DNA of 64,000 nt from Scenedesmus sp. PABB004 (taxonomy: Eukaryota), in the NCBI GenBank assembly GCA_014905635.1, contig JABVCE010000025.1, positions 124,001 to 188,000 of the forward strand. The letters run 5' to 3'. Positions 1 through 64,000 of the stretch are shown here, piece by piece; within the stretch, counting starts at the first letter, position 1, and each line of letters starts with the position of its first letter. Below the pieces are notes generated by a model. The model was not told the origin of the DNA. It was given only the letters and a program-made list of their open reading frames with translations, and ran no database searches. The translations under genes were made by a program, and so were the position numbers.

Positions 1-617
1 AGGCGGCGCCCGCGTACGCCGCGCAGCCGCCCTACGCCCACGCGGCGCCAGCGTGCGCCGCCATCTACGCGCCGCCAGCGACCGGGCACCCGGTGCCGGC
101 GGCGCAGCTGCAGCCGAGCGGCGCCGCTCACGAGCCGTGCGCGTGCAGCCCGGGCTGGGTGCTTTTTGGGCTCGGCTTCATCTGGCCGGTCTGCTGGGTC
201 GTCGCCGTGTTCCTCCCGCTCTGCGTGCGCGGCCGGAACGTCCGCAACCCGGCGGTGAGCCCGGCGGCGCAGGCGCGCGCCCCGCCACGCGGCGCGCCAC
301 GCCTACCTCGGACGCCGCTGCGGCCGCGCGCACAGATCGCGTCGGGCGTGCTGCTCGCCGTGTGCGCCGTCGTCGTCGCCATCGTCGTCGGCGTCGTGCT
401 CTCGACCGCGCGCGCGGCCACCGGCACGAGCTGCTACAGCGTGGACGGACCTGGCGGCGTGCACTACGCTGTGTGCGTCACCCCCGGCGGCGCCGTGTCG
501 ATCGTGGGCCCCGGCGGCGCGCCCATCGCCAGCGGTCAGCTCCCCTCTGGCGGCACCGCGGCCCCCTGGGGCAACGGCACGTCGCTCGCCGACGTCCTCG
601 GATCGCTGCTGGCGTGA
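1..617 (+). CDS. Small membrane protein with a Pro/Tyr-rich N-terminus and 2 hydrophobic segments; 5' end lies outside the window. Resembles plant 'ribosomal protein L18a-like' membrane proteins
   Basis: Frame 3 reads AAPAYAAQPPYAH...CACSPGWVLFGLGFIWPVCWVVAVFLP. An in-frame GT-AG intron at 255..335 joins NVRNPA|IASGVLLAVCAVVV. TGA at 615-617. Family resemblance is from memory. Confidence 0.6.
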   Translation, partial: AAPAYAAQPPYAHAAPACAAIYAPPATGHPVPAAQLQPSGAAHEPCACSPGWVLFGLGFIWPVCWVVAVFLPLCVRGRNVRNPAVSPAAQARAPPRGAPRLPRTPLRPRAQIASGVLLAVCAVVVAIVVGVVLSTARAATGTSCYSVDGPGGVHYAVCVTPGGAVSIVGPGGAPIASGQLPSGGTAAPWGNGTSLADVLGSLLA

Positions 618-903
618 GGAGCCGCGCGCGGAAGAGGCGGCGGCGGCGCGCGAGAGCACAGCACCCGGGGTGAACGGGCAACGCGTCCGCGGTGGACCGC
701 GCCCGTGGACCGCGCCCGTCCGGCTCCCCAGTCAGCCGCCGGTCCGCAGCCCGACCCGTGCGCCTGTGGGCGTGCAGCACACGCGAGGGGCGCTGGCAGG
801 GCGGCGTTTGGGCGCCGCTGCGGGCGGCTGTGCGCCGCACGATCGAGCAGCGCCGCTCGCCGCGCCGCTCGCCGCGCCCGCCGCTCTAGCAGCCGACGCC
901 GCC

Positions 904-2769
904 ATGCTGCTGCGGTGCCGCGCGCCTGCGCGGCCTGTGGAGCGCGGCAAGGTGCGGGCGATCCCAGCAGCAGTGGCAGCAGCGGCAGCAGCGGCAGCAG
1001 CGGCAGCAGCGGCAGCAGCGGCAGCAGCGGCAGCAGCGCTGGCAGCGGCAGCAGCGGCGCTGACTGTCAGCGCTGACTATCAGCGCCGCTGCGCACGCCC
1101 GCCGCTCGCCGCCGCCGCTCGCAGCAGGCGCGCCGCTGCCACTGCCGCTGCGCCGGCAGTGGGCGGCCGTGGAGCGGCGGGCACTACGCGGCGTTTGCGG
1201 CGGCCGACGCGCTCGACGACGCCGCGCGGCGCCTGCGCATCCGCGCGGCGCAGGCCGCGCGGGCCGCGGGCGGCGCGGGCCTGCCGCCGGACCAGGCCGC
1301 CGCGCTCGCCGCGGCGGCGCAGGCGCTCGCGGAGCGGGACGGCGCCGAGGCGGCGCTGCGCGCGATGGACGCGGCGTCGCGCGCCGAGCGCTTTGACGAC
1401 GCCATCGCGCTGCGCGAGGCCAGCCTCGCGTGGCTGCGTGGGTGGTGGACGCTGCGCCCGGCCTCCGGCGGCGGCGCCGGCGGCGGCGGCGGCGCCGGCG
1501 CGCGCGCGAGCAGCCTGCTCCACGTCGGGCGCCGCGAGCACGGGCGCTTCACGGGCAGGTGTGTTGTGCGTGCGGGGCGGCCGCGCGGGCGCGTGCGCTG
1601 CGTGCGCGGCGGGGGCCCACGCGTGCCGTGCCCGCAGGCTCTTCACGCCCGCCGACCTCATGACCTTTGACCTGGGCAGCAGCAGCAGCAGCAGCAGCAG
1701 CGGCGGCGGCGGCGGCGAGCCGCGGCTTGACATGGCGGCGCTGCTCGCCGACCCGCGCTTCGGCACGCCGCTGTTCGAGGTCTTTGTCGCGCCGCCGCCG
1801 CCCGCGCCGGGCCCGGCCGACGGCGGCGACGGGGCGCGCGGCGGCGACCGAGCCGCGGCCGCGGCGGAGGCGTGCGCGGCCGCCGCTCACGGGTTGGACG
1901 CGCGGCCGATGGTCGTGGCGCTTCAGAGCGCACAGCGCGCGCTGAACGAGCTCCTCCGCGTCGTGCCGCAGCCGCGGCCGGCCGGCGGCGACGGCGGCCC
2001 CGCGCTGCGCCTCGCCAACCAGCGCGTCATGCTCCTCGCGCGGCCGGGGCCGGGCAGCGGCGTCACGGCGGCGGCGGTGTCGTGCGGCGACAACAGCGCG
2101 TTCTTTGTGTTTCGCGGCGGCGACGGCGGCGGCGGCGGCGGCGGCGCCGGGCAGCGGCCGGCGGAGGCCGGGTGCGGCGCGTTCAAGGTCACGTTCAGCG
2201 TCGACCGCAACGAGGTCGACCTGGTGCGCTGCCCTGGCAGCGTGTCGCGGTCGGGGGCGGCGAGCTTTGAGTTTGCCAGGCACGCGCTGCCGCGGCACGT
2301 GCCGCTCGCGATGTGCGGGCTGCTCGGCGGCGCGGACGGCGCGGACGGCGCGGAAGGCGGCGTGCGGCTGTTCCGGCTGGACCTGCAGTACGAGCTGCCA
2401 GACGCGGACGCGCTCGTCCGCGCCGCGGCAGCGGGCACGCCGATTGGCACCGCCGCCGCCGCGGCGGGCGAGCCGGCGCCCGCCTGGGCGCAGCGCGCGG
2501 CGGGCGAGCTGGCAGCGGCGCTGGGCGCGGGCGGCCCCGAGCCCACCGCGCTCGCGGCGCTGCTGGCTGCCGCAGCGGCCGGCACCGCGCCCGCCGGCGC
2601 CACCGTGTGCGAGGCGGCGCAGCCGGTGCGCGTGTGCGAGGTGCCGCTGCCGGACGAGGGCGGCGGCGGCGGCGAGCCGGCGGCCGCCGTGAGGCTCGCC
2701 TTTGACCGCGTCACGGCCGAGAGCGTGGTGCTGTCGTTCGGCGGCTGGGAGGTGCTCGCGGCCATGTGA
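904..2769 (+). CDS. EXECUTER (EX1/EX2)-like chloroplast protein, 3 exons, apparently lacking the C-terminal DUF3506
   Basis: ATG 904 with a transit-peptide-like start. Introns 952..1124/1127 (NAGNAG acceptor) and 1559..1637. Spliced protein has a UVR-like AERFDDAIALRE followed by WLRGWW, HGRFTGRLFTPADL and GTPLFEVFV, matching the EXECUTER N-terminal motif order. Confidence 0.65.
   Translation: MLLRCRAPARPVERGKVRAIPAAVAAAAAAAAAAAAAAAAAAAAALAAAAAALTVSADYQRRCARPPLAAAARSRRAAATAAAPAVGGRGAAGTTRRLRRPTRSTTPRGACASARRRPRGPRAARACRRTRPPRSPRRRRRSRSGTAPRRRCARWTRRRAPSALTTPSRCARPASRGCVGGGRCARPPAAAPAAAAAPARARAACSTSGAASTGASRAGVLCVRGGRAGACAACAAGAHACRARRLFTPADLMTFDLGSSSSSSSSGGGGGEPRLDMAALLADPRFGTPLFEVFVAPPPPAPGPADGGDGARGGDRAAAAAEACAAAAHGLDARPMVVALQSAQRALNELLRVVPQPRPAGGDGGPALRLANQRVMLLARPGPGSGVTAAAVSCGDNSAFFVFRGGDGGGGGGGAGQRPAEAGCGAFKVTFSVDRNEVDLVRCPGSVSRSGAASFEFARHALPRHVPLAMCGLLGGADGADGAEGGVRLFRLDLQYELPDADALVRAAAAGTPIGTAAAAAGEPAPAWAQRAAGELAAALGAGGPEPTALAALLAAAAAGTAPAGATVCEAAQPVRVCEVPLPDEGGGGGEPAAAVRLAFDRVTAESVVLSFGGWEVLAAM
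965..1058 (+). repeat. (GCAGCAGCG)n 9-mer microsatellite in intron 1 of the EXECUTER-like gene
   Basis: Directly visible tandem GCAGCAGCG units. Confidence 0.9.
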
Positions 2770-2925
2770 GCGCGGCCCCGCCCCGCGGCGCTGACGGCCC
2801 TGCGCAAGGGCCCGAGCTGCGGGGCGCGCGGGCATTGCACGAGGCAGCGCGTGGTAGCGGCGCGCGCGCGGGCCGCCGCTGCCCGCCCGCCCGCCCGCTC
2901 GAGCGCCGTCATGACTCGGCACTGA

Positions 2926-4514
2926 TCAGTAGCCCGCGCGCTTGTCGCACACGTTGAGCAGCGCGTCGCCGGCGATGTAGCGGGCCATGTTTTGCAGGAA
3001 GAGCTCGAGCGACTCAAACTGAAACTCCTTGGTCCGGTCGGCGTTGTGCGGCGACATGAACACGTTGTCCAGCCCCCAGAGCGGGCTCTCCGGCGGCAGC
3101 GGCTCCGTCGCGAACACGTCCAGCGCGGCGCCGCGGATGCGGCGCGCCCGCAGCGCTGCGCGCGGACGCGGCGCGGACACAGCGCGGCGGCGCGCGGCGC
3201 GTCGCGCGGCCGCCCGGCGCGCGCCGAGCCGGTGCCGCCGCAGCGCCACGCACCGCCCACCGCGCGCCGCGCGGCTCACCCTCGATGAGCGCCTCCTCGT
3301 CGACGCACTTGCCGCGCCCCACGTTGACCAGCACGCCGGTGGGCTTCATCGCGGCGATCGCGGCGGCGCTGACGAGCTTGTCCGTGGCCGGCGTGTGGGG
3401 CGTGGCGACGACGACGTAGTCGGACGCCGCCATGAGCTCGGGCAGCTGCGCGGGGCTGTACATGCGCTCCTGCGCGGCGGGCGGCGGCGCGCGTGCGCGG
3501 CGGCCGGCGGCGCGCGTGCGCGGCGGCCGGCGGGGCGTGCGGCGGGCCGGCGGGCCGGCGCGCCGGCAGAGCGCGTGCCGGCCGCGCGCCGCGCGCGCAC
3601 CACGACGCCCTCCGCCTGCTCCTCGGCCGACAGCGTCGTGTTGCGGCGCAGCGCGACGACGCGCATGCGGAACGCCTTGGCCAGCACCGCGGTCGCGCTG
3701 CGGTGTGACGGGCGCGGGGCCCGCTCAGGCGCGGGCGCGCCCTCGTTCGCGCGGCCGCGCGGCCGTGCGGGCGGCGCGGGCGCCTCACCGCCCGATGTCG
3801 CCGTAGCCGACGACGCCGAGCGTCTTGCCGCGCAGCTCCTCCACGTCGTACGGCTCCCAGCGCGCCGCCGCCTTGGCCGCGAGGAGGCGCGGGAAGTCCT
3901 TGGCAAAGTAGCTGCAGCACGTGAGCGCGTACCTGCGCGCGGGCGCGGCGCGCGTGGGCGCCCGCCGCCGCGCACACGATCGCCCTCGCGGCAAACGCGC
4001 GGCAAACGCTGCGCCGCGAGCGCGCGGCGCGGCGCGCACTCGGCGAGGCTGTGGGAGTACACGCCCTTGGCATTGGTCAGCGCGACGTCGCCCTCGACCA
4101 GCTCGGGGAACAGCAGGTGCTCGAGGCCCGCGCTCGAGCTGTGCAGCCAGCGCAGGCCGGTGAGCTTGTGCCAGAACGCGCGAATCTCGTCGCGTTTACC
4201 CGCGTTCTTGCCGACGCCGCAGCTGCGGCGGCGGCCGCGGCGGCGGCGCGGGCGCGTCAGGCCGGCTGCGGCCGCGGCGGCGGGTCAGACGGCTGCAGCC
4301 GCAGCGCCCGCGGCCGGACGCCAGCAGCGCACATGACCATCGCGTCGATGGCCGCCCAGTCATCGTCGCTCGGCAGCTGCTGGCCGAGATCTGAGAGCGT
4401 CTGCCCCGTCGCGACGACCCGCACTCCTGGCGGCAGCCGCTTGAGGACCTCGAGCTCCGGCGTCTCGCTCCCGGCGCACACCAGCAGGTTGACGGACTTT
4501 GCCGCCGCCGCCAT
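2926..4514 (-). CDS. D-isomer-specific 2-hydroxyacid dehydrogenase (NAD(P)-binding), 6 exons
   Basis: ATG 4514. Motifs WLHSSSAGLEH, TNAKGVYS, Rossmann GVVGYGDIG, LVNVGRGKCVDEEALI, GAALDVFATEPLP, SPHNAD. Five GT-AG introns; TGA at 2926-2928. Confidence 0.92.
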
Positions 4515-4985
4515 GAGGGCTGCGGGCCGTCTGCTGCCAGACGCCCGCCTGCGGCGTCGGAGCAGCAGCGCCGGCGCAGACCTGGGCGAATGCCGGCGCC
4601 GTCGCGCCTCGCGGCCCGGAGGCGCGGGTCGCGTCGCGCTGCTGCTGGTTCCCTCACGCACCTGTGCGGCGCGCGCAGGGGCGCGGGGCGCGTGGGCTGC
4701 GCGGCGGCGGCGGACGCTGCGGCGCGCATCTCCTGTCCGCGGCGCGCTGGCGCTGCGGCTCGGCCCGGCTGTCGAGCGACCGCGCTGGCGTGTCAGAAGC
4801 TCCCCAGGTGGCCCGCGCCGCGCGGTTCTGTCTGTCACACCAGGTGACGCTCGTCGCGAGCGCTGCCGACACCCCCGTGCAGTGCCGCCAGGCCGGAGAG
4901 TGAAATGAAGGGATGTGGTGGTGATGCGTGGTGGGGTTTGTACAGGGGAACGGCCGCCGCGCGCGCCGCGCGCGCCGCGCCGGCG

Positions 4986-7900
4986 TCACGCCGCGAGGCT
5001 GAGCAGCAGCGCGGTGCCGCGCATGACCCAGTGCTCCGGCTCCGCGCCGCCGGCGCGCAGGTCGACGGTGGCCATGTAGCTCGGGCGCTCGCGCGCGCCG
5101 CTGCGCGTGGGGTAGAGGTAGAGCGGGCAGGCGTAGTGCCCGCGCCCGGGGCGCTTGCGCGCCTCGGCCGGCTTGAAGTGCAGGATCGGCATCGGCACGA
5201 TCAGCTCCATCGGCGCCGGCTCGCACAGGCAGCCGCCCTCGTAGTCCCAGCCGCCGCCTGCGCGCGCGCGCGTGGTGGCGGAGTGAGCACGCGGGCGACG
5301 CGCAGCGGCGCGCCGGGCGCCGCGGGCCCCGCGCCGGTGGGGGCGTGGCGGCTGACACGTGCGCGGCGCCCCCCGCACCCTCGAGGAAGAGTCCCTTGAC
5401 GTACACGCCCTCCCGCGGCGGCGCCGCGATGCTGCGCTCCTCCGCGTTGACCACGCCGTGCTCAAAGCCGAGGCTGTCGATCGCCACGCCCGACCGCCGC
5501 GCCGTCGTCTGGCGAGCGCGGGCGCGCGGCGGCGGCCGCGTCGGCCAGCGCGCGTGCGCGCGCCGCGCCGCGTCGGCCCCGCAGGCGGGCTGCCACGGCC
5601 ACGCACACACGCACGCGCGCACGCACGTACGCACCTGCAGCACCGCGGTGAGGAAGCCGGTGGGGTATGTGAAGCCGCCGAGCCAGTAGATGCGCGGGTA
5701 GCCGCCATCCGCCCAGCGCGCGAGCTGGTCGAGGCGCGCGAGCAGGTCGCGCGTCCACGCGCCGAGCGGCTTGAGGCTCGGGTAGCACCGCAGCCACACG
5801 GGCGGGACCTTGCCGCCGTACAGCGCGTCAAACACCTGAGCCACACGTGTGAGGCCGCGTGCGCGCGGCGTACGCGGCGTGTGGTGCACTGGCGCCGGCG
5901 AGCGCGCCGAGCAAACGGCCAGCCCTGCCGCACGGCGCTGACCAGCCCTGCCGCACGCAAGCGGGTGGCGCCACCCCCCCCCCCCCCCCACACACACACA
6001 CATACACACACCTGGTCTAGGTCTGCGCTCATGACGACGAGGCCCTTGATGCCGCGCACGAGCTCGGCGCACCCGCGGCGCACCGCGACCAGCAGCGCGT
6101 TGTAGCGCTCGATCTGCAGCACGCCAGCAGCAGCAGCGGCAGCAGCGGCAGCAGCGGCAGCAGCGGCAGCAGCACGCGGGGTTTAGGGCCGAGCGCAGTC
6201 AGCAGGGAGCAGCCGGCGCGCACCGGTGGCCGCCCGCCGCCCGGCCGCCGCAGGGCGTGTGGCGGGGCACCGCCGTCCGGCCTTCCCTCTCGCCGCCAGC
6301 GCCGCCCCTCTCCCTGCCACCCCTCGCTCCCCTTCGCTGCGCCGCGCACCTCCTGGAAGAGCACCACGTGCAGCGCGCTCGGGTCGTCCTGCTTGGCCCG
6401 CATGACCGCCTCGAGGTTGAACGGCGCCGGCACCGTGTCCAGCAGGTCGGCCGCGATCGCCTCCACCAGCTCCTCGCGCCGCCGCCCGCCGCCGGGCGGC
6501 GCGCCGCCGGCGCCGCCCCCGCTGCCGCCGGCGCCCGTGCGCGGCGCGAGGCCCGCGAGGCCCTCCAGCAGGGCCTTGCTGTCCTCGATGAGATAGTTCA
6601 TCTCGGCGTTGGCGTGCTGCCCAAACGCCTCGGGCCTGCGCGGCGCGCGCGGGCCAGGCGCGCGGGTCGGGCGCGCGCCTGCCGCGGCCCGCGGGCGGCG
6701 CCGCGGCCCCGCGCCTGCCGCGGCCCGCCCCCGCCCCATGCCCCATGCCCCGCCGCGCCTGTCTGTCGTGGGCAGCGTCGCGATGTAGTCCCTGAAGCTC
6801 CCGAGGCTCCCCGGCTCGGGGATGAAGTACGCGGGCAGCGGGGAGAGCTTGAAGTTCACGGCCTCCAGCGCGTCCTCGCAGAAGAACCTGCGCGCGCGCA
6901 CACACGTGGCGTCAGCCGGCGGCGCAGCGCGCGGGCAGGCGGGCCGGCGCCAGCACGGCCGGCGTCGGCGGTGCCGCGCGCGGGTGCGAGCGGGGAGGGC
7001 GCGCACCGTGACATGTAGCTCGCCAGCACGCGGCGGTCGAGCTCGTCGGTGACGCGGCCGCCGTAGTTGGCCTCCGCGATGAGGTAGTGCAGCGCCGCCC
7101 AGGGCGTCGGCCCCGGCGCGGCGAGGTAGCTCTTCAGCAGGTCGTCAGACACGCTGGCGTGGGCGTGGGCAGGCAGGGGCGGCGCGGGCGGCGGCGGCGC
7201 GGGTGAGCCGGGGGGGGGGGCTGAGTTGGCGGCGGCGCGGGCGGGCGCGGGTGCGAATGATCGGAATGATCGTTCGCGGTCCGCGCGCCTGAAGTCTGTG
7301 TCGTTGAAGTCGTAGGGCACGTTGAGGCCCAGGCTCCTGAACTTGCGCCGCTCCAGCAGCACGCTGTGGTAGTACGCGAGCGCAAAGAGGAGCTTCTGGT
7401 ACTTGGCTGCGCGGCGCGGGCAGGGCGCGGGGCAGGGCGACGCCCGCGGCGGCGGCGGCGGCGGCGGCGGCTCGCGCGCGTCGGCCTGCCGGCTGCACGC
7501 GCCGTGCCGCGCGTCCGACATGCATGGCGCTGCCCCGCGCGCGGCGCGCGCGCACCGCTCGCGGCGCAGGCGGCGAAGCCCTCCTCGGTTATGCCGGCGT
7601 AGAGGCGCGTGAGGTTGGCGCGCAGGCCCTTGGGCGGCTCGGTCGTCATCTTGAGGCCGCGCTGCAGGATGGACGCGGGGAAGTCGGCGCTCGGCGCGGA
7701 GGAGAGCCAGAGGCGGAAGCGCTCGTGCGGCGCGCCGGCCTCGAGGCCCTCGATCAGCTTCTCCAGCGACGGCAGCCAGGAGGTCATGAGGTGGCAGTTG
7801 GCCAAGAAAACCCAGTGCCCCGCGCGCGCGCCCTCCTCCACCAGGCGCTGCGCGGTCGGCGCCTGCGGTCAGGAGCGGTCGCGGTGTCGGGCGGCGCGGG

Positions 7901-10900
7901 GCGCGCGCAGGAGGGGCGGGCGGGGCGGGCGAGGCGGGCGGGTGAGGGCGCCGCACCCCGCGCGGCGGCGCGCCGCGCGTGCTGTGCCGCCGCGCCGCCG
8001 CGCGCGCGACGCGCCTGGCCCTGGCCAAGCGCGACGGTGTGCAGGCGGCCCGCCATGTCGCGCTCGGCCGCGAGCTTGCGCAGCGGCTCGGTCGGGTCGA
8101 CGCCGGGGGAGAGCACGAAGATGAGCGGCGTGGACGGGCTGGAGGCGGCGAGCGCGTCGCCGAGGTCGAGCAGCGGCGGCTCGACGAAGCGCCGGCCGAG
8201 CGCGTTGGCGACGAACGTCGTCGCCGCAAACACGACGCGGTCGGGGCGCAGGCTGCGCAGCAGGAGGAGGCGCTGCAGCTCGTTGAGCTTGGCCTCCCAC
8301 TCGCGCGGCAGCTCGGCGGCCTCGGGCTCGGGCGCCCGGAACCAGGCCTCCCAGTCGGCCCCCGCGGCGTCGAGGCTGCCCGCGAGGCCCTTGAACGCGG
8401 GCAGCGCGTCCAGGTTCGCCAGGTTGTCCCACGCCGCCTCGCTCACCCAGCCGGGGCAGGGGTTGGGCGGCAGCGCCGAGCGGTCGAGCACCTGCGCCGG
8501 CGGCGCGCATGCGGCCGCCGCTGGGTGCCTCGGCCGCCGCCGCCGCTGCCGCTGCTGTCGCCGCGGCCGCCGCGCACCTGGCTGCCGCGCAGGAAGAAGG
8601 CCCACTCCTCCGCGTTGACCTGCCCCGCCGCCGCGAGCACGCGCACGCACATCTGCAGGCTGAGCAGCAGCTTGTGGCGCTCAAACAGCGCGCGCGCGGC
8701 GTAGGCGTAGACGGCGTAGGTGTGGTGCTCGTTCAGCGCCTTGATGCGCTCGGGCAGGCCCTCCGGCCGCGGGCTGGCCTTGATGCTGAGCGCAAAGAGG
8801 CCCGCGTAGGCGTCGAGGCTGAACTGATACATCGGGTCGACGCCTGACGCGCGGCGTGCGGCGCGGCAGGCGAGCGGGCGGCGCGGCGAGTGTGCGTGGC
8901 GCACGGCGCTGCGGCGCGGCAGCGGCGGCGCGCGGTGCGGCAGGGCGGCAGTCAGCGTGGGCGCACCTGCGAGGTCGTTGAGCACGAAGAACAGCACCGC
9001 CGCGCGCACGCTGCAGGGGCGGTACGCCGCCGCGGCCGCCTCGATCTGCCGCGCCGTGTCCTCCGCGACGCGCAGGCTCTCGATCACCTGCGGCGCGCGA
9101 TGCGCGGTGTCAGCGCCCTGGCCCCAAGCCGCCGCCGCGCGTCTGCAGCCCAGCGGCGGCAGCGGCGGCAGGGAGCGCGCACCTCCTCCCAGGTCGTCTT
9201 GGACGCGTCGAGCGTGTCGATGAGCTCCACGTTGTCCAGCAGCGACCCGCTCGCGTTGGCCAGGAGCTGCAGGATGGTGTCCTCCAGCTCCAGCTGCGTG
9301 CGCTTGCCCGCCGCGACCTGGGCGCCGCGCACGTGCGCGCGCACCGGGCATGAGCGCGGCGCCCCGCGGATGCCGCTCGCGCCCGCGCCCTCGCACGCTC
9401 CTGCGCACGCGCCCGCCCGCCGCCGCACCTTGACCACGAGCTCGCCCTTCTCGCGGTCCAGGTCGGGGCGCTCCGCCTTGACGACCGCCGCGAGCAGCTG
9501 CGCCTCGAGCCCGCTCTCCTTGACCGCAAAGCTGACCACCATCGCGCGCGTGGACACCTCGGGCGCGTAGTGCGGGTTGGCGAGCTTGGTCGACAGGTAG
9601 AGCTTGAACCCGGGCGCCACCTCGGCCTCCTTGTCGCCCAGCTTGACCACCAGCGACGCGCCGCGCCTGCGCGTGCGCGCCGGGCGCGGGAGTGGGGCGC
9701 GCGCGCGCGCGCTGCGCCCGGCGGCGCGCGCGCGCGCGCGGCGGCGGCCCCCTCGCGCGGCGCCGGCGCACCGCACGAAGGCCTTGGCCAGCAGGGGGTC
9801 GAGCACCGGGTCGATCTCCTCGCCCACGCCCGCGAGCAGCACGGGGCGGCCATGCGCGAGCGCGGCCTCGAGCTGGCGCAGCAGGTCGGGCGCCGTCGGG
9901 CTGAGCACGCGCAGCCCTGCGCCCGCCTCCATGCTGCGGATCCAGCGTACCGCCTGGCCCTGAGGGACAGGCCGGCGGCGCCGAGCCGGCCACGGCGGCA
10001 GCGGCGGCGGCGGCGCGCTCAGCGGGCGTGCTGCGCGGCGGCGGCAGCCGCGCCACACGCGCGTGCAATGCGCGGGCGCGCGCGTGCGCGCGTGCGGGCC
10101 GCGCCTGTGGGTCGATCATGAGCGGCCAGCGCCGGCCGCGCGTGACCATGACGCCGTTCTCGGTGCTGAACGCGTCGGCGGGCAGGCCCTGGATGTTCCA
10201 GTCGCGCACGCTCGAGGGGTCGGCCAGGAAGCCGCAGAAGTCAAAGCCCTCGCTGCAGGGGATGCCCAGTGCCTTGACCTGCGCCGCGGGCGGTCAGCGG
10301 CGGACGCATGCGCGCGTGCGCGTGTGTGCGTGCGCGCCGCAGCCGGCCCCGGCCCCACCTGCCCCATCCAGGTGCCCCTGACCAGCTCGTCCCGGAACTC
10401 GCTGGGGAAGGGCCCCGCGTAGCTCAGGAACGCCGCGGCCAGCAGCGCGTCGCCCGGCAGCGCGGCCAGGAACTGCTCGTAGCCCGCGATCGACCCCTGC
10501 CAGCGCACGCGCTCGCCCGCCAGCCCTGCGCCGCGGCGGCGCGCGCGGGCGGGCGTCGGCGCGGTGGCGAGATGATGCTGCGCGGCGTGCGCGCGCGCGC
10601 CGGCACCGCGCCGGGCTGTCAGGCAGCCAGCGAGCTGCGCCGCACCCGTGACGAGTTTCTCCGCGCGCAGCAGCTTGCCCTCCAGGTCGGTGAGCTCCGC
10701 CTCCAGCACCGTCTTGCGCGCGGTGCTCTCCTCGTACCTGCGCCCAGCGCGTGCTCAGCGCAGCGCAGCGCAGTGCAGCGCGCCGCCGCCCCACCAGCCG
10801 GCGTGGCCCGCGCGCGCGCGCGCCCGCCCGCCCCACCTGTCGCGCAGCGCCTTGACCTTGGCCAGCACCGCCGCGAGCGCCTCCTGCGCCGCCGCGAGCG

Positions 10901-13900
10901 CGGCCTGCTTGCGCGCGAGGTTGTCCTGCGCGGCCCGCAGCCGCGCGCGCTTGGGCCCGACGTCCTTCGCGACGCGGCCGTAGACCTCCATTGCCCGCAC
11001 CCACATGCACAGCCCCCGCGCCGCGAGCGAGACCTTGCCCACGGCGTCGGGCGAGAACTCGGGCGCCGCCGTGAGCTTGGCCAGCTTCTTGAGCAGGGCC
11101 TCGTCAAGGCCGTCCTTGTCGAAGTTGAGCAGGCGCGACATGAAGCTCGCGTCCCCGAGCGCCTTCTTGGCCTCCTCCCACGACGGCGGGCGCTTGAGCA
11201 CCGTCATCACGCCCGACAGCGTCAGCTCCACCAGCGCGGGCGGCTTGGAGTAGGCCTGCGCGGAGGCGGTGGCACGGCGGGGGAGCCGTCGGTGCGGGCA
11301 GCAGCTGGCAGCGCAGCCCGCCACACGCAGGGCTTGGAGCTGAGCACTCAGCACTCCGGCCACCTCAGGCCAAAACTCGGCCAAAACTCAGGCCAACTCA
11401 GTCCCCTCAGCGCACCTTGAGCTCGCTGATGTCCTTCTTGGTGAGCACGTTGAGCGCCGCCTCGGCCTCCTCCAGCGCGGGCAGCGCCTTGTCGAGCTCC
11501 GCCGAGACCTGCTGCGCGATCGCGTTGGCCTCCTCCGTCTCCTTGGCAATCTTGGTGGCCTCCGCGTTGACCTGGGCGGGCGCGCAGCGGGCGGCGAGGG
11601 GACGGCGTGTCCGCGCGTGCCGTGCGACGCGCCGGGCGGCGGGCGCGCGGGGCCCCCGCCGCCGCCGGCCTGCCGGGCCCCCGTCGCGCCTGCTTCTCCT
11701 GCTCGTCCGCGACGCGCTTGTCCTGCACGATCTCCACCAGCAGCTCCTCGCAGTCGGCCTTCGCCTGCGTCACCACGACCTGCTTGCCCTGCACCACCAC
11801 CTTCATCTCAGTCACCTGCGCGCGCGTCTCGTCGAGCTTGGCCAGCCCGCCGGTGAGCTTGCCGGACTTGGCCAGCAGCTTCGCGCGCTTCTCCGCCAGC
11901 AGCGCCCTGCGCGGCGGGGACCGCGGCCGCTGTGTCTTCGCGCGCGCGCACGTGCGCGGCGGGCCGCGGCGCGCGCCGCCCTGGCCTCTCTCTGTGGCAT
12001 CGCCGCCCCCGCCCGCCGCGCCTGTAGTTGCGCACGGTCTCCAGGTAGTTGGTGGGCGTGACGTAGTTGCGCCGCCGCAGGCTCGCCCACAGCGCGCGCG
12101 ATGTGCTCTCCACGCTCTGGTGCGCCGTCACAAACATCTGCGTGCGCCGAGCGCGCATGTGAAGAGGGGGCGGAGCTCCGCGCAAGCCCCCGAGGAGCGC
12201 CAGCCCCGCGGGCGCGTAGCCCCGCCCGCACCTTGGCGACCGCTGCCTTGACCTCGTCGCTGCCGAGGCTCTCGCCGGCCATCTGGCGCGTCGCAACCTC
12301 GCACAGCGCGTCGGCGGGCCACTCGCAGAACCAGTCGATCGTCGTCGCGTTGACGAGCCCCGGGAACATGCGCACGCGCTCGCGGAAGGCCTCGCCGACG
12401 GGGCTCAGGCAGAGCACGACGTGCAGGTTGGCCCTGCGCACGCGCGCGCGCGCGCACGGCGGTCAGCGGCAGCGCGGCCCGCGTGCGCCGCGCGCCGCGC
12501 GCCCCGCCTCGCAACCACCCACGCCGCCGCGGCGCACCGCACGCGCTCCAGGAGGAAGGCGGCGAGGTCGTCGGGCGTCTCGCCGGCGCCCGCGGCCTTG
12601 GCGGCGGGGCGCAGCTCGTCGAGCAGCGCGGGCAGCTCGTCGCGGGGGATGAGGTTGGGCACCTCGCCGCTGGTGAGCAGGTTGTTCACGTCCTCCAGGA
12701 ACGCCTCGCACTTGATCTGTGGCGGGGGCAGCGATCGGACGCCAGCGCGCGGGCGCGCGCTGGTGATGCAGCGCGGCGGCCGGCGCGCGGCCGCCGCTGG
12801 CTGCGCGTGCGCGCGCGGCGGCGCGCCTGCGACTCGTCAAAGAGGAAGACGGTGGGCCTGCCCGCGACGCCGGCCTGGCGGACGAGCGCCTTGAGGTCCT
12901 CCCTGAACTCGGCGACCCGGTAGGTCTTGGTTATCTCGAGGCAGAACACGCGCAGCCCCGCGACGTACGCCGCGAGCCGCGCGAGCGACTTGCGCCCGCT
13001 GCCGCCGACGCCCACGAGCAGCGCGTGCCCGCGCGGCTGCGACAGGACGCGGTGGATGCGGCACACGTGGTGCAGCGCGTCCCTGCGGCCCCCAGGTGGC
13101 GGCGGCGGCGGCGGCGGCGGCGGGTCGGCCCTGGGCCCTGGGCCAGCGCAGCCGTCCTTCGCAGCACCCTCAGCGTGCTGGCGCCGCCCCGCCGTGCTGC
13201 CCTCCCTCCCCGCGCCGCACGACGCGCCTGAAGAGCACCAGGTCGAGCGGCGCCGCGCCCGGCTCGAGGCCGTAGTCCTCCAGCTTCTCCGCCAGCACGT
13301 CCTTCAGCGCGGCCATGTCGCGCACCGGCTCGTACGGCGGCGGGTCCATGCCCGGCCGCAGGAAGTTGACGTACGGCGGCACCTGCAGACGCACGCGGCC
13401 GCGCAACGCGGCGTTACGACGGGGGCCGCCTCGGGGCGCCACGCCGCGCGCACTGTGCGGCAGCACGGCGCCGCCCCGCGTGCACGCGCCTGCTCGCCAA
13501 ACTCCTCAAACAGCGCGGCGAGGCTGGTGCCAAACGTCGCGCCCAGGCGCTCGTCGAGCGCGCGGCGCAGCCACGCGACGTCGGCGGCGTCCCACATGCG
13601 GTCGCCGATGCAGCGCATCGCCTCGTGCACCCAGAGCTGCAGCAGGTCCTCCTTGTTATTGCAGAAGGCCTTGCTCACCTGCGATGCGAGCAACACGGCG
13701 GCGGCGGCAGGGCGGCGTCAAGGCCCTCTTCCGCCGCGCGGCCGCGCGCGCGGCCGCGTCCGGCTGCGCCGCCGCGGCGCGGCGCGCGCCTGCATGACGC
13801 CGAGCACGATCTTGGCGAGGTCGCGTGTATTGAAGAGGTAGTGGCTCTTGGCGGGCGTGGGCAGCAGCTCGCGCGACACGGCGCGGTACAGCTCCACGCT

Positions 13901-16900
13901 CGCGGCCACGAGCGGCTCGGCGAGCGGGCGCACGTCATCGTCAAAGTCGGACAGCCGCCCCGACAGCAGCGTGGCAAAGATGCGGCGCAGCGCGCCGTCG
14001 TTGGGCTGCGTCGCGTTGACGGTGCTGAAGACCGCGGCGATTCGGCCGCTGAACGCGCCGCGCCCGCCGCCGGGCGGCGCCATCGCGGCGAGGAGCTGCA
14101 TGTCGCGCACGTGCTTCACCTCGCACCGCGCGCGGTCGTACCTGGCGGGTCGCGGCGCGCGCGGCGGCGCAGTGTGCAGGGTTGAGGTGAGTCGGTGTGC
14201 GCGCGCGCGGGCCAAGGGAGGCGGCGGCTGTTGGTCCAGGGAGCAGCCAGCCGCGACAGCGCACCAAAAGCCGTTGTCGGCCCAGAGCCTGAGCAGCTCG
14301 AGCGGCGGCATGAAGCCGTACTGGGTCTTGGCGGGCATGTTGAGGTCGTCGATGAACGCGACCAGCCGCCGCCCGCCCGCGGGGACGTACACGCCCTTGG
14401 TGCGCTTCTCCAGCTTGCCCTCGAGCGTGTCCTGCGCGCGGCGCGCGGGGCAGGGCCGTTCGGCGCGCGCCGCGCGGCGCGCACCGCGCGCGCAGGGCGC
14501 GACCGAGGCTGCAGCCCGCACGGTCCGGCGCGCAGCGCCGCCCGCCGGCCCGCGCGCCTGCAGCGAGTTGGACGTGGTCTGCGCGCTGAAGTTGATGGTG
14601 CAGTGCGCGCGGTCGGGCGGCAGCGCCTCCAGCAGCGACGTCAGCGTCATGGTCTTGCCCACGCCGACGCCGCCGACGAGCAGCGCGTGCACGCCGGCGC
14701 GCACGAGCGCGCCGACCACAAACGTGTTGCGCGTGGTGTCGACGGTCGGCACCAGCAGGCGGTGCGGCTGGACGTCGGGGCGCGGCTTGAAGCTGCCCGA
14801 CAGCCGCGACTCCCAGCTCTGCCACGACCGGTTCTTGGCGTCCACGCAGTACTCGAACACGGTCTCGGCGCCCGGGTAGCGCGTGTCCATGTCCCTGCGC
14901 GCGGCGCGCGGGCGGCGGGCGGCAGCGCGGCGCAGCGTGGCGCAGCGTGGCGGGCCGGGCTGGGCGGGGGGACGGCGCGGCGGCAGCCAGCGCCGGCGCC
15001 CAGCACGCGCGTCGAGCGCGGGCTGCCGGCGCAGCACGCACGGCACGCGCCCCGCGCACCGCATGAAGGCGTCGAACCGCTTGCGCCCCTCCTCGTCGAG
15101 GCTGCCGCCGAGGCCCCATATGAGGGCGAAGAGGAACCACTGCTCCACGCTCGCCGCGAGCGCGTCGGGGCCGTCGTCGAGGTTGACGCCGTTGTCGCGC
15201 GTCGCGAGCGCGTCAAAGAGACGCGTGAACGTGCGCACGCAGCTCAGGCGGTCCGTCGGCACCAGCTCCCGGCAGTGCAGGCGCTTGTGCTCCAGCGCCG
15301 CGTCCATGTAGCGCTCGATGTGCCGCGCCAGCAGCGCGGCGACCTGCTGCTGCAGCGCGGCCGCGCCGGGCGCGTCGGCGCCGTCGGCGCCGGGCGCAGC
15401 CGCCTTGGCGGCCAGCCAGCTGTTGACAAAGGGCCGCCAGCCGAGGTCCTCGACATTGAGGTAGATCATGCCCGCGCGGCTGACTGTTGCGGGCGAAGCC
15501 TGGCTCAGGTCCTCGACCTCAAACAGCAGCGACACCTGCGCCGGCATCGCGATGCGCTCGCCTGCGGCGCGGCGCACGGGCGGCGGCGCGGTGCGGCGTC
15601 GAGCCGGCGGCGCGGCGCGGGGCTGGGCGGCGCGGTTGGGCGCGGCAGGGCCTGGCGCCGCGTGCGCACCCGAGAGCAGCGTGAGCAGCTTGTTGTCGTC
15701 GAGCGTGGTGTTCATGCTCTCAATCCACAGCGTGTCGACGGGGCCTGAGGCCGGCAGGCGCGGCGCGGCGCGGCGGGCGTGCGGGTTTGAGGCGGCGCCC
15801 GCGCGCGGCGCCACGGCGTGCCGCGTTCACGGTGGACGCAGGCCCCGGGCGCCGAGCCCCACCCCACGGCGGCGCACCGTCAAAGAGGATCCACTTTTGG
15901 TCGGGCGACTCGTCGCGGCACGCGGCGCGCATCGTGCGCGCGAGCACGCCGTCGCGCCACTCGTGCGTGGCCGCGTCGAAGCTGCCGTACAGCTCCTCGT
16001 TGCTCAGCGCGAGCGGGTTGATGGTGTGCACGCTCACGCGCTGAAAGCGGTCGTCGCCGGGGTGCGCCGCCGCGAGGCGGCCGAGCGTGCGCGCGAGGCA
16101 GCGCCACGCCGCGCTTTTGCCCGCGCCGGTGCGGCCGACGATCATGTTGCCGTGCCGCGCGACCTTGCAGTCGAAGATCTGCACCACCTTGGACACAAAC
16201 TCGGGCACCGCCTGCGCGGGAGGGGGGAGAGACAAGGCGTGAGCAAACACGAGCAGCTCGGCGGCGGGGCGTGGGCGCGGGCAGGCGGGCTGCCAGCGCG
16301 CGCGCCGCCGCGCCCCCGCCCGCTCGCCTGCAGGCCCGCGTCGGCGAGGTCGGCCTCGATCGCGGGACGCAGCGCGCCGCCGGCCTCGGGCGGCGGCTCG
16401 AGCCCGGGGAAGAGGTCGGCAAGGAGGGCCATGAAGAGCGGGACGTCCAGGAAGACGAGCTTGGGCCGGATGAGGCCAAGCATGGTCCGGTACAGCACGC
16501 CCTCCTCGCTGCCGTCGGGGTCGGCGCGCCGCAGCGCGCCCGCCGCGCGCGCGATCGGGATGATGAACGACCTGCATGGGAAGGGGGGGGGGGGGAGGGG
16601 CGGCGCCGGCAGCGTCGGCGGGGCCCAGGCGCGCCGCGCGCCTCCCTCCCTCCCAGCGCCGCGCCGCGCCGCGCCCGCGCGCCGCTGCGTCCGCGTCCGC
16701 CGCACCGCAGGCCGTAGTCGTAGTGGTCGCACTTGCTGAGCTGCTGCTGGCTCAGCGCCATGATCGACGTCATCTTGCGCGCGAGGCCGCGCGCGCCGGC
16801 AAAGCCCTCGCTGAACATCATGATCTCAGCGATGAGCGTGAAGTCGGGGGCCATCATGCTCACCGGGCGCAGCAGGGCCTTGAGGTTGTCGGGCAGCTCG

Positions 16901-19900
16901 CTGCGGCCTGCGCGCGGCACCGCACCGCGCGCGGCGGGCGGGCGGCGGCGGCAGCGCGTGGGCGGCGGCGCGGCGGTGCGCGCGGCGGCGCGGCGGCGGC
17001 GCGGCTGGCCGACAGGCGCACCCGCGTAGCCGGGGTTCATGGTCACAAAGATGCCGCAGCTGGGGTTGAGCCGCATCTCGCTGCCCAGGAACACGAAGCG
17101 GCTGCGCTCCTCCTTGATCGCCTGCGCGCCGGCGGCACGCGAGCGAGCACGGTCAGCCAGCACCGAGGCGCGCCGCGGCCGCCGCCGCGCTCCCGCGCGT
17201 CCGGCTGCAGCAGTGCGCGGCTGCGCACGCCCCGCCCCGCGCTGCGCGTCGCGGCCGCGGTCAGCGTGGTGTGGGGCCGCACCGTCATGACGGTCGCGAT
17301 CTGCGTGGCCACCACGCTGAGCACCTCCACCTCGATGCGGTTGAACTCGTCCAGGCACGCCCACGCGCCTGGCGGCGGCAGCGGGCACGGGTCGGCGCGC
17401 GCGGCGCAACGCAGAAGCCAGCGCACAGCGCGCACAGCGCGCTGAGCTGCACTGACGCGTGCCGCGCGGCCGACTGCACGCCGCGCACGCCGCGCACCCG
17501 ACTGCGCGAGCCCCGCAAACATGCGGCCGGTCATCTTGAAGTCCACGCCGTCGCTGCAGTTGAACACGATGACGTAGCGCGCGAGCGCCTTGCCAAAGTC
17601 CTTGACCGTCTCCGTCTTGCCCGTGCCCGCGGGGCCGAGCGGGTTGCCGCCGCGCCGCGTGAACATCGCGGCCCCGAGCGTCATGTAGCACCTGGCGGCG
17701 CGCGGCGCGGCGCGGCGAGGGCGTCGGGGCGGCGGGGGCGGGGCGGCGGCGCTGGCGGCCGGCCCAGACTGGGGCGGCGCGTCGGGGCGGGGCGGCGCGG
17801 CGCGCGCGCGGCGGCGCACCGGTCGGTGAGGGGCGTGATGACGAGGCGGCCGTTGTTGCCCTGGTACTCGTAGCCGTACCTGAACACGCTCAGCACCTGG
17901 CGGCCGGCAGGGCAGGGCCGCGGGGCGGGCAGCGCGCGCGACCGGGAGCCTGCTCAGCTGCCGGTCACGGCTGTAGACCCCCCGGCCGGCGGGGTCACGG
18001 CGTGCGCGCTGCGTGCCGCGTGCCGTGCCTGCTTGACGACGCAGTCGTCGGCCTCGCGGTCCCAGTAGAAGCGCAGCTGGCCCGCCCAGTCAAAGTCGGC
18101 CGCGCTCGCGGCACCGGCCTTGATGAGCTTGTCGATCACGTCCCGCGCGTGCACCTCCACGGTGATGAGCGCGACGACCTGTGCGGCACGCGAGCGCGGG
18201 AGCGCGCCGGCTCAGCAGCGGCGCCGGCGCCCCGCGCGGCCGCCCCCGCCCGCCCGCCCGCCCGCCGTGCTGGCAGACGCGCGGCGCGTGCCTTGTTGCG
18301 CTCGATCGTGCTCAGCTGGGCGCGCGTGATCGCGGTGAGCTTGGCCAGGTAGCCGACCCACTTCTTCTTGAGCAGCCGCAGCGCCTTGCGCGCGCCCTCG
18401 GGCTCGCCCAGCGCGCGCTCGACCTCGGCCGTCCAGAGGACCTGCCCCGCGGTGATGACCATCTGCCCCGGGTTGTCCTTGACCCACCTCTCCTTCTTGG
18501 CGCCTGCCCGGGCAGGCGCGGCGACGCGGGCGGCTCAGCGCGGCGGCGGCGACGCGCGCGGCGCGCGAGCCGTCAGAGCTGCGCGCGCGCGGGCGCCTTC
18601 CCGCCTCCCTGCCGCGCGGCGCACGCACCCTTGCTCTCCTCCAGCACGCGGAGCAGCTGGCGCTTGGTCGCCGCAAACATCGCCTCCTCCACGCGGTTCA
18701 GCCACTCCTCGGGCCGGCCCTCCGTCACGACCGGCGCCGGCAGCGGCAGGTACTCGCCGTCGGGGCTCCATATGCCCACGCTCTCGCACGTCCGCCGCCC
18801 GTCGACGCCCACGGGCAGCATCTCAAGGCGCTTCACGCCTGCGCGGCGGGTCGGCGCGCGGCGGGCGGCGGTGACCAGCCGGCGGCGGCGGCGGGGCTGC
18901 AGGGCTTGGGACGCCTGCGCGCGCGACCGGTCGACCGGTCGACCGCGGGCGCGCGCACCCTCGAAGCACTTCTTGAGGTGGGGCTGCACGTTCTGGGGGT
19001 CGCGCGCCTGGCCCAGGATCTCCAGCAGGTCGTCGCTGGACAAAAAGTAGAAGCTGCGCGCGTCGCCAAGGAGAGGCGGGCAGGGTCAGGCAGTCGCGCG
19101 GCCTCGCTGGGCAGGGCCAGGCCGGGCGGGGGTCGAGTGTCAGCGCGCGTGCGCGTGCGCGGGGGCGCACCGCGGGAACTGCTGGCGCTTTGACTCCAGG
19201 TAGTGGTCGAGGCTCTTCTGCACGCGTTCGAGCTTGGCGTCCATGTCCTGCGCGGCAGCCGGGCGGCGCGCGCGCGCGCGCGCGGTCAGCGCGCCGCGCC
19301 GCGCCGCCGCCGCTGACAGCGGAGCCCGCCCGCGGGGCCTCAGGCGCGGCGGGAGCGCCCCCGCGCGCCTGGAACGCTGCGAGCACGCCAGGCGCGGTCG
19401 TCGCGGCGGCGACGTTGCCGGTCGCGCCGAGGCGCGCCATGGCCGCGGTGAAGGCGCCGTGCACGGCCTCAAACATCGCGCTCTCGCGCGGCAGCTGCTT
19501 GCGGATGTCCTCGCTGCCGACAAAGATGTTCTCCAGGTACATCCAGCTGCGCTGCACCTGCGCGCCGAGAGCGGCGAGCGCAGCGAGCGCAGCGGCGAGC
19601 GACGGCGGCGCGTGAGCGGCCGGCCGGCGCGCGAGGGGATCGCCGCGGCGCGGGCTGCGCGGCGGCGCGCCCGCGGCGCAGCCGGAACGGCACGCGCGGC
19701 GCGACGTGACAGCGGACCGACCTGGAGGACCATCTCGACGGTCTCCGACACGAGCGCGAGCGTCGCCTCCCAGCGCGCGACGGCGGGGGCAAAGACCAGG
19801 AAGTGCGTGCTGCCCTTCATCGCGCCGAGGCTGACCGACGCGTCCTCGAGCGCAGCAAAGACGTCCTCCGCGCTGCGCAGCCGCAGCGCGCCCTTGTACT

Positions 19901-22900
19901 CGGCGAGGTCGAGGCTCAGGCCCGCCCACGTGCCCGCGATGCCGGCGAGGCTGGTCTCGATTGCCAGCTCCTTGGCCGCCGCCGCGGCGAGCTCGGCCAC
20001 AAACTCGGCGTGCTGGTCGAGGCGCAGCGAGACGACCGACTCGAGCGTAAACGCGGGCGACTCGGGGTCGAAGCTGCGGCGCGGGCGCGGGCGTGGCGCG
20101 GCACTCGGCGCGGCGTCGCAGCATGCAGCGCGCGCGCGAGCCGCGCGGCCGCAGGCCGCCCGCTGCGCTGCGCCGCGCCGCCGCCGCGCAGCGGCGGCGG
20201 CGCGCCTGGTGCCGACGCGGTCGATGAGCGTCGCCCAATGCCGCGGGCGCATGGCGGGGCTGCGCAGGTCGGTGATGAGCGGCATCGTGCGCTTGAACGC
20301 GTCCACCGTGTCGCGCAGCCACGCCCACACCGGCCAGGCCTTGACGTCGCGGCCGAGCTGCGCCACGAGCTTGTGCATGCGCGCGGCGGCCTCGTCCATC
20401 GCGTCCACCTGGCGGCGCGGCACGGCACGGGGCCTCAGCGCGGCGGTTCGCGCGGCGGCGCGGCGCGGGGCCTCAGCGCAAGGGCGCGCGCCTTGAGCTC
20501 CGAGAAGCGGCCGTCCTTCCAGCCGCCGTAGGTCGCCTCCCACTCCGCGACGAGGCCCCACGTGCGCTCGAGCAGCTCGAGCTCGCGCTCGATGGCCGCG
20601 AGCTCCTTGAAGGGCGGCGCGGCGACGGCAAAGATGTCCAGCCCCACCTTGATCTCGGCCGCCTGGGCAGCAGCGGGGCGGCGGGGGCGGGCCCGCAGCG
20701 CAGCGCCGGTCGGCGGCGGGAGGCCAGCGCGGCGTGGCGCACGCGTGGCCCCGCGCGCGCGTGCACACCTTGGCCCGCGCCGCCGCGACGGCTGCGCGCC
20801 ACTTGGCGGCAAAGGCGAGCGCGTCGCGGCTGGTCGTGCCCTCGGCCGCCGTCGGCGACGTGCGCGCAAACTCCTCCGCCATGGCCGCCACCTCGCGCAG
20901 GAACGCGTCCAGCATGCCGCGCACGCGCTCCCGGAACGCGTCCTTGGCGCGCTCCAGCCGCGCGCCCGCGTCGTCCAGCCCCGCCTGCGCCGTGCGCCAG
21001 CGGAGGGCGCCGTCGCGCGCACGCACCGCGCATGCCCGCGCCCGCCCGCCCAACCCGCGGATGCGCACACCGCCACGCCCGCCGCCGCACCTGGAAGCGC
21101 GCCCACTCGGCGTCGAGGCGGTCGAGCTGCTCCAGCTGCGCGTCGGGGACCTGGACCTCAAACTTTTCAAGCACGCGGTACTTGTCGCGCAGCGGGTCAA
21201 AGCGCGCCGCCGTCTTGGGCCGGCCGTCGACGAGGCGGCGGTGCAGCGCGACCGCCTCGGCCAGCTCGTCGAGCGACTGCGGCGCCTTGGACAGCGCCTC
21301 GAGGTTGGTCCTGCGCCATGCGGCGCGCAGGCGGCCCGCTGAGCTCGCGCCGTCGCAGGGGGAGGCGGAGAGCGGCGCGCGTGCCTGCAGGCCGCCCGCC
21401 CGCCCGGCTGCGCGCGCCGCGCGCGCCTGAAGTATTCGTGCAGCGCCCGCAGCTCGGCGGCGGCGAGGCTGTTGAGCAGGCCGGTGAGCTTGGCCTTCCA
21501 GAGCTCGCAGTGCGCGGTGAGCGTCTGCTTGAGCGGCCCACAGTCGATGAAGAGGAACTTGACGTTGGCGGTCGTCTCCTCGTGCTGGATCTCGTCCTGC
21601 GCGCGCGGCGTGGCGCGGCCGCGAGTGCAGGTCGGCCGGGGCAGCCCGCGGCGGCGCGCCGCGCGCGGGGACGAGAGCCCTGCAGCCCCGCAGCTCCCCC
21701 TTGCCCGCGCGCGCCCCGCGGCGCGGCGCCGCAGCGTGCCGCGCACCGCCCTGTTCATGTACTCGCCCACGTCTCCCTCGTACGAGCTCAGCGGCTTCGC
21801 CGCCTTCTCGTAGCGCCGCACGTACGCGTCCTTGTCGGCGTCCCACAGCTTCTTGTAGCTGCGCGGCGCGCGGCGGATGGCGCGCGGGCGACGGGGACGG
21901 CGCGGCGCGCGGTCGGCGGCCGCCACCCAGCACGACGAGCCGGCAGCAGGCCAGCGCACGCGCGCGCGCGCCCGCGCCGCACCGCTTCTCAAAGTGCTCC
22001 AGGCTGGCCTGCACCGGCTCGGCGACGCCGGTGATGCCGGTCGTGATGTTGACGATCGCGCGCAGCGTCGCGTCCTCGTCGCTGCTGATGACGTCGTAGT
22101 ACGACGGCGGCGGCGGCGGCGGCGCCGCGCCGCGCTCCTGCGCGGCGCGCGGCGCGTGACGTTGGCGGCAGGTTCAGGCGACAGCGCGCCAGGATCCAGC
22201 CCAGCCGAGGCCACGCCAGGCCAGGAGCGTGCGCCCGCACCTCGGGCTCGCGCAGCTGGCGCGGCGTGGCGGTGCGAACGAGGCGCGGCAGGATCTGCAC
22301 GACGTTCACGAGGTCGCGCGAGACCTTGTGGGTCATGTCGAAGAGCTGCTGGATCGTTGGCCGCAGCTCGACGTGCTGGTTGCGCTCCAGCACCATCGTC
22401 ACCCTGCGCGGTGGCGGGCGGTCAGTCGCGCGACGGCGGCCGGCCGCGCGCCCGCGCTGGGCCGGCGGTGCCCCCGCCGCAGGCCTCGCCTGAAGATGGG
22501 CAGCACCTCGGTCTTGCTGTCGCCGTTGAGCAGGCGGCTGAGCTCTTGCAGGCTGTGCTTGACCGTTGTCCGCAGCGCGTCCTCGGCCTGCCGGTCCACG
22601 CGCGCCGTGAAGCGCACCCACTCGCGCTGCACGTCCTCGCCGTCGGCCTCGAAGAACGCGTGCAGCTCGCCGAGCGTGCGCTGGATCTCGGCAAACGCCG
22701 CGACCAGGCGCGCCTTGGCCTGCGCGCGCGCGCGCGGCGGCGGCGGCGGCGGCGGCGCTCGCCGCCCGCGCTCGGCAGGGCTGGGAGCCCCACCCGCGGT
22801 GCCGCCGCGCACCATCGCGTGGTGCTCCGCCTGCACTGCCTCAAACTCGGTGTAGTCGTAGAGCTTCTTCTTCTCGACGTTCACCAGCAGCCCCTCCGCC

Positions 22901-25900
22901 ACGGCGCGGCAGAGGCCCGCGATGCGCGCCGCGCCGGCCTTGAACTCGCTGACCGTGGCGTCGGCGAGGCGGCAGTGCTTGCGCGCCTCGCGCGCGTACG
23001 CGTCGAGCGCGCTGCGCTCGCTCAGCCAGGTGAGCTTGGACACGCCGGGCATGATGCGGCGGTCGAGCGCGCGGATGCGGTCGCTGAACAGCAGCCGCTC
23101 CTCGCTGTCGAGCGCGGTCAGCACCTGCGCGCCCGGCGGCGGCGCCCGCGGCGGTCGCGCGCGGGCGGGCCGCCCGAGCGCGGCGGCCCGCCCGGGCGCC
23201 GCGCGCAGCACGGCCGCCCCCGGCGGCAGTCGGCGCCGCCGCCGCCGCCGCGCCTTGTTGTACTCGCGCGTGACGGTGAGCATGTTGTCGCGCAGCACGC
23301 GGTGCTTCTCGCGCTGCGCCTGGATCTCCATCGCGACGTACGGCACCGCCATGCGCAGCCGCTCCCAGTGTGCGACCTCCTGGCTCATCGCGAGCAGGCC
23401 GCGGTCAAAGTTCATCGACAGCAGCCCGCCTGGCGGCGGCGGCGGGGCGGGCCGCGCGGGGCGGCGGTCAAGCAGCTGCACAGCGAGCGCCCGCGACCGC
23501 CGTGAGGCCCCGCGCGGCGCCGCTGCGGGGCGGGGCGGGCGGCTCACGGTCGGCGCGGTCCTGCACGAGCAGGCTGTTCTGCAGCGCCTTGGCCATGCCC
23601 GCGTCGATGGTGTTGAACCACTCGGTGTGCGTGTTGACGATGAACTGCTGCATCGCCTGGTGCGCCAGCGCGTACGCGTTCAGCGCCTCGGCCTCCTCCG
23701 GCACCGCCGGCAGCATGTGCCTCACCGCCAGCAGCGCGCCGTGCGCCTGCTCCAGCCGCCACTTCAGCGCCGCGGCCGACCTGCACGGGCGCGCACGCGC
23801 ACGACAGCGGCCAGCCGCGTCGGCAGCCGGGCCGGCCCGGGGCGCGGCCGCCGGCCGCCCCTCGCCCCTGCCCGCTCGCTCTCGGCCGCTCCCGCCACGC
23901 CGCCGGCGCCCGCCCGTGCCCGCCCGCCCGCGCCCCCGCCCGCACGCGCACCTGGCGGCGCCGGCGTACTTGGGCATGTGTGGGCTGCCCGGCCCCGCCT
24001 GGCCGCGGCGCAGCGCGTCAAAGTGGCGCTTCGCGGCGTTGACCTCGCCAACAAACGCGGCGTAGAAGCGCGACGTGTGCCGCGACACGGCGCGGCGCAC
24101 GGCGTCGCGCTTCGCGGCGAGGCCGAAGCCCTCCAGCAGCTCCAGCGCCGCGCCGAGGCTGGGCGCGGCGCTGAGCGCGCGGTCCATGACGCTCTCGAGC
24201 ATCACCTCCAGGTCGCGCACGCCCGCGCGGAAGGACGTGAAGTCATCGTACCACCTGGGCGCCGCGGCGCGGCGAGGCGCGCACGTGTGCGGCGGCAGGC
24301 AGGCCCCCCCCCCCCCGCCCCGCGCTCCCCGGCCAGCAGGCGAAGAGCGCTCACTGCGCGGCCTTGATGTCGAGCACGTCGTACGGCAGGCCCCGCAGCC
24401 CCGCGAGCAGGCTGCGGAACGAGGCCTGGATGTCGGCGACGCTCTTCTCGACCTCGCCGCCGCGCGCGCCGCCAAATGCGGGCAGGCCCGCGCTCGGCGC
24501 AAACTGCAGCTGCGCCTCGCACACCTCCAGCAGGTCGGCGCAGCGCTGCATGAACGCGTCCATCGTGGCAAAGAGGCTGCTCGTGTCAAACGCCCACGGC
24601 GACGCGCAGTGCGCTGCGACGCCGGCCGCGGCGCGCTCGTAGCAGGTGCGCCACGCGGCGCCTGCGCGCGCGAGGGCGGCGGGGGCGGCCGTTCAGCGCC
24701 GGCGCGGGCGGCGGCGCCCGGGCGCGCTGCGTGCTGCGCGCGCTGCGCGGCGGCCGCGGCCAGCGGCCGGCCCGCGCGGCGCCGCCGCACCCGCGGCGAC
24801 GCTCTGCTGCAGCACCTCCATGGCCCCCGCGACGTCGCCGCCGAAGACGTCGCCCAGCACGAGCGCCGCGGCGCAGCGATTGATCACCTCGTTGGCGAGC
24901 GCGCGCAGCAGCCCCGCGATGCGCTCGGGCGTGTTGTAGAAGCGCGAGAGGTCCCACACCAGGCGCACGCAGTCGAGCAGGTGCGGCAGCAGGCTGGGGA
25001 GCTCGGGCGGGCGCGCGCGCGCGAGCTCCGCGCACGGGCCCTCGAGCACCGCCAGGAAGCGCACGTTGTCCTGCGCCGCTGCCGCCTCGGCGCGCACGCG
25101 CTGCGCGAGCTCCAGGAAGGGCGGCAGGTAGCTCGACCCCGCCAGCGACAGCACCGAGAGCATGTCGGCGGCCTGCGCGCGCGTGCGCGCGGCAGGGCGC
25201 AGGCGGCCGTGGCCCAGGGCCCCGTCGCACGCGCGTCCGTGCCCGCCCTGGCCCGCCCCGCCCCGCCGCGGCTGCACCTGCGCGCCCTCCAGCTGCTCGG
25301 CGATGCTGCCGAGGTCGAGCGCGCGCGCGCTCCAGAACGCGACCTCCGCGAGCGGCCCCGCGCGGTCGCCGGCGCCGCCGGCGTCGGCGGCGTCGGCGCG
25401 GTGCAGCACCGACGTGAGCTGGCGGCTCCAGTGCATGAGCGTCGCCTCGAGGCGCTGCGTGAGCGCGCGGTCGCGCGCCGCCGGCTGCGCGGCGCCGCCG
25501 CCGAGGCGCTCGCCGGGGAGGTACAGCAGCGTGTCGCCGCGCGCCTCGTGCACCGCCTCGGTCAGGCCGGCCATGAAGCGGTGCGTCGCCGCGAGCACCT
25601 CGGCCCGCACCGCGTCGGGCCACGCGCCGCCGCTCGCGACCTGGGGCAGGTACACGCCCGCCATGAGGCGCAGCAGCGGCTCCATGCCGCCCGCGAGACC
25701 CGGGCCCGGACCGCCGCTGGCGCCGCTGGCGCTGGCGCTGGCGCCGCTGCTGGTGCTGGTGCCGCCGCCGCCCTTGAGCACGCCAAACTGCACTACGTCA
25801 GCGATGTTGCCCCGCGTGACGAAGCGGGTGGCGTCCTTGACAAAGTAGGCCATCTGGGCGGAGGGCGGGCAGGGCAGGGCGCACAGGGGGCGCGGGCGGG

Positions 25901-26592
25901 CGGCTCGCTGCGCGAGGCTGATCGCGCCGCGCGCGGCGGGGGGCGGCCGTCGTCGCGCCGCTGCACGCCGCCGCGCGCCGGCGGCCGCACCCGGTGGTAC
26001 TCGGCGGGCAGCTCGTGCACGAGGCTGAACCCCGCGTCGTCGGGCCGCCGCACCACCGCCAGCAGGCGCGCCACCTGCGCGGCGCGCGGCGGCGCTGCGC
26101 GCGTGAGCGGCTGCGTCTCGACCCGCAGGGCCGCTGGCACCAGCGCGCGGCGCCGCGCCACGCCGCGCCTTGAGGCTGGTCAGGAAGGTGGCGATGGGCG
26201 GCTCGTGCGCGGCCGGCCGCCACGCGCTCGCCAGCCAGTCCTGGTCGCCGCCGGCGTCGTCGCCGCCGCCGCGCAGCAGCTGCAGCGCGGCAGGCGGAGG
26301 GTGGGCGCGTGAGCCTGGCGGGCGCCGCCGCGCGTGCGCGCGCGGGAGGCTGCCACCGCACCAGCTGCAGCTTGCTCCTGACCCAGGCCAGGCAGGCGGG
26401 GTCCAGCGCCGGCGCGCCACCCTGCGGCGCGCGCGCAGTAGCGGCGCGCGGCCCGCTCGGCGGCCGCTCCCGGCCGGCCGGGGCTCCTGCGCGCGCCAGC
26501 TTGGCGTCGCGTGCGCCGCCCACCTCGACCTTGACCTCCTCGCCCCAGGGCACCGCCTGCTGCGGGCCCGCTGGGCCGCACGCTGCCGCCAT
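4986..26592 (-). CDS. DHC10: Axonemal inner-arm dynein I1/f heavy chain 1-beta (Chlamydomonas DHC10/IDA2, DNAH2 orthologue), full length, about 66 exons
   Basis: ATG 26592; N-terminus [12 protein letters not shown]-loops [55 protein letters not shown]. Also [27 protein letters not shown], stalk coiled coil, C-terminal [15 protein letters not shown]. About 65 introns traced by hand. Confidence 0.93.
5974..6011. repeat. Poly-C plus (CA)n microsatellite at the donor end of a dynein intron
   Basis: Directly visible. Confidence 0.85.
6125..6173. repeat. (GCAGCAGCG)n microsatellite at the acceptor end of a dynein intron
   Basis: Directly visible; same unit as 965..1058. Confidence 0.85.
11343..11410. 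repeat. Degenerate 10-12 bp tandem repeat GGCCA(AAA)CTC(A), 4 copies, in a dynein intron
   Basis: GGCCACCTCA GGCCAAAACTC GGCCAAAACTCA GGCCAACTCA, preceded by AGCACTC x2. Confidence 0.8.
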
Positions 26593-26971
26593 GGCGCCGC
26601 CGCCGCGCCCGGCGCCCCCGCGGGGCCGCTCAGCGTCCGCAGCGGGCGGACGCCATCGCGGGAGGCGTTCTGCACTGTGGCAGTCGTAGCACGCGCCGGG
26701 CACCGAGTTTGAGCACGGCGCTGCGGGTCAAGGCCAGCAGATTTCGTCGCACTCCCTGCTCGCTGCGCGTGCGTGTGCCGGACCTTGCGTGTCGCCCGGC
26801 GCCCTAGAGAAGTGCAGGCTCTGCTGTGAGCAGCTGCAGCCCGCAGCAGGCGGCCGGGACCTGGGCGCAGGCGGCGGGGCCCGGGCCGCGGCCGCCGCGG
26901 CGCACGAGGCCCTCGCCGCGCCGCCAGTGCTCGCACAGCCTCGCCGCCGCACGCCCGCGCGCCCCCTGGAC

Positions 26972-27401
26972 ATGCTGCCGCGCGCGCCGGCGACGGCGCT
27001 CGCCCGCCGCTGCAGCAGCGCGGCGCGGCGCGGCGCTCCCGCGGCTGTGCCGCCCCGCGCCTCCGCCTGCGCGTGCGTGACCTGCGATCGCGCGTGCGGC
27101 GGCGGTGCCGGCGCGCGGAGACCGCACGGCGCCGCTGCCGGCCGGCAGCAGCGGTTGCGCGGGAGCGGCAGCGGCGCCCCGCCGCCGCGCCGGCGGCGTG
27201 TCGCCGTCGCGGCGGCGGGCGAGTCCGGCCGCCCCGAGACGGCGGCGGTGGTGGAGTACCTGTGGCTGCTGCGCGCGGCGCCGGGCGTCGGCGGCGAGGA
27301 GGTGGAGGCGCTGCTGGACGGGCTGTGGAGCCTGCAGTTCATGGTCCCGTCGATCATGTACGCCGCCGCCGGCACGGTGACGCAGTGCACGCTCTGCGTC
27401 G

Positions 27402-27449
<48 letters not shown>

Positions 27450-28093
27450 CAGCGGCAGCAGGCGCTGCGGCTGGCGCGCCGCCGGAGCAGCAGCAGGAAC
27501 CCGGCGGCGCCGGCGGGTTCAGCCACGCGGTGCACTACCGCCTCAGCAGCCGGCTCGCGCTGGAGGGCCTGCTGCGCCACCCGCTCATGGCCGCGGCCAA
27601 GGAGCAGGTGCGCGGCGCGTGCACGGAGAGCGCGGAGGTCGTGTTTGAGGGCGCCGTCGCGAAGCGGCTCGAGGCGCTCTTCCGCCGCGGCGACGAGTTT
27701 GCGGCGGGCGTGGAGCACGTGCTGCTCCTGCAGCCCGGCGCGGGCGGCGGCGCCGGCGCGGACGCGTTCCTCGCCCGCCTCGCGGCGCTCGCGGAGAGCA
27801 GCGTCGCGGGCGGCATCCAGGCCTCGCACGGCGCCGTCATCTCGTGCGCGCACACGGCGGCGAGCCACGTGCTCATGACGCGCTTTGCGCACGCGGGCCA
27901 GGTGGGGCAGCTGCTCGCGACGCCCGCGGCCGCGGCCGTGCTCGCGCGCGACCCGCGCGTGCCGGTCGTCGCGGCGGCGAGCCTCTCCGTCGCCATCGCG
28001 CCGACCGAGGACCAGACGCGCGTCGAGGGCGCCGGCGGCGCGGGCGGCCCGCTCGCGCCGCCGGGGCGGCGCGGCCTCGACGACCTGCTGTGA
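26972..28093 (+). CDS. Stress-responsive A/B barrel (tandem Dabb) protein, probably chloroplast-targeted, apparently intronless
   Basis: ATG 26972, Arg/Ala-rich presequence. VVEYLWLLRA...LLDGLWSLQF, FSHAVHYRL, LFRRGDEFAAGVEHVLLL and SHVLMTRF match the two Dabb repeats of the plant plastid family. TGA 28091-28093. Start uncertain. Confidence 0.75.
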
Positions 28094-28286
28094 CGCAGCG
28101 CTGTGAGCTCCCTGTTAACTGGCGCTGGTGCCCCGAGCCCTGCCGGCCGCGGCCGCCGCCGCCTGCGCCCCGAGCCTGCGCGCTGCGCCGCCGCCGTCCT
28201 CGCGCCGCCGGCCGCCAGCCGCCGCCGCGCCGTGGTCGCCTCCAGATTCGCCTCAGCTCTCCTGCCTGCCTGCAGCGCTCGCGACC

Positions 28287-30878
28287 ATGGCAGCCCTGCT
28301 GCCGCGCCAGGCTGCTGCGCGCCTGGCGGGCCGCCCCGCGCCGGCGCCTGTCCCGCGCGCGGCGCGCCTGGCCCGCGCGCGTGTCGTGCCGGCCAGCACG
28401 GAGCTGCCGCCGGCGCCGGTGGTGGACCAGGAGGGCGAGGACGCGGGGCACTGCGGCATGGACGGTGCGGCCGCGCCTGGCGCGGGGCCGCGGGGGCCCT
28501 GGGGGTCGCGTGCGGGCGCTCACGCCGTGCCGCGCGCCGTCACAGGCACGGTGCTCGTCCGGGAGGCCCCCCAGGGCGTGCAGCGCAACGGGAAGCGCTA
28601 CCACATCCACACCTTTGGCTGCCAGGCGAGCTGCGGCGCGCCCGCGCTGCCGCACGCCCCGGGCGCGCGCGGGCAGCTGGAGACAACTCTCCCACAGCTG
28701 AGGGCGATGCCCGCCCAGCAATGCGGCGCGCCGGCGCCAGCAGCGGCGGCAGCGGCGCCGGCCGCCGCTGCTCGCGCCCGCGCCCACGCGCGCCGCCGGC
28801 GGCGCAGATGAACCTGGCCGACTCGGAGCGCATGGCGGGCGTGCTGGAGGCGGTGGGCTACGAGTGCAGCGAGGACCCGGCAAAGGCGGACGTGCTCATC
28901 TACAACACGTGCAGCATCCGCGAGAAGGCAGAGGTCAAGGTCTACTCGGCGCTCGGCAAGCAGGTGCCCAGCAGCAGCAGCAGCAGCAGCAGCAGACGCG
29001 CCGCGCCGCGGGACACCGCCGCGCCGCGGGGCGAGCCGGCGGCAGCGCGTGCCGCGGCAGCGGTGGGCGCGGCGCGGCCCGCCGACGCGTGTCGCCGCAT
29101 GTGCGTGCGTGCGAATGCCGCAGGCCAAGCGCAAACGCGCGCGCATGGGCGACCTCAAGATCGTGGTGGCGGGCTGCGTGGCGCAGCAGGAGGGGCAGCA
29201 GCTGCTGCGCCGCGTGCCGGAGGTGGACCTGGTCATGGGTGAGCGAGGGCGCAGGGGCGCGGGACGGCGGCGCGGCGGGGCGCGGCTGGCGGCGGCGCGC
29301 GGGCGGGGCGCCGGACGCGGTGGCGGCCCGCCGACGCGCGTGCCGCGCTGCGCGCCCGCAGGCCCGCAGTTTGCCAACCGGCTCGACCAGCTGCTGGAGC
29401 AGGTGGACCAGCAGGGCAGCCAAGTCTGCGCGACGGAGCAGATCGAGGTGCGCAGCACCGCCGCGCACGCGCGCCACGCGCCGCTTGCGGCAGGGGCTGT
29501 CGGGCGCGCGCGGCCGGCCGGCTGGCCAGCCACCCACGCCGCGCCGCGCCCGCGCCCGGGCCGCCGCAGATCAGCGAGGACATCACGGTGCCGCGGCGCG
29601 ACAGCGCGCTGACCGCGTGGGTCAACGTCATCTACGGCTGCAACGAGAAGTGCACCTACTGCGTCGTGCCCTTCACGCGCGGGCAGGAGCAGAGCCGGCG
29701 CGTGGAGGAAGTGCGGCGCGAGATGCTCGCGCTCGGCGAGGCGGGGTACAAGGAGGTCACGCTGCTGGGGCAGAACGTGGACGCGTACGGCCGCGACCTG
29801 CCGGGCATGGCGCCCGACGGCAGCGGGCGGCGCGCGCACACGTTCACCGACCTGCTGCGCGCCGTGCACGACGTGCCCGGCATCGAGCGCATCCGCTTCG
29901 CGACCTCCCACCCCCGCTACTTCACGGGTGCGCCGCGCCGCGCTGCGCCGCGCGCGCTGCGCCACCCTCGGCCTCGCCCTCGGCCCGTGCCGCCGCCGCT
30001 GGTGCGCCCGGCGCCGCCCCGCTGACTGGTGCGCGGCGGCCCCGCAGACCGCCTGGTGCGCGCGTGCGCGGAGCTGCCCAAGCTGTGCGAGTTTTTCCAC
30101 ATCCCCTTCCAGTCTGGCGACGACGACGTGCTGCGCCGCATGGCGCGCGGCTACACGGCGGCGCGCTACGTGAGCATCATCGACAACATCCGCCGCCACA
30201 TGCCCGACGCCTCCATCAGCGGCGACGCGATCGTGGGCTTCCCGGGTGCGGCGGCGGCGGCGGCGGCGCTGCGCTGCGGCGCTGTGGCGGCGCGGGGCGA
30301 CGCGCGCGCGCGCGGGGCAGAGAGGGGCCGCCCGGCGCGCGCTCGCGAGCTCATCACGCCCGCGGCCCCCCGGCGTCGCGCGCACGGGCGCGCGCGCAGG
30401 CGAGACGGAGGAGCAGTACCTCGCGACCGAGGCGCTCGTGCGCGCGGTCGGCTTTGACCGCGTCAACACCGCCGCCTACTCGCCGCGCCCAAACACGCCC
30501 GCCGCGGAGTGGGAGGGCCAGGTCGCCGACCTCGTCAAGGCGGACCGCCTCAACCGGCTCAACGCGGTCGTGAACGAGGTCGCGACGGAGCGCGCGCAGC
30601 GCTTTGCGGGGCGCACGCTCGAGGTGCTCGTGGAGGGCCCCAACCCCAAGGCCGCAGGCCAGGCGTGCGGGCGCATCCGGCACAACAAGCTCGTCTACTT
30701 TGACGGCGACGGCGACGCGCTGCGGGGGCAGCTCGTGGCGGTCAAGGTCGGGCACTGCAACGCGTACAGCCTCTTCGGCGACCTCGTCGAGGTGCTGCCG
30801 CCGCGCGCGCCGCTGCCGCACGCAGGCGCCGCCGCCGCCGCCGCCGCGCCGCCGCCGCCGCCGCTCGTGGCGGCGTGA
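28287..30878 (+). CDS. miaB: tRNA-2-methylthio-N6-dimethylallyladenosine synthase (radical SAM methylthiotransferase), organelle-targeted, 8 exons
   Basis: [36 protein letters not shown], radical [49 protein letters not shown] and a C-terminal TRAM domain. Confidence 0.95.
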
Positions 30879-30978
30879 CGCGCGAGCGCCGGCCGCGCGG
30901 CGCGGCGCAGCCAGCAGGCGCTGGCGGCGGCGGCGCGTGCGCGTTGGGGCGCCGGGTGGCGCAGATGCCCTTTGTGTC

Positions 30979-30983
30979 TGTAA
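30979..30983 (+). promoter_or_regulatory. TGTAA green-algal polyadenylation signal of miaB
   Basis: TGTAA about 100 nt after the stop; established chlorophyte poly(A) motif. Confidence 0.7.
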
Positions 30984-31176
30984 CACGCTGTCAACAGCGC
31001 GGGCGGCGAGAGAGAGAGAGCGCCTCAAGCCGGTTACTCAGCCCGAGCCCCGAGCCCCCTGGAAAATGGACAGCTGTCCGGGGAATCTCCGCCGCGGCTG
31101 CCGTCCGGAGCTACCGTGCCGCCTCGCACGCGCACGTGCGCGCGCGGCCGCCTCCGCCTCCCCGTCGCGCTGCCCC

Positions 31177-32312
31177 TCACTCCGCGTTGTCCGGCTTGGT
31201 CGCCGCCTTGCTCGCGCTCGTGCGGCGGGAGCGGCGCTTGGGCGGCGCGGCGGCCGCGACAGCCGCGGCGGCCTCGCCCGCCGAGGGCACGGCCTTGAGG
31301 CCGGCGAGCTGCTGCTTCACGCGCTTGAGCTCCTGCTCCACGGCCGCGCTGCGCTCGCGCTCCTGCGCCGCGGCGGCGGCGGCGGCGTCGGCCTTGGCGC
31401 TCGCCTCGCGCACCGCCTCGGCCGCGGCGTCCTCCGCCTCCTCCACCAGCATCGCCGCCTGCGCGCGGTACTCGGCCGCCGCGCGCTCAACGCTCGCCGC
31501 CGCGACGGCGGGCCCCTTGCTCGCCTCGGCCTGCGCCGCAGCGAGCTCGCGCTTGGCCTCGGCCGCCTCGGCCGCCGCGCTCTCAAAGTCGAGCTCCGCC
31601 GTCGCGAGCTGGCTGCGAAGCGCCGCGGCCTGCGTGTGCGCCTGCTCCAACTGCTGCGTCAAGCCAACCACCTTCTCGCCGTCGGCCTGCGCCGCCGCGA
31701 GCTCGGCGGCGAGGTGCGCCGCCTCTGCCTTGGCGGCGTCGAGCGCGGCCTGCAGGCCGCCCACCGCGGCCGCCGCCTCGCGCGCGGCCGCGAGCTCGCG
31801 CTGCGCCGCCGCGAGCTGCTCCGCCGCTGCGTCGGCCTCCGCCCTGAAGTGGTTGGCCTTCTCCCGGGCCTTGTCCAGCGCCGCCGCGTCCTCGCGCGCG
31901 CGCGTCTGCGCCTCCACTAGCTCGCGCGCCGCCGCCTCCTGGCTGTCGCGCAGCTTGGCGGCCACGGCCTCGAGCTTCCCGAGCGTCAGCGCCGCCTCCT
32001 TGGCCTCGTCCTGCGCGGTGCCAGGCGTGGGCGGGTGAACGCGGGCGCGCGGCGGAGGCGTGAGCCGCGAGCAGGGAGAGGCAGCGACCGCCCCCTCGGC
32101 GGCCGCCGCGCGGCGACGCCCTCCCTCAGGCGCCGCCGCCGCACCTGGGCCTTGAACATCGAGCTCTTGGCCTCCTGCAGCTGCGTCTCCGACGCGTCCA
32201 GGTGCTGCGTGAGCCGGTCCATCTGCTTCTCGGCGTCGGCCTTGGCCGTGAGCGCGGCAGCCAGCGCCGACTCCTTCTCACCCAGCGACGCCTGCGCCGC
32301 AGCGACCTGCAC

Positions 32313-32353
<41 letters not shown>

Positions 32354-33357
32354 AGGCGCGCGGAGTGGGGCGCCGCACGCCCGCCAGGCCACGCACGCGG
32401 GGGCGGCGCCGCCCCGACCCCGGCCCCCGCCCCACCCCGCCGCGGCCGCGCCTGCGCCTGCAGCGCCTTGCCGGCCTCCTCAGCGGCGGCGAGCTTGCCG
32501 CGCAGCTCCGTCGCCGCAGCGTCCTTGGACTCAGCGGCCGCCTGCGCCGCCGCCAGCGCGGCCGCGCCCTGCGCGACCTGCTTGCGCAGCCCCTCCAGCT
32601 CGCCCTGCAGGCGCTGGCTCGCCGCCGCGGCGGCGCCCATCTCGGTGCGCGCGCGCACGGCGCCGGCCTCGGCCGTCGCCTTGTCGGCGGCCGCCGCCTT
32701 GGCGGCGCTCTGCGCCGCCGCGAGCGCGCCGCTGAGCTGCCCCAGCTGCTTGGCGGCGGCGGCCTTCACGCCCGACAGCTCCGTGTTGGCCGCCGCGAGC
32801 TGGCCCGACACCGCCGCGAGGCGGCCCTCCAGGCCCTCCAGCTGGCCCTTGGCCGTTGCCGCGGCCGCGGCCGCGGCCGCCGCCTCGCCCTGCGCCGCCG
32901 CGAGCGCGCGCTCGAGCTGGCTGCGCTCCTGCTTCAGCTGCGCCGCCTCGGCCTGCTTGGCCGCGAGGTCGGCCTGCGCCTTGGCCGCGCCCGCCGCGCC
33001 CGCCTCCGCCTTGGTCAGCGCCGACGCCTTGGCCGCCAGCGCGGCCTGCAGCTCCTCCACGCGCGCCGCGAGCGCGCCCGCGTCGGGCGCGGCGGGCGCC
33101 GCCGCCGCGGCGGGCGCGCCGCCGCCGGCCGCGGGCGCGGCGCCGGCGCCGCGCGCGAGCATGGCACCCGCGCCCAGGGCCGCGCCCACGGCCAGCGCCG
33201 CGGCGTCGCCGGCCAACTCGGGCAGCGCGGCCACACGGTGCTGCGCCCGGCCCGGGGCGGGCCGCACGGGCCCCGAGAGCGCGCGCGGGGCCTTCCCGGC
33301 GCGGAAGGAGGTGCCGGAGCGCGCCGACGCGGCCGGCGAGAGGCTGAGCGGCGCCAT
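31177..33357 (-). CDS. Long Ala-rich coiled-coil protein with a putative chloroplast transit peptide and one hydrophobic segment, 3 exons
   Basis: ATG 33357 MAPLSLSPAASARSGTSFRAG..., then AAALAVGAALGAGAML, then several hundred residues of heptad-like sequence. Introns near 32012..32144 (GT) and 32307..32451 (GC). Confidence 0.7.
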
Positions 33358-33578
33358 GGCGATCGGAGGCGGCTGTGATGGGATCGAGGGAACCTCCTCC
33401 TGCTCACCACGGCCCAATTGTCCGGAGCAGCGGCTGAGATCGCGGCTTGGTGCGCCGGGGGCACGCTGGGAGGGCGGTCGCGGCGGGGCACGCGGGTGCA
33501 GTTGAAGCGCGCGACGAGCTGCCGACAACCGCTGCCGCCGCCGCGCGGCCCCGCCCGCCGCGCAGCAGCGCCGCCCGC

Positions 33579-35347
33579 TCAGACGTGCTCCACGGTGGCC
33601 ATGTTGAGCGCCGCCGGCACCGACGCGCCGCCGGCGTCCCTGCCGCGGATGATCTCGACGTCCAGCACATCCCTGCGCGGCGCGGCGCGGCGCGCGCGGC
33701 GGCGCGTGAGCGCGCGCCGACGTGCGCAGGCGAGCCCCGCCTCGCGCGGAGCGACGCTCACCGCCGCAGCACCTCCTGCAGCTGCCGCAGCCCCTCCACG
33801 TGCTCCTTGAGCACGCCGAAGAGCTGCGCCAGGCTGGCCTCGTCGAGGCGCGCGCCGTCGCCGCCGCCGCCGGGCGCGGCGCCGCTGCTCGCGCGCAGGC
33901 GGCACGCCGCGGCGAGCGCGTCGAGGCGGCGCTGCAGGCCCGCGGGGCTGGTCGGCGAGAGCTGGGCCTCGATGACGTCCAGCGCCCGCGACAGGCCCGC
34001 CTCCTTGCCGCGCGACAGCTCGCCCCTGCGCCGCGGCGGCGGCGCGCGGTGCGCGGCGCCCACGGGTCGAGGGGCGCGGCCGGCACGTGCCGCGCGGCGG
34101 CGCACGCGGCGCGTCGCTGCGCGGAGCAGGCAGGACCACCGGCCCGGGCGCGCGCACCGCATGCCCATGTAGTTGGCCAGCCGCCCCTCCAGCCCGTCCA
34201 CGTGCCGCGCGACCGCGAGCAGGCGGTTGGACAGCTCCACGTGCTGCGCGCGCGCCGCCGCGACGCGCGACGCGACCTCGGTCGCCTGCCGCTGCGCGAG
34301 CTTGTACGCGACGTCGCGCAGCTGGCTCAGGCGCTGCCGGTTCTCCGCGAGCGCCGCCGCCTGCGCCTGGCCGCGCTTCAGCAGGTCCTCAAACCCCGCG
34401 GCCGGCACCGGCCACAGCCTGCGCGCGCACGCGCACGCGCAAGAGGTGCAGCGCGGGGCGGGCGGTGAGCGCGAGCGCGCGCCGAGGCGCCGCGCCGTGC
34501 CGGTGCCCCGCCGCGCCGCGCGCCGCGCGCCGCGCGCCGCGCGGGCGCGCCTGTCGGGGTTGTCCGGCCCGCCCGCGTCGCGCAGCGCCTGCTTCCAGCT
34601 GAGCTCGTCGGACACCGACGGCGGCTTGACGCGCTGCGCGGGGTTGTCCACGACGTTGAGGAAGAGGTGCTGGAAGCGGAACGCCGGCGCGCCCGGCATG
34701 TAAGCACACGCGACGCCCTCGAGCTCGCGCTTCACTGCCTCGGTGCTGCCCGCGCCGTACGCGAGCGGCGACAGCGCGCCGCCCGGCGCGCCCGCCGCGG
34801 CGGGCGCCGCGCCCGCCGCCGGCGCGAGCGCGCCGAAGACGCCGCCGGCGGGCGCGCCGGCCGCGGCGGGCGCGCCGAAGAGGCTCGGCGCGCTCGCCGC
34901 CGCGGCGGGCTGGGAGAAGAGGCTGCCAAAGGTGCTGCCGCCCGCGGCGGCGCTGGACGCGCCGGGCACGCTGAAGCTGAACGCGCCGCCGCTCGCCGCA
35001 GCGCTCGACGCGCCAAACAGGGACGGGCTGGACGCGGCGGGCGCGCCAAAGGGGCTGCTCGCCGCGCCAAACGCGGGCGCGCTCGCCGGCGCGCCGAAGA
35101 GGCTCGGCGTCGACGACGCCGCGCCAAAGGCGCCGCCGCTGCTCGCGCCGCCAAAGGGGCTGGGCGCGGCGGTGGCGGCGCCGAAGCTGAAGCCGCCGGT
35201 GCTCGCGGCGGGCGCGCCGAAGGGCGACGGCGCCTGCGCGGCGCGGCGCGGCGGTGCGTCGGTCGCTGCCGCGCCTTCTCTGCCGCGCCTGCGGGGAGCC
35301 GCCTCCCCGCCAGGCCCCGCGAGCGCGCGCACCTGGCCGAACGCCAT
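33579..35347 (-). CDS. NUP54: Nucleoporin Nup54, 5 exons
   Basis: N-terminal FG repeats (SPFG, SLFG, AFG). FRFQHLFLNVV, WKQAL, PDNPDR|LWPVPAAGFEDLLKR, followed by coiled coils. Confidence 0.88.
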
Positions 35348-35891
35348 CGCGCGCGGGCCGCGGCGGCGCCGCTGCTGCTGCCGAGCGCGCGCCGCGCCGC
35401 CGGCTGCCGCCTGTGTGCTGCCGCTGGCTGTGCGGGTGCAAGGGCGTGCTGGTAAGACTGAGCGGCAAACGGGAGGCCGATCGGGCAGCGGCTGCGGGCG
35501 CCCTGGCGCGAGCGGGAGGGGGGCAGGCCGAACTGATCAGCCCGAGTGCGCAGCGTGCGGCGGCTCCCCGCAGCGGGCGTGGACCGTGGTGGCGCTGCGG
35601 TCGCTGCTGGCGCGGGGGCGGGTGCTGCTCCAAGACCGCTCAACCGCACTGACGCTGTTCGGGCGGCGGCGAACGGTTGAGCGGCTCAACTTGAGCCCCG
35701 CCGCGCGGCGCCGAACGCGGGAGGGCTGCTCCTGCAGCGCCACAAAGCAGCAGGCCGCTACAACCAACAGGCGCAGCTCGCCCGCCGCCGCCACCGCTGC
35801 CGCCGACGTCGCTGCCGCTGCTGCTGCTTCGCGCGCGCTCGCTGATAGCCGGCGGCCATGGCCACGTGAGCGTGCAGGCACGCTCCCCCAG

Positions 35892-38800
35892 ATGCAGCAG
35901 CTGCAGGCCCGGCGCGGCCTGGCGGCGGCCTGGCGCCGCCGCACGGCGCTGCGGCCGCAGCGCGGCGCCGCGGTCGTCGTGCGCGCCAGCAGCAGCCCGT
36001 TCAAGGTTCGCCTGCTGCACCCCGTGCGCCCGCTGCCCGACGGCGAGACGCGGCCGCTGCTGCTGTTCCTGCCGGGCACGGACGGCACCGGGCAGGCCAT
36101 CACGCCCCAGCTCCCCGGCCTCCTCACGGCGGGCTACGACGTCCGGTGAGCGCCGCGCCGCGGCCGCGGCGGCGCGCGCAGCGCGGCGCACCGTGGCTGA
36201 CGGCCGTGCGCCGCCGCGGCAGGACGCTGTACATCCCCTCGGACGACCGCAGCGGCTGGGAGCAGCTGCAGGCCCAAGTGCTCTACCTCATCGCCACGCT
36301 GCTCGGCGGCCGGCCGCCGGGGCCGCACAGCGCGCAGCTCACGCTCGTCGCGGAGTCGTTCGGCGGGTGCCTCGCGCTGCGCCTCGCGGCCGCGGCGCCG
36401 CAGCTGTTCAAGGGTGCGCGCGCGCCGCGGCCCCGTGCCGGGGCCGCGCGCCGCGCCGCCGCGCCGCCGCGCCGAGCGCCCCTCCTCCGCGCCCCTCGCC
36501 GCCCGTGCGCAGCGCTGGTGCTGCTCAACCCCGCGACGTCTTACAACCAGAGCCTCAGCGGCCTCAGCGCGTTCGTGTCATCGACCAACCTGCTCGGCCT
36601 GTTCCCGCAGAGCCTCTACAACACCGCGCAGGCGAGGGACGAGGGGCGGCCGCCCCGTCCCGGCTGCTGCCGCCGCAGCCGCCGCGCCGCTGCCGCCGCC
36701 GCAGCCGCGCGGCCGGACGCGCCGCGCCGTGCGAGAGCCCCCCGCGCTCACGCCGCCGCGGCTCGGGCGCGGGCGCGCGCAGGCGGTGCTGATGCCGCTC
36801 CTGGTCGACGTCGACCGCGTGGGCGACACGGGCGCTGCGGCGCTGCGGTCGATGATCATGATGGACCCGCCGCCAGACTACGAGGCCCTGGACGAGGCGG
36901 CGGCGGACGACGACGAGCAGGACGCGACCGCGCTCACGATCGCCGCGGAGCGCCGCCGCCGGCAGACGACCAGCAGCGCCGCGTTCTCGACGTCGGGGAC
37001 CGGCGGCGCGCGCCCCGCGTCGCCCGGCGCGCCGGTCGCGGTCGGCGGCGGCCCGCGCCTCGGCGCGGGCGGGCGCGGCCGCGGCCGCGTGACCGGCGCG
37101 GCCGGCGCGGCGGGGCTCTTCACGCCCGCGGCCGGCACGGGCGCGCCGGGCAGCAGCATCTTTGCCCCGGCGGCGGCGGCCAACTTCCGGTCCAACCTGC
37201 TGCGCACCGGCAACCTGCCCGACGCGACGCTGCGGCGCATCGCGGTGCCGGCCCTCGTCATCTGCAGCGCCAAAGACCGCATGCTGCCGAGCATCACCGA
37301 GGGTGCGCGCGCGGCGGGCAGAGGCGCGCCGGGGCGCGGCGGCGGCAGCAGCACTGCTGCGTGGCGCGGCGGCGGCGCGGCGCCGGCGCGGCGGCGCGCG
37401 GCCGACCCCCGCGCGCGCGGCCCGCGCCCGTCCGCCGCAGGCGCGCGGCTGACGCGGCTGCTGCCCAACAGCCGGCGCGTGATCCTGCCGGACAGCGGCC
37501 ACGCGGCGCTGCTGGAGCAGGGCATGGACCTGGCCGCCGTCATGCGCGGCAGCGGCATCACGCCCACCGCGGTCGGCCCGACGGCGGCCAAGCCAGGCGC
37601 CAAGCCGGGCGCCGCGGGTGCCGCCGCCGCCCCCGCCGCCGCCGCAGCAGCAGCAGCAGGCGGTGCGCGCCGGGCCGCGCAGCAGCCGGCCCTGCTGGGC
37701 GTGTCGGGTGCCGGCGCCGCGCTGCCGCAGCGCTCGGCGACGGTCTTCCCCGCGTCGTCGGCGGTCGCGGTCCCGGTGCAGCAGCCCGCGGCGGCGGCGG
37801 GCGGCGGCGAGGGCGGCGGCCAGCGCGCGCGCACCGCGCCGGCTGCGGCAGCAGCCGCGCCCGCTGCCGCCGGCGCCGGCGCCGCGGCTGGCGGCGTCGC
37901 GGCAGCCACCGGCGGCAACGCGCCGGCGGAGCAGCAGGCGGAGGAGGGCGACGGCGCGGGCAAGGACCTCGCGTGGGACGAGTGGGCGCAGGTGCTGCAG
38001 CCGTGGCGGGACCTCGTCTCGCCCGTGCTCCTCGGCCAGGAACACCTCCCCGCGCTCGTCAGCAGCGGGCGGCCGCTGCTGTTCGTCGGCCCCCACGGCA
38101 AAATGGGTGCGCCGCAAGCCGCTCGCGCGCGCGCGCTCGGCGTGCCGCGTGCACGTGCGCGCCTGCCCGACGCGGGCGCGCTGCGCCGACGCCGCGGGGC
38201 CGGCCGGGTCCTGCACGCCGCACCCGCAGGCCTCTACGACATGCCCCTGCTCACGTATGAGCTCTACATGCGCGGCTTCAAGGCGCGCGGCGCGGCGCGG
38301 CGGCGCGGCGCAGCACGGCGCGCCTCGCGCGTCACGCTGCCGCCCCGCCCGCGCCGCGCAGGTCCGCGGCCTCGCACACCCAAGCCACTGGGGCGGCCCG
38401 CTGGGCCCCTTCTTTGAGCAGTTTGGCGCGGTGCCTGCGGGGCCGCTCACAGCCTTCAAGCTGCTCAAGCGCGGCGAGCAGGTCAGGGTCTGCCGTTGAT
38501 GCACGGCGGCGCGGCAGCACGCACAACACCGCGCCTCGCCTCAAAACCCCGCGCCGCCGCGCAGGTGCTGCTCTTCCCCGGCGGCGCGCGCGAGGTCAAC
38601 AAGCGCGTCGGCGACGACCACACCCTGCTCTGGCGCGACGCGCCCGACTTTGTGCGGCTCGCGGCACGCTGCGGCGCGGTGGTAGTGCCGTTTGCGGCGG
38701 TCGGCGCCGACGACGCGTTTAACGTGGCGATGGAGGTGGACGAGCTGCTCGCGGCGCCGCTGCTCGGTGACCTGGTCAAGGTGCGTGCGTCTGTCTGTCT

Positions 38801-39632
38801 GTGTCTGCTTGTGTGTGCATGTGCACCCCGTGTGACGGGTTTCCAGCGGCGCACCGCAGCGCGCGCGGCCGCGGGCCACACGCCGAGCGCGCCGCGCGGC
38901 CGCCCGCCCCGCGCCGCGTCGCCGCGTCGGCCGCAGGGCGCGCTGCGGCGCGTCGACCCGGCGCTCGACCCGCGCGAGGCGGCCCTGCCGCTCACGCGCC
39001 TGCCGGGCACGCCGCTGCCAACGCTGGTGCCCATCCCCAACCTGCAGGCGCGCCGCCGCGTCACGCCGCCGCGGCCGCTGCGGGCCCCCCTGCCGCTCGT
39101 GCGCTCACGCGCCCCGGCGCCGCCGCGCTCTCTCGGTGCGACGCCGCTGCGCCCCCTGCCTCCCCTCCCGCCCCTGCGCAGCGGCTTTACTTCAAGATCT
39201 GCCAGCCCGTCGACATGGCCACCCTGGGCCTGGGGGACGGCCGCCGCGGCGACGCGCGCTGGCAGGAGGTGTATGATGACATCAGGGCCACCGGTGCGCG
39301 CTATGGCACCGCGAGCAGGGCGTGGAGGGCGGGCGGGGCAGGGCAGGCGGCACGTTTTGCGCGCCGCCGCCGCGGGGCGCAAGGCGCGGCGCCCGCCGAG
39401 CGCGCGCCGCCGCGCCCGCCGCGCCGCAGTGGTCGCAGGCATGGAGGAGCTGCAGGCGGTGCGCGCGGCGGACGACCAGCGCGACGTGCGCGCGCGCCTG
39501 TCCAAGGCCTGGAACAGCTGGCTGCCCGCCTTTGACATCGCCGGCCAGCGCGCCGCCGGCACCAGCGGCAGTGGCGACGCGGGCGGCGGCGGCGGCGCGG
39601 CGAGCCCGCCGGGCGACCGCGACGGCGCCTAG
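35892..39632 (+). CDS. Phytyl ester synthase / ELT-family alpha/beta-hydrolase plus DAGAT acyltransferase, plastid-targeted, 11 exons
   Basis: PLLLFLPGTDGTG, nucleophile AESFGGCLAL, LVLLNPATS, DRMLPS, DSGHAALLE. Acyltransferase half: PLLFVGPH, VRGLAHP, LLFPGGAREV, FVRLAA, VPFAAVGADD, RLYF. TAG 39630-39632. Confidence 0.88.
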
Positions 39633-39965
39633 GACGCATCTAGTCGCGAACCTCGAGCCGCTCATTGCTTTTCACGAGCGCGGTCATGCGCGGTTTTGTG
39701 CTGCGGCCGCCGGGGCTGGCGCGCTTTTGATTTGTGGGCGCCAGACGGCGAGCTGCCCGCGCCGGCGCCCTGTGGCGGGGGCGGGTCGGCGCGCGCGCGC
39801 GGGATTACCTCGCCCCGCGCAGCTGCGCCTGCAGCCGCGCTTGGAACTCGCCGACCGACGGCCGCGCCCCTCCGCGCCCCTCCGCGCCCCGCCCCAGCAC
39901 ACGCGAACGCCCTCCCCTCCCCCCCCCGCGCGGAGCACCGCACCCGCGCTCACGCGCGCGCGCGC

Positions 39966-41416
39966 TCACACGCGCGCGGCGGCCTTCTGCAGGCCCTGCA
40001 CGAGGTAGAGCTTGGCCATGCCCTTCTCGGCCGCGCCGGAGAGCAGGTCGCAGTAGCCCGCGATCTGGCTCGTCGCGAGGTAAGTGTCGAGCGCCGACGG
40101 CTCGGGGATGGGCTTGAAGAGCACCGGGTCCTCCTCCGGCAGCGCCTCCTCGCCCGCCGCGCGGCGCGCGATGTTCTCCTGCCGCCGCTTCTGCAGCCAC
40201 GCCGCGATCTGCTGCTGCTGGCGCGCTGAGTTGCGGTGGTACATCGACACCTGCGCGGCGGGCGGGGGGTCGGCGGGCGGGGGGTCGGCGGCTGCGCGCC
40301 GCGCGCGTCCCCGCCCCCGCGCGTCCCCGTCCCCGCGCGCGGCCTCGCGCCGCCGCGGCGCACCGCACCTTGCCCTGCTCCGCGAGCAGGTCGTCCATGC
40401 ACTCAATCAAGCTGCTCATCGTCTTGGCCATGTAGGGCGCGTTGGAGAGGCTCAGGCGCTCGAGGTCGCCCGCGGTCGCGCCGCTCGGGGGCGCGATGTC
40501 CGCGATGAGCGCCTGCGCGAGGCTGCTGTTGTGGATCTTGATCGGCACCTCCACAAACACGTCGCGCCAGCCCACGCCCGCCTCGCGCAGGTCCTTGCCT
40601 GCGGCGGCGCGGCGCGCGCGGGGCGCGTCGGCCCGCCGCCGCGCCGCGGCGCCCGCCGCCGCCCTCCCGGCTCTCCGCCTCGCCCCAACCAGCTCCCCGC
40701 GCCCCCTGAACGTGCGCCCCCGCGCGCGGCCCTGCGCACACGCCCCGCGCGGCCCGCCGCCGCGCCGGCGCACCGGCGAGCTTCTGGTCCTTGTAGAGCT
40801 GAATGAAGGCGTCCTTGAGCCGCACCGCGCGCAGCGCGACCGCGCCGCGCGCGGCGCGCTGGGGGTCGTACACGATGCACACGCACTTCTTGATCGAGTC
40901 GTGGTAGCTGATGAACGTCTCGATCATCTCCTGCGTCTGGTAGCTCCCCAGCACGCTGCTCTGGTACCAGCCGACGGTGTTGTTGTCGACGTTGACCTCG
41001 CGCAGGCAGCGCATCATGTCGAGCTGGTAGCTCCCCGCCGCCGCGTCGGCGTCGTCCTCCGCGCTCTGCGAGAGAGGGGGCGGCGCGGGGGGAGCGTGGG
41101 CGCGGGGAGCGTGGGCGCGGGCGCGGGCGCCGCGCGCGGGCGCTGCGGCTGCGCCAGCCGCCGCCGCTGCGTCGCGCGGTGCGCTGCCGCCGCCCGCCGC
41201 CGCCGCGCGTGGCGCGCGCACCGGGAAGGGGAAGCAGTCGGTGACCTCCATGGTCTGCCCCACGTCGAGGCCGAGCAGCTGGCCCGTGACGATGTGCGGC
41301 AGCGCGGAGTCGCAGTGCTGCTGGATTTTGAGCACCGCCTGGCCGTCCAGCTGCACCGTCTTCAGCACCGTCTCCTTCACCTCCTTGGGCTTGAGCATGT
41401 CCGCCATGGACGCCAT
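39966..41416 (-). CDS. eIF3h: Eukaryotic translation initiation factor 3 subunit H, 4 exons
   Basis: MPN domain GQLLGLDVGQTMEVTDCFPFP, YQLDMMRCLREVNVDNNTVGWYQS, KRRQENIARRAAGEEALPEEDP. Confidence 0.96.
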
Positions 41417-42013
41417 GGCGGCGTGCGGGGGCCGCCGATTGGCGGTGCTGATGAGCCTGCTGCTCCGGGCGGCGGCTGGCGCGAGGGCCCGCCCGGCGCG
41501 CGATCCGCGGGCGCGCTGTCGAGCGCGAGCGGCGGAGGGGAGAGGCCTGGCGCAGGGGCGCGGCCGGGCGGCGCGGTGATGGCCGGCGGTGGCGGGCGGC
41601 GGGGGTGCGCGCGCGTGCGGCTGCGGTGCGCGGTGTGGTGGGGCGTGCTGTGGACAAGAGCTCTGTGTGCCGCGAAGGCGCTGCTGTTCGACTGCTGAAC
41701 CCGCTCGAGCTCCAAGCCGCCGTCGCGCGACGCCCTCTCGACGCCCTCTCGATCGTGCTGATCAGCTCAAGGACCGCTCGCACGACGCACGCACGCGCCT
41801 CTCGCTGCTGCCGCTGCCCTGCGCTCCATCTGTCCCGCCCCTGCCTCAACAGCGTGCCCGCTCGCCCGGGCCGGCGTCGGGACCGGCTGCCAACCCTCTC
41901 GCTGCAGAGGCCCCGCCGGAGGCCGCCGCACGCAGCACAGCCGTGCCGCCGGGCCGCGCAGCAGCAGCAGCGCCGCCAACCGCCGCCGGCGCGCGCCGGG
42001 GAAGCCGCGCACT

Positions 42014-43581
42014 ATGGCGCGGGCGGCGCCGATCGCCCTGGGCCTCGCCCTCCTCGCCCTCGCCGGCGCCGCGGGCGCCGTGCCGGACAAGCGGGTGCGG
42101 CGCGGCCGCGGGCGGCGCCGGCGCGGCGCGGCGCGCGCGCCGATCCGATCGGGCGCGGCGCGCCGACGCGCGCCCCGCGCGCGCGCGCCCGCCGCCGCGC
42201 GCGCCGCCCAGGTGGCGGAGCTGGTGCGCCGCCGCGACGCGGCGCGCGACGCGGTGCTCGTCTTTTCGTCGGCCGACTTTGACGAGTTTGCGGCCGCGCC
42301 GGGGCGGGACTACCACCTCATGTTCTTCCTCAACGCCAACTACATGGCCAAGAACGCCCAGATGAACCTGCCCAAGCTGCGCGCCGAGTACGCGCTCGCC
42401 GCGCAGGTGCGCGCTGCGGCGCGGCGCGGCGTGCGGCGCGCGCGGCGGCGGGGCGCGCGGCGGCGGCAGGGCGCCGCGGCAGCTGCAGCGGCGGCGCTGG
42501 CGGCGGCAGCAGCGGCGGCCGCAGCGGCGGCGGCAGCGGGCGTGCGGCAGGCGCGCGCATCCCGCCCACCCGCCCGCACCCTGCCCCGCCCGTCCCCGCG
42601 CGCGCGCGCGCGCGCGCGCGCAGGCGTTCCGGCGCGGCCCCGACGCGGACCGCATCTTCTTTGTTGAGCTCATCTTTGAGCGCACCAAGGACGTGATTAA
42701 GCGCCTCGGCGTCAACTCCCTGCCCTTTGCCTTCCACTGGGACCCCGCCGCGGTTGTCAAGGAGGGGCGCAGCATCAAGCTCGCCAAGACGAGCGAGGTG
42801 CGCGCGCGCGCGCGCGCGCGCCGCGCCGCGCCGCCGCCTGTCGGACGTGGCGCGCCCCGCCGCTCCGCGGAGCGCGACGCGGCGGCCCGCTGCCGCTGGC
42901 CGCGCGCCGACCGCGCGCCGCCCGCCCGCCCGCCCGCCCGCCCGCCCGCCCGCCCGCCGGCCCGCCCGCCCGCCCGCCCGCCCGCCCGCCCGCCACCGCC
43001 GCGCCGCCGCCGCCGCCGCTGCACAGTGCGCGCCGCGCATCCAGGCGTACCCGTGGCCCGCTGAGGACATCGTGCGCTGCGCGGCCGACACGAGCGGCCT
43101 GTCCGGCGGCGAGGTCGACCGCCCGAGCGTCCTCAAGCACCCGCTCTTCCCGCTGCTCGTGCTGGCCGTGATCGTCTTTGGCGGCGCCGCGGCGTGGAAG
43201 CTCTACTGCTCGCCGCTCGTGCGCATCACGGGGCTGTGGGCGCTCGGCGCGCTCGGCGTGTACTGGTTCTCCACGAGCGGCGGCATGTACAACATCATCC
43301 GCGGCATGCCCCTGTACTACACCAACCAGCAGGGCAAGACGATCTGGTGGATGGAGGGCCGCAGCGGCCAGCTCGGCGCCGAGGGCTTCCTCATGGGCTC
43401 CTCCTACATCTTCTTCTCAGCGACGCTCGCGAGCCTCAGCTACGTCGTGCCGCGCATCCGCTCCGACGGCGGCCGCGCGGTCACGAGCCTCGTGCTCGTG
43501 CTGCTCAGCGCGTTTGCCGCGATGCGCATCCTCGCGACCTACCAGGGCAAGACGGGCATCTCGATGCGCACGTTCTTCTAG
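42014..43581 (+). CDS. OST3: Oligosaccharyltransferase subunit OST3/OST6 (MAGT1/TUSC3 family), 4 exons
   Basis: Signal peptide, thioredoxin-like lumenal part (RDYHLMFFLNA; LGVNSLP), then TM region with FSTSGGMYNIIRGMP and GQLGAEGFLMG. TAG 43579-43581. Confidence 0.9.
42920..42992. repeat. (CCGC)n tetranucleotide microsatellite in OST3 intron 3
   Basis: Directly visible. Confidence 0.9.
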
Positions 43582-44389
43582 CGATGCGCGTGCGGACGCG
43601 GGCGGACGCGGGCGGCGGGCCGGCGCGGGGGCGGGACGGGCGCGCGGCGGCGGCCGAGGGGCGGGGGCGCGCGCGCGCGCGCGCCGGCCGCGCGGGTGGT
43701 GTGGTGTGTGACCGCCGGTCCACTGAGGCAGGCCGCCGCCCTGCAAGCACGCGCGCGCGGACGACGACGCAGCCGCCGCGTCGTGCGGCGGCGCAGCGGC
43801 GGTGCGCGGCGGTTTGCGCCGCCGAGCTGCTGGAGCGGTCGCGCACTGCTCCCCCACCTCACACGACGGGCCCGATCGCTCCCCCGCGACCCGCAGCCAG
43901 CGGCGCGCGCGGCAGCGCCCACGCACCCGACCACGCTCGCGCGCGCCTGCGCGGGCGGCCAGTGGCAGCGAGCCCGCACCAGCATTGGGGCGCCCGCGGC
44001 CGGCGGGCGCAGCAGCGCGAGGGCGCACGCCGACGCGCATCAATCAGGACGCCTCGGCCGACGCAGGCGCGCCCGGGCGCGGCAGGTGAGCCTCGCGCGG
44101 AGTCCCTCGGCGACGGCGCGCGCGTTGGCAGCCGCGCCGGCCGCCCTGGTGGCGTAGGCGCGGAGGAGGGCTGTGGTGGGCGCGCGCACCGCCGCGCCCG
44201 CCGCCCGCGGAGGCCGGCTGGCGCCCAGGCCGGCTCCAGCGCGCGCCGACGCTGCGCGTCGTCGCCCCGGGCCGCCGCAGGCGCCATGCAGTGAGCGCGC
44301 GGCCGCGCCAGGCCGCGCCATGGAGCCGCACCAGCAGCAGCGCGGCCGACCAGTAGCGACGAGCTGATCGCCCGGCCGCACGACGCGCC

Positions 44390-45318
44390 ATGGCGGTCAA
44401 GAAGACCAAATCGGGCAAGGGCAAGCCCGGCAAGAGCACGGGCAAGAAGCCCAGCCCCGCGGCGGTGCGTGCGGCGGCTGCGGGCGCTGCTGCGCGCCGC
44501 CGCGCGCCGCCGCGCGGCGGCGCCCGGCGGCGCTGGGCGATTGGGCCGGCCCGCGGCACTGCGCCGCGGCGGCGTGCTCACGCGCGCCCGCGCCGCGCAC
44601 GCGCCGGCGCAGAAGGAGGAGGGCGGCAAGGATGCGCCGGCGTTCAACCCGGCCGAGCGCGTGGCAGCGGTGCGGCCGATGTGGGAGCAGCGGGGGCACG
44701 ACGAGCGCGTCGAGCTGCTCACGGTGGACCTCGACACGCTGCGCCTCACGGCGGAGCGGCAGCGCCTGCACGCGGGTGCGCTGCGGGGCCGGCCGCTGCG
44801 GCCGCGGCAGCGCCGGCGCTGCGGCGGCGGCGGCGGCCCGAGCAAGCAACGGCGGCGGCAGCCCCGCGGCCGGCGCGCGCGCCGCCGACGCCCGCGCCGC
44901 CGCGCCGCCGCGCCCCGCGCCGCGCCGACTCGCAGCGGGGGAGGGCGGCGAGCTCGCGGAGTTTGCCGTGCTGGACGTGCCGCTGGAGGACGTGCTGTCG
45001 GAGGGGCTGCGCCGGCTGAACACCAAGGGCACCTGGAAGGTGTGGACGTTTGAGGGGCACGAGTTTTACGACGCCGACGCCTTCCGCGCGCACCTCAGCG
45101 GCGCCGTGCTGCGGCCCGAGCTCGTGCACCTGCTGCCCAAGGACGACCCCAAGGGCAGCGAGCGCCCCGCCGAGGCGGCGCTGCGGCAGCGCATGACCGA
45201 CCTGCTCGCGAGCGTGCAGCTTGCGGGCCGCGGCGCGGCCGAGGAGGGCGGCGCCGGCGCCGGCTCGAGCGGCGGCGGCGGCGGTTCGGGCGGCGGCGGC
45301 CGCGGGCGGCGCGCCAAG

Positions 45319-45349
<31 letters not shown>

Positions 45350-45499
45350 CGCTCGCGCGCGACGGCCAGGTGGAGGCGATCAGCACGATGCTGGAGGCGC
45401 TGGAGCGGGAGCACGAGCACCTCTACCAGAGCCTGCTGCGCCCCATCACCGCCTTTGTCTGCGACATGCTGCCGGTGAGCCCCGCCGGCGGCGCGGCGC

Positions 45500-45534
<35 letters not shown>

Positions 45535-48500
45535 CGGCGCGGCGCGAGCCCGTCCCGGCGTGGCGCGGCGCGGCGCTGCCGCCGCCCGCCCGCGCGCGCG
45601 CCGCCCGGCTCGCCCCCTCCTCACCGCCGCCGCCGCCGCCGCGCCGCCGCGCAGGAGGACGTGCGCGAGACGACGCCGGCGGAGCTTCACTACGAGGACC
45701 TGGAGCGCCTGCCCGCCGACGACACCGCGCGCGTGTCGGAGTGGCTGACAGAGAAGGTCGACGCGCTCTCGTCGCGCCTCAAGGCGGAGCAGCGCGACGA
45801 CGAGGTGCGGCGCCGGCGGCGGGCCTGCGCGCGCGCGCGGGCGCGGGCCGCGGGCGGCGCGGCGCGCGGTGCAGCAGCGCCCGGCCCGACGCGCGCGCCG
45901 CGCGGCGCCGCCTTGCAGGACGACGACGACGCGGAGGCGATGGGCGACGTCGACCTCTTTGCGCTGGCCCCCGGTGGCGACGCGCTGACGGTGAACGGCA
46001 AGTGGCTGCAGCACCTCGAGGAGCGCCTGCTGGGCGAGGACGGCCACCCGCGCAAGGCGCGCGCCGGCGAGGACCCGCACAGGTGCTGCGCGCACGCGCG
46101 CCGCGGCGCGCGCCGCGCCCGCCCGCGGCTGCGGCCAGGCAGCGGCCCGGCGGCCCGCTGACGCCGCCGCGTCGTCTGCGCCTGCGCGCCTGCGTCCCCT
46201 CGCAGGATGGGCCTCGTGCTGGAGTGGGTGTACGGCTCGATCGTGTCGACCGCCGAGAAGAGCCGCGACGGCGCGAAGCGCCAGCTCGGTCTGCGCGCGC
46301 CGAGCGTGGACGCTGCGTACGACAACCTGCTGCGCTGCCTCGAGGACCAGGCGCACTGGGAGGGCCGCGCGCGCGCGGCCAAGCAGCTCATGCAGGCCAT
46401 GCTCACCAGCCGCAAGGAGGCCGACGAGCTCGCCACCCTCTACGACACGCGCCCCACGCCCGGCGGCGCGCCGCCCGCGGCGCCGCCGGCGCCCGCGGCG
46501 GCCGACGCGGCGGGCGCGGAGCCCGGCGGCGACGCCGAGGCGGGCGCGGCGGGCGCGGCGGCGCCGGCGGCGGCGCCGGCGGCGGCGCCGGCGTCCGGCG
46601 GGCTGCCGGATCACGTGATCATGCAGCTGCTGGCGCGCGAGGCGCTGCTGACGCAGGCCAAGCTGCACGCGCTGTCGTTCGACCACCTCATGTCGAGCAA
46701 GACGCTGACGGCGCTCAAGAGCCAGATCCGCCACGTGAGGCCGCGCCGCCGCCGCGCGCCCGCGCTGGCGCCGCACGCCTCCGCCCGCGCCCGCTGCCGC
46801 CCGCGCCGCCGCCGCTCACCGGCGCTCGCCCGCCGTGCCGCGCAGGGCGAGGCCGACCTGGAGCGGCTGAAGCGCGAGCTGGAGGAGCTGAAGCACGCGC
46901 CGCGCGGCATCGAGGGCACGTTCCGCACCGCCGCCGAGATGGAGCGCCACCGGCACCAGCTCGCCGACGCGGCGATCGAGGAGCAGCTGGAGGTGCAGAC
47001 CGCGTACCGCGAGCAGGGCACCAAGCTGCAGGCGCTGTACGACAAGCGCCAGCGCACCGAGTTTGAGATCGCCAAGCGGGACACCGAGATGAAGCAGCTC
47101 AACGGCTGGAAGGCGACCGTGGACAACCTGCTGGAGCGCTTCGACGACTGCACCAAGCAGGTGGCGCTGCTGCAGGAGATGGACGAGCACGCCGGCCGCA
47201 CCAGCGCGGCGAGCGCGGCGGCGGCGCTGCTCGGCGCCGACGCCGACCCCGCGTCCGCCGCGGAGGAGGGCGCGGCCGGCCCGCTCGGCGCGGGCGCGGC
47301 GCGCTCGTCGCTCATCACCGCGCAGCACCACGTGCAGCTCAACAAGCTCAGGCGCGCCCGCCGCCGCCGCGCCGATGCGCGCCCTGCGCCACGCGCGCGG
47401 GCGCGCCGCCGCCGCCGCCGCACCGCGCACGCCCACCGCCGCGCCCGCCGCCGCGCGCGCCGCGCCGCGCCGCGCCGCGCCGCGCAGGCAGCACTTCCAC
47501 AAGGACGTGCGCAAGCAGCTCTACAGCGCGGCGGACGACGTCAAGTTTTTCATCCGCATCGCCGACGGGCTCAAGTCGATCGAGGCGCGGCTCGAGGAGG
47601 GCCGCGTCGCGCTGCAGCACCTCGAGATGTTCCTGGTCAACGTGGCCTGCGACGACCCCGGCGCCGCGATCGGGAGCGCGCTCGTGCTGCCGCTGCTGCA
47701 GGAGCGCCTCGACGGCGCGGCGCTCGAGTTCCGCGCCGCGCGTGCGCGCGTGGCCGAGGAGGAGATCATCGCCATGGAGGTGCGGCGCGCTGGGGCCAGG
47801 CGCGGCGCAGCGCGGCGCGCGCCTGCGCCGCGTGCCGCGCGCGCGCCCGCCGCCCACGCCGCCGCCGCCCGCGCGCCGCAGGCCGCCGCCGCGGAGGCCG
47901 CCGAGGCGGAGCGCGAGCGGCGCAAGCAGCAGCTGGCCAAGAAGAAGGAGAAGGGCAAGGGCAGCAAGGAGAAGGCCGCCGCCGGCAAGGCCGCGCAGGA
48001 GGCGGCCGACGCGGAGCGGCGCGTGCGCGAGGCCGAGGAGCGGCGCGCGCGCGAGGAGGAGGAGCGCCGCGCGCGCAAGGCGCAGCTGGAGCTGCTGCGC
48101 CAGCAGGTGCGGCCCTGCGCAGCGCGGCTGCGCGCCTCGCCGCACGCGCGGCCGCTCGCGCCGCTCGCGCTGCTCGGCTCACCCCGCGCCGCGCGCCCGG
48201 CGGCCGCCCCGCAGGAGGAGGCGCTCATGGCTGCGCGGCGGCAGCAGCTCATGGCCGAGGACGGCTACTGGGCGCAGCGCATGGCCGAGGAGCAGCAGCG
48301 CGCCGCGCTCGCCGCGGCCGTGGGCAGCGTCGGCCTCGCCGCGGACGGCGCGGGCAGGGGCGCGGGCGCCGCGCCGCGCGGCGCGACGAGCAGCAGCAGC
48401 AGCAGCAGCGGCGCCGTGCCAGCAGCAGCCGCCGGCGCCGGCGCGGCAGCCGGTCGAGCAGCAGCGAGGACGGCGGCGCCAGCGCAGCGGCGAGCAGCAG

Positions 48501-51470
48501 CGCGCTCGCCGACGACGACGGCTTCATTGTCGCGGCGGCCAAGAGCCGCGCCAAGCGAGCGAGCGGCGGCGGCGCCCCGCCGCCGCGCGAGGCGGCGCGC
48601 GAGCGCGCCGGCGCCGCCGCGGCTCGGCCGGCGCGCGAGCCGCGCGAGCGCGGCGCGCCGGCGCCACGGGGCCGGCTGGACGCAGCGGCGCACGGCCACG
48701 CCAACGGGCCGGCCGCGGCCGACGGCGCCGACGCGCGCGCAGGCGCCCGCGGCCCGCGGCACGGCTCGGCCGGCCGAGAGCCGCGCGACGTGCCGCCAAG
48801 GCTGCCCGCGGGCGGCGCGCGTGGCGCCGGCGAGGGCGCCGGCGCAGCGCCGGCCGGGAAGCAGCCCAGGGCGCTGACCGGGCCCGGCCTGGTGGCCGGC
48901 GCCGCGGCGCCGCCCCGGCCGCAGGCGGACCCGCAGTGGGCACGCGCGGCTGCGCAGATCCAGGAGGCGGCCGCCGGGGCCGCTCGCCAGCTGGGCGACG
49001 GCGACAGCCCCGCGCCGCGCGGCGCCAGCCGGCCGGCGCCTGCAGCCGCAGGCGCGCCGGCGGCGCCCAGGGCGCAGCAGCAGCAGCAGCAGCAGCCGCA
49101 GCAGCAGCCGCAGCAGCAGCAGCCGTCGGCGCCGGCGGCGCAGCAGCAGGGGCCGGCCACGCCCGCGCCCGTGGCGCCGCCCGCCGCGCGGCCCGCGCCG
49201 GCGGCGGCCGCCACGCCCGCCGCGCCGTCGCCGGCGGTGCTTGCGCCCGCGACGCCCGCGCCGGTGGCGCCGGCCGCGCAGAAGCCCGCGGCAGTGATTG
49301 AGGGCGCGGGCACGGTGGTGGTGGTCAAGGGCGAGGCCGTGCCCGCGGTGGAGGCGCCGCCCAGCGTGCGCAGCATCACGTTTGGCTCGCTCGTGCCAGG
49401 CCTGGACGAGCTGGACGGCGCCGACGCGCCCGACGCGCCCGACGCGGCCGAGCAGCCCGCGGCGCCCGCGCCCGGCGGCCAGGCGCCGCCCGCGCCGCCG
49501 CCGCCGCCGGCCGTGGCACCCGGCGGCGCGGTCGGGGCGGCGGCGCCGCACCCGCTGCCGCCCGCGCCGGGCCCGCACGGCCCGCCGCCGCACGCGCCCA
49601 TGCCGCCGCCGCCGCCCGGGGCCTGCCGGTGGCGGGCATGCAGGGCGGGCTGCCGCCGCACGCGGTGCTGCCGCACGGCGTCATGCCGCACCCGCACCAC
49701 GCGCCGCACATGGCCGGCGTGCGGCCGCACATGCCGCCTGGCGCGCCTGGCCCGATGGGCCCGATGGGGCACATGGGCGTGCCGCCGATGATGGCCGGCC
49801 GCGGCCACATGCACGGCCCCATGCACATGGGCATGCCGCCGCCGCCAGCCATGGTCGCGGCGCAGGCCGCGGCGGCAGCGGCCGCGGCGGCGGCGGCCAA
49901 GGGGCCCCACCCCGGCCCACACCCGGCCATGGGGCCGCCGCCGCCGGGCTCGCTGCCGCCTGGGCCGCCGGCGGGCATGCGGCTGGGCGTGCCGCCGCCG
50001 CCGCCGCCCGGCTGCCTGCCGCCGGGCGGCGCGTACGCGCCCCGCCCGCCGCCGCCCGGCCCTGGCGGCAGGGAGGGCGACCCCAAGCAGCAGCAGCAGC
50101 AGAAGCAGCAGCCCAACGGCCTGGCGCCGAAGCAGCCGCCGCAGCAGGGCCCGCCGCCGCCGGCCGGCGCGCCGCCGCCGCCGGGCGCGCCGGGCATGCG
50201 CGCGCCGCCGCCGCCGTACGGCATGGCGCCGGCGGGGCTCTACGCGCCGCCGCTGGCCGGCGGCTTCCCGCCGGGCGCGGGGCCGCCGCCGCCGGGGCCG
50301 CCGGGCATGCCGGGCCTGCCGCACCACCCGCCTTACCCCTACATGCCCTACCCGCCCTCGGGCGCGGGGTCGCCCGGGCCGGTGATGATGGCCCCCACGG
50401 GCGCGCAGGCAGGGCCGCACTACGTGGCCATGCCCGGCCCGGGGCCCATGCCCGGCGCCGGCCACGCGCCGCCGCCGCCGCCGCCGCCGCCGGGCGGCCC
50501 CGGCGGCGGCGCGGGCGGCCCGCTGCAGCAGGCGCCGGGCGCGGCCGGCGGCGCGCCGCCGCCGCCGCCGCCGCCCCAGGCGCAGCAGGGGCAGCCGCAG
50601 GGCCAGCCGCCGCCGCCGCCGCCGCCGCCGCCGCCCAAGGACGGCGGCGACGGCGACAAGGGTGGCAAGGCCAACGGCGCCACGACCCTGCGGCCCGGGG
50701 CGCGGCCGTTTGTGCCCTCGTTCGGCAGGGGAGCCCCCAGCCCCAAGGGCGGCCCGCAGGACGGGCAGCAGCAGCAGCAGCAGGCGCAGCAGGCGCAGGC
50801 GCAGGCGCTGCAGCAGGCGCAGCAGGCGCAGCAGCAGGCGCAGCAGGCGCAGCAGCAGGCGCAGGCAGGACCCTACAGCAGGCCGCAGCAGGCGGGCCCG
50901 CACCCGCCCGTGCACCCACAGCAGGCGGCGAGCATGGGCGCGCCGCCGCCCGGTGCGCCGCCCGCCGCGACGGCGGCGCAGGCGCAGCAGCAGCAGTATG
51001 CGGCGCTGCAGCAGCAGCAGCAGCAGTACCTGCAGCAGCAGCAGATGGCCTACCTTCAGCACTACCAGCAGCAGCAGGCCGCCGCGTACGCGGCGCAGCA
51101 GCAGGCGGTGATGCAGCAGCAGCAGATGTACGCCGCGCGCGGCCAGGGCGGCGGCCACCCGCAGCAGCCGCCGCCAGGGCACATGGGCAAGGCGCCCGCG
51201 GGCATGCCGCCCGGCGGCGCGCCGCCCGCGCGCGCGCCGCACCCCGGCATGGGCCCGGGGGCCGGCCGGCATGCCAGGCGCGGCGATGTACATGCGCCCT
51301 GGGCAGCAGCACATGGGCCCGCCGCCGGGCGGCATGCCGGGCGCCATGGCCGGCCCCGGCGCGGGGCCCTACGGCGCGCGCCCGGGGCGCATGGAGCCGC
51401 CGCCGCCGGGCATGCGCGACCGGCGGGGGCCGTACGGCCCCGGCGGCATGATGATGGCGGCGCCGCCGGC

Positions 51471-51517
<47 letters not shown>

Positions 51518-54500
51518 TGCTGCACCGCAGCGGCTCCGGCTCGGCCGAGCCATATGGGCAGCCGCCGCAGCACGCGCAGGCGCAGCCGCTGGCACCGCTG
51601 CAGTCGCAGCACGGCCCGCAGGCTGCGCCGGCTGAGGTGGCGGAGGCGCAGGAGCAGCCGCAGCAGCCTCCGCAGCCGCAGCAGCACCAGACGCAGCAGC
51701 AGCACCAGACGCAGCAGCCGCAGCAGCCGCAGCAGCCACAGCCGCACGAGCCAGTCGCACCGGCGAAGGCCGGCGCTGCGGACGCCGAGACCGGCGATGC
51801 GCCTGGGCAGGTGGAGGCGGCAGCTGCTGGCGAGGCCGCGCCCTCCCCGCCAGCGGCGGGGTTTGAGCCGCCCGCCGCGGCCACGGGCGCAGCAGCCGCA
51901 GCAGCGGCCGCGCCCGCGGCTGCGGCGGCCGCGGCGGAGCCCATCGAGGCGGTGGCCGCAGCGGCGCCTGAGCCACAGTCGGAGCAGGACACCACGCAGG
52001 GCGGCGACCCGTCAGGCGCGGCGCAGCCGGCGGCGGCCAGCGAGCCGCCGGGCAGCGAGCCGGCGCCCGCGAGCGACGAGGCCGCCGGCAGGGGCGGGGC
52101 GCGGGCGCAGATGACGTCAGGCGGCGGCAGCCGCAGCTGGTCGTCCATCGCGTCCAAGACCGACGCGAGCGCCGACCCTGAGGCATGGCCGGCCGCGGGC
52201 AGCTCACCGACCAAGGAGCAGGGGCGGCCCGCCGCCGCGTTCGGCGCGGCCGCGCAGGCGGGCTCCGCGCTGCAGCCGCAGGGCTCCTGGCGCTCCGGAA
52301 CCAGCCTGAAGCACAAGCTGCAGCGCGGCGAGGGCCCCTCAGCCAGCGGCGCGGGCGGCGGCAGCGGCGCCAAGCCCAGCGGCGGCTCCTGGCCCGCGCT
52401 GGGGGGCTCCGGCGGCTCCGCCAGCTCCCTGGCTGCCGCCGACGAGGGCGACACCGCGGGCGCCTCGCCGCGCGCCGCCGCTGGGGTGGCGCCGGCAGCT
52501 GGGCCAAGCCACCCAGCGGCGGCGGCGGCGGCGGCAGCGCCGGCGGCGGCGGCAGCGCGGGCGGCGGCGGCAGCGCCTGCGGCGGCGCCATCGCGCGCAA
52601 CAGCAGCAGCGGCAGCTTGCACGGCGCGGACGGCGGCGCTGCGCGGCAGCCGAGCCGGCTGGGCAAGCAGGGCAGCGGCGGCGCCGCGTACGCGGGCAAC
52701 AGCGGGCAGCGGCTGGAGCAGGCGCCCAGCAAGATCACCGTCACCCAGGCGGGCGTGGTCTTCGAGGTGCGGCGCCGCCGCCGCTGCTGCTGCCACTGCG
52801 GCGACGGGGCTGCGGCAGCCCCGCCGCGCCGCCGCCGGCCCTGCCGCCCAACCCCGCCCGCCCGCCCCGCCGCGCGGCGCCGGCCCGCAGGGCCCCGCGG
52901 GGCGCGAGGTGCTCGGCGCGCAGCGCCTCATCCGTGGCCTGCTGAACGAGGACGGGCAGTACAACTGCTTTCTCAACGTCATCATCCAGGCCCTGTGGCA
53001 CCTGCGCAGCTTCCGCGGCCGCCTGCTGCAGCTGCCGCCCGCGGCGCCGGCGGAGCCGCGCCCGGCGGCCAACGGCGGCGGCCCCGCGCGCGCGAGCCCG
53101 CGCGGGCAGCAGCCGGTCACGCCCGCGGACGTCGCGGTGCTGACGGCGCTGCGGGGCGTGTTCCGCGACCTGTCGCGCGCGCCCGTGCTTGGCGCGGCGG
53201 CGGCGGGCTCCGCGCCGGGCGAGGGCTGGCTCGTGTCGCCCGTGCCGCTGCGCGAGGCGCTGTCGGGGCTGGAGCTCGGCGCGGCGGCGGTGAGCATCGA
53301 GCTCAGCGAGATGCACGACGCGAGCGAGGTGCTGAACGAGGTCTTCACCGCGATGCACCGCGCCGAGGCGGGCCGCGCGACGGGCGCCGCTGACGACCCG
53401 CACCTCCCGACCAAGGTCCGCGTGCGCGCTGACGCCTTTGCCGCCGCGCCGCGCGCCAAGGCGGCGGGCAGCGCGAGCGTCGCCGGCGCGCCGCCGGGCC
53501 CCGGCAGCGGCGGCAACGGCGGCGGCGCGGCGCCGGCACCGGCGCCGGCCGCGCCGAGCGGCGGCGGCGGCGGCGGCGGCAGCGGCAGCGCCGGCGGCGC
53601 GCCCACGCTGGCGGCCATCCTCGCCAACGGCACCGGCCCCGCGCTCAACGGCACGGCCGGCGGCGCCGCCAAGGGCCCCGCCGGCGCGGCGGGCGTGGCG
53701 GCCAAGCCGCCCGCGAGCCTCGTGCACCGGCTGTTTGGCCTCGACGTGCTGCAGGCGCACGCCGCCGAGGTCGGCCCGGCCAAGGCCGCGCTCGCGGCCA
53801 AGCGCGACGCGCCGGGCGGCGGCGCCGGCGGCGGCCCAGCAGCGGCGGGGCAGCAGCAGCAGCAGCTGGTTGAGGCGCTGCGCTTCATGAAGTTCTGCCA
53901 CCTCATGCCCGCCCAGGTGAGGCGCCGCGCCGCCCGCCGCGCCGCCCGCCGCGCCGCCTGCCGCCGCCCACCGCGGACGTGAGCGCAGCCGCGGCTGCGG
54001 GAGCTCACGCGCCCGCCGCGCCTGCCCGCCGCGCCGTCCGCGCAGGCGCTGCGCGCCGCGTATGAGCGCCACTTTGACACGAGCTTCGAGACCGTGCTGC
54101 GCGAGGCGGAGGCCGCCGACCACGGCGCGGGCGGCGCGGGCGGCGGCTGGGGCGTGTCGCAGCGCAGCAAGGCGGCCGCCGCGGCGGCGCGTGCCGACGC
54201 GGGCGGCCTCGCGCCGGGCGGCACGCGCACCGCGCTGCTGCGCCGGCCCGCGGTGTTCACGCTGGCGGTGGTCTGGGAGTCGCCCAAGGTGCGCGCGGCG
54301 CGCGGCCGCCGCCGCCGCCGTCGCTCCGCGCGCCGCCGCTCCGCGTGCGGGCGCGCGCCTGCCCACGCCGCCGCGCCCGCCCGCGCCCTCGCGCGCGCAG
54401 GCTCCGCTCGACTCCATCCGCGGCACCGTGCACGCGCTCGGGCCGACGGTGGACCTGGCGGCGGTGTTTGGCGGCGCGCCGGGCGGCGCGCCGTACGCGC

Positions 54501-54703
54501 TGCGGTCGGTCATCTGCTACTTTGGGCACCACTACCAGGCGTTTGTGCTGAGCGAGGAGCTGCACACATGGCTGCTCTTCGACGACCACGTCATCTCCAC
54601 CGTCGGCGACTGGGCGCAGGTGCAGGCCGCGATGGTCGCGTCGCGCCTGCAGCCGTCGCTCCTCTTCTACGAGGCCCCCGACGCCGCGGGGGGCGCGCCG
54701 TGA
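44390..54703 (+). CDS. Very large ubiquitin-specific protease: DUF629-like/coiled-coil N-terminus, long Pro/Gln/Gly low-complexity middle, C-terminal USP53/54-type catalytic domain; three apparent frameshifts as assembled
   Basis: ATG 44390 MAVKKTKSGKGK. Cys box GLLNEDGQYNCFLNVIIQALWHLRSFR, MHDASEVL, His box YALRSVICYFGHHYQAF...WLLFDD, QPSLLFYE. About 12-13 introns; TGA 54701-54703. Confidence 0.8.
51472..51516 (+). repeat. (CAG)15 coding poly-Gln tract in the USP gene
   Basis: Directly visible; in frame with ORF 51271. Confidence 0.9.
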
Positions 54704-55504
54704 GCGCGCGGCGCGGCACGCCGGCGCGGCGCGTCGGCGCGGCGGGCGGCGGCGGGCGGGGCGGGCGCTGGGGCGGCGGCGGGGGTAGGCAGGCGCCGCC
54801 GCGACAGGGGCGGGACGGCGCGGCAGCTTCGCCCCCGGTTTCGGCCGTTCTTTCTCTGCCTGTCCCTCCTCTGTCTCGTCCCTCGGTTCGCCGTCAGTTT
54901 TGGTGCAAGGCCCGCCCCGCGCAGACGGCAGGGCGGGTGTCGAGGAGGAGGAGGGGTCGGGGCGCGGCCCGGCGCGCCGCGCACAGTGCGCGGCGCGCTG
55001 GCGGCCCAGCGCAGCGGCCGGCGGTGGTGTGCAGGCCTGTGCAGACACAGCGAGGAGGAGGCAGAAAATAAAGCTATGCAATCGCGGTTGGGCGCGCAGC
55101 AGCTTGAACGGTTTGCGTGTGCGGGCGGCGGAGCGGCAGCGGAGCGCAGCGCAGCGCGCGGCGCGCGAGCGGCGGCAGCAGTCGGTGTGGCACGCGCCTC
55201 GCGTGAGGCGCACGCCGGCGGCGGTGCATGGAAACCGGTTCAGGCCATCTGTCCGCGCGACGCGGCCGCGCGCCGACGTCGACGGCCGGCACCGCGCTTC
55301 AGCGCGCCCAGACCGCCGGCCGCGCGCGCCGAGCCCCGCGCGCGTGCCGCTGGCGCCGCAGTCTCGCAGTCCGCCCGGGCTTCCCGCGCCGCACCGCACC
55401 GCGCCGGTCGCGGCATCGGCGAGGCCCATCGGCAGCGCGCCGGCTCACAACCGCCGGTCGCGAGCAGCGGGCTGCGCCGCGGCGGCGGCCGCAGCCGGGG
55501 CGCC

Positions 55505-56089
55505 ATGCGGCCGCGGCGCCTGGCGCTGCTGCTTGTCGCGGCGGCGTGCGCCTGCAGCGGCGCGCGCGGCGCCGGGGCGGGGCGGCAGCTGGCGGACCAC
55601 ATCACGCACGTCTACGAGCCCGGCGAGGTCGTCACGCTGTACGCCAACAAAGTGGGCCCCTACCACAACCCCAGGTGCAGAGACACGGCCCGCTGCGGGC
55701 AGCCGGCGCGGCCCGCGCGCGCGCGGCGGCCGCCGCAACCGCCGCTGCGCTGCCGCCGTAGCGAGACGTACCAGTACTACACGCTGCCCTTCTGCCTGCC
55801 CAAGGATGGCAAGCAGTACGTGACGGAGGACCTGGGCGAGGTCCTGGAGGGCGACCGGCTCGTGAACACGCCGTACGAGATAAAGTTCCGCACCGACGTG
55901 GAGGCCGCGGTGCTGTGCACCAAGACGCTCGGCGCGGAGGAGCTGCGCAAGTTCCGCGCCGCCGTGGCGCAGGACTACTACTTCCAGGCGCGCCGCCCGC
56001 CGCGGCCAGCACGGCAGCACAGCAGCGCGGCGGTGGCGCTGCGAGCCGGCTCGGGCGCACGCGGCGACGCTGCCGCCGCCCAGCAGTGT

Positions 56090-56123
<34 letters not shown>

Positions 56124-58792
56124 GGGCGCCGCAGATGTTCCTGGACGACGACCTGCCCGTGTGGGGCTTCCTGGGCAAGACCGAGCGCGCGTCGTCGACG
56201 GCCGGCGGCGCCGCGGGCGGCGGCGCGGGCGGCGGCGTGCGGACGTACCTGTTCACCCACTTTCACTTTGACATCGCGTACAACGGGCCCCACGTGATCG
56301 AGGTCAACGTCTCCACGAGCGCCGGCGACGCGGCGCGCACGCGCGACATCACCGACGCGGACTCGCTCGACGCGGCGTTCAGCTACAGCGTCAAGTGGCG
56401 CCCGACCGGCGTCGACTTTGACGACCGCATGGACCGCTACAGCCGCAACTCCTTCCTGCCGCAGCACCTCGAGGTCGGCGCGCCGCGCGCGGGCATGGCC
56501 GGGCCGGGCCCGGCCCTGCCGCCGCGCGGGGCGGGCGGCGCCGCGCGCCGCCCCTCGCCGGCCGCCCACTCGCCACGCACGCCGCGCACGCGCGCGCCGC
56601 CGCCACCGCCCCCCTGCCTCCCCCCTTAATCTCTTGATCAGATCCACTGGTTCTCCATCATCAACAGCTGCGTGACGGTGCTGCTGCTGACCGGCTTCCT
56701 GACCACCATCCTGCTGCGCGTGCTGAAGAACGACTTCCTCAAGTACAACACCCGCGACGACGAGGCGGGCGAGGCGGAGGACGAGACGGGCTGGAAGTAC
56801 CTACACGGCGACGTCTTCAGGCGCGGCAGGGCGCGCGGGGCGTGCCAGCACGCGCCGCGCAGCGCACAGCACGCGCAGCGCACCGCACAGCAACGCGCAG
56901 CATGCGCCGCGCCGGCCCGCCGCTCATGCCGCGCCGCGCCGCGCCGCGCCGCTTGCCGCGTGCTGGGCCGCAGGTTCCCGCCGCAGGTCAACCTCTTTGC
57001 CGCGATGGTCGGCGCGGGGACGCAGATCACGGTCATCGCCGTGTCGGTGCTGGCCCTGGCCCTGGTGGGCACGTTCTACCCCTACAACCGCGGCGCGATG
57101 CTCTCCGCGTGCGTGGTGCTCTACGCGCTCACCGCGGGCGTGTCGGGTGGGTTGCGGGCGGGGCGGGGGGAGGGGCCGCCGCGCGCCGCGCGCTGTGCGC
57201 GCTGCCCGCCACGCCCCGCGCCGCGCCGCCCACGCGCTACCTCGCGCCGCCGCCGCACACCGCCACCACCACACCCACGCTCAGGCTACACGTCTGGCGT
57301 GTGGTACAAGATGATGGGCGGCCGCGCCTGGATCTCCAACGTGCTGCTCGTGTCGGTGCTCTTCTGCGGCCCCCTGCTCGCCGTGTTCAGCGTGCTCAAC
57401 ACCATCGCCTGGGTGCAGGGCTCCACGCAGGCGCGCGCCCACCGCCGCGCGCGCGCCACACCCGCACCGCGGCGCCAGCGCCGCCGCGCCGCGCTGTGTG
57501 ACCGCCGCCGCCGCCGCGCCCGCCGCCGCTGCCAGGCGCTGCCGTTTGGGACGATCGTCATCATCATCGTCATCTGGGCCCTGGTCACCTTCCCGCTCAC
57601 CGTGCTGGGCGGCATCGCCGCCAAGAACAGCGCGCACGAGTTCCAGGCGCCCTGCAGGCGCGCGCGGCCGCACGCGCGCGCGCGCGCGCGCGCGCGCGCC
57701 CTGCCCGTGCTGCGCCCTCCCGCGCGCGGGCCCTGCCCATGCGCCGCCCTCCCGCTGAGCGCGCGCGCGCGCGCGTCGCCGCTTGCAGGACGACCAAGTT
57801 CCCGCGCGAGGTGCCGCCGCTGCCGTGGTACCGCGAGGCGCCGGCGCAGATGGTCATGGCCGGCTTCCTGCCCTTCAGCGCGATCTACATCGAGCTCTAC
57901 TACATCTTCGCAAGCATATGGGGCCACAAGGCGCGGCGGCGCTGGGCGCGCTGGCCGCGCTGGGCGCGCTGGCCGCCGTCCGCGGCCGCCGCGCCCGGTC
58001 AAAAGCGCCCCGCCCGGGGCCCCGCCCCTCGGGCCTCGCCCGCTGGCTCGCGCACTCAGCTAGCTCGCTCACTCACTCGGCCCGCTCACTCACGCGCTCT
58101 CCCGCCCGCCCGCCCGCGCCCCTTCTCTCTCCCTCCTCCTGCAGCTGTACACCATCTACTCCATCCTGTGCATCGTGTTCATCATCCTCATCATAGTGAC
58201 CGCGTTCATCACCGTCGCGCTGACCTACTTCCAGCTCGCGGCAGAGGACCACCGCTGGTGGTGGCGCGCGTTCCTCTGCGGTGCGGCGCCGCCGCCGCCG
58301 GCGGCGGCAGCGCCCCTCTCGCCGCTCACCGCCGCCGTGCGCGCCCCGGCCGTGCCCACTGACACGCCCACGCCCCGCCCCGCTCGCCGCGTTCGGCGCT
58401 GCTGCTGCTGTCTCGCGCAGGCGGGTCGACCGCGCTGTTTGTGCTGGGCTACTGCATCTTCTACTACCACTACCGGTGTGTGCGCCCGCGCGCGCGCGCG
58501 AGCCCCAACCGGGCCCGGCGGCGCGGCCGCAGCAGCCCGGCGCTGCGCTCGGGCGCGCGCCGCGCGCGCGCCCCCAGCCAGCGGCGGCGGCGTGACGCAC
58601 GCCGCTGACGCGCGCCGGCGCGGCCGCCGCGGGCACCGCAGGAGCGAGATGCACGGCCTGCTGCAGACGGCCTTCTTCTTTGGCTACAACGGCATCGTCT
58701 GCTTTGCCTTCTTCCTCATGCTCGGGAGTATAGGCTGGCGCGCGAGCCTGCTGTTCGTGCGCAGCATCTACAAGGCCATCAAGTGCGAGTGA
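55505..58792 (+). CDS. Transmembrane 9 superfamily (EMP70/TM9SF) protein, 11 exons
   Basis: Signal peptide; [74 protein letters not shown], and C-terminal IYKAIKCE* (KxD/E motif). Confidence 0.96.
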
Positions 58793-58972
58793 GGCCGGGC
58801 GCGTGGTGCGGGCGGTGCGGTACGGGCGCGCGGCGCGCGGGCCGCGCGGCGGCGGCAACCACGCCACGCGGCTCCCCGGACGCTGAGCCCGCGCGCCGCG
58901 CCGCCAGAGCAGCCCGCGACAACGGGCCCCGGCGTGTGGGCGGCGCAGCTGCCTGCGCGCGGCCTGCGGCGA

Positions 58973-58977
58973 TTACA
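58973..58977 (-). promoter_or_regulatory. TGTAA polyadenylation signal of the Kelch/FN3 gene
   Basis: TTACA on the + strand, about 57 nt past the stop at 59034. Confidence 0.6.
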
Positions 58978-59033
58978 GCCGCAGCGTGGCCGCGCGGGTC
59001 GCACGCGGGCACGCGGCTCGCTCGCGCCGGCCG

Positions 59034-62000
59034 TCAGCCGCGCGTGCTGTACGCGTGCGATTCGCTCCAAGCAAACGACCCGTCGTCGTAGGTCGCCTTT
59101 ACGCAGCAGATCACCTCGGTGCCAGGGCGCAGCCCGCCCACGACGCGGCTCAGCGCGCGGCCCGAGTACGCCTCGCGCGCCACGCCTGCGCGCGCGCCCG
59201 GGCGGCAGCAGCCGGGCTGGCCGCCCACGCCCCGCGAGCCTGCATGCACCGCGCGCGGCAGCGGGGGCGGGCGCGCTGCAGCGGGGGGCGGGCGCACCTC
59301 GCGAGGCGACCATGAGCTTGTACGACGTGATGCGCTCGCTATTCTTGCTCGGCGGCCGCCACGCGACCTCCACGCTGCTCGCGGTCACCGCGCGCGCGTC
59401 GGGCAGCAGCTCCAGCCGCTCCACCTGCCCCGCGGCGGCGGCGCGAGCCGACTGTGGGGCCGCCGGACCGCAGCCGAGGCTCTTGGCTCGGCGCGTGCAG
59501 CGCAGCACGCGCAGCGGCGCGCGCGCCTGCTCGTCGCGGCGCCTGCCAGCCGCGGCGAGGCGCGCAATGTCCTCCGGCAGCGTCAGCTCCGTGATCATCA
59601 CCTCGTCCAGCTGCTCGTGCACGTTGGGCAGGAGCGTGTAGAGGCGGCTGCCGTGCACCGCCGTCGCACACGAGCTCTGCGCAGCCGGGCGGCGGTCGGT
59701 GCAGCTTGCAGCACACAGCACGCGCTCCGGCCGCCCGCTCGCCGCCGCGCGCGCGCTGCGCGCCTGCTTGAGCCACACCAGGCCCTTGGCCCACTCGCCG
59801 TCGTCCAGCTGCTCCCACGCGGGACCGTCAAAGATGCTGAGCACGTGCGTGTCGGTCAGCCGCCGCCCGCCGCCGGCGCCACCGTCGCCGCCGTCGCCGC
59901 CGTCGGCCGCGCCGCTGCCGGGCGCCTGCAGCTGTGCCGCCGGCGCGGGCGCCGCGGCGCCGCAGCCGCCGCTGACCACGAGGTACTTGCCGCCAAGGAC
60001 CGCCGCGGCGTGGCCCTCGCGCGGCTCCGGCGCCACACCACTCGGCGTGACGGCGCTCCAGACCAGTCTCTCCACGTCAAGGTAGTGCACGTCGTTCTGC
60101 GGCGACCCCCACACGCGGCGGCGGGGGTTGGCGCCCGGCGGCTGCACGTGTGCACACGCACGGCGGCACAGGGCCCGCGCCGCCCCGCGCGTGCGTGCGC
60201 GTGCGTGCGCCGGCGCGTGGTCATGCCGCACCAGGTGCCGCCGGCCGTCGTGGCCGCCGACGAGGTACAGCCGGCGCCCGTCGTCGGTCGCGCACAGCGA
60301 CGCGCCCTTGCGCGGCGACGGCACGGCGCCGCTGGCGCTGTGGCAGCTGAGGTGGCTCCACACGCCGCTCTCGAGGTCCAGCGACCACACGTCGTTCAGC
60401 AGCAGCCCCGCGTAGCTCATGCCGCCGAAGACCAGGACCTGCGCGCCGCGGCCGCGGTGCTCGCGCTCGGGTGCAAGCCACCCACGCGGCCGGGCACCGC
60501 CGGCCGGCGGCGCAGCTGGTCCTGTCTCGCACCTTGTCGCGCAGCGCCGCCGCGGCGTGGCAGAGCCGCGGCGACGGCTGGCTGGGGCCGGACGAGGCGA
60601 CGGCGGTCCAGCGCACGTGCTGCGCCGCGCACGCGTCGGGCAGCACCATCGCGGCCGACGTCGCCTCGTCGCCGGTGCTGCCACCAAAGACCAGCAGCTT
60701 GCGGCCCCCGACCGCCGTCGCGGTGTGGCCGAGCAGCGGCGCCGGCTGCGTCGCGGCGGCGCCGTCCGGCTGCTCCCAGGTCAGCGTGTCCAGGCTGAGC
60801 ACCGCCGTCTCGCGCGCCACGCCCTCGTGGCTGCGCGACTGGCCGCCGTGCAGCACGAGCTGCTTGCCGCCTGCGGGCGGGCGGCGACAGGCACGGCGGC
60901 CGCCAGCGCGCAAGGCTCAGCGGGGCGGCCGCGCGCCGCCACCCAGCTGCCGCGCGGCCGCCAGTGCACACGTGTGCGCACGCACGCGCACGCCCCACCT
61001 GCCAGCGCCGCCAGGGCGTTGAACTCGCGGTCGTGCGGCACCGAGCCCTTGAGGCGGTGGCGGCTCGTCGCCACGAGCCACGGCTCGCCAAAGAGTATGC
61101 GCAGCTGCGTCGCGGCCTGGCAGCGCATGCTCAGCTCCGCGATCTCTGACCTGCGCAGCCGCGGCCGCGGGCGCGGCGGTGCTTCAGGCTGCCGTGGCGT
61201 GCCGCTGGTCAGCAGCGGTCAACAGCCGCCGCCGCTCGGGCGGCTGCCGCCCACAGTCGCGCAGCCGCGCACCGAGCCTTGTCCAGCGCCGCGTCCTTGG
61301 CGTCCAGGTGGGCCCTCGCGACGCGGAGCTCGGTGCCTCTGCTCTCGATCAGCGCGTGCTGCTCCTTCACGGCCGCCTCCAGCCGCTCCTTGTCCTGCAG
61401 CAGCCCCGCCGCGTCGTCCAGCTGCGCCGCCTGCGCGGCGTTGGCCTCCTGCAGGCGGGGCGGGGGGCGGGTCGCGCGCCGCGCCCCCGGGCGCGCGCGG
61501 CGCTCTGCCGGCCGGCGCGCGTGCGCGCGCGCCTTGAGCCGCGCGATCTCAGCGACGCCGCCCGCGAGCTCGGCCTGCAGCCGCTCGAGCTGCTGCGCCA
61601 GCGCCGCGCCGCGCGCGTCCGCCGCTCGGGCCTGCTCCTGGCGGAACGCCAGTATGTCCTGGCAGTCGTGCGTCGCCGCCGCGATGCGCGCCTTGCAGGC
61701 CGCCACGTCTGCCAGCAAGCGCTCGTTCTCCGCCTTGAGCTGCCGCGCCTTGTCCACCATCATGGCGTGCCCCAGCTCCAGGTCCTGGTTTGCGGCGGCC
61801 AGCGCCGCGAGCTCCGACGCCAGCCCGGGCCTGCGGCGGCGCCGCGCGGCGGGCGGCGTCGCGCGGCTGCCCGCCGCCGCGTGCCGCTGCGCCTGCATCA
61901 CGCGGCTGCCCGCCGCCGCGCCCCGCGTCACGCGGCTGGCCGCGTGCCGCGCCCCGCGTCGCGCGGCTGCCCCGGCGCCGCGTGCCGCCGCGCCCCGCGC

Positions 62001-62057
62001 TGCGGCGGCCGCGCACTCGGGGGCCTGCTCGGCCTTGTCCGGCTTCTTCGGCGGCAT
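59034..62057 (-). CDS. Coiled-coil plus Kelch-repeat plus C-terminal fibronectin type III protein, 10 exons
   Basis: ATG 62057 MPPKKPDK; the coiled coil splices in frame (DKAR|SEIAELSMR) to Kelch blades (LVLHGG, LLVFGG, VLVFGG, LYLVGG, LVVSGG) and FN3 (SVEVAWRPP...ITSYKL...GLRPGTE...VKA). Confidence 0.8.
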
Positions 62058-62279
62058 GGCAGCTCGCGCAGCTGGGCGGCGCTTGACTGCTGGTCTCTGG
62101 CTCGCCTGGGCGTCCGGGCGCCTGGGCGGTTGTACGGTGGCGAGTACCAGACCCCACGAGTTTATTGAAGGCAGCCTGGGGTGGTTTCATGGTGGCCGCG
62201 GTTGTGCGCTGCTGCGCCGCCGCCGGGCGCGAGAGCGCTCTGTGCTCCCGCACAGCGCTCGGCACCCCACAGGCCCGCC

Positions 62280-63184
62280 ATGGCTGCGTCAGGCGTCCAC
62301 GTCAGACGGCTACGAGCGCTGCTGCTCGCGTTCGCGGCAGCGGCGGCAGCAGCGGCGCCGCTCGAGCCCGAGCGCGGCTTGATTCCTTACGCCGATGGCT
62401 CGCTGGCCTACCTGGCCCGTGGCCCGCAGCACGCAAGTGAGCTCCCGGACGCAGCAGCTGCCGGCGCCGCCGCCGGGGCCGCGGGTGCTGGCCGCGGCGC
62501 CAACCGCTGCTGCTGCCGCAGACGTGACCGTGGTGCTGCTCCACGGCGCCCGCTTCACCTCAGCCGTGTGGGAGGAGACTGGCACGCTGCAGGCGCTCGG
62601 CGCGCGCGGCTGGCGAGCAGTCGCCGTCGACCTGCCAGGTGCGATGACCGCGGCCGCGCAGCTCGCGCCGCCCGCGCCGCCCAGCGAGCACGCGCGCGCG
62701 CCGCGCAGGCTGCGGGCAGAGCAAGCAGCTGGCGTACATCGACGACAACGCCGCCGCCGAGGTGGTCGCGGCGGTGCTCGACCACGCGGCCGGCGGCGGG
62801 GCGCGGGCGCACGGGGGCGTGCGCGTGCTCGTGTCGCCCTCGCTGAGCGGCGTGTTGGCACTGCGCTACATCGAGCACTACGGCCACGCCCTGCGGGGCT
62901 GGGTGCCGGTGGCGCCCGTGGGCGTGGCCGCCTGGCGCGGCCCCGGCGGCGCCGCCGCGGCGGGGGTGTCAGTGCTCGCGGTCGTCGGGGCGCGCGACGC
63001 CGACGCGCACCGCAGAAGCGGCGCGCTGCTGGTCAGCACGTTCCACCGCGCGCGCCTGGTGGTGCTGCAGGGCGCGGGCCACGCCGCGTACCGAGACGCG
63101 CCGGGGCCGTTCAACGAGGCGCTGCTGGAGTTTGTGGGCAGCCTCGCGGACGAAGAGGCCGCAGCGCTGATGACGCAACGCTGA
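62280..63184 (+). CDS. ABHD14: ABHD14-type alpha/beta hydrolase with signal peptide, 3 exons
   Basis: VVLLHGARFTSAVW, GTLQAL, AVAVDLPG, non-canonical nucleophile VSPSLSG, GWVPVAP, GARD, GAGHAAY. Introns 62437..62521 and 62639..62708. Confidence 0.88.
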
Positions 63185-63388
63185 TGACCGCGCTTGGTTA
63201 CCGCGCTGCTGCTCGCCCGCTCGCGCCGCCCCGGCCGCACAGGGGCGCGGCACGGGAGACGCGCAAGCGACGGCAGGCGGACCGGTCGCACCGCCCCCCC
63301 CCCCTCCCCCGTTGCCCGCCGGTCAGGCCCCCAAGCGATGCTGCGTCGCCGCCCAGCATCCTGCCGCTGCGCCCGCCGCCGCGCCGCG

Positions 63389-64000
63389 TCACTTACTGAC
63401 CGCCGCCTGCAGCATGGTGACCACCTCCGGCTTCTCGGCCAGCTGCAGCGGGCTGCGGCCGTCGCTGTCGGTGACGTTGACGTTTGCGCCCGCCGCCAGC
63501 AGCTCCTCCACCTTGGGCGCGTCGTTTTCGCTGCTCGCCATCAGCAGCAGCACGTCCACCGGGTCCAGGCCTGCGCGGCCGCGCGCGAGCGCGCGCGTGT
63601 GAGTGTGTGCGCTCGAGCGCGCGGCGGCGGCGGCCGGCCGGCGGCCCGCGGGTGCGCGCCGGCCCGCCGGCGGCCGCGGCCTGCCCGCGCCGCCGCGGGC
63701 TCTCACCCGAGCCCAGCATGGCCTCCATGCGGTCGTAGGTGCCCTCCACGGCGAGCATGCCCATGTAGTTGAAGTAGTGCTCGACGTCGTCGGCGCTGTA
63801 GTCCTCGCGCCCCTGGCTGCCGTAGATGCCGGCGTCCTTGGAGTCGGTGCGCATCTTGTTGAAGTTGAAGAACGCCGCACGCACGTCCCGAGCCGGCGCG
63901 CGGCCCGCCCGGGCGAGGGCCGGCCGGGCTGCTGCTGCTGCTCTCGCCGGCCGCGGCGCGCAGCGCGCGGCGGCGCTGCCGGCCCGAGCCAGGACCAGGG
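63389..64000 (-). CDS. LTD: LHCP translocation defect (LTD/GDC1) ankyrin protein, chloroplast; 5' end outside the window
   Basis: AGIYGSQGREDYSADDVEHYFNYMGMLAVEGTYDRMEAML|GLDPVDVLLLMASSENDAPKVEELLAAGA; one GT-AG intron; TAA near 63391. Confidence 0.93.
   Translation of the reverse strand, partial: PWSWLGPAAPPRAARRGRREQQQQPGRPSPGRAARRLGTCVRRSSTSTRCAPTPRTPASTAARGARTTAPTTSSTTSTTWACSPWRAPTTAWRPCWARVRARGGAGRPRPPAGRRAPAGRRPAAAAARSSAHTHTRALARGRAGLDPVDVLLLMASSENDAPKVEELLAAGANVNVTDSDGRSPLQLAEKPEVVTMLQAAVSK

Follow-up and report, generated by a model that had tools for sequence, protein, structure and literature searches.

A cytosine at position +2 of an intron mismatches U1 snRNA, and the available parts of PMC3167603 and PMC2490688 describe how the remaining donor site compensates for it. 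In human, MAG/GCAAGT donors (MAG being an exon that ends in CAG or AAG, and the slash the border between exon and intron) were reported by Burset (2000) and Thanaraj & Clark (2001), as cited in those same parts of the two papers. Minigene data in the accessible part of PMC12805630 indicate that active human GC donors read [C/A]AGgcaagt and that +2T>C is tolerated at strong sites only. GC-AG introns average 1.2% across 121 plant genomes (PMC6310983). Donor shares of 56–65% GC in Emiliania huxleyi (PMC4028052) and 14–17% in pelagophytes (bioRxiv 10.1101/2024.10.30.620910) are explained by high GC content in the available portions of these two reports, and a dependence of GC donors on the exon end is not described in those portions of their main text.

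The window studied here, i.e., the whole 64-kb stretch of DNA that was analysed, is nuclear DNA of a green alga with about 78% GC (75–85% in 2-kb bins), and its closest protein matches come from the Sphaeropleales and Chlamydomonadales. Seventy-eight introns were placed by homology across three genes, namely those for an I1-beta dynein heavy chain (61 introns), a TM9SF protein (10) and a MiaB-like protein (7), and 26 of the 78 (33%) are GC-AG introns (Table 1).

Placement of introns

Orthologous proteins were aligned to the DNA with a purpose-written spliced aligner that makes no use of exon context. Thirteen reference proteins entered the dynein alignment, in which GT and GC donors were given equal cost, and a control mode permitted all 16 dinucleotides as donor. 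All counted junctions are placements inferred from protein homology in three genes of this one 64-kb window. The best solved-structure match of the dynein gene is the Chlamydomonas I1 dynein-1-beta chain, and its Pfam matches are to dynein domains. Pfam EMP70 matches run contiguously over the exons of the TM9SF gene, and Kelch repeats (Pfam) lie in the exons adjoining the intron predicted at 61449..61532 in a Kelch-repeat gene.

Each of the 10 TM9SF introns is backed by 12–13 of 13 references, all-16 mode included; six of the MiaB-like introns are backed by 13/13 references and the one at 28465 by 9/13. In the all-16 control of the dynein gene (reference P0134), 62 introns were inferred, 55 of them precisely at consensus GT or GC sites, and 18 of the 20 GC donors were recovered. 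The intron at 13679..13789 moved by 5 nt in this control and has a shifted GC alternative in 3/11 references. Once the 61 consensus introns are removed, the dynein gene has a single reading frame that stays open for 13,032 nt up to a stop.

Exon ends before GC donors

The first-pass annotation had proposed that every GC donor follows an exonic CAG or AAG, over a range that extends from the low coordinate of the dynein intron at 6636 to the donor of the predicted Kelch-repeat intron at 61532. All 26 verified GC donors do so (CAG 22, AAG 4), a record that leaves room for an exception rate of up to ~11% (95% confidence). When positions -3..-1 are tabulated against +2 over the 78 pooled introns, MAG ends are followed by 26 GC and 16 GT donors and non-MAG ends by 0 GC and 36 GT donors (Fisher p = 5.5e-10); that is, MAG precedes 26/26 GC donors versus 16/52 GT donors. 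Judged from the sequence, the observation that GC donors occur solely after CAG or AAG is confirmed for the verified introns. It had also been claimed that exons ending in GAG (about 10 cases) or in non-AG always use GT, and this holds for all 36 non-MAG ends, GAG included. The GAG cases are few, with five verified GAG/GT junctions, four further ones that are predictions only, and no verified GAG/GC; the nine together agree with the earlier figure of about 10.

The dynein gene has 41 GT and 20 GC donors, the latter after CAG (17) or AAG (3). Its MAG ends are followed by GC 20 times versus GT 14 times, and all 27 non-MAG ends use GT, three of them being GAG/GT (donors 22240, 9182 and 6349) and 24 other. 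The tally of 21 GC versus about 14 GT first given for MAG ends in this gene stands in its GT count and in 20 of its GC donors, the 21st (26168) being a prediction only. The TM9SF gene has five MAG/GC, one CAG/GT (55675), one GAG/GT (56474) and three other GT donors, and the MiaB-like gene one CAG/GC, one CAG/GT (28964), one GAG/GT (29448) and four other GT donors.

In DNA of 78% GC, GC dinucleotides are plentiful (2089 within the dynein exons alone), and the rule would be circular if donors had been accepted only at consensus-like flanks. A content-only gene finder does often slide donors to nearby GCs, placing only 19/30 and 20/30 introns exactly. The aligner, however, took no account of the flanking exon, nor, in its control mode, of the dinucleotide, and it reached MAG/GC at 18/20 dynein and 5/5 TM9SF GC introns. 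Just 42 of the 2089 exonic dinucleotides (2%) are preceded by MAG, which excludes chance, and the motif MAG/GC[GA][CA]G marks 20 real donors in the dynein gene versus two sites within exons and three within introns. Moreover, 16 of the 26 GC introns have a length that is not a multiple of 3 and are needed for the frame, which is open in the dynein gene as described above. No in-frame GT lies within 30 nt at 15/26 GC introns, and four introns are without any GT, so the GC donors are obligatory and not the aligner's choice. An artefact of intron inference is thus largely refuted, and we regard it as extremely improbable.

Possible exceptions are of three kinds. Each of nine GCG/GT junctions has an in-frame GC 3 nt upstream, which is favoured by a minority of references at 21985 (3/9 versus 4/9 for GT) and at 16708 (2/12 versus 9/12 for GT). 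These two upstream GCs would violate the rule if they were the true donors; the GCG/GT junctions were counted as GT because they carry the GTGCG motif and most references favour GT there. A context-blind gene finder called 27 non-MAG/GC donors in genes without homology verification, and six of six checkable gene-finder calls of this type proved wrong. Forbidding non-MAG GC donors cost 8–17 nats at three loci in a low-complexity region at 48–50 kb, and these loci may be candidate exceptions.

Table 1. Genes and GC-AG introns of the window, with the donor context written as exon end/intron start.
Feature	Position	Strand	Donor context	Gene	Basis and remarks
I1-beta inner-arm dynein heavy chain gene, homology-verified part	4989..25562	-			61 introns
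TM9SF / EMP70 gene	55600..58792	+			10 introns; Pfam EMP70 + spliced alignment
MiaB-like methylthiotransferase gene (UPF0004 + Radical SAM + TRAM), verified part	28400..30878	+			7 introns; Pfam + spliced alignment
GC-AG intron	23125..23253	-	aag/GCGCGG	dynein	spliced alignment
GC-AG intron	22404..22489	-	cag/GCGAGG	dynein	spliced alignment
GC-AG intron	21311..21426	-	cag/GCGCGC	dynein	spliced alignment; without any GT
GC-AG intron	20409..20491	-	aag/GCGCGC	dynein	spliced alignment
GC-AG intron	20074..20205	-	cag/GCGCGC	dynein	spliced alignment
GC-AG intron	19248..19368	-	cag/GCGCGC	dynein	spliced alignment
GC-AG intron	18179..18291	-	aag/GCACGC	dynein	spliced alignment
GC-AG intron	17897..18028	-	cag/GCACGG	dynein	spliced alignment
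GC-AG intron	16212..16327	-	cag/GCGAGC	dynein	spliced alignment
GC-AG intron	14432..14557	-	cag/GCGCGC	dynein	spliced alignment
GC-AG intron	13679..13789	-	cag/GCGCGC	dynein	5/11 references
GC-AG intron	13383..13489	-	cag/GCGCGT	dynein	7/11 references
GC-AG intron	13083..13227	-	cag/GCGCGT	dynein	spliced alignment
GC-AG intron	12717..12826	-	cag/GCGCGC	dynein	spliced alignment
GC-AG intron	11907..12021	-	cag/GCGCGG	dynein	spliced alignment
GC-AG intron	11572..11689	-	cag/GCGCGA	dynein	spliced alignment
GC-AG intron	9960..10104	-	cag/GCGCGG	dynein	spliced alignment
GC-AG intron	7863..8014	-	cag/GCGCGT	dynein	spliced alignment
GC-AG intron	7154..7288	-	cag/GCGCGC	dynein	spliced alignment; without any GT
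GC-AG intron	6636..6758	-	cag/GCGCGG	dynein	without any GT
GC-AG intron	55988..56134	+	cag/GCGCGC	TM9SF	spliced alignment
GC-AG intron	56821..56973	+	cag/GCGCGG	TM9SF	spliced alignment
GC-AG intron	57431..57535	+	cag/GCGCGC	TM9SF	spliced alignment
GC-AG intron	57658..57788	+	cag/GCGCGC	TM9SF	spliced alignment
GC-AG intron	57931..58144	+	aag/GCGCGG	TM9SF	spliced alignment
GC-AG intron	28626..28807	+	cag/GCGAGC	MiaB-like	spliced alignment; without any GT
Predicted GC-AG intron	61449..61532	-	ctcaag/GCGCGC	Kelch-repeat	gene finder only
Predicted GC donor	26168	-	ctcaag/GC	dynein, N-terminal part (unresolved by homology)	gene finder only

Donor motif and splicing machinery

On the intron side, positions +3..+5 read GCG at 30/36 non-MAG/GT, 8/16 MAG/GT and 21/26 MAG/GC donors. 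All 26 GC donors read GC[GA][CA]G, and +3 is G at all but four of the 78 donors, two of these being MAG/GC (+3..+5 ACG) and two GT (CGG). As GC donors are enriched in MAG while their intron side is no better than that of non-MAG/GT donors, the compensation is exonic only. The motif is more relaxed in MAG/GT than in non-MAG/GT donors (p = 0.019), which points to a trade-off or continuum and not to the two donor classes that the first-pass annotation had envisaged.

GT and GC introns do not differ in length (medians of 120 and 119.5 nt, respectively, for the dynein gene) or in acceptor (CAG at 77 and TAG at one of the 78 introns), which argues for one machinery. U12-type donors read /[AG]TATCCTT and are accompanied by a matching branch-point box. 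This type was rejected for the GC introns, as none of the 26 donors reads TATCC and lengths and acceptors match those of the GT introns.

A variant U1 snRNA, or a U1-independent U5/U6 route, dedicated to MAG/GC would suit a rule that is categorical (26/26), GC donors as frequent as 33%, and the acceptance of A and rejection of G at -3, which canonical U1 pairing fails to explain. Two separate donor classes of this kind are nevertheless unlikely, given that GC and GT introns have their +3..+6 motif, length and CAG acceptor in common and that the graded relaxation of the motif in MAG/GT donors suggests a continuum. A preference for T at +2 after MAG, set out below, is also unexpected for a dedicated reader that pairs with C. 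No snRNA genes were found in the 64-kb window.

Selection at position +2 and the role of the exon end

The strong GC-ward pressure that had been invoked is borne out by a GC3 of 97% in the spliced dynein coding frame and a GC content of 85.6% in introns. After MAG, +2 is C in 26/42 donors (62%), versus a C/(C+T) of 89.5% in the G_G context of introns (binomial p = 2.5e-6), and T is about four times commoner than in the intron background. T is therefore still favoured after MAG, and C is tolerated, not neutral, which contradicts the earlier suggestion that +2 becomes nearly neutral there. If equilibrium is assumed, scaled selection S may be about -1.7 at sites that follow MAG, as opposed to less than -6.4 at the others.

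With such a clear GC-ward bias in the genome, neighbour-dependent mutation alone might be thought to yield C at +2 after MAG with no selection by splicing. However, the neighbours of +2 are G and G at 74 of the 78 sites and the distinguishing bases lie 2–4 nt off, while the contrast between 0/36 C at non-MAG sites and 89.5% C in the G_G background requires strong selection. This explanation is disfavoured and has very little probability in our view. GC donors could also be maintained for their weakness, as sites where splicing is regulated or the intron is left in, which has been put forward for animals and plants, and not arise passively from GC pressure. According to the available parts of PMC2490688, they are enriched in alternatively spliced genes of human, nematode and Arabidopsis, and in those of PMC4028052 the GC donors of E. 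huxleyi are accompanied by high intron retention. Here, one third of introns are GC in three genes that are unrelated to one another and serve housekeeping or structural functions, a pattern that site-specific regulation would hardly produce, and exon context and GC pressure fully predict where GC donors occur; regulation is thus quite an unlikely reason for their presence.

We consider it probable that these are ordinary major-spliceosome (U2-type) introns, in which exon end and intron start share the strength of the donor and GC pressure gives rise to MAG/GC. The intronic donor motif of this lineage, G[T/C]GCG[C/G], would pair poorly with U1 snRNA past +1/+2 and +5. After any exon end other than CAG or AAG, the donor would need both U at +2 and the complete GTGCG motif; after these two, the exonic contacts, presumably with U1 positions 9–11 early in splicing and then with U5 loop I and Prp8, would suffice, and the site would tolerate either a C at +2 or degeneracy at +3..+5. 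Very strong AT-to-GC pressure, whether mutation bias or biased gene conversion, would replace T by C at +2 where the site is tolerant and nowhere else, this direction being the presumed one, with about one third of introns becoming GC-AG, all of them MAG/GC. The association, the obligatory GC donors, the relaxed MAG/GT motif and the residual excess of T at +2 are direct observations.

The exonic match had been described as perfect, yet AAG falls short of full complementarity to U1. By canonical pairing count AAG/GC (four seen) equals GAG/GC (0/5), so U1 pairing alone leaves the effect of -3 unexplained; the contrast between AAG and GAG is weak (p = 0.10 for verified junctions, 0.02 with predictions included). 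It is conceivable, if rather doubtful, that -3 acts in this lineage as a categorical gate for GC donors, where C or A permits and G forbids and canonical pairing of the U1 5' end is insufficient. Such a gate, if true, would imply that U5 loop I, Prp8 or an altered U1 reads the exon end in a way specific to this lineage, and information encoded in the exon alone would decide whether one third of introns can lack the U that is nearly universal at +2. Overall, the initial interpretation is partly supported: the dependence of a C at +2 on the exon end is real and very strong, and it fits the established compensation principle in the available parts of PMC3167603, PMC2490688 and PMC12805630.

Comparison with known systems

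Like the human U2-type GC-AG introns described in those parts of the literature, the introns studied here combine a GC donor with an AG acceptor and a [C/A]AG exon end, the same spliceosome is presumed, and C at +2 is tolerated solely where other donor positions are strong. By their sequence features, the GC-AG introns of the window would be classed as U2-type (GC start and AG end in 26/26, with compensation on the exon side). They differ in frequency, with 33% of verified introns versus ~1% GC-AG in human and plants, and in where the compensation lies. Human GC donors, as far as the same sources describe them, compensate also intronically (AAGT at +3..+6), whereas here +3..+6 read GCG[C/G] in GC and GT donors alike and the whole compensation is exonic, which is why the rule looks categorical.

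The likeness to E. huxleyi and the pelagophytes, as portrayed in the available portions of their reports, lies in a high GC content, a large GC-AG share and an acceptor that is still AG. Those organisms are a haptophyte and stramenopiles of ~65% GC or less, whereas this is a chlorophyte of ~78% GC, as estimated from one 64-kb window. With 33% GC-AG introns at 75–85% GC, far above the usual 1%, the window matches this GC-donor-rich algal pattern. Abundant GC donors in GC-rich algae are thus already known, to the extent that these portions document them. The rule by which a donor site compensates for C at +2 has likewise been described before, in human introns and other introns of the GC type, and the present window shows it with unusual clarity and frequency.

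Gene content and composition

G+C content lies between 75% and 85% in each 2-kb bin of the 64-kb window, above the highest Sphaeropleales value, 72.4%, in the sections of PMC7354681 consulted. The genes are eukaryotic, intron-rich and tightly packed on both strands. About a dozen were outlined across the whole window by our gene finder, and Pfam searches of the predicted exons (positions 1-64000) gave the list below. The long minus-strand frame carries dynein Pfam domains, and its best solved-structure match is the Chlamydomonas I1 inner-arm dynein-1-beta heavy chain (E = 1e-101). Three genes, the I1-beta dynein, TM9SF/EMP70 and the MiaB-like methylthiotransferase, were verified by homology, and the closest proteins found for them are from chlorophycean algae (Haematococcus, Dunaliella, Chromochloris, Raphidocelis and Monoraphidium).

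Genes outlined in the window, with the basis of each assignment
Feature	Position	Strand	Basis
D-2-hydroxyacid dehydrogenase	about 2926-4900	-	Pfam, predicted exons
I1-beta dynein	4989 to about 26600 (verified part 4989-25562)	-	Pfam, homology
MiaB-like methylthiotransferase	about 27000-30878 (verified 28.4-30.9 kb)	+	Pfam, homology
Coiled-coil protein	31177-33162	-	Pfam, predicted exons
Nup54	33579-35347	-	Pfam, predicted exons
DAGAT-like gene, weak	35892-39632	+	Pfam, predicted exons
eIF3h	39640-41416	-	Pfam, predicted exons
OST3/OST6	42014-43581	+	Pfam, predicted exons
Large low-complexity protein with UCH domain	44390 to about 55000	+	Pfam, predicted exons
TM9SF	55600-58792 (verified 55.6-58.8 kb)	+	Pfam, homology
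Kelch-repeat protein	59034-62057	-	Pfam, predicted exons
Ankyrin fragment	63389-63854	-	Pfam, predicted exons

Third codon positions in the dynein model are 97% G+C, with 1% A and 2% T. Introns of the verified genes are 85.6% G+C and 80-236 nt long (median 123 nt); their acceptor is CAG in 77 of 78 cases, and 52 of the 61 dynein introns are followed by an exon that opens with G. The stretch from 48000 to 52000 stands at 81-85% GC with a strong A-over-T skew (0.29-0.44). Here the gene finder returned implausible "introns" of 300-1000 nt with non-consensus GC donors, and its models are unreliable; probably the stretch is coding sequence of low complexity, or it spans the boundary of a gene.

Placement of introns

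Introns were placed by spliced alignment of proteins to the DNA, using a dynamic-programming scheme (BLOSUM62, affine gaps, all three intron phases and exact split codons) in which the acceptor was fixed as AG, GT and GC donors carried an equal penalty and exon context was ignored. For dynein, 13 reference proteins were aligned and an intron was kept where 40% or more of the references spanning it agreed. The exception, the intron at 22240 (2/9 references), was retained since the gene finder had independently picked the same site. This gave 61 dynein introns between 25277 and 5258; once they are removed, a single frame of 13,032 nt runs uninterrupted to a terminal stop. The seven MiaB-like introns were supported by 13/13 references in six cases and by 9/13 in one.

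As a control, all 16 dinucleotides were permitted as donor. With the full-length dynein orthologue P0134, 55 of 62 introns fell exactly on the same GT or GC sites, 18 of the 20 GC donors among them; the remaining two GC donors were displaced by 5-6 nt. With the partial predicted protein P0005, 14 of the 19 GC donors that it covers were hit at the exact site. Each of the ten TM9SF/EMP70 introns was found by 12-13 of the 13 references, whether or not the donor was restricted to GT and GC.

The dynein N-terminus above 25562 lies outside all counts, as the references disagree there. For these roughly 200-300 residues (25562 to about 27300, minus strand) homology gave no model, and the gene finder predicted three further introns, at 26496 or 26523, at 26168 (ctcaag/GC, the slash marking the exon-intron boundary) and at 25990 (caccgg/GT). 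A candidate intron of 48 nt, in frame within the dynein AAA lid (15350-15397, minus strand; gcggct/GCGCCC...CAG), was dropped, having 3/12 references and boundaries that vary between them; it is probably a small lineage-specific insertion rather than an intron.

GC donors follow CAG or AAG

One intron in three opens with GC (26/78, 33%): 20 of 61 in dynein, five of ten in TM9SF and one of seven in the MiaB-like gene. The first-pass annotation had claimed that GC donors occur solely after exons ending in CAG or AAG (together, MAG), and all 26 homology-placed GC donors bear this out, 22 following CAG and four AAG. GC and GT donors number 26 and 16 after MAG ends, and 0 and 36 after all other ends (Fisher p = 5.5e-10). 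These other ends are GCG (9), CGG (8), GAG (5), ACG (4), AGG (3), CCG (2) and, once each, GCA, ACC, ATG, TTG and TGG. At the dynein MAG junctions homology gives 20 GC against 14 GT; the earlier count of 21 and about 14 thus stands save for its twenty-first GC donor, at 26168, which is a prediction. Its "about 10" GAG ends, all with GT, are close to the present 0 GC and 9 GT with predictions added (0/5 GC among verified junctions).

The length of 16 of the 26 GC introns is not a multiple of three, for 15 the nearest in-frame GT is more than 30 nt away or absent, and four introns lack GT over their whole length, indicating that the GC donors were not the aligner's pick among alternatives. Nor can chance explain the pattern, since MAG precedes just 42 of the 2089 GC dinucleotides (2%) inside dynein exons. 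The 8-mer MAG/GC[GA][CA]G marks 20 real donors versus two sites in dynein exons and three in introns. At the homology-placed junctions, the association of GC donors with MAG is correct and statistically overwhelming.

Predictions in the unverified genes

The gene finder was trained on the dynein model and combined a coding model (3-periodic, order 2) with a model of introns and opposite-strand shadow states; its weight matrices covered +3 to +8 and the acceptor, leaving it blind to -3 to -1 and to +2. Two-fold cross-validation on dynein placed 27/30 and 28/30 introns exactly. In the unverified genes it called 11 MAG/GC, 9 MAG/GT, 4 GAG/GT, 25 other GT and 27 non-MAG/GC donors. The last group is deemed unreliable because all six such calls within verified genes were wrong. 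A local ban on non-MAG GC donors returned the finder exactly to the homology-verified site at 6/6 loci, at a cost of 0.5-3.1 nats, and for most of the unverified calls an alternative obeying the rule exists at small cost. Three low-complexity loci at 48-50 kb lose 8-17 nats under the ban and may be exceptions to the rule.

A test on sequence content only was dropped in favour of homology; in it, the total loss was 108 nats when non-MAG GC donors were banned and just 198 when MAG GC donors were. In-frame GC dinucleotides are always close by, so a compositional gene finder has no discriminating power.

What reads the exon end

The first-pass annotation attributed the rule to a perfect exonic match, the exon end pairing with U1 snRNA and U5 loop I. 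Pair counts against the canonical U1 5' end sequence are equal for AAG/GCGCG, which is seen, and GAG/GCGCG, with 0 donors. The GAG/GCGCG string occurs three times inside dynein exons, never at a donor. AAG and GAG differ at p = 0.10 among verified junctions and p = 0.02 with predictions, and MAG and GAG at p = 0.013 among verified junctions. Given equal U1 pairing, either a factor besides U1 pairing recognises position -3 or the effect is one of small samples. An Rfam scan of the 64-kb window matched no snRNA gene.

Proposed exchange of donor information and selection at +2

GT and GC introns have G at +3, C at +4 and G at +5 in common, and their median lengths in dynein are 120 and 119.5 nt. 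This likeness in motif, length and acceptor suggests one machinery for both rather than two, and speaks against the "two donor classes" of the first reading. The GCG motif occupies +3 to +5 in 30 of 36 non-MAG/GT donors and in 8 of 16 MAG/GT donors (p = 0.019), and in 21 of 26 MAG/GC donors, the other five of which have A at +3 or +4. Donor information would thus be exchanged between exon and intron: the relaxed motif at MAG/GT junctions suggests that, where the exon end is strong, a single weak position in the intron can be tolerated, and +2 may be that position. Tolerant sites would then drift to C at +2 under the extreme GC pressure (GC3 97%, introns 85.6% GC).

The +2 position after MAG had been thought nearly neutral. 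However, C stands there in 62% of cases (26/42), versus 89.5% C/(C+T) in G_G context inside introns (p = 2.5e-6). Assuming equilibrium, C after MAG would face weak selection, with S about -1.7, and C elsewhere strong selection, with S below -6.4. Among the phase-1 dynein introns, 1/12 has MAG and 0/12 a GC donor; 97% GC3 makes A at -2 nearly impossible in this phase, and many exons would be unable to gain MAG. As far as sequence can tell, what is at work is in essence the compensation rule already known, under extreme GC pressure.

Relatives in metagenomes

Two freshwater metagenome DNA runs from one study, compared with positions 5001-25000, yielded low-depth contigs of 170-420 nt mixed with unrelated GC-rich DNA. 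They typically differ from the window by 1-2%, and some by up to 6%, few enough differences to indicate that the organism or a close relative is present in that kind of freshwater sample. Among 40 of the 174 differences, none falls at a donor +2 position.

One scan of metagenome contigs for TM9SF gave 80 loci, none above 69% GC. The GC-rich loci aligned are intron-poor and their consistently placed introns are all GT; the metagenome TM9SF loci are not close relatives. In eight marine loci (L025, L027, L030, L031, L037, L040, L057 and L074) the single or first intron has a gag/GT junction, and the TM9SF gene of the window likewise has a gag/GT intron, at 56474 (plus strand).

Significance and comparison with known systems

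A predictor that admits GT-AG introns alone would get roughly one intron in three wrong in such genomes; the first E. huxleyi gene set was mis-modelled under that assumption (PMC4028052). The rule "GT anywhere, GC only after CAG or AAG", which corrected all six testable loci, is a candidate for inclusion in predictors aimed at ultra-GC-rich algae. The window also offers a natural experiment, in which extreme GC pressure would have driven +2 to C wherever splicing permits, so that the pattern shows at each intron whether its exon context is able to offset the lost +2 U. This readout comes from a system whose intronic donor motif adds little U1 pairing.

GC-AG introns average 1.2% over 121 plant genomes (PMC6310983). 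In E. huxleyi 56-65% of donors are GC (PMC4028052), and for two pelagophytes the share is 14-17% (bioRxiv 10.1101/2024.10.30.620910), ascribed in both cases to high GC content. Functional human GC donors, natural and mutation-created, read [C/A]AGgcaagt, and human +2T>C variants splice normally solely at otherwise strong sites (PMC12805630). In literature searches that extended to Sphaeropleales genera and Chlamydomonas, no listed paper described GC donors as abundant in a chlorophyte or gave, in its text, an exon-context rule for GC-donor-rich algae. For GC-AG introns the principle at work is textbook knowledge, and the present case is a clean, extreme example that would not surprise a specialist. 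What is new, on the evidence of this one window, is the lineage, the frequency of one intron in three and a compensation that is wholly exonic, so that the rule looks absolute.

Follow-up and report, generated by a model that had tools for sequence, protein, structure and literature searches.

The question raised by this locus is whether the many GC-AG introns that can be read from it are genuine and, if they are, how so high a share should be explained. The window, that is, the whole 64-kb stretch of Scenedesmus sp. PABB004 DNA that was analyzed, has a G+C content of 78% (76%–83% per 4-kb bin). GC makes up 21% of its dinucleotides and is 5.7 times as frequent as GT (13,557 versus 2,397 counts), and third codon positions in its genes are almost always G or C. 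Open reading frames are found in all six frames, and introns spliced by hand therefore demanded a real test.

Spliced protein-to-DNA alignments were computed with our own DP aligner, in which GT and GC donors cost the same. Every run admitted AG as the sole acceptor, so the AG ends are given by construction. Altogether, 27 homologs were aligned to four genes (8 to dynein, 10 to TM9SF, 5 to PES, and 4 to Kelch). The confident set consists of majority-supported introns, and GC calls made by a single homolog, many of them in dynein, PES, and Kelch, were dropped. For ab initio parsing, the training data were either this intron set or dynein by itself. The donor counts cover roughly a dozen genes within 64 kb.

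Placement and Share of GC-AG Introns

Among the well-supported introns, 30/85 (35%) were GC-AG by spliced alignment (four genes, 2–10 homologs each): 20/57 in dynein, 5/10 in TM9SF, 3/10 in PES, and 2/8 in Kelch when majority support is required. The whole-window total, which is partly ab initio, came to ∼35 GC donors in ∼125–140 introns, compared with the ∼36 in ∼136 counted by hand in the preliminary description. The GC share is uneven, at about one-third or above in the four genes aligned with homologs and ∼4 of ∼40 in the other genes, where the GC calls are ab initio only. For the predicted introns of the window, the high GC-AG share was confirmed as real, far above the 0.3%–2% of plants and animals (quoted in bioRxiv 10.1101/2024.10.30.620910). 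Six junctions had previously been singled out because they split conserved protein motifs; all six, given below with their motifs, were reproduced exactly. The GC counts for TM9SF and PES were also recovered unchanged. The dynein count of 21/65 compares with 20/57 by homology and 20/61 ab initio, and the 3/9 given for Kelch became 2/8 by majority, although the best ortholog, P0247, yields 6 GT and 3 GC introns.

The placement of the junctions was examined in several ways. When all 16 donor dinucleotides were allowed at equal cost, eight dynein runs produced 339 introns, of which 185 began with GT, 112 with GC, and 42 with another dinucleotide; GT or GC was thus taken for 297/339. CG, CC, and GG were rarely picked, though each is about as frequent in the window as GC or about half as frequent. 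For TM9SF, 10/10 runs of this control returned five GT and five GC introns, and three of the runs added one upstream intron with neither donor. Forcing GT lowered the alignment score from 10108 to 9603 for dynein (P0005), from 2347 to 2169 for TM9SF (P0123), and from 4103 to 4015 for PES (P0241). On the earlier statement that usable GT sites are missing, a scan up to 8 nt away revealed no in-frame GT for any of the 30 GC donors, and 16/30 had none within 30 nt. Two dynein junctions are ambiguous between GC and GT donors 3 bases apart (21859..21985 versus ..21982 and 16572..16708 versus ..16705), and a third was grouped with them as 3 bases apart (25173..25283 versus ..25277). All three were counted as GT.

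The reading frame provides a further line of evidence. The lengths of the GC introns modulo 3 are distributed 12/8/10 (n = 30), and for the 18/30 with lengths not divisible by 3, read-through as coding sequence is impossible, because their removal is needed for the frame. Some GC introns contain in-frame stops on read-through (17897..18028 and 13679..13789 in dynein and 28626..28807 in the MiaB-like gene). The frame-breaking lengths, these stops, and a public protein, P0241, that lacks three of the segments in PES indirectly support the inferred removal of the GC-AG segments from the RNA at these sites.

GC-AG Introns in Individual Genes

The axonemal inner-arm I1/f β-type dynein heavy chain gene lies at 4989..25875 on the reverse strand. 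Its best-named matches were [quoted passage not shown] and “dynein-1, subspecies f [Haematococcus lacustris].” Homology supports 57 introns (37 GT and 20 GC-AG), and the ab initio parse gave 61 with 20 GC. In the following, a slash marks the exon–intron boundary of the donor or the position of the intron in a protein motif, and fractions are supporting homologs. The phase 0 GC-AG introns of dynein, all on the reverse strand, are located at 23125..23253 (AAG/GCGCGG, 129 nt, 3/3 covering homologs, 3 in the all-16 control), 20409..20491 (AAG/GCGCGC, 83 nt, 6/6), 19248..19368 (CAG/GCGCGC, 121 nt, 7/7), 18179..18291 (AAG/GCACGC, 113 nt, 7/7), 17897..18028 (CAG/GCACGG, 132 nt, 7/7, with one of the in-frame stops), 16212..16327 (CAG/GCGAGC, 116 nt, 7/8), 14432..14557 (CAG/GCGCGC, 126 nt, 8/8), 13679..13789 (CAG/GCGCGC, 111 nt, 6/7, also with an in-frame stop), 13383..13489 (CAG/GCGCGT, 107 nt, 5/7), 12717..12826 (CAG/GCGCGC, 110 nt, 7/7), and 11572..11689 (CAG/GCGCGA, 118 nt, 6/7). 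Two more in this phase interrupt conserved motifs, IDPQ/GQA at 9960..10104 (CAG/GCGCGG, 145 nt, 5/6, no GT within 30 nt) and LGQGQ/AP at 7863..8014 (CAG/GCGCGT, 152 nt, 3/5). Those in phase 2, on the same strand, are found at 22404..22489 (CAG/GCGAGG, 86 nt and hence not a multiple of 3, 4/4), 21311..21426 (CAG/GCGCGC, 116 nt, 4/6), 20074..20205 (CAG/GCGCGC, 132 nt, 7/7), 13083..13227 (CAG/GCGCGT, 145 nt, 7/7), 11907..12021 (CAG/GCGCGG, 115 nt, 6/7), 7154..7288 (CAG/GCGCGC, 135 nt, 3/5), and 6636..6758 (CAG/GCGCGG, 123 nt, 3/5), the last two with no GT within 30 nt.

The TM9SF (EMP70/nonaspanin) gene at 55490..58789 on the forward strand has 10 introns, five of them GC-AG, and each of the five was returned by 10/10 homologs and 10/10 all-16 control runs. 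On the forward strand, they are located at 55988..56134 (YYFQ/MF; CAG/GCGCGC, phase 0, 147 nt), 56821..56973 (DVFR/FP; CAG/GCGCGG, phase 2, 153 nt), 57431..57535 (CAG/GCGCGC, phase 0, 105 nt), 57658..57788 (CAG/GCGCGC, phase 2, 131 nt), and 57931..58144 (IWGHK/LY; AAG/GCGCGG, phase 0, 214 nt, no GT within 30 nt). No near-identical database model of this gene was among the matches listed. When one TM9SF exon was scanned against metagenomes, no relative was detected. A scan with an alignment found 80 loci, whose matches of ∼1.7 kb per 571 residues correspond to intronless genes or transcripts and offer no donors to compare.

The PES-like acyltransferase gene, with hydrolase and acyltransferase domains, occupies 35892..39629 on the forward strand and has 10 introns, three of them GC-AG. 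P0241 equals the spliced model at 854/854 residues, with the three GC-AG introns included. These are 36632..36782 (CAG/GCGAGG, phase 0, 151 nt; 3/4 covering homologs, P0241 among them), 38283..38361 (AAG/GCGCGC, phase 0, 79 nt; 5/5), and 39048..39181 (CAG/GCGCGC, phase 0, 134 nt; 5/5), all on the forward strand.

The Kelch-repeat gene at 59037..62057 on the reverse strand has 8–9 introns by four orthologs, 2–3 of them GC-AG, and the ab initio parse placed three GC introns in the gene. Two GC-AG introns are probable, 61449..61532 (reverse strand, AAG/GCGCGC, phase 0, 84 nt; 2/4 orthologs and ab initio) and 59677..59763 (reverse strand, CAG/GCGCGC, phase 0, 87 nt; 2/4 orthologs). Both are in frame and open, and their coding scores are −0.78 and −0.61, respectively, the first of which was noted as intron-like. 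On this codon-usage scale, introns have a mean of −0.90 (maximum −0.21) and exon windows a mean of +1.02 (5th percentile −0.05). A possible third, 59425..59526 on the reverse strand (CAG/GCGCGC, 102 nt, in frame), has exact ends in 1/4 orthologs, is supported by the ab initio parse, and is the weakest intron of the set. A database model identical to the window over 843/843 residues, P0246, reads through the Kelch GC introns and appears to keep three or four Kelch introns.

Elsewhere in the window, a MiaB-like radical-SAM gene contains a GC-AG intron at 28626..28807 on the forward strand (TFGCQ/MN; CAG/GCGAGC, phase 0, 182 nt), which was called ab initio and has a stop codon on read-through. 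The exon downstream of it matches Pfam UPF0004 positions 11–61 from its first residue; the 26-residue upstream exon is too short and gave no Pfam match. Three further introns were predicted ab initio only: 34419..34550 in Nup54 (reverse strand, CAG/GCGCGC, phase 2, 132 nt; the same in the GT+GC and all-16 modes), 32307..32451 in an unnamed gene at 31177..33162 (reverse strand, CAG/GCGCGG, phase 0, 145 nt), and 47352..47487 in a long repeat-rich gene (forward strand, CAG/GCGCGC, phase 2, 136 nt). The region at 48.3–52.5 kb is of low complexity and rich in (GCA)n/(CGC)n. Donors predicted there do not follow the consensus and differ from those of the all-16 mode, so this part of the ab initio parse was dropped and excluded from the counts.

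Donor Flanks, Phase, and the Origin of the GC Donors

The GC donors differ from the GT donors in their surroundings. AG occupies −2/−1 in 30/30 GC donors versus 20/55 GT donors (Fisher p = 7.6e-10), and −3 to −1 read [C/A]AG in all 30. On the intron side, three classes can be distinguished. In AG/GC donors (n = 30), positions +3, +4, and +5 are G, C, and G in 28/30, 27/30, and 30/30, respectively, a near-invariant GCGCG. In GT donors without AG on the exon side (n = 35), the same bases are present in 35/35, 30/35, and 35/35, respectively, and in AG/GT donors (n = 20) the intron side is relaxed (17/20, 12/20, and 18/20). GT donors thus trade exon-side against intron-side match, whereas AG/GC donors are strict on both sides. 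The compensation known from U2-type GC-AG introns is therefore present here, the rest of the donor being stronger than in GT introns. The motif by itself is no proof of an intron, however: MAGGCGCG, tried as an intron detector and rejected, shows no enrichment in the window (78 occurrences versus 65 ± 9 expected) and also matches acceptor junctions.

Phase follows a similar division. Phases 0, 1, and 2 are represented by 21, 0, and 9 GC donors and by 18, 20, and 17 GT donors. Since third codon positions are almost always G or C, a phase 1 donor can hardly have A at −2, which explains why GC donors occur only in phases 0 and 2. The C/T ratio at +2 is 30/20 in donors with AG on the exon side and 0/35 in the others. 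Compared with the ratio of 6.2 in intron interiors, which are 86% G+C, these values suggest graded selection against C.

We consider it likely that these are ordinary U2-type introns in a nuclear genome exposed to extreme GC pressure and that the GC donors represent a compensated mismatch at +2. The pairing logic is that of textbook pairing between U1 and the 5′ splice site. Mutation bias and/or GC-biased gene conversion would drive +2 from T to C; no literature linking GC-AG introns with GC-biased gene conversion was found. The C would persist only where the donor otherwise matches on both sides, as in [C/A]AG/GCGCG, with the strong flanks making up for the lost U:A pair at +2, and donors without AG at −2/−1 would remain GT. 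The preliminary description had proposed a relaxed or altered recognition of the 5′ splice site. The high GC-AG share on which this was based stands, but “relaxed” does not fit: GC donors are stricter than GT donors (MAG in 30/30 and G at +5 in 30/30), which points to an unchanged pairing threshold with compensation at +2.

Part of the proposal, an altered machinery, deserves separate consideration. The 5′ end of U1 or a U1 variant, perhaps together with U6, may have co-evolved with G/GUGCGC, so that C is favored over G at +4 and C is accepted at +2; GC donors would then be designed in. In favor of this, the share of GC donors is very high, and +4 is C in 69/85 donors and G in 6, even though introns contain the two bases equally often. 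The textbook U1 sequence offers no pairing base for C at +4, which hints at a lineage-specific pairing partner. On the other hand, the GC donors need extra compensation (MAG in 30/30 together with GCG at +3 to +5), as expected if C at +2 is still a mismatch and unexpected if U1 had a matching base. An Rfam search of the window gave no match at gathering thresholds, and thus no U1, U6, or other snRNA gene. Re-tuned recognition is thus judged unlikely; if true, it would provide a natural example of co-evolution between spliceosomal RNA and the composition of the genome.

Less probable still is that, in some of the GC introns that are in frame and open (12/30, notably those in Kelch), the aligner has removed low-complexity coding insertions specific to the lineage. 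Proteins of the window do carry long Ala/Gly-rich insertions, as seen in the PES alignment, and the Kelch candidates of 84, 87, and 102 nt are open in frame and retained in P0246. The first two of these, however, have intron-like coding scores, and the candidates bear the full MAG/GCGCG...CAG/ consensus. In-frame introns of dynein and TM9SF are backed by 3/5 to 10/10 homologs, and this reading leaves untouched the 18 GC introns with lengths not divisible by 3.

That the GC donors are artifacts, arising from base calling or assembly that systematically turned T into C at +2 or from misplaced junctions, is the most improbable of these readings: the abundance of GC over GT, the frames open everywhere, the three ambiguous junctions, and the lone-homolog GC calls without consensus that are scattered across the dynein, PES, and Kelch alignment tables would permit it, but random errors would strike any GT donor rather than a class that always has AG on the exon side and never lies in phase 1, the all-16 control rarely takes CG, CC, or GG, an in-frame GT is absent from the immediate vicinity of all 30, and P0241, a public protein made independently, uses three of the GC donors. 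U12-type introns carry /[AG]TATCCTT at the donor and, close to their 3′ end, the branch site TCCTTRAY; since 0/30 GC donors have ATCC at +3 to +6, all reading GC[GA][CA]G at +1 to +5, and the introns are 86% G+C, a minor spliceosome identity was rejected.

The GC donors have two consequences. Gene predictors that expect GT would read through or misplace roughly between a quarter and a third of the introns, and because every frame is open in such a genome, annotation errors would result. The trade-off among the three donor classes, nonAG/GT, AG/GT, and AG/GC, would amount to a natural titration of the complementarity needed by a 5′ splice site.

Relation to Known Systems

The consensus of animal and plant GC-AG introns is AG/GCAAGT. 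The introns of the window resemble them in having GC at +1/+2, a 3′ AG, and compensating donor positions and differ in a frequency 15 to 100 times higher and in the consensus MAG/GCGCG. A stronger flanking consensus of GC-AG introns is said to have been described by Burset et al. in 2000 and by Thanaraj and Clark in 2001.

Among chlorophytes, “major non-canonical” introns (GC-AG plus AT-AC) number 19/67,746 in Monoraphidium neglectum, 19/33,104 in Auxenochlorella protothecoides, 36/5,375 in Micromonas commoda, and 496/8,831 (5.6%) in Micromonas pusilla in the part of the survey used here (Pucker and Brockington, 2018; PMC6310983). These are also green algae, several of them GC-rich at 63%–66%, yet non-canonical donors are rare in them, and the share in the window is several-fold above the highest; the surveyed counts come from annotation pipelines that favor GT. 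No literature report of abundant GC-AG introns in chlorophytes was found.

The phrase “this lineage” in the preliminary description overlooks published precedents in other GC-rich algae. In Emiliania huxleyi, 135/241 curated junctions (56%) are GC-AG, nine GC junctions were confirmed by RT-PCR, and the shift was ascribed to genome GC content, with ab initio models under-calling GC donors (Feldmesser et al., 2014; PMC4028052). As in the window, GC donors are very frequent in the GC-rich nuclear genome of this alga, and acceptors stay AG. It is a haptophyte, however, and belongs to another supergroup, and a flank or phase rule like that found here was not seen in the portion of the account drawn on. 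Its share is 56%–60% at 65% GC, compared with about 26%–35% at 78% in the window. In pelagophytes, GC-AG accounts for ∼14%–17% of predicted introns in Aureococcus anophagefferens and ∼14% in Pelagomonas calceolata, against 0.32% in the low-GC relative Aureoumbra lagunensis (bioRxiv 10.1101/2024.10.30.620910). The authors ascribe this enrichment to high genome GC, and the share in the window likewise accompanies a high GC content; pelagophytes are stramenopiles whose genes contain few introns, and their share is lower and based on prediction. A chlorophycean green alga thus joins the haptophyte and pelagophyte cases of GC-AG introns. Because E. huxleyi has the higher share at the lower GC, GC content alone does not fix the rate, and the GC-AG share does not simply follow genome composition.

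Composition and gene content of the window

The G+C content of the window is 76%–83% in every 4-kb bin. GC is the most frequent dinucleotide (13,557 occurrences; CG, 11,980; CC, 6,677; GG, 6,472; GT, 2,397), and all six frames carry open stop-to-stop ORFs of 500–1,200 codons. Hand-splicing is therefore risky in such sequence, and the preliminary description, which had counted about 36 GC donors in about 136 introns in this way, required an independent test. Third-position periodicity indicates exons of ∼100–500 nt and introns of ∼80–250 nt, with genes on alternating strands.

A gene map based on Pfam matches of single ORFs and on homologue names contains the tail of a 2-hydroxyacid dehydrogenase (2929-3345, − strand), a dynein heavy chain (about 4989-25875, −), a MiaB-like radical-SAM gene (about 27-31 kb, +), Nup54 (−), a PES-like acyltransferase (35892-39629, +), eIF3h (−), OST3/6 (+), a long repeat-rich gene and USP (+), TM9SF (55490-58789, +), and a Kelch-repeat gene (59037-62057, −). 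At 45247-53975 (+), the long gene and USP are dense in trinucleotide repeats and others of short period: (GCA)n, (CGC)n, (GGC)n, and units of 9–36 nt. The repeats probably encode low-complexity stretches rich in Ala, Gln, and Gly; A+T skew is as high as 0.37 at 48-52 kb. The best protein matches for the window genes come from Sphaeropleales. Judged by the names of its homologues, the dynein is a predicted I1/f β-type chain. The presence of this inner-arm heavy chain at full length, together with the Sphaeropleales matches, suggests that a flagellate stage has been retained in the life cycle.

Spliced alignment of the window genes

Homologues, obtained from database searches queried with window ORFs and from a representative search, were aligned to the DNA with a purpose-written protein-to-genome dynamic-programming aligner (BLOSUM62, affine gaps, introns in all three phases, acceptors restricted to AG, introns of at least 30 nt, a cost of 25 per intron). 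Each homologue was run three times: with GT and GC donors at equal cost, with GT only, and, as a control, with all 16 dinucleotides at equal cost. An intron was retained if it had the backing of two or more homologues and of no fewer than half of those that cover the site. With eight dynein homologues, 26–56 introns were obtained per run, including 10–22 GC donors. In the control, the 339 introns pooled from the eight runs had 185 GT, 112 GC, and 42 other donors; GC thus arises unprompted, and CG, CC, and GG were seldom picked. Restriction to GT lowered the score in each run (for example, from 10108 to 9603 with the dynein homologue P0005). Fifty-seven dynein introns were retained, 37 GT and 20 GC, with three sites at which GC and GT donors lie 3–6 nt apart counted as GT.

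For TM9SF, all ten homologues gave the same ten introns, five GT and five GC, each backed 10/10. Every one of them was regained 10/10 in the control, where three runs had one additional upstream intron, and restriction to GT cost 174–181 score units per run. Among the hits of 262–835 aa listed in the homologue search with a TM9SF ORF there was no near-identical protein, the best being 53% identical, and the gene may be absent from public protein sets or wrongly modeled in them. Proteins identical to the window did come back from the PES and Kelch searches. The PES search returned P0241, named acyltransferase-like protein [Scenedesmus sp. PABB004] at NCBI, whose 854 residues match the window 854/854 without gaps through ten introns, seven GT and three GC. 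The three PES GC-AG junctions are thus already in use in a public gene model of independent origin. These introns are 151, 79, and 134 nt long and, since none of these lengths is a multiple of 3, cannot be read through. Between the conserved domains of P0241 lie insertions rich in Ala, Gly, and Pro, ∼100 and ∼190 residues long; long insertions of this type are a general hazard to homology-based intron calling in this genome.

The Kelch protein P0246, from the representative search, is identical to the window over 843/843 residues with five introns, all GT-AG, whereas four orthologues of ∼600 residues gave eight to nine introns. P0246 seems to read through a GT intron at 61831..62016 (186 nt) and three GC-AG candidates at 61449..61532 (84 nt, 2/4 orthologues), 59677..59763 (87 nt, 2/4), and 59425..59526 (102 nt, 1/4), all on the − strand and in frame; the candidates are open at these lengths, so a predictor is able to do so. 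The orthologues also lengthened two P0246 introns, 60142..60231 to 60097..60231 and 59240..59297 to 59186..59297. Codon-usage scores of the GC candidates (−0.78 at 61449..61532 and −0.61 at 59677..59763) are intron-like when set against the 85 introns of the confident set read in frame (mean −0.90, maximum −0.21) and 208 exon windows (mean +1.02, fifth percentile −0.05). They are probable introns and the weakest members of the set.

In total, the confident set comprises 85 introns, 55 GT and 30 GC (35%). All six junctions named in the preliminary description were recovered exactly: 28626..28807 in miaB, 9960..10104 and 7863..8014 in dynein, and 55988..56134, 56821..56973, and 57931..58144 in TM9SF. 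At the miaB junction, the upstream exon ends in TFGCQ, reading through meets a stop codon, and the downstream exon matches Pfam UPF0004 positions 11–61 from its first residue. An in-frame GT lies within 8 nt of none of the 30 GC donors, and 16/30 lack one within 30 nt. In GT-only runs donors were displaced by 7 to 60+ nt, or the segment was read through.

The remaining genes were parsed ab initio from aligned-exon codon usage, intron trinucleotide content, and weight matrices for donors and acceptors. Run on the genes used to train it, the parser regained 57/57, 10/10, 9/10, and 8/8 confident introns; trained on dynein alone, it regained 10/10, 9/10, and 8/8 of those in the three remaining training genes. 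It also yields a few additional calls. Consensus-type GC-AG introns were predicted at the same miaB site, at 34419..34550 in Nup54, at 32307..32451, and at 47352..47487; other predicted introns are GT (for example, five in the dehydrogenase gene, three in eIF3h, and three in OST3). The low-complexity stretch of trinucleotide repeats at 48.3-52.5 kb defeated the parser, and the predictions in it, being unreliable, were excluded from the counts. The GC share varies from gene to gene, and the estimate for the window, about 35 GC donors in 125–140 introns, agrees with the earlier count. The high share of GC-AG introns in the window is confirmed.

Sequence context of the GC donors

With −1 as the last exon base and +1 as the first intron base, positions −2 and −1 read AG at all 30 GC donors, and −3 is C in 24 of these and A in six; AG is present at only 20/55 GT donors (Fisher p = 7.6e-10). 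On the intron side, GC donors have G at +3 in 28/30, C at +4 in 27/30, and G at +5 in 30/30 and, given the invariant AG, are strict on both sides, contrary to the relaxed recognition first proposed. GT donors show a trade-off between the exon and intron sides, the corresponding counts being 35/35, 30/35, and 35/35 without AG and 17/20, 12/20, and 18/20 with it. GC donors fall in phases 0/1/2 as 21/0/9 and GT donors as 18/20/17; in phase 1, the −2 base occupies codon position 3, where this genome has G or C almost without exception. GC and GT introns are otherwise alike in median length (122 vs 123 nt) and acceptor (GCGCAG|G). The dynein gene has 22 sense-strand copies of MAGGCGCG (M, C/A), of which 16 are GC donors and two acceptors, and eight antisense copies; window-wide, the motif is not enriched over chance (78 found, 65 ± 9 expected). 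Intron interiors (85 introns, 5258-62016) are 86% G+C, with 6.9% A, 7.2% T, and a C/T ratio of 6.2. They show no pyrimidine (T) tract, the 3′ ends being C-rich, and no clear branch-site consensus was found in them (CTGAC in the last 55 nt of 11/85, CTNAY in 18/85).

In textbook pairing of U1 with the 5′ splice site, C at +2 loses one pair. The donor pattern fits an unchanged recognition threshold, at which this loss would be tolerated solely where both flanks match fully. The C/T ratio at +2 is 30/20 for AG| donors and 0/35 for the remainder, as strong GC-ward pressure acting against graded selection would yield. A changed U1 might explain the choice of C over A or G at +4 (C in 69 and G in 6 of 85 donors, although introns hold as much G as C), for which textbook U1 pairing gives no reason. 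However, GC donors need extra compensation, which would not be expected if U1 could pair with C at +2, and an altered recognition system is improbable. No snRNA genes were found in the 64-kb window. Base-call error is argued against as the source of the GC donors, since it would strike GT donors whatever their flank or phase, and GC donors are restricted in both.

Comparison with other algal genomes

Literature searches outside subscription journals listed no paper on abundant GC-AG introns in a chlorophyte; strain PABB004 was named in none of the listed titles, and no description of its genome was among them. In annotated chlorophytes, major noncanonical sites are few, the highest number seen in supplement files 7 and 8 of one plant survey being 496/8,831 in Micromonas pusilla (PMC6310983). 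The GC-AG share predicted in Aureococcus and Pelagomonas is about 14%–17%, against quoted values of 0.3%–2% in plants and metazoans and of 4% in Cyanidioschyzon (bioRxiv 10.1101/2024.10.30.620910). In E. huxleyi (65% GC), GC-AG was reported at 135/241 curated junctions, nine GC junctions being verified by RT-PCR; the shift was attributed to GC content, and GC donors were undercalled by ab initio models (PMC4028052). The introns described here represent a phenomenon already known, the enrichment of GC-AG junctions in algae with GC-rich genomes, in a new lineage, in which the compensation rule is unusually clean.
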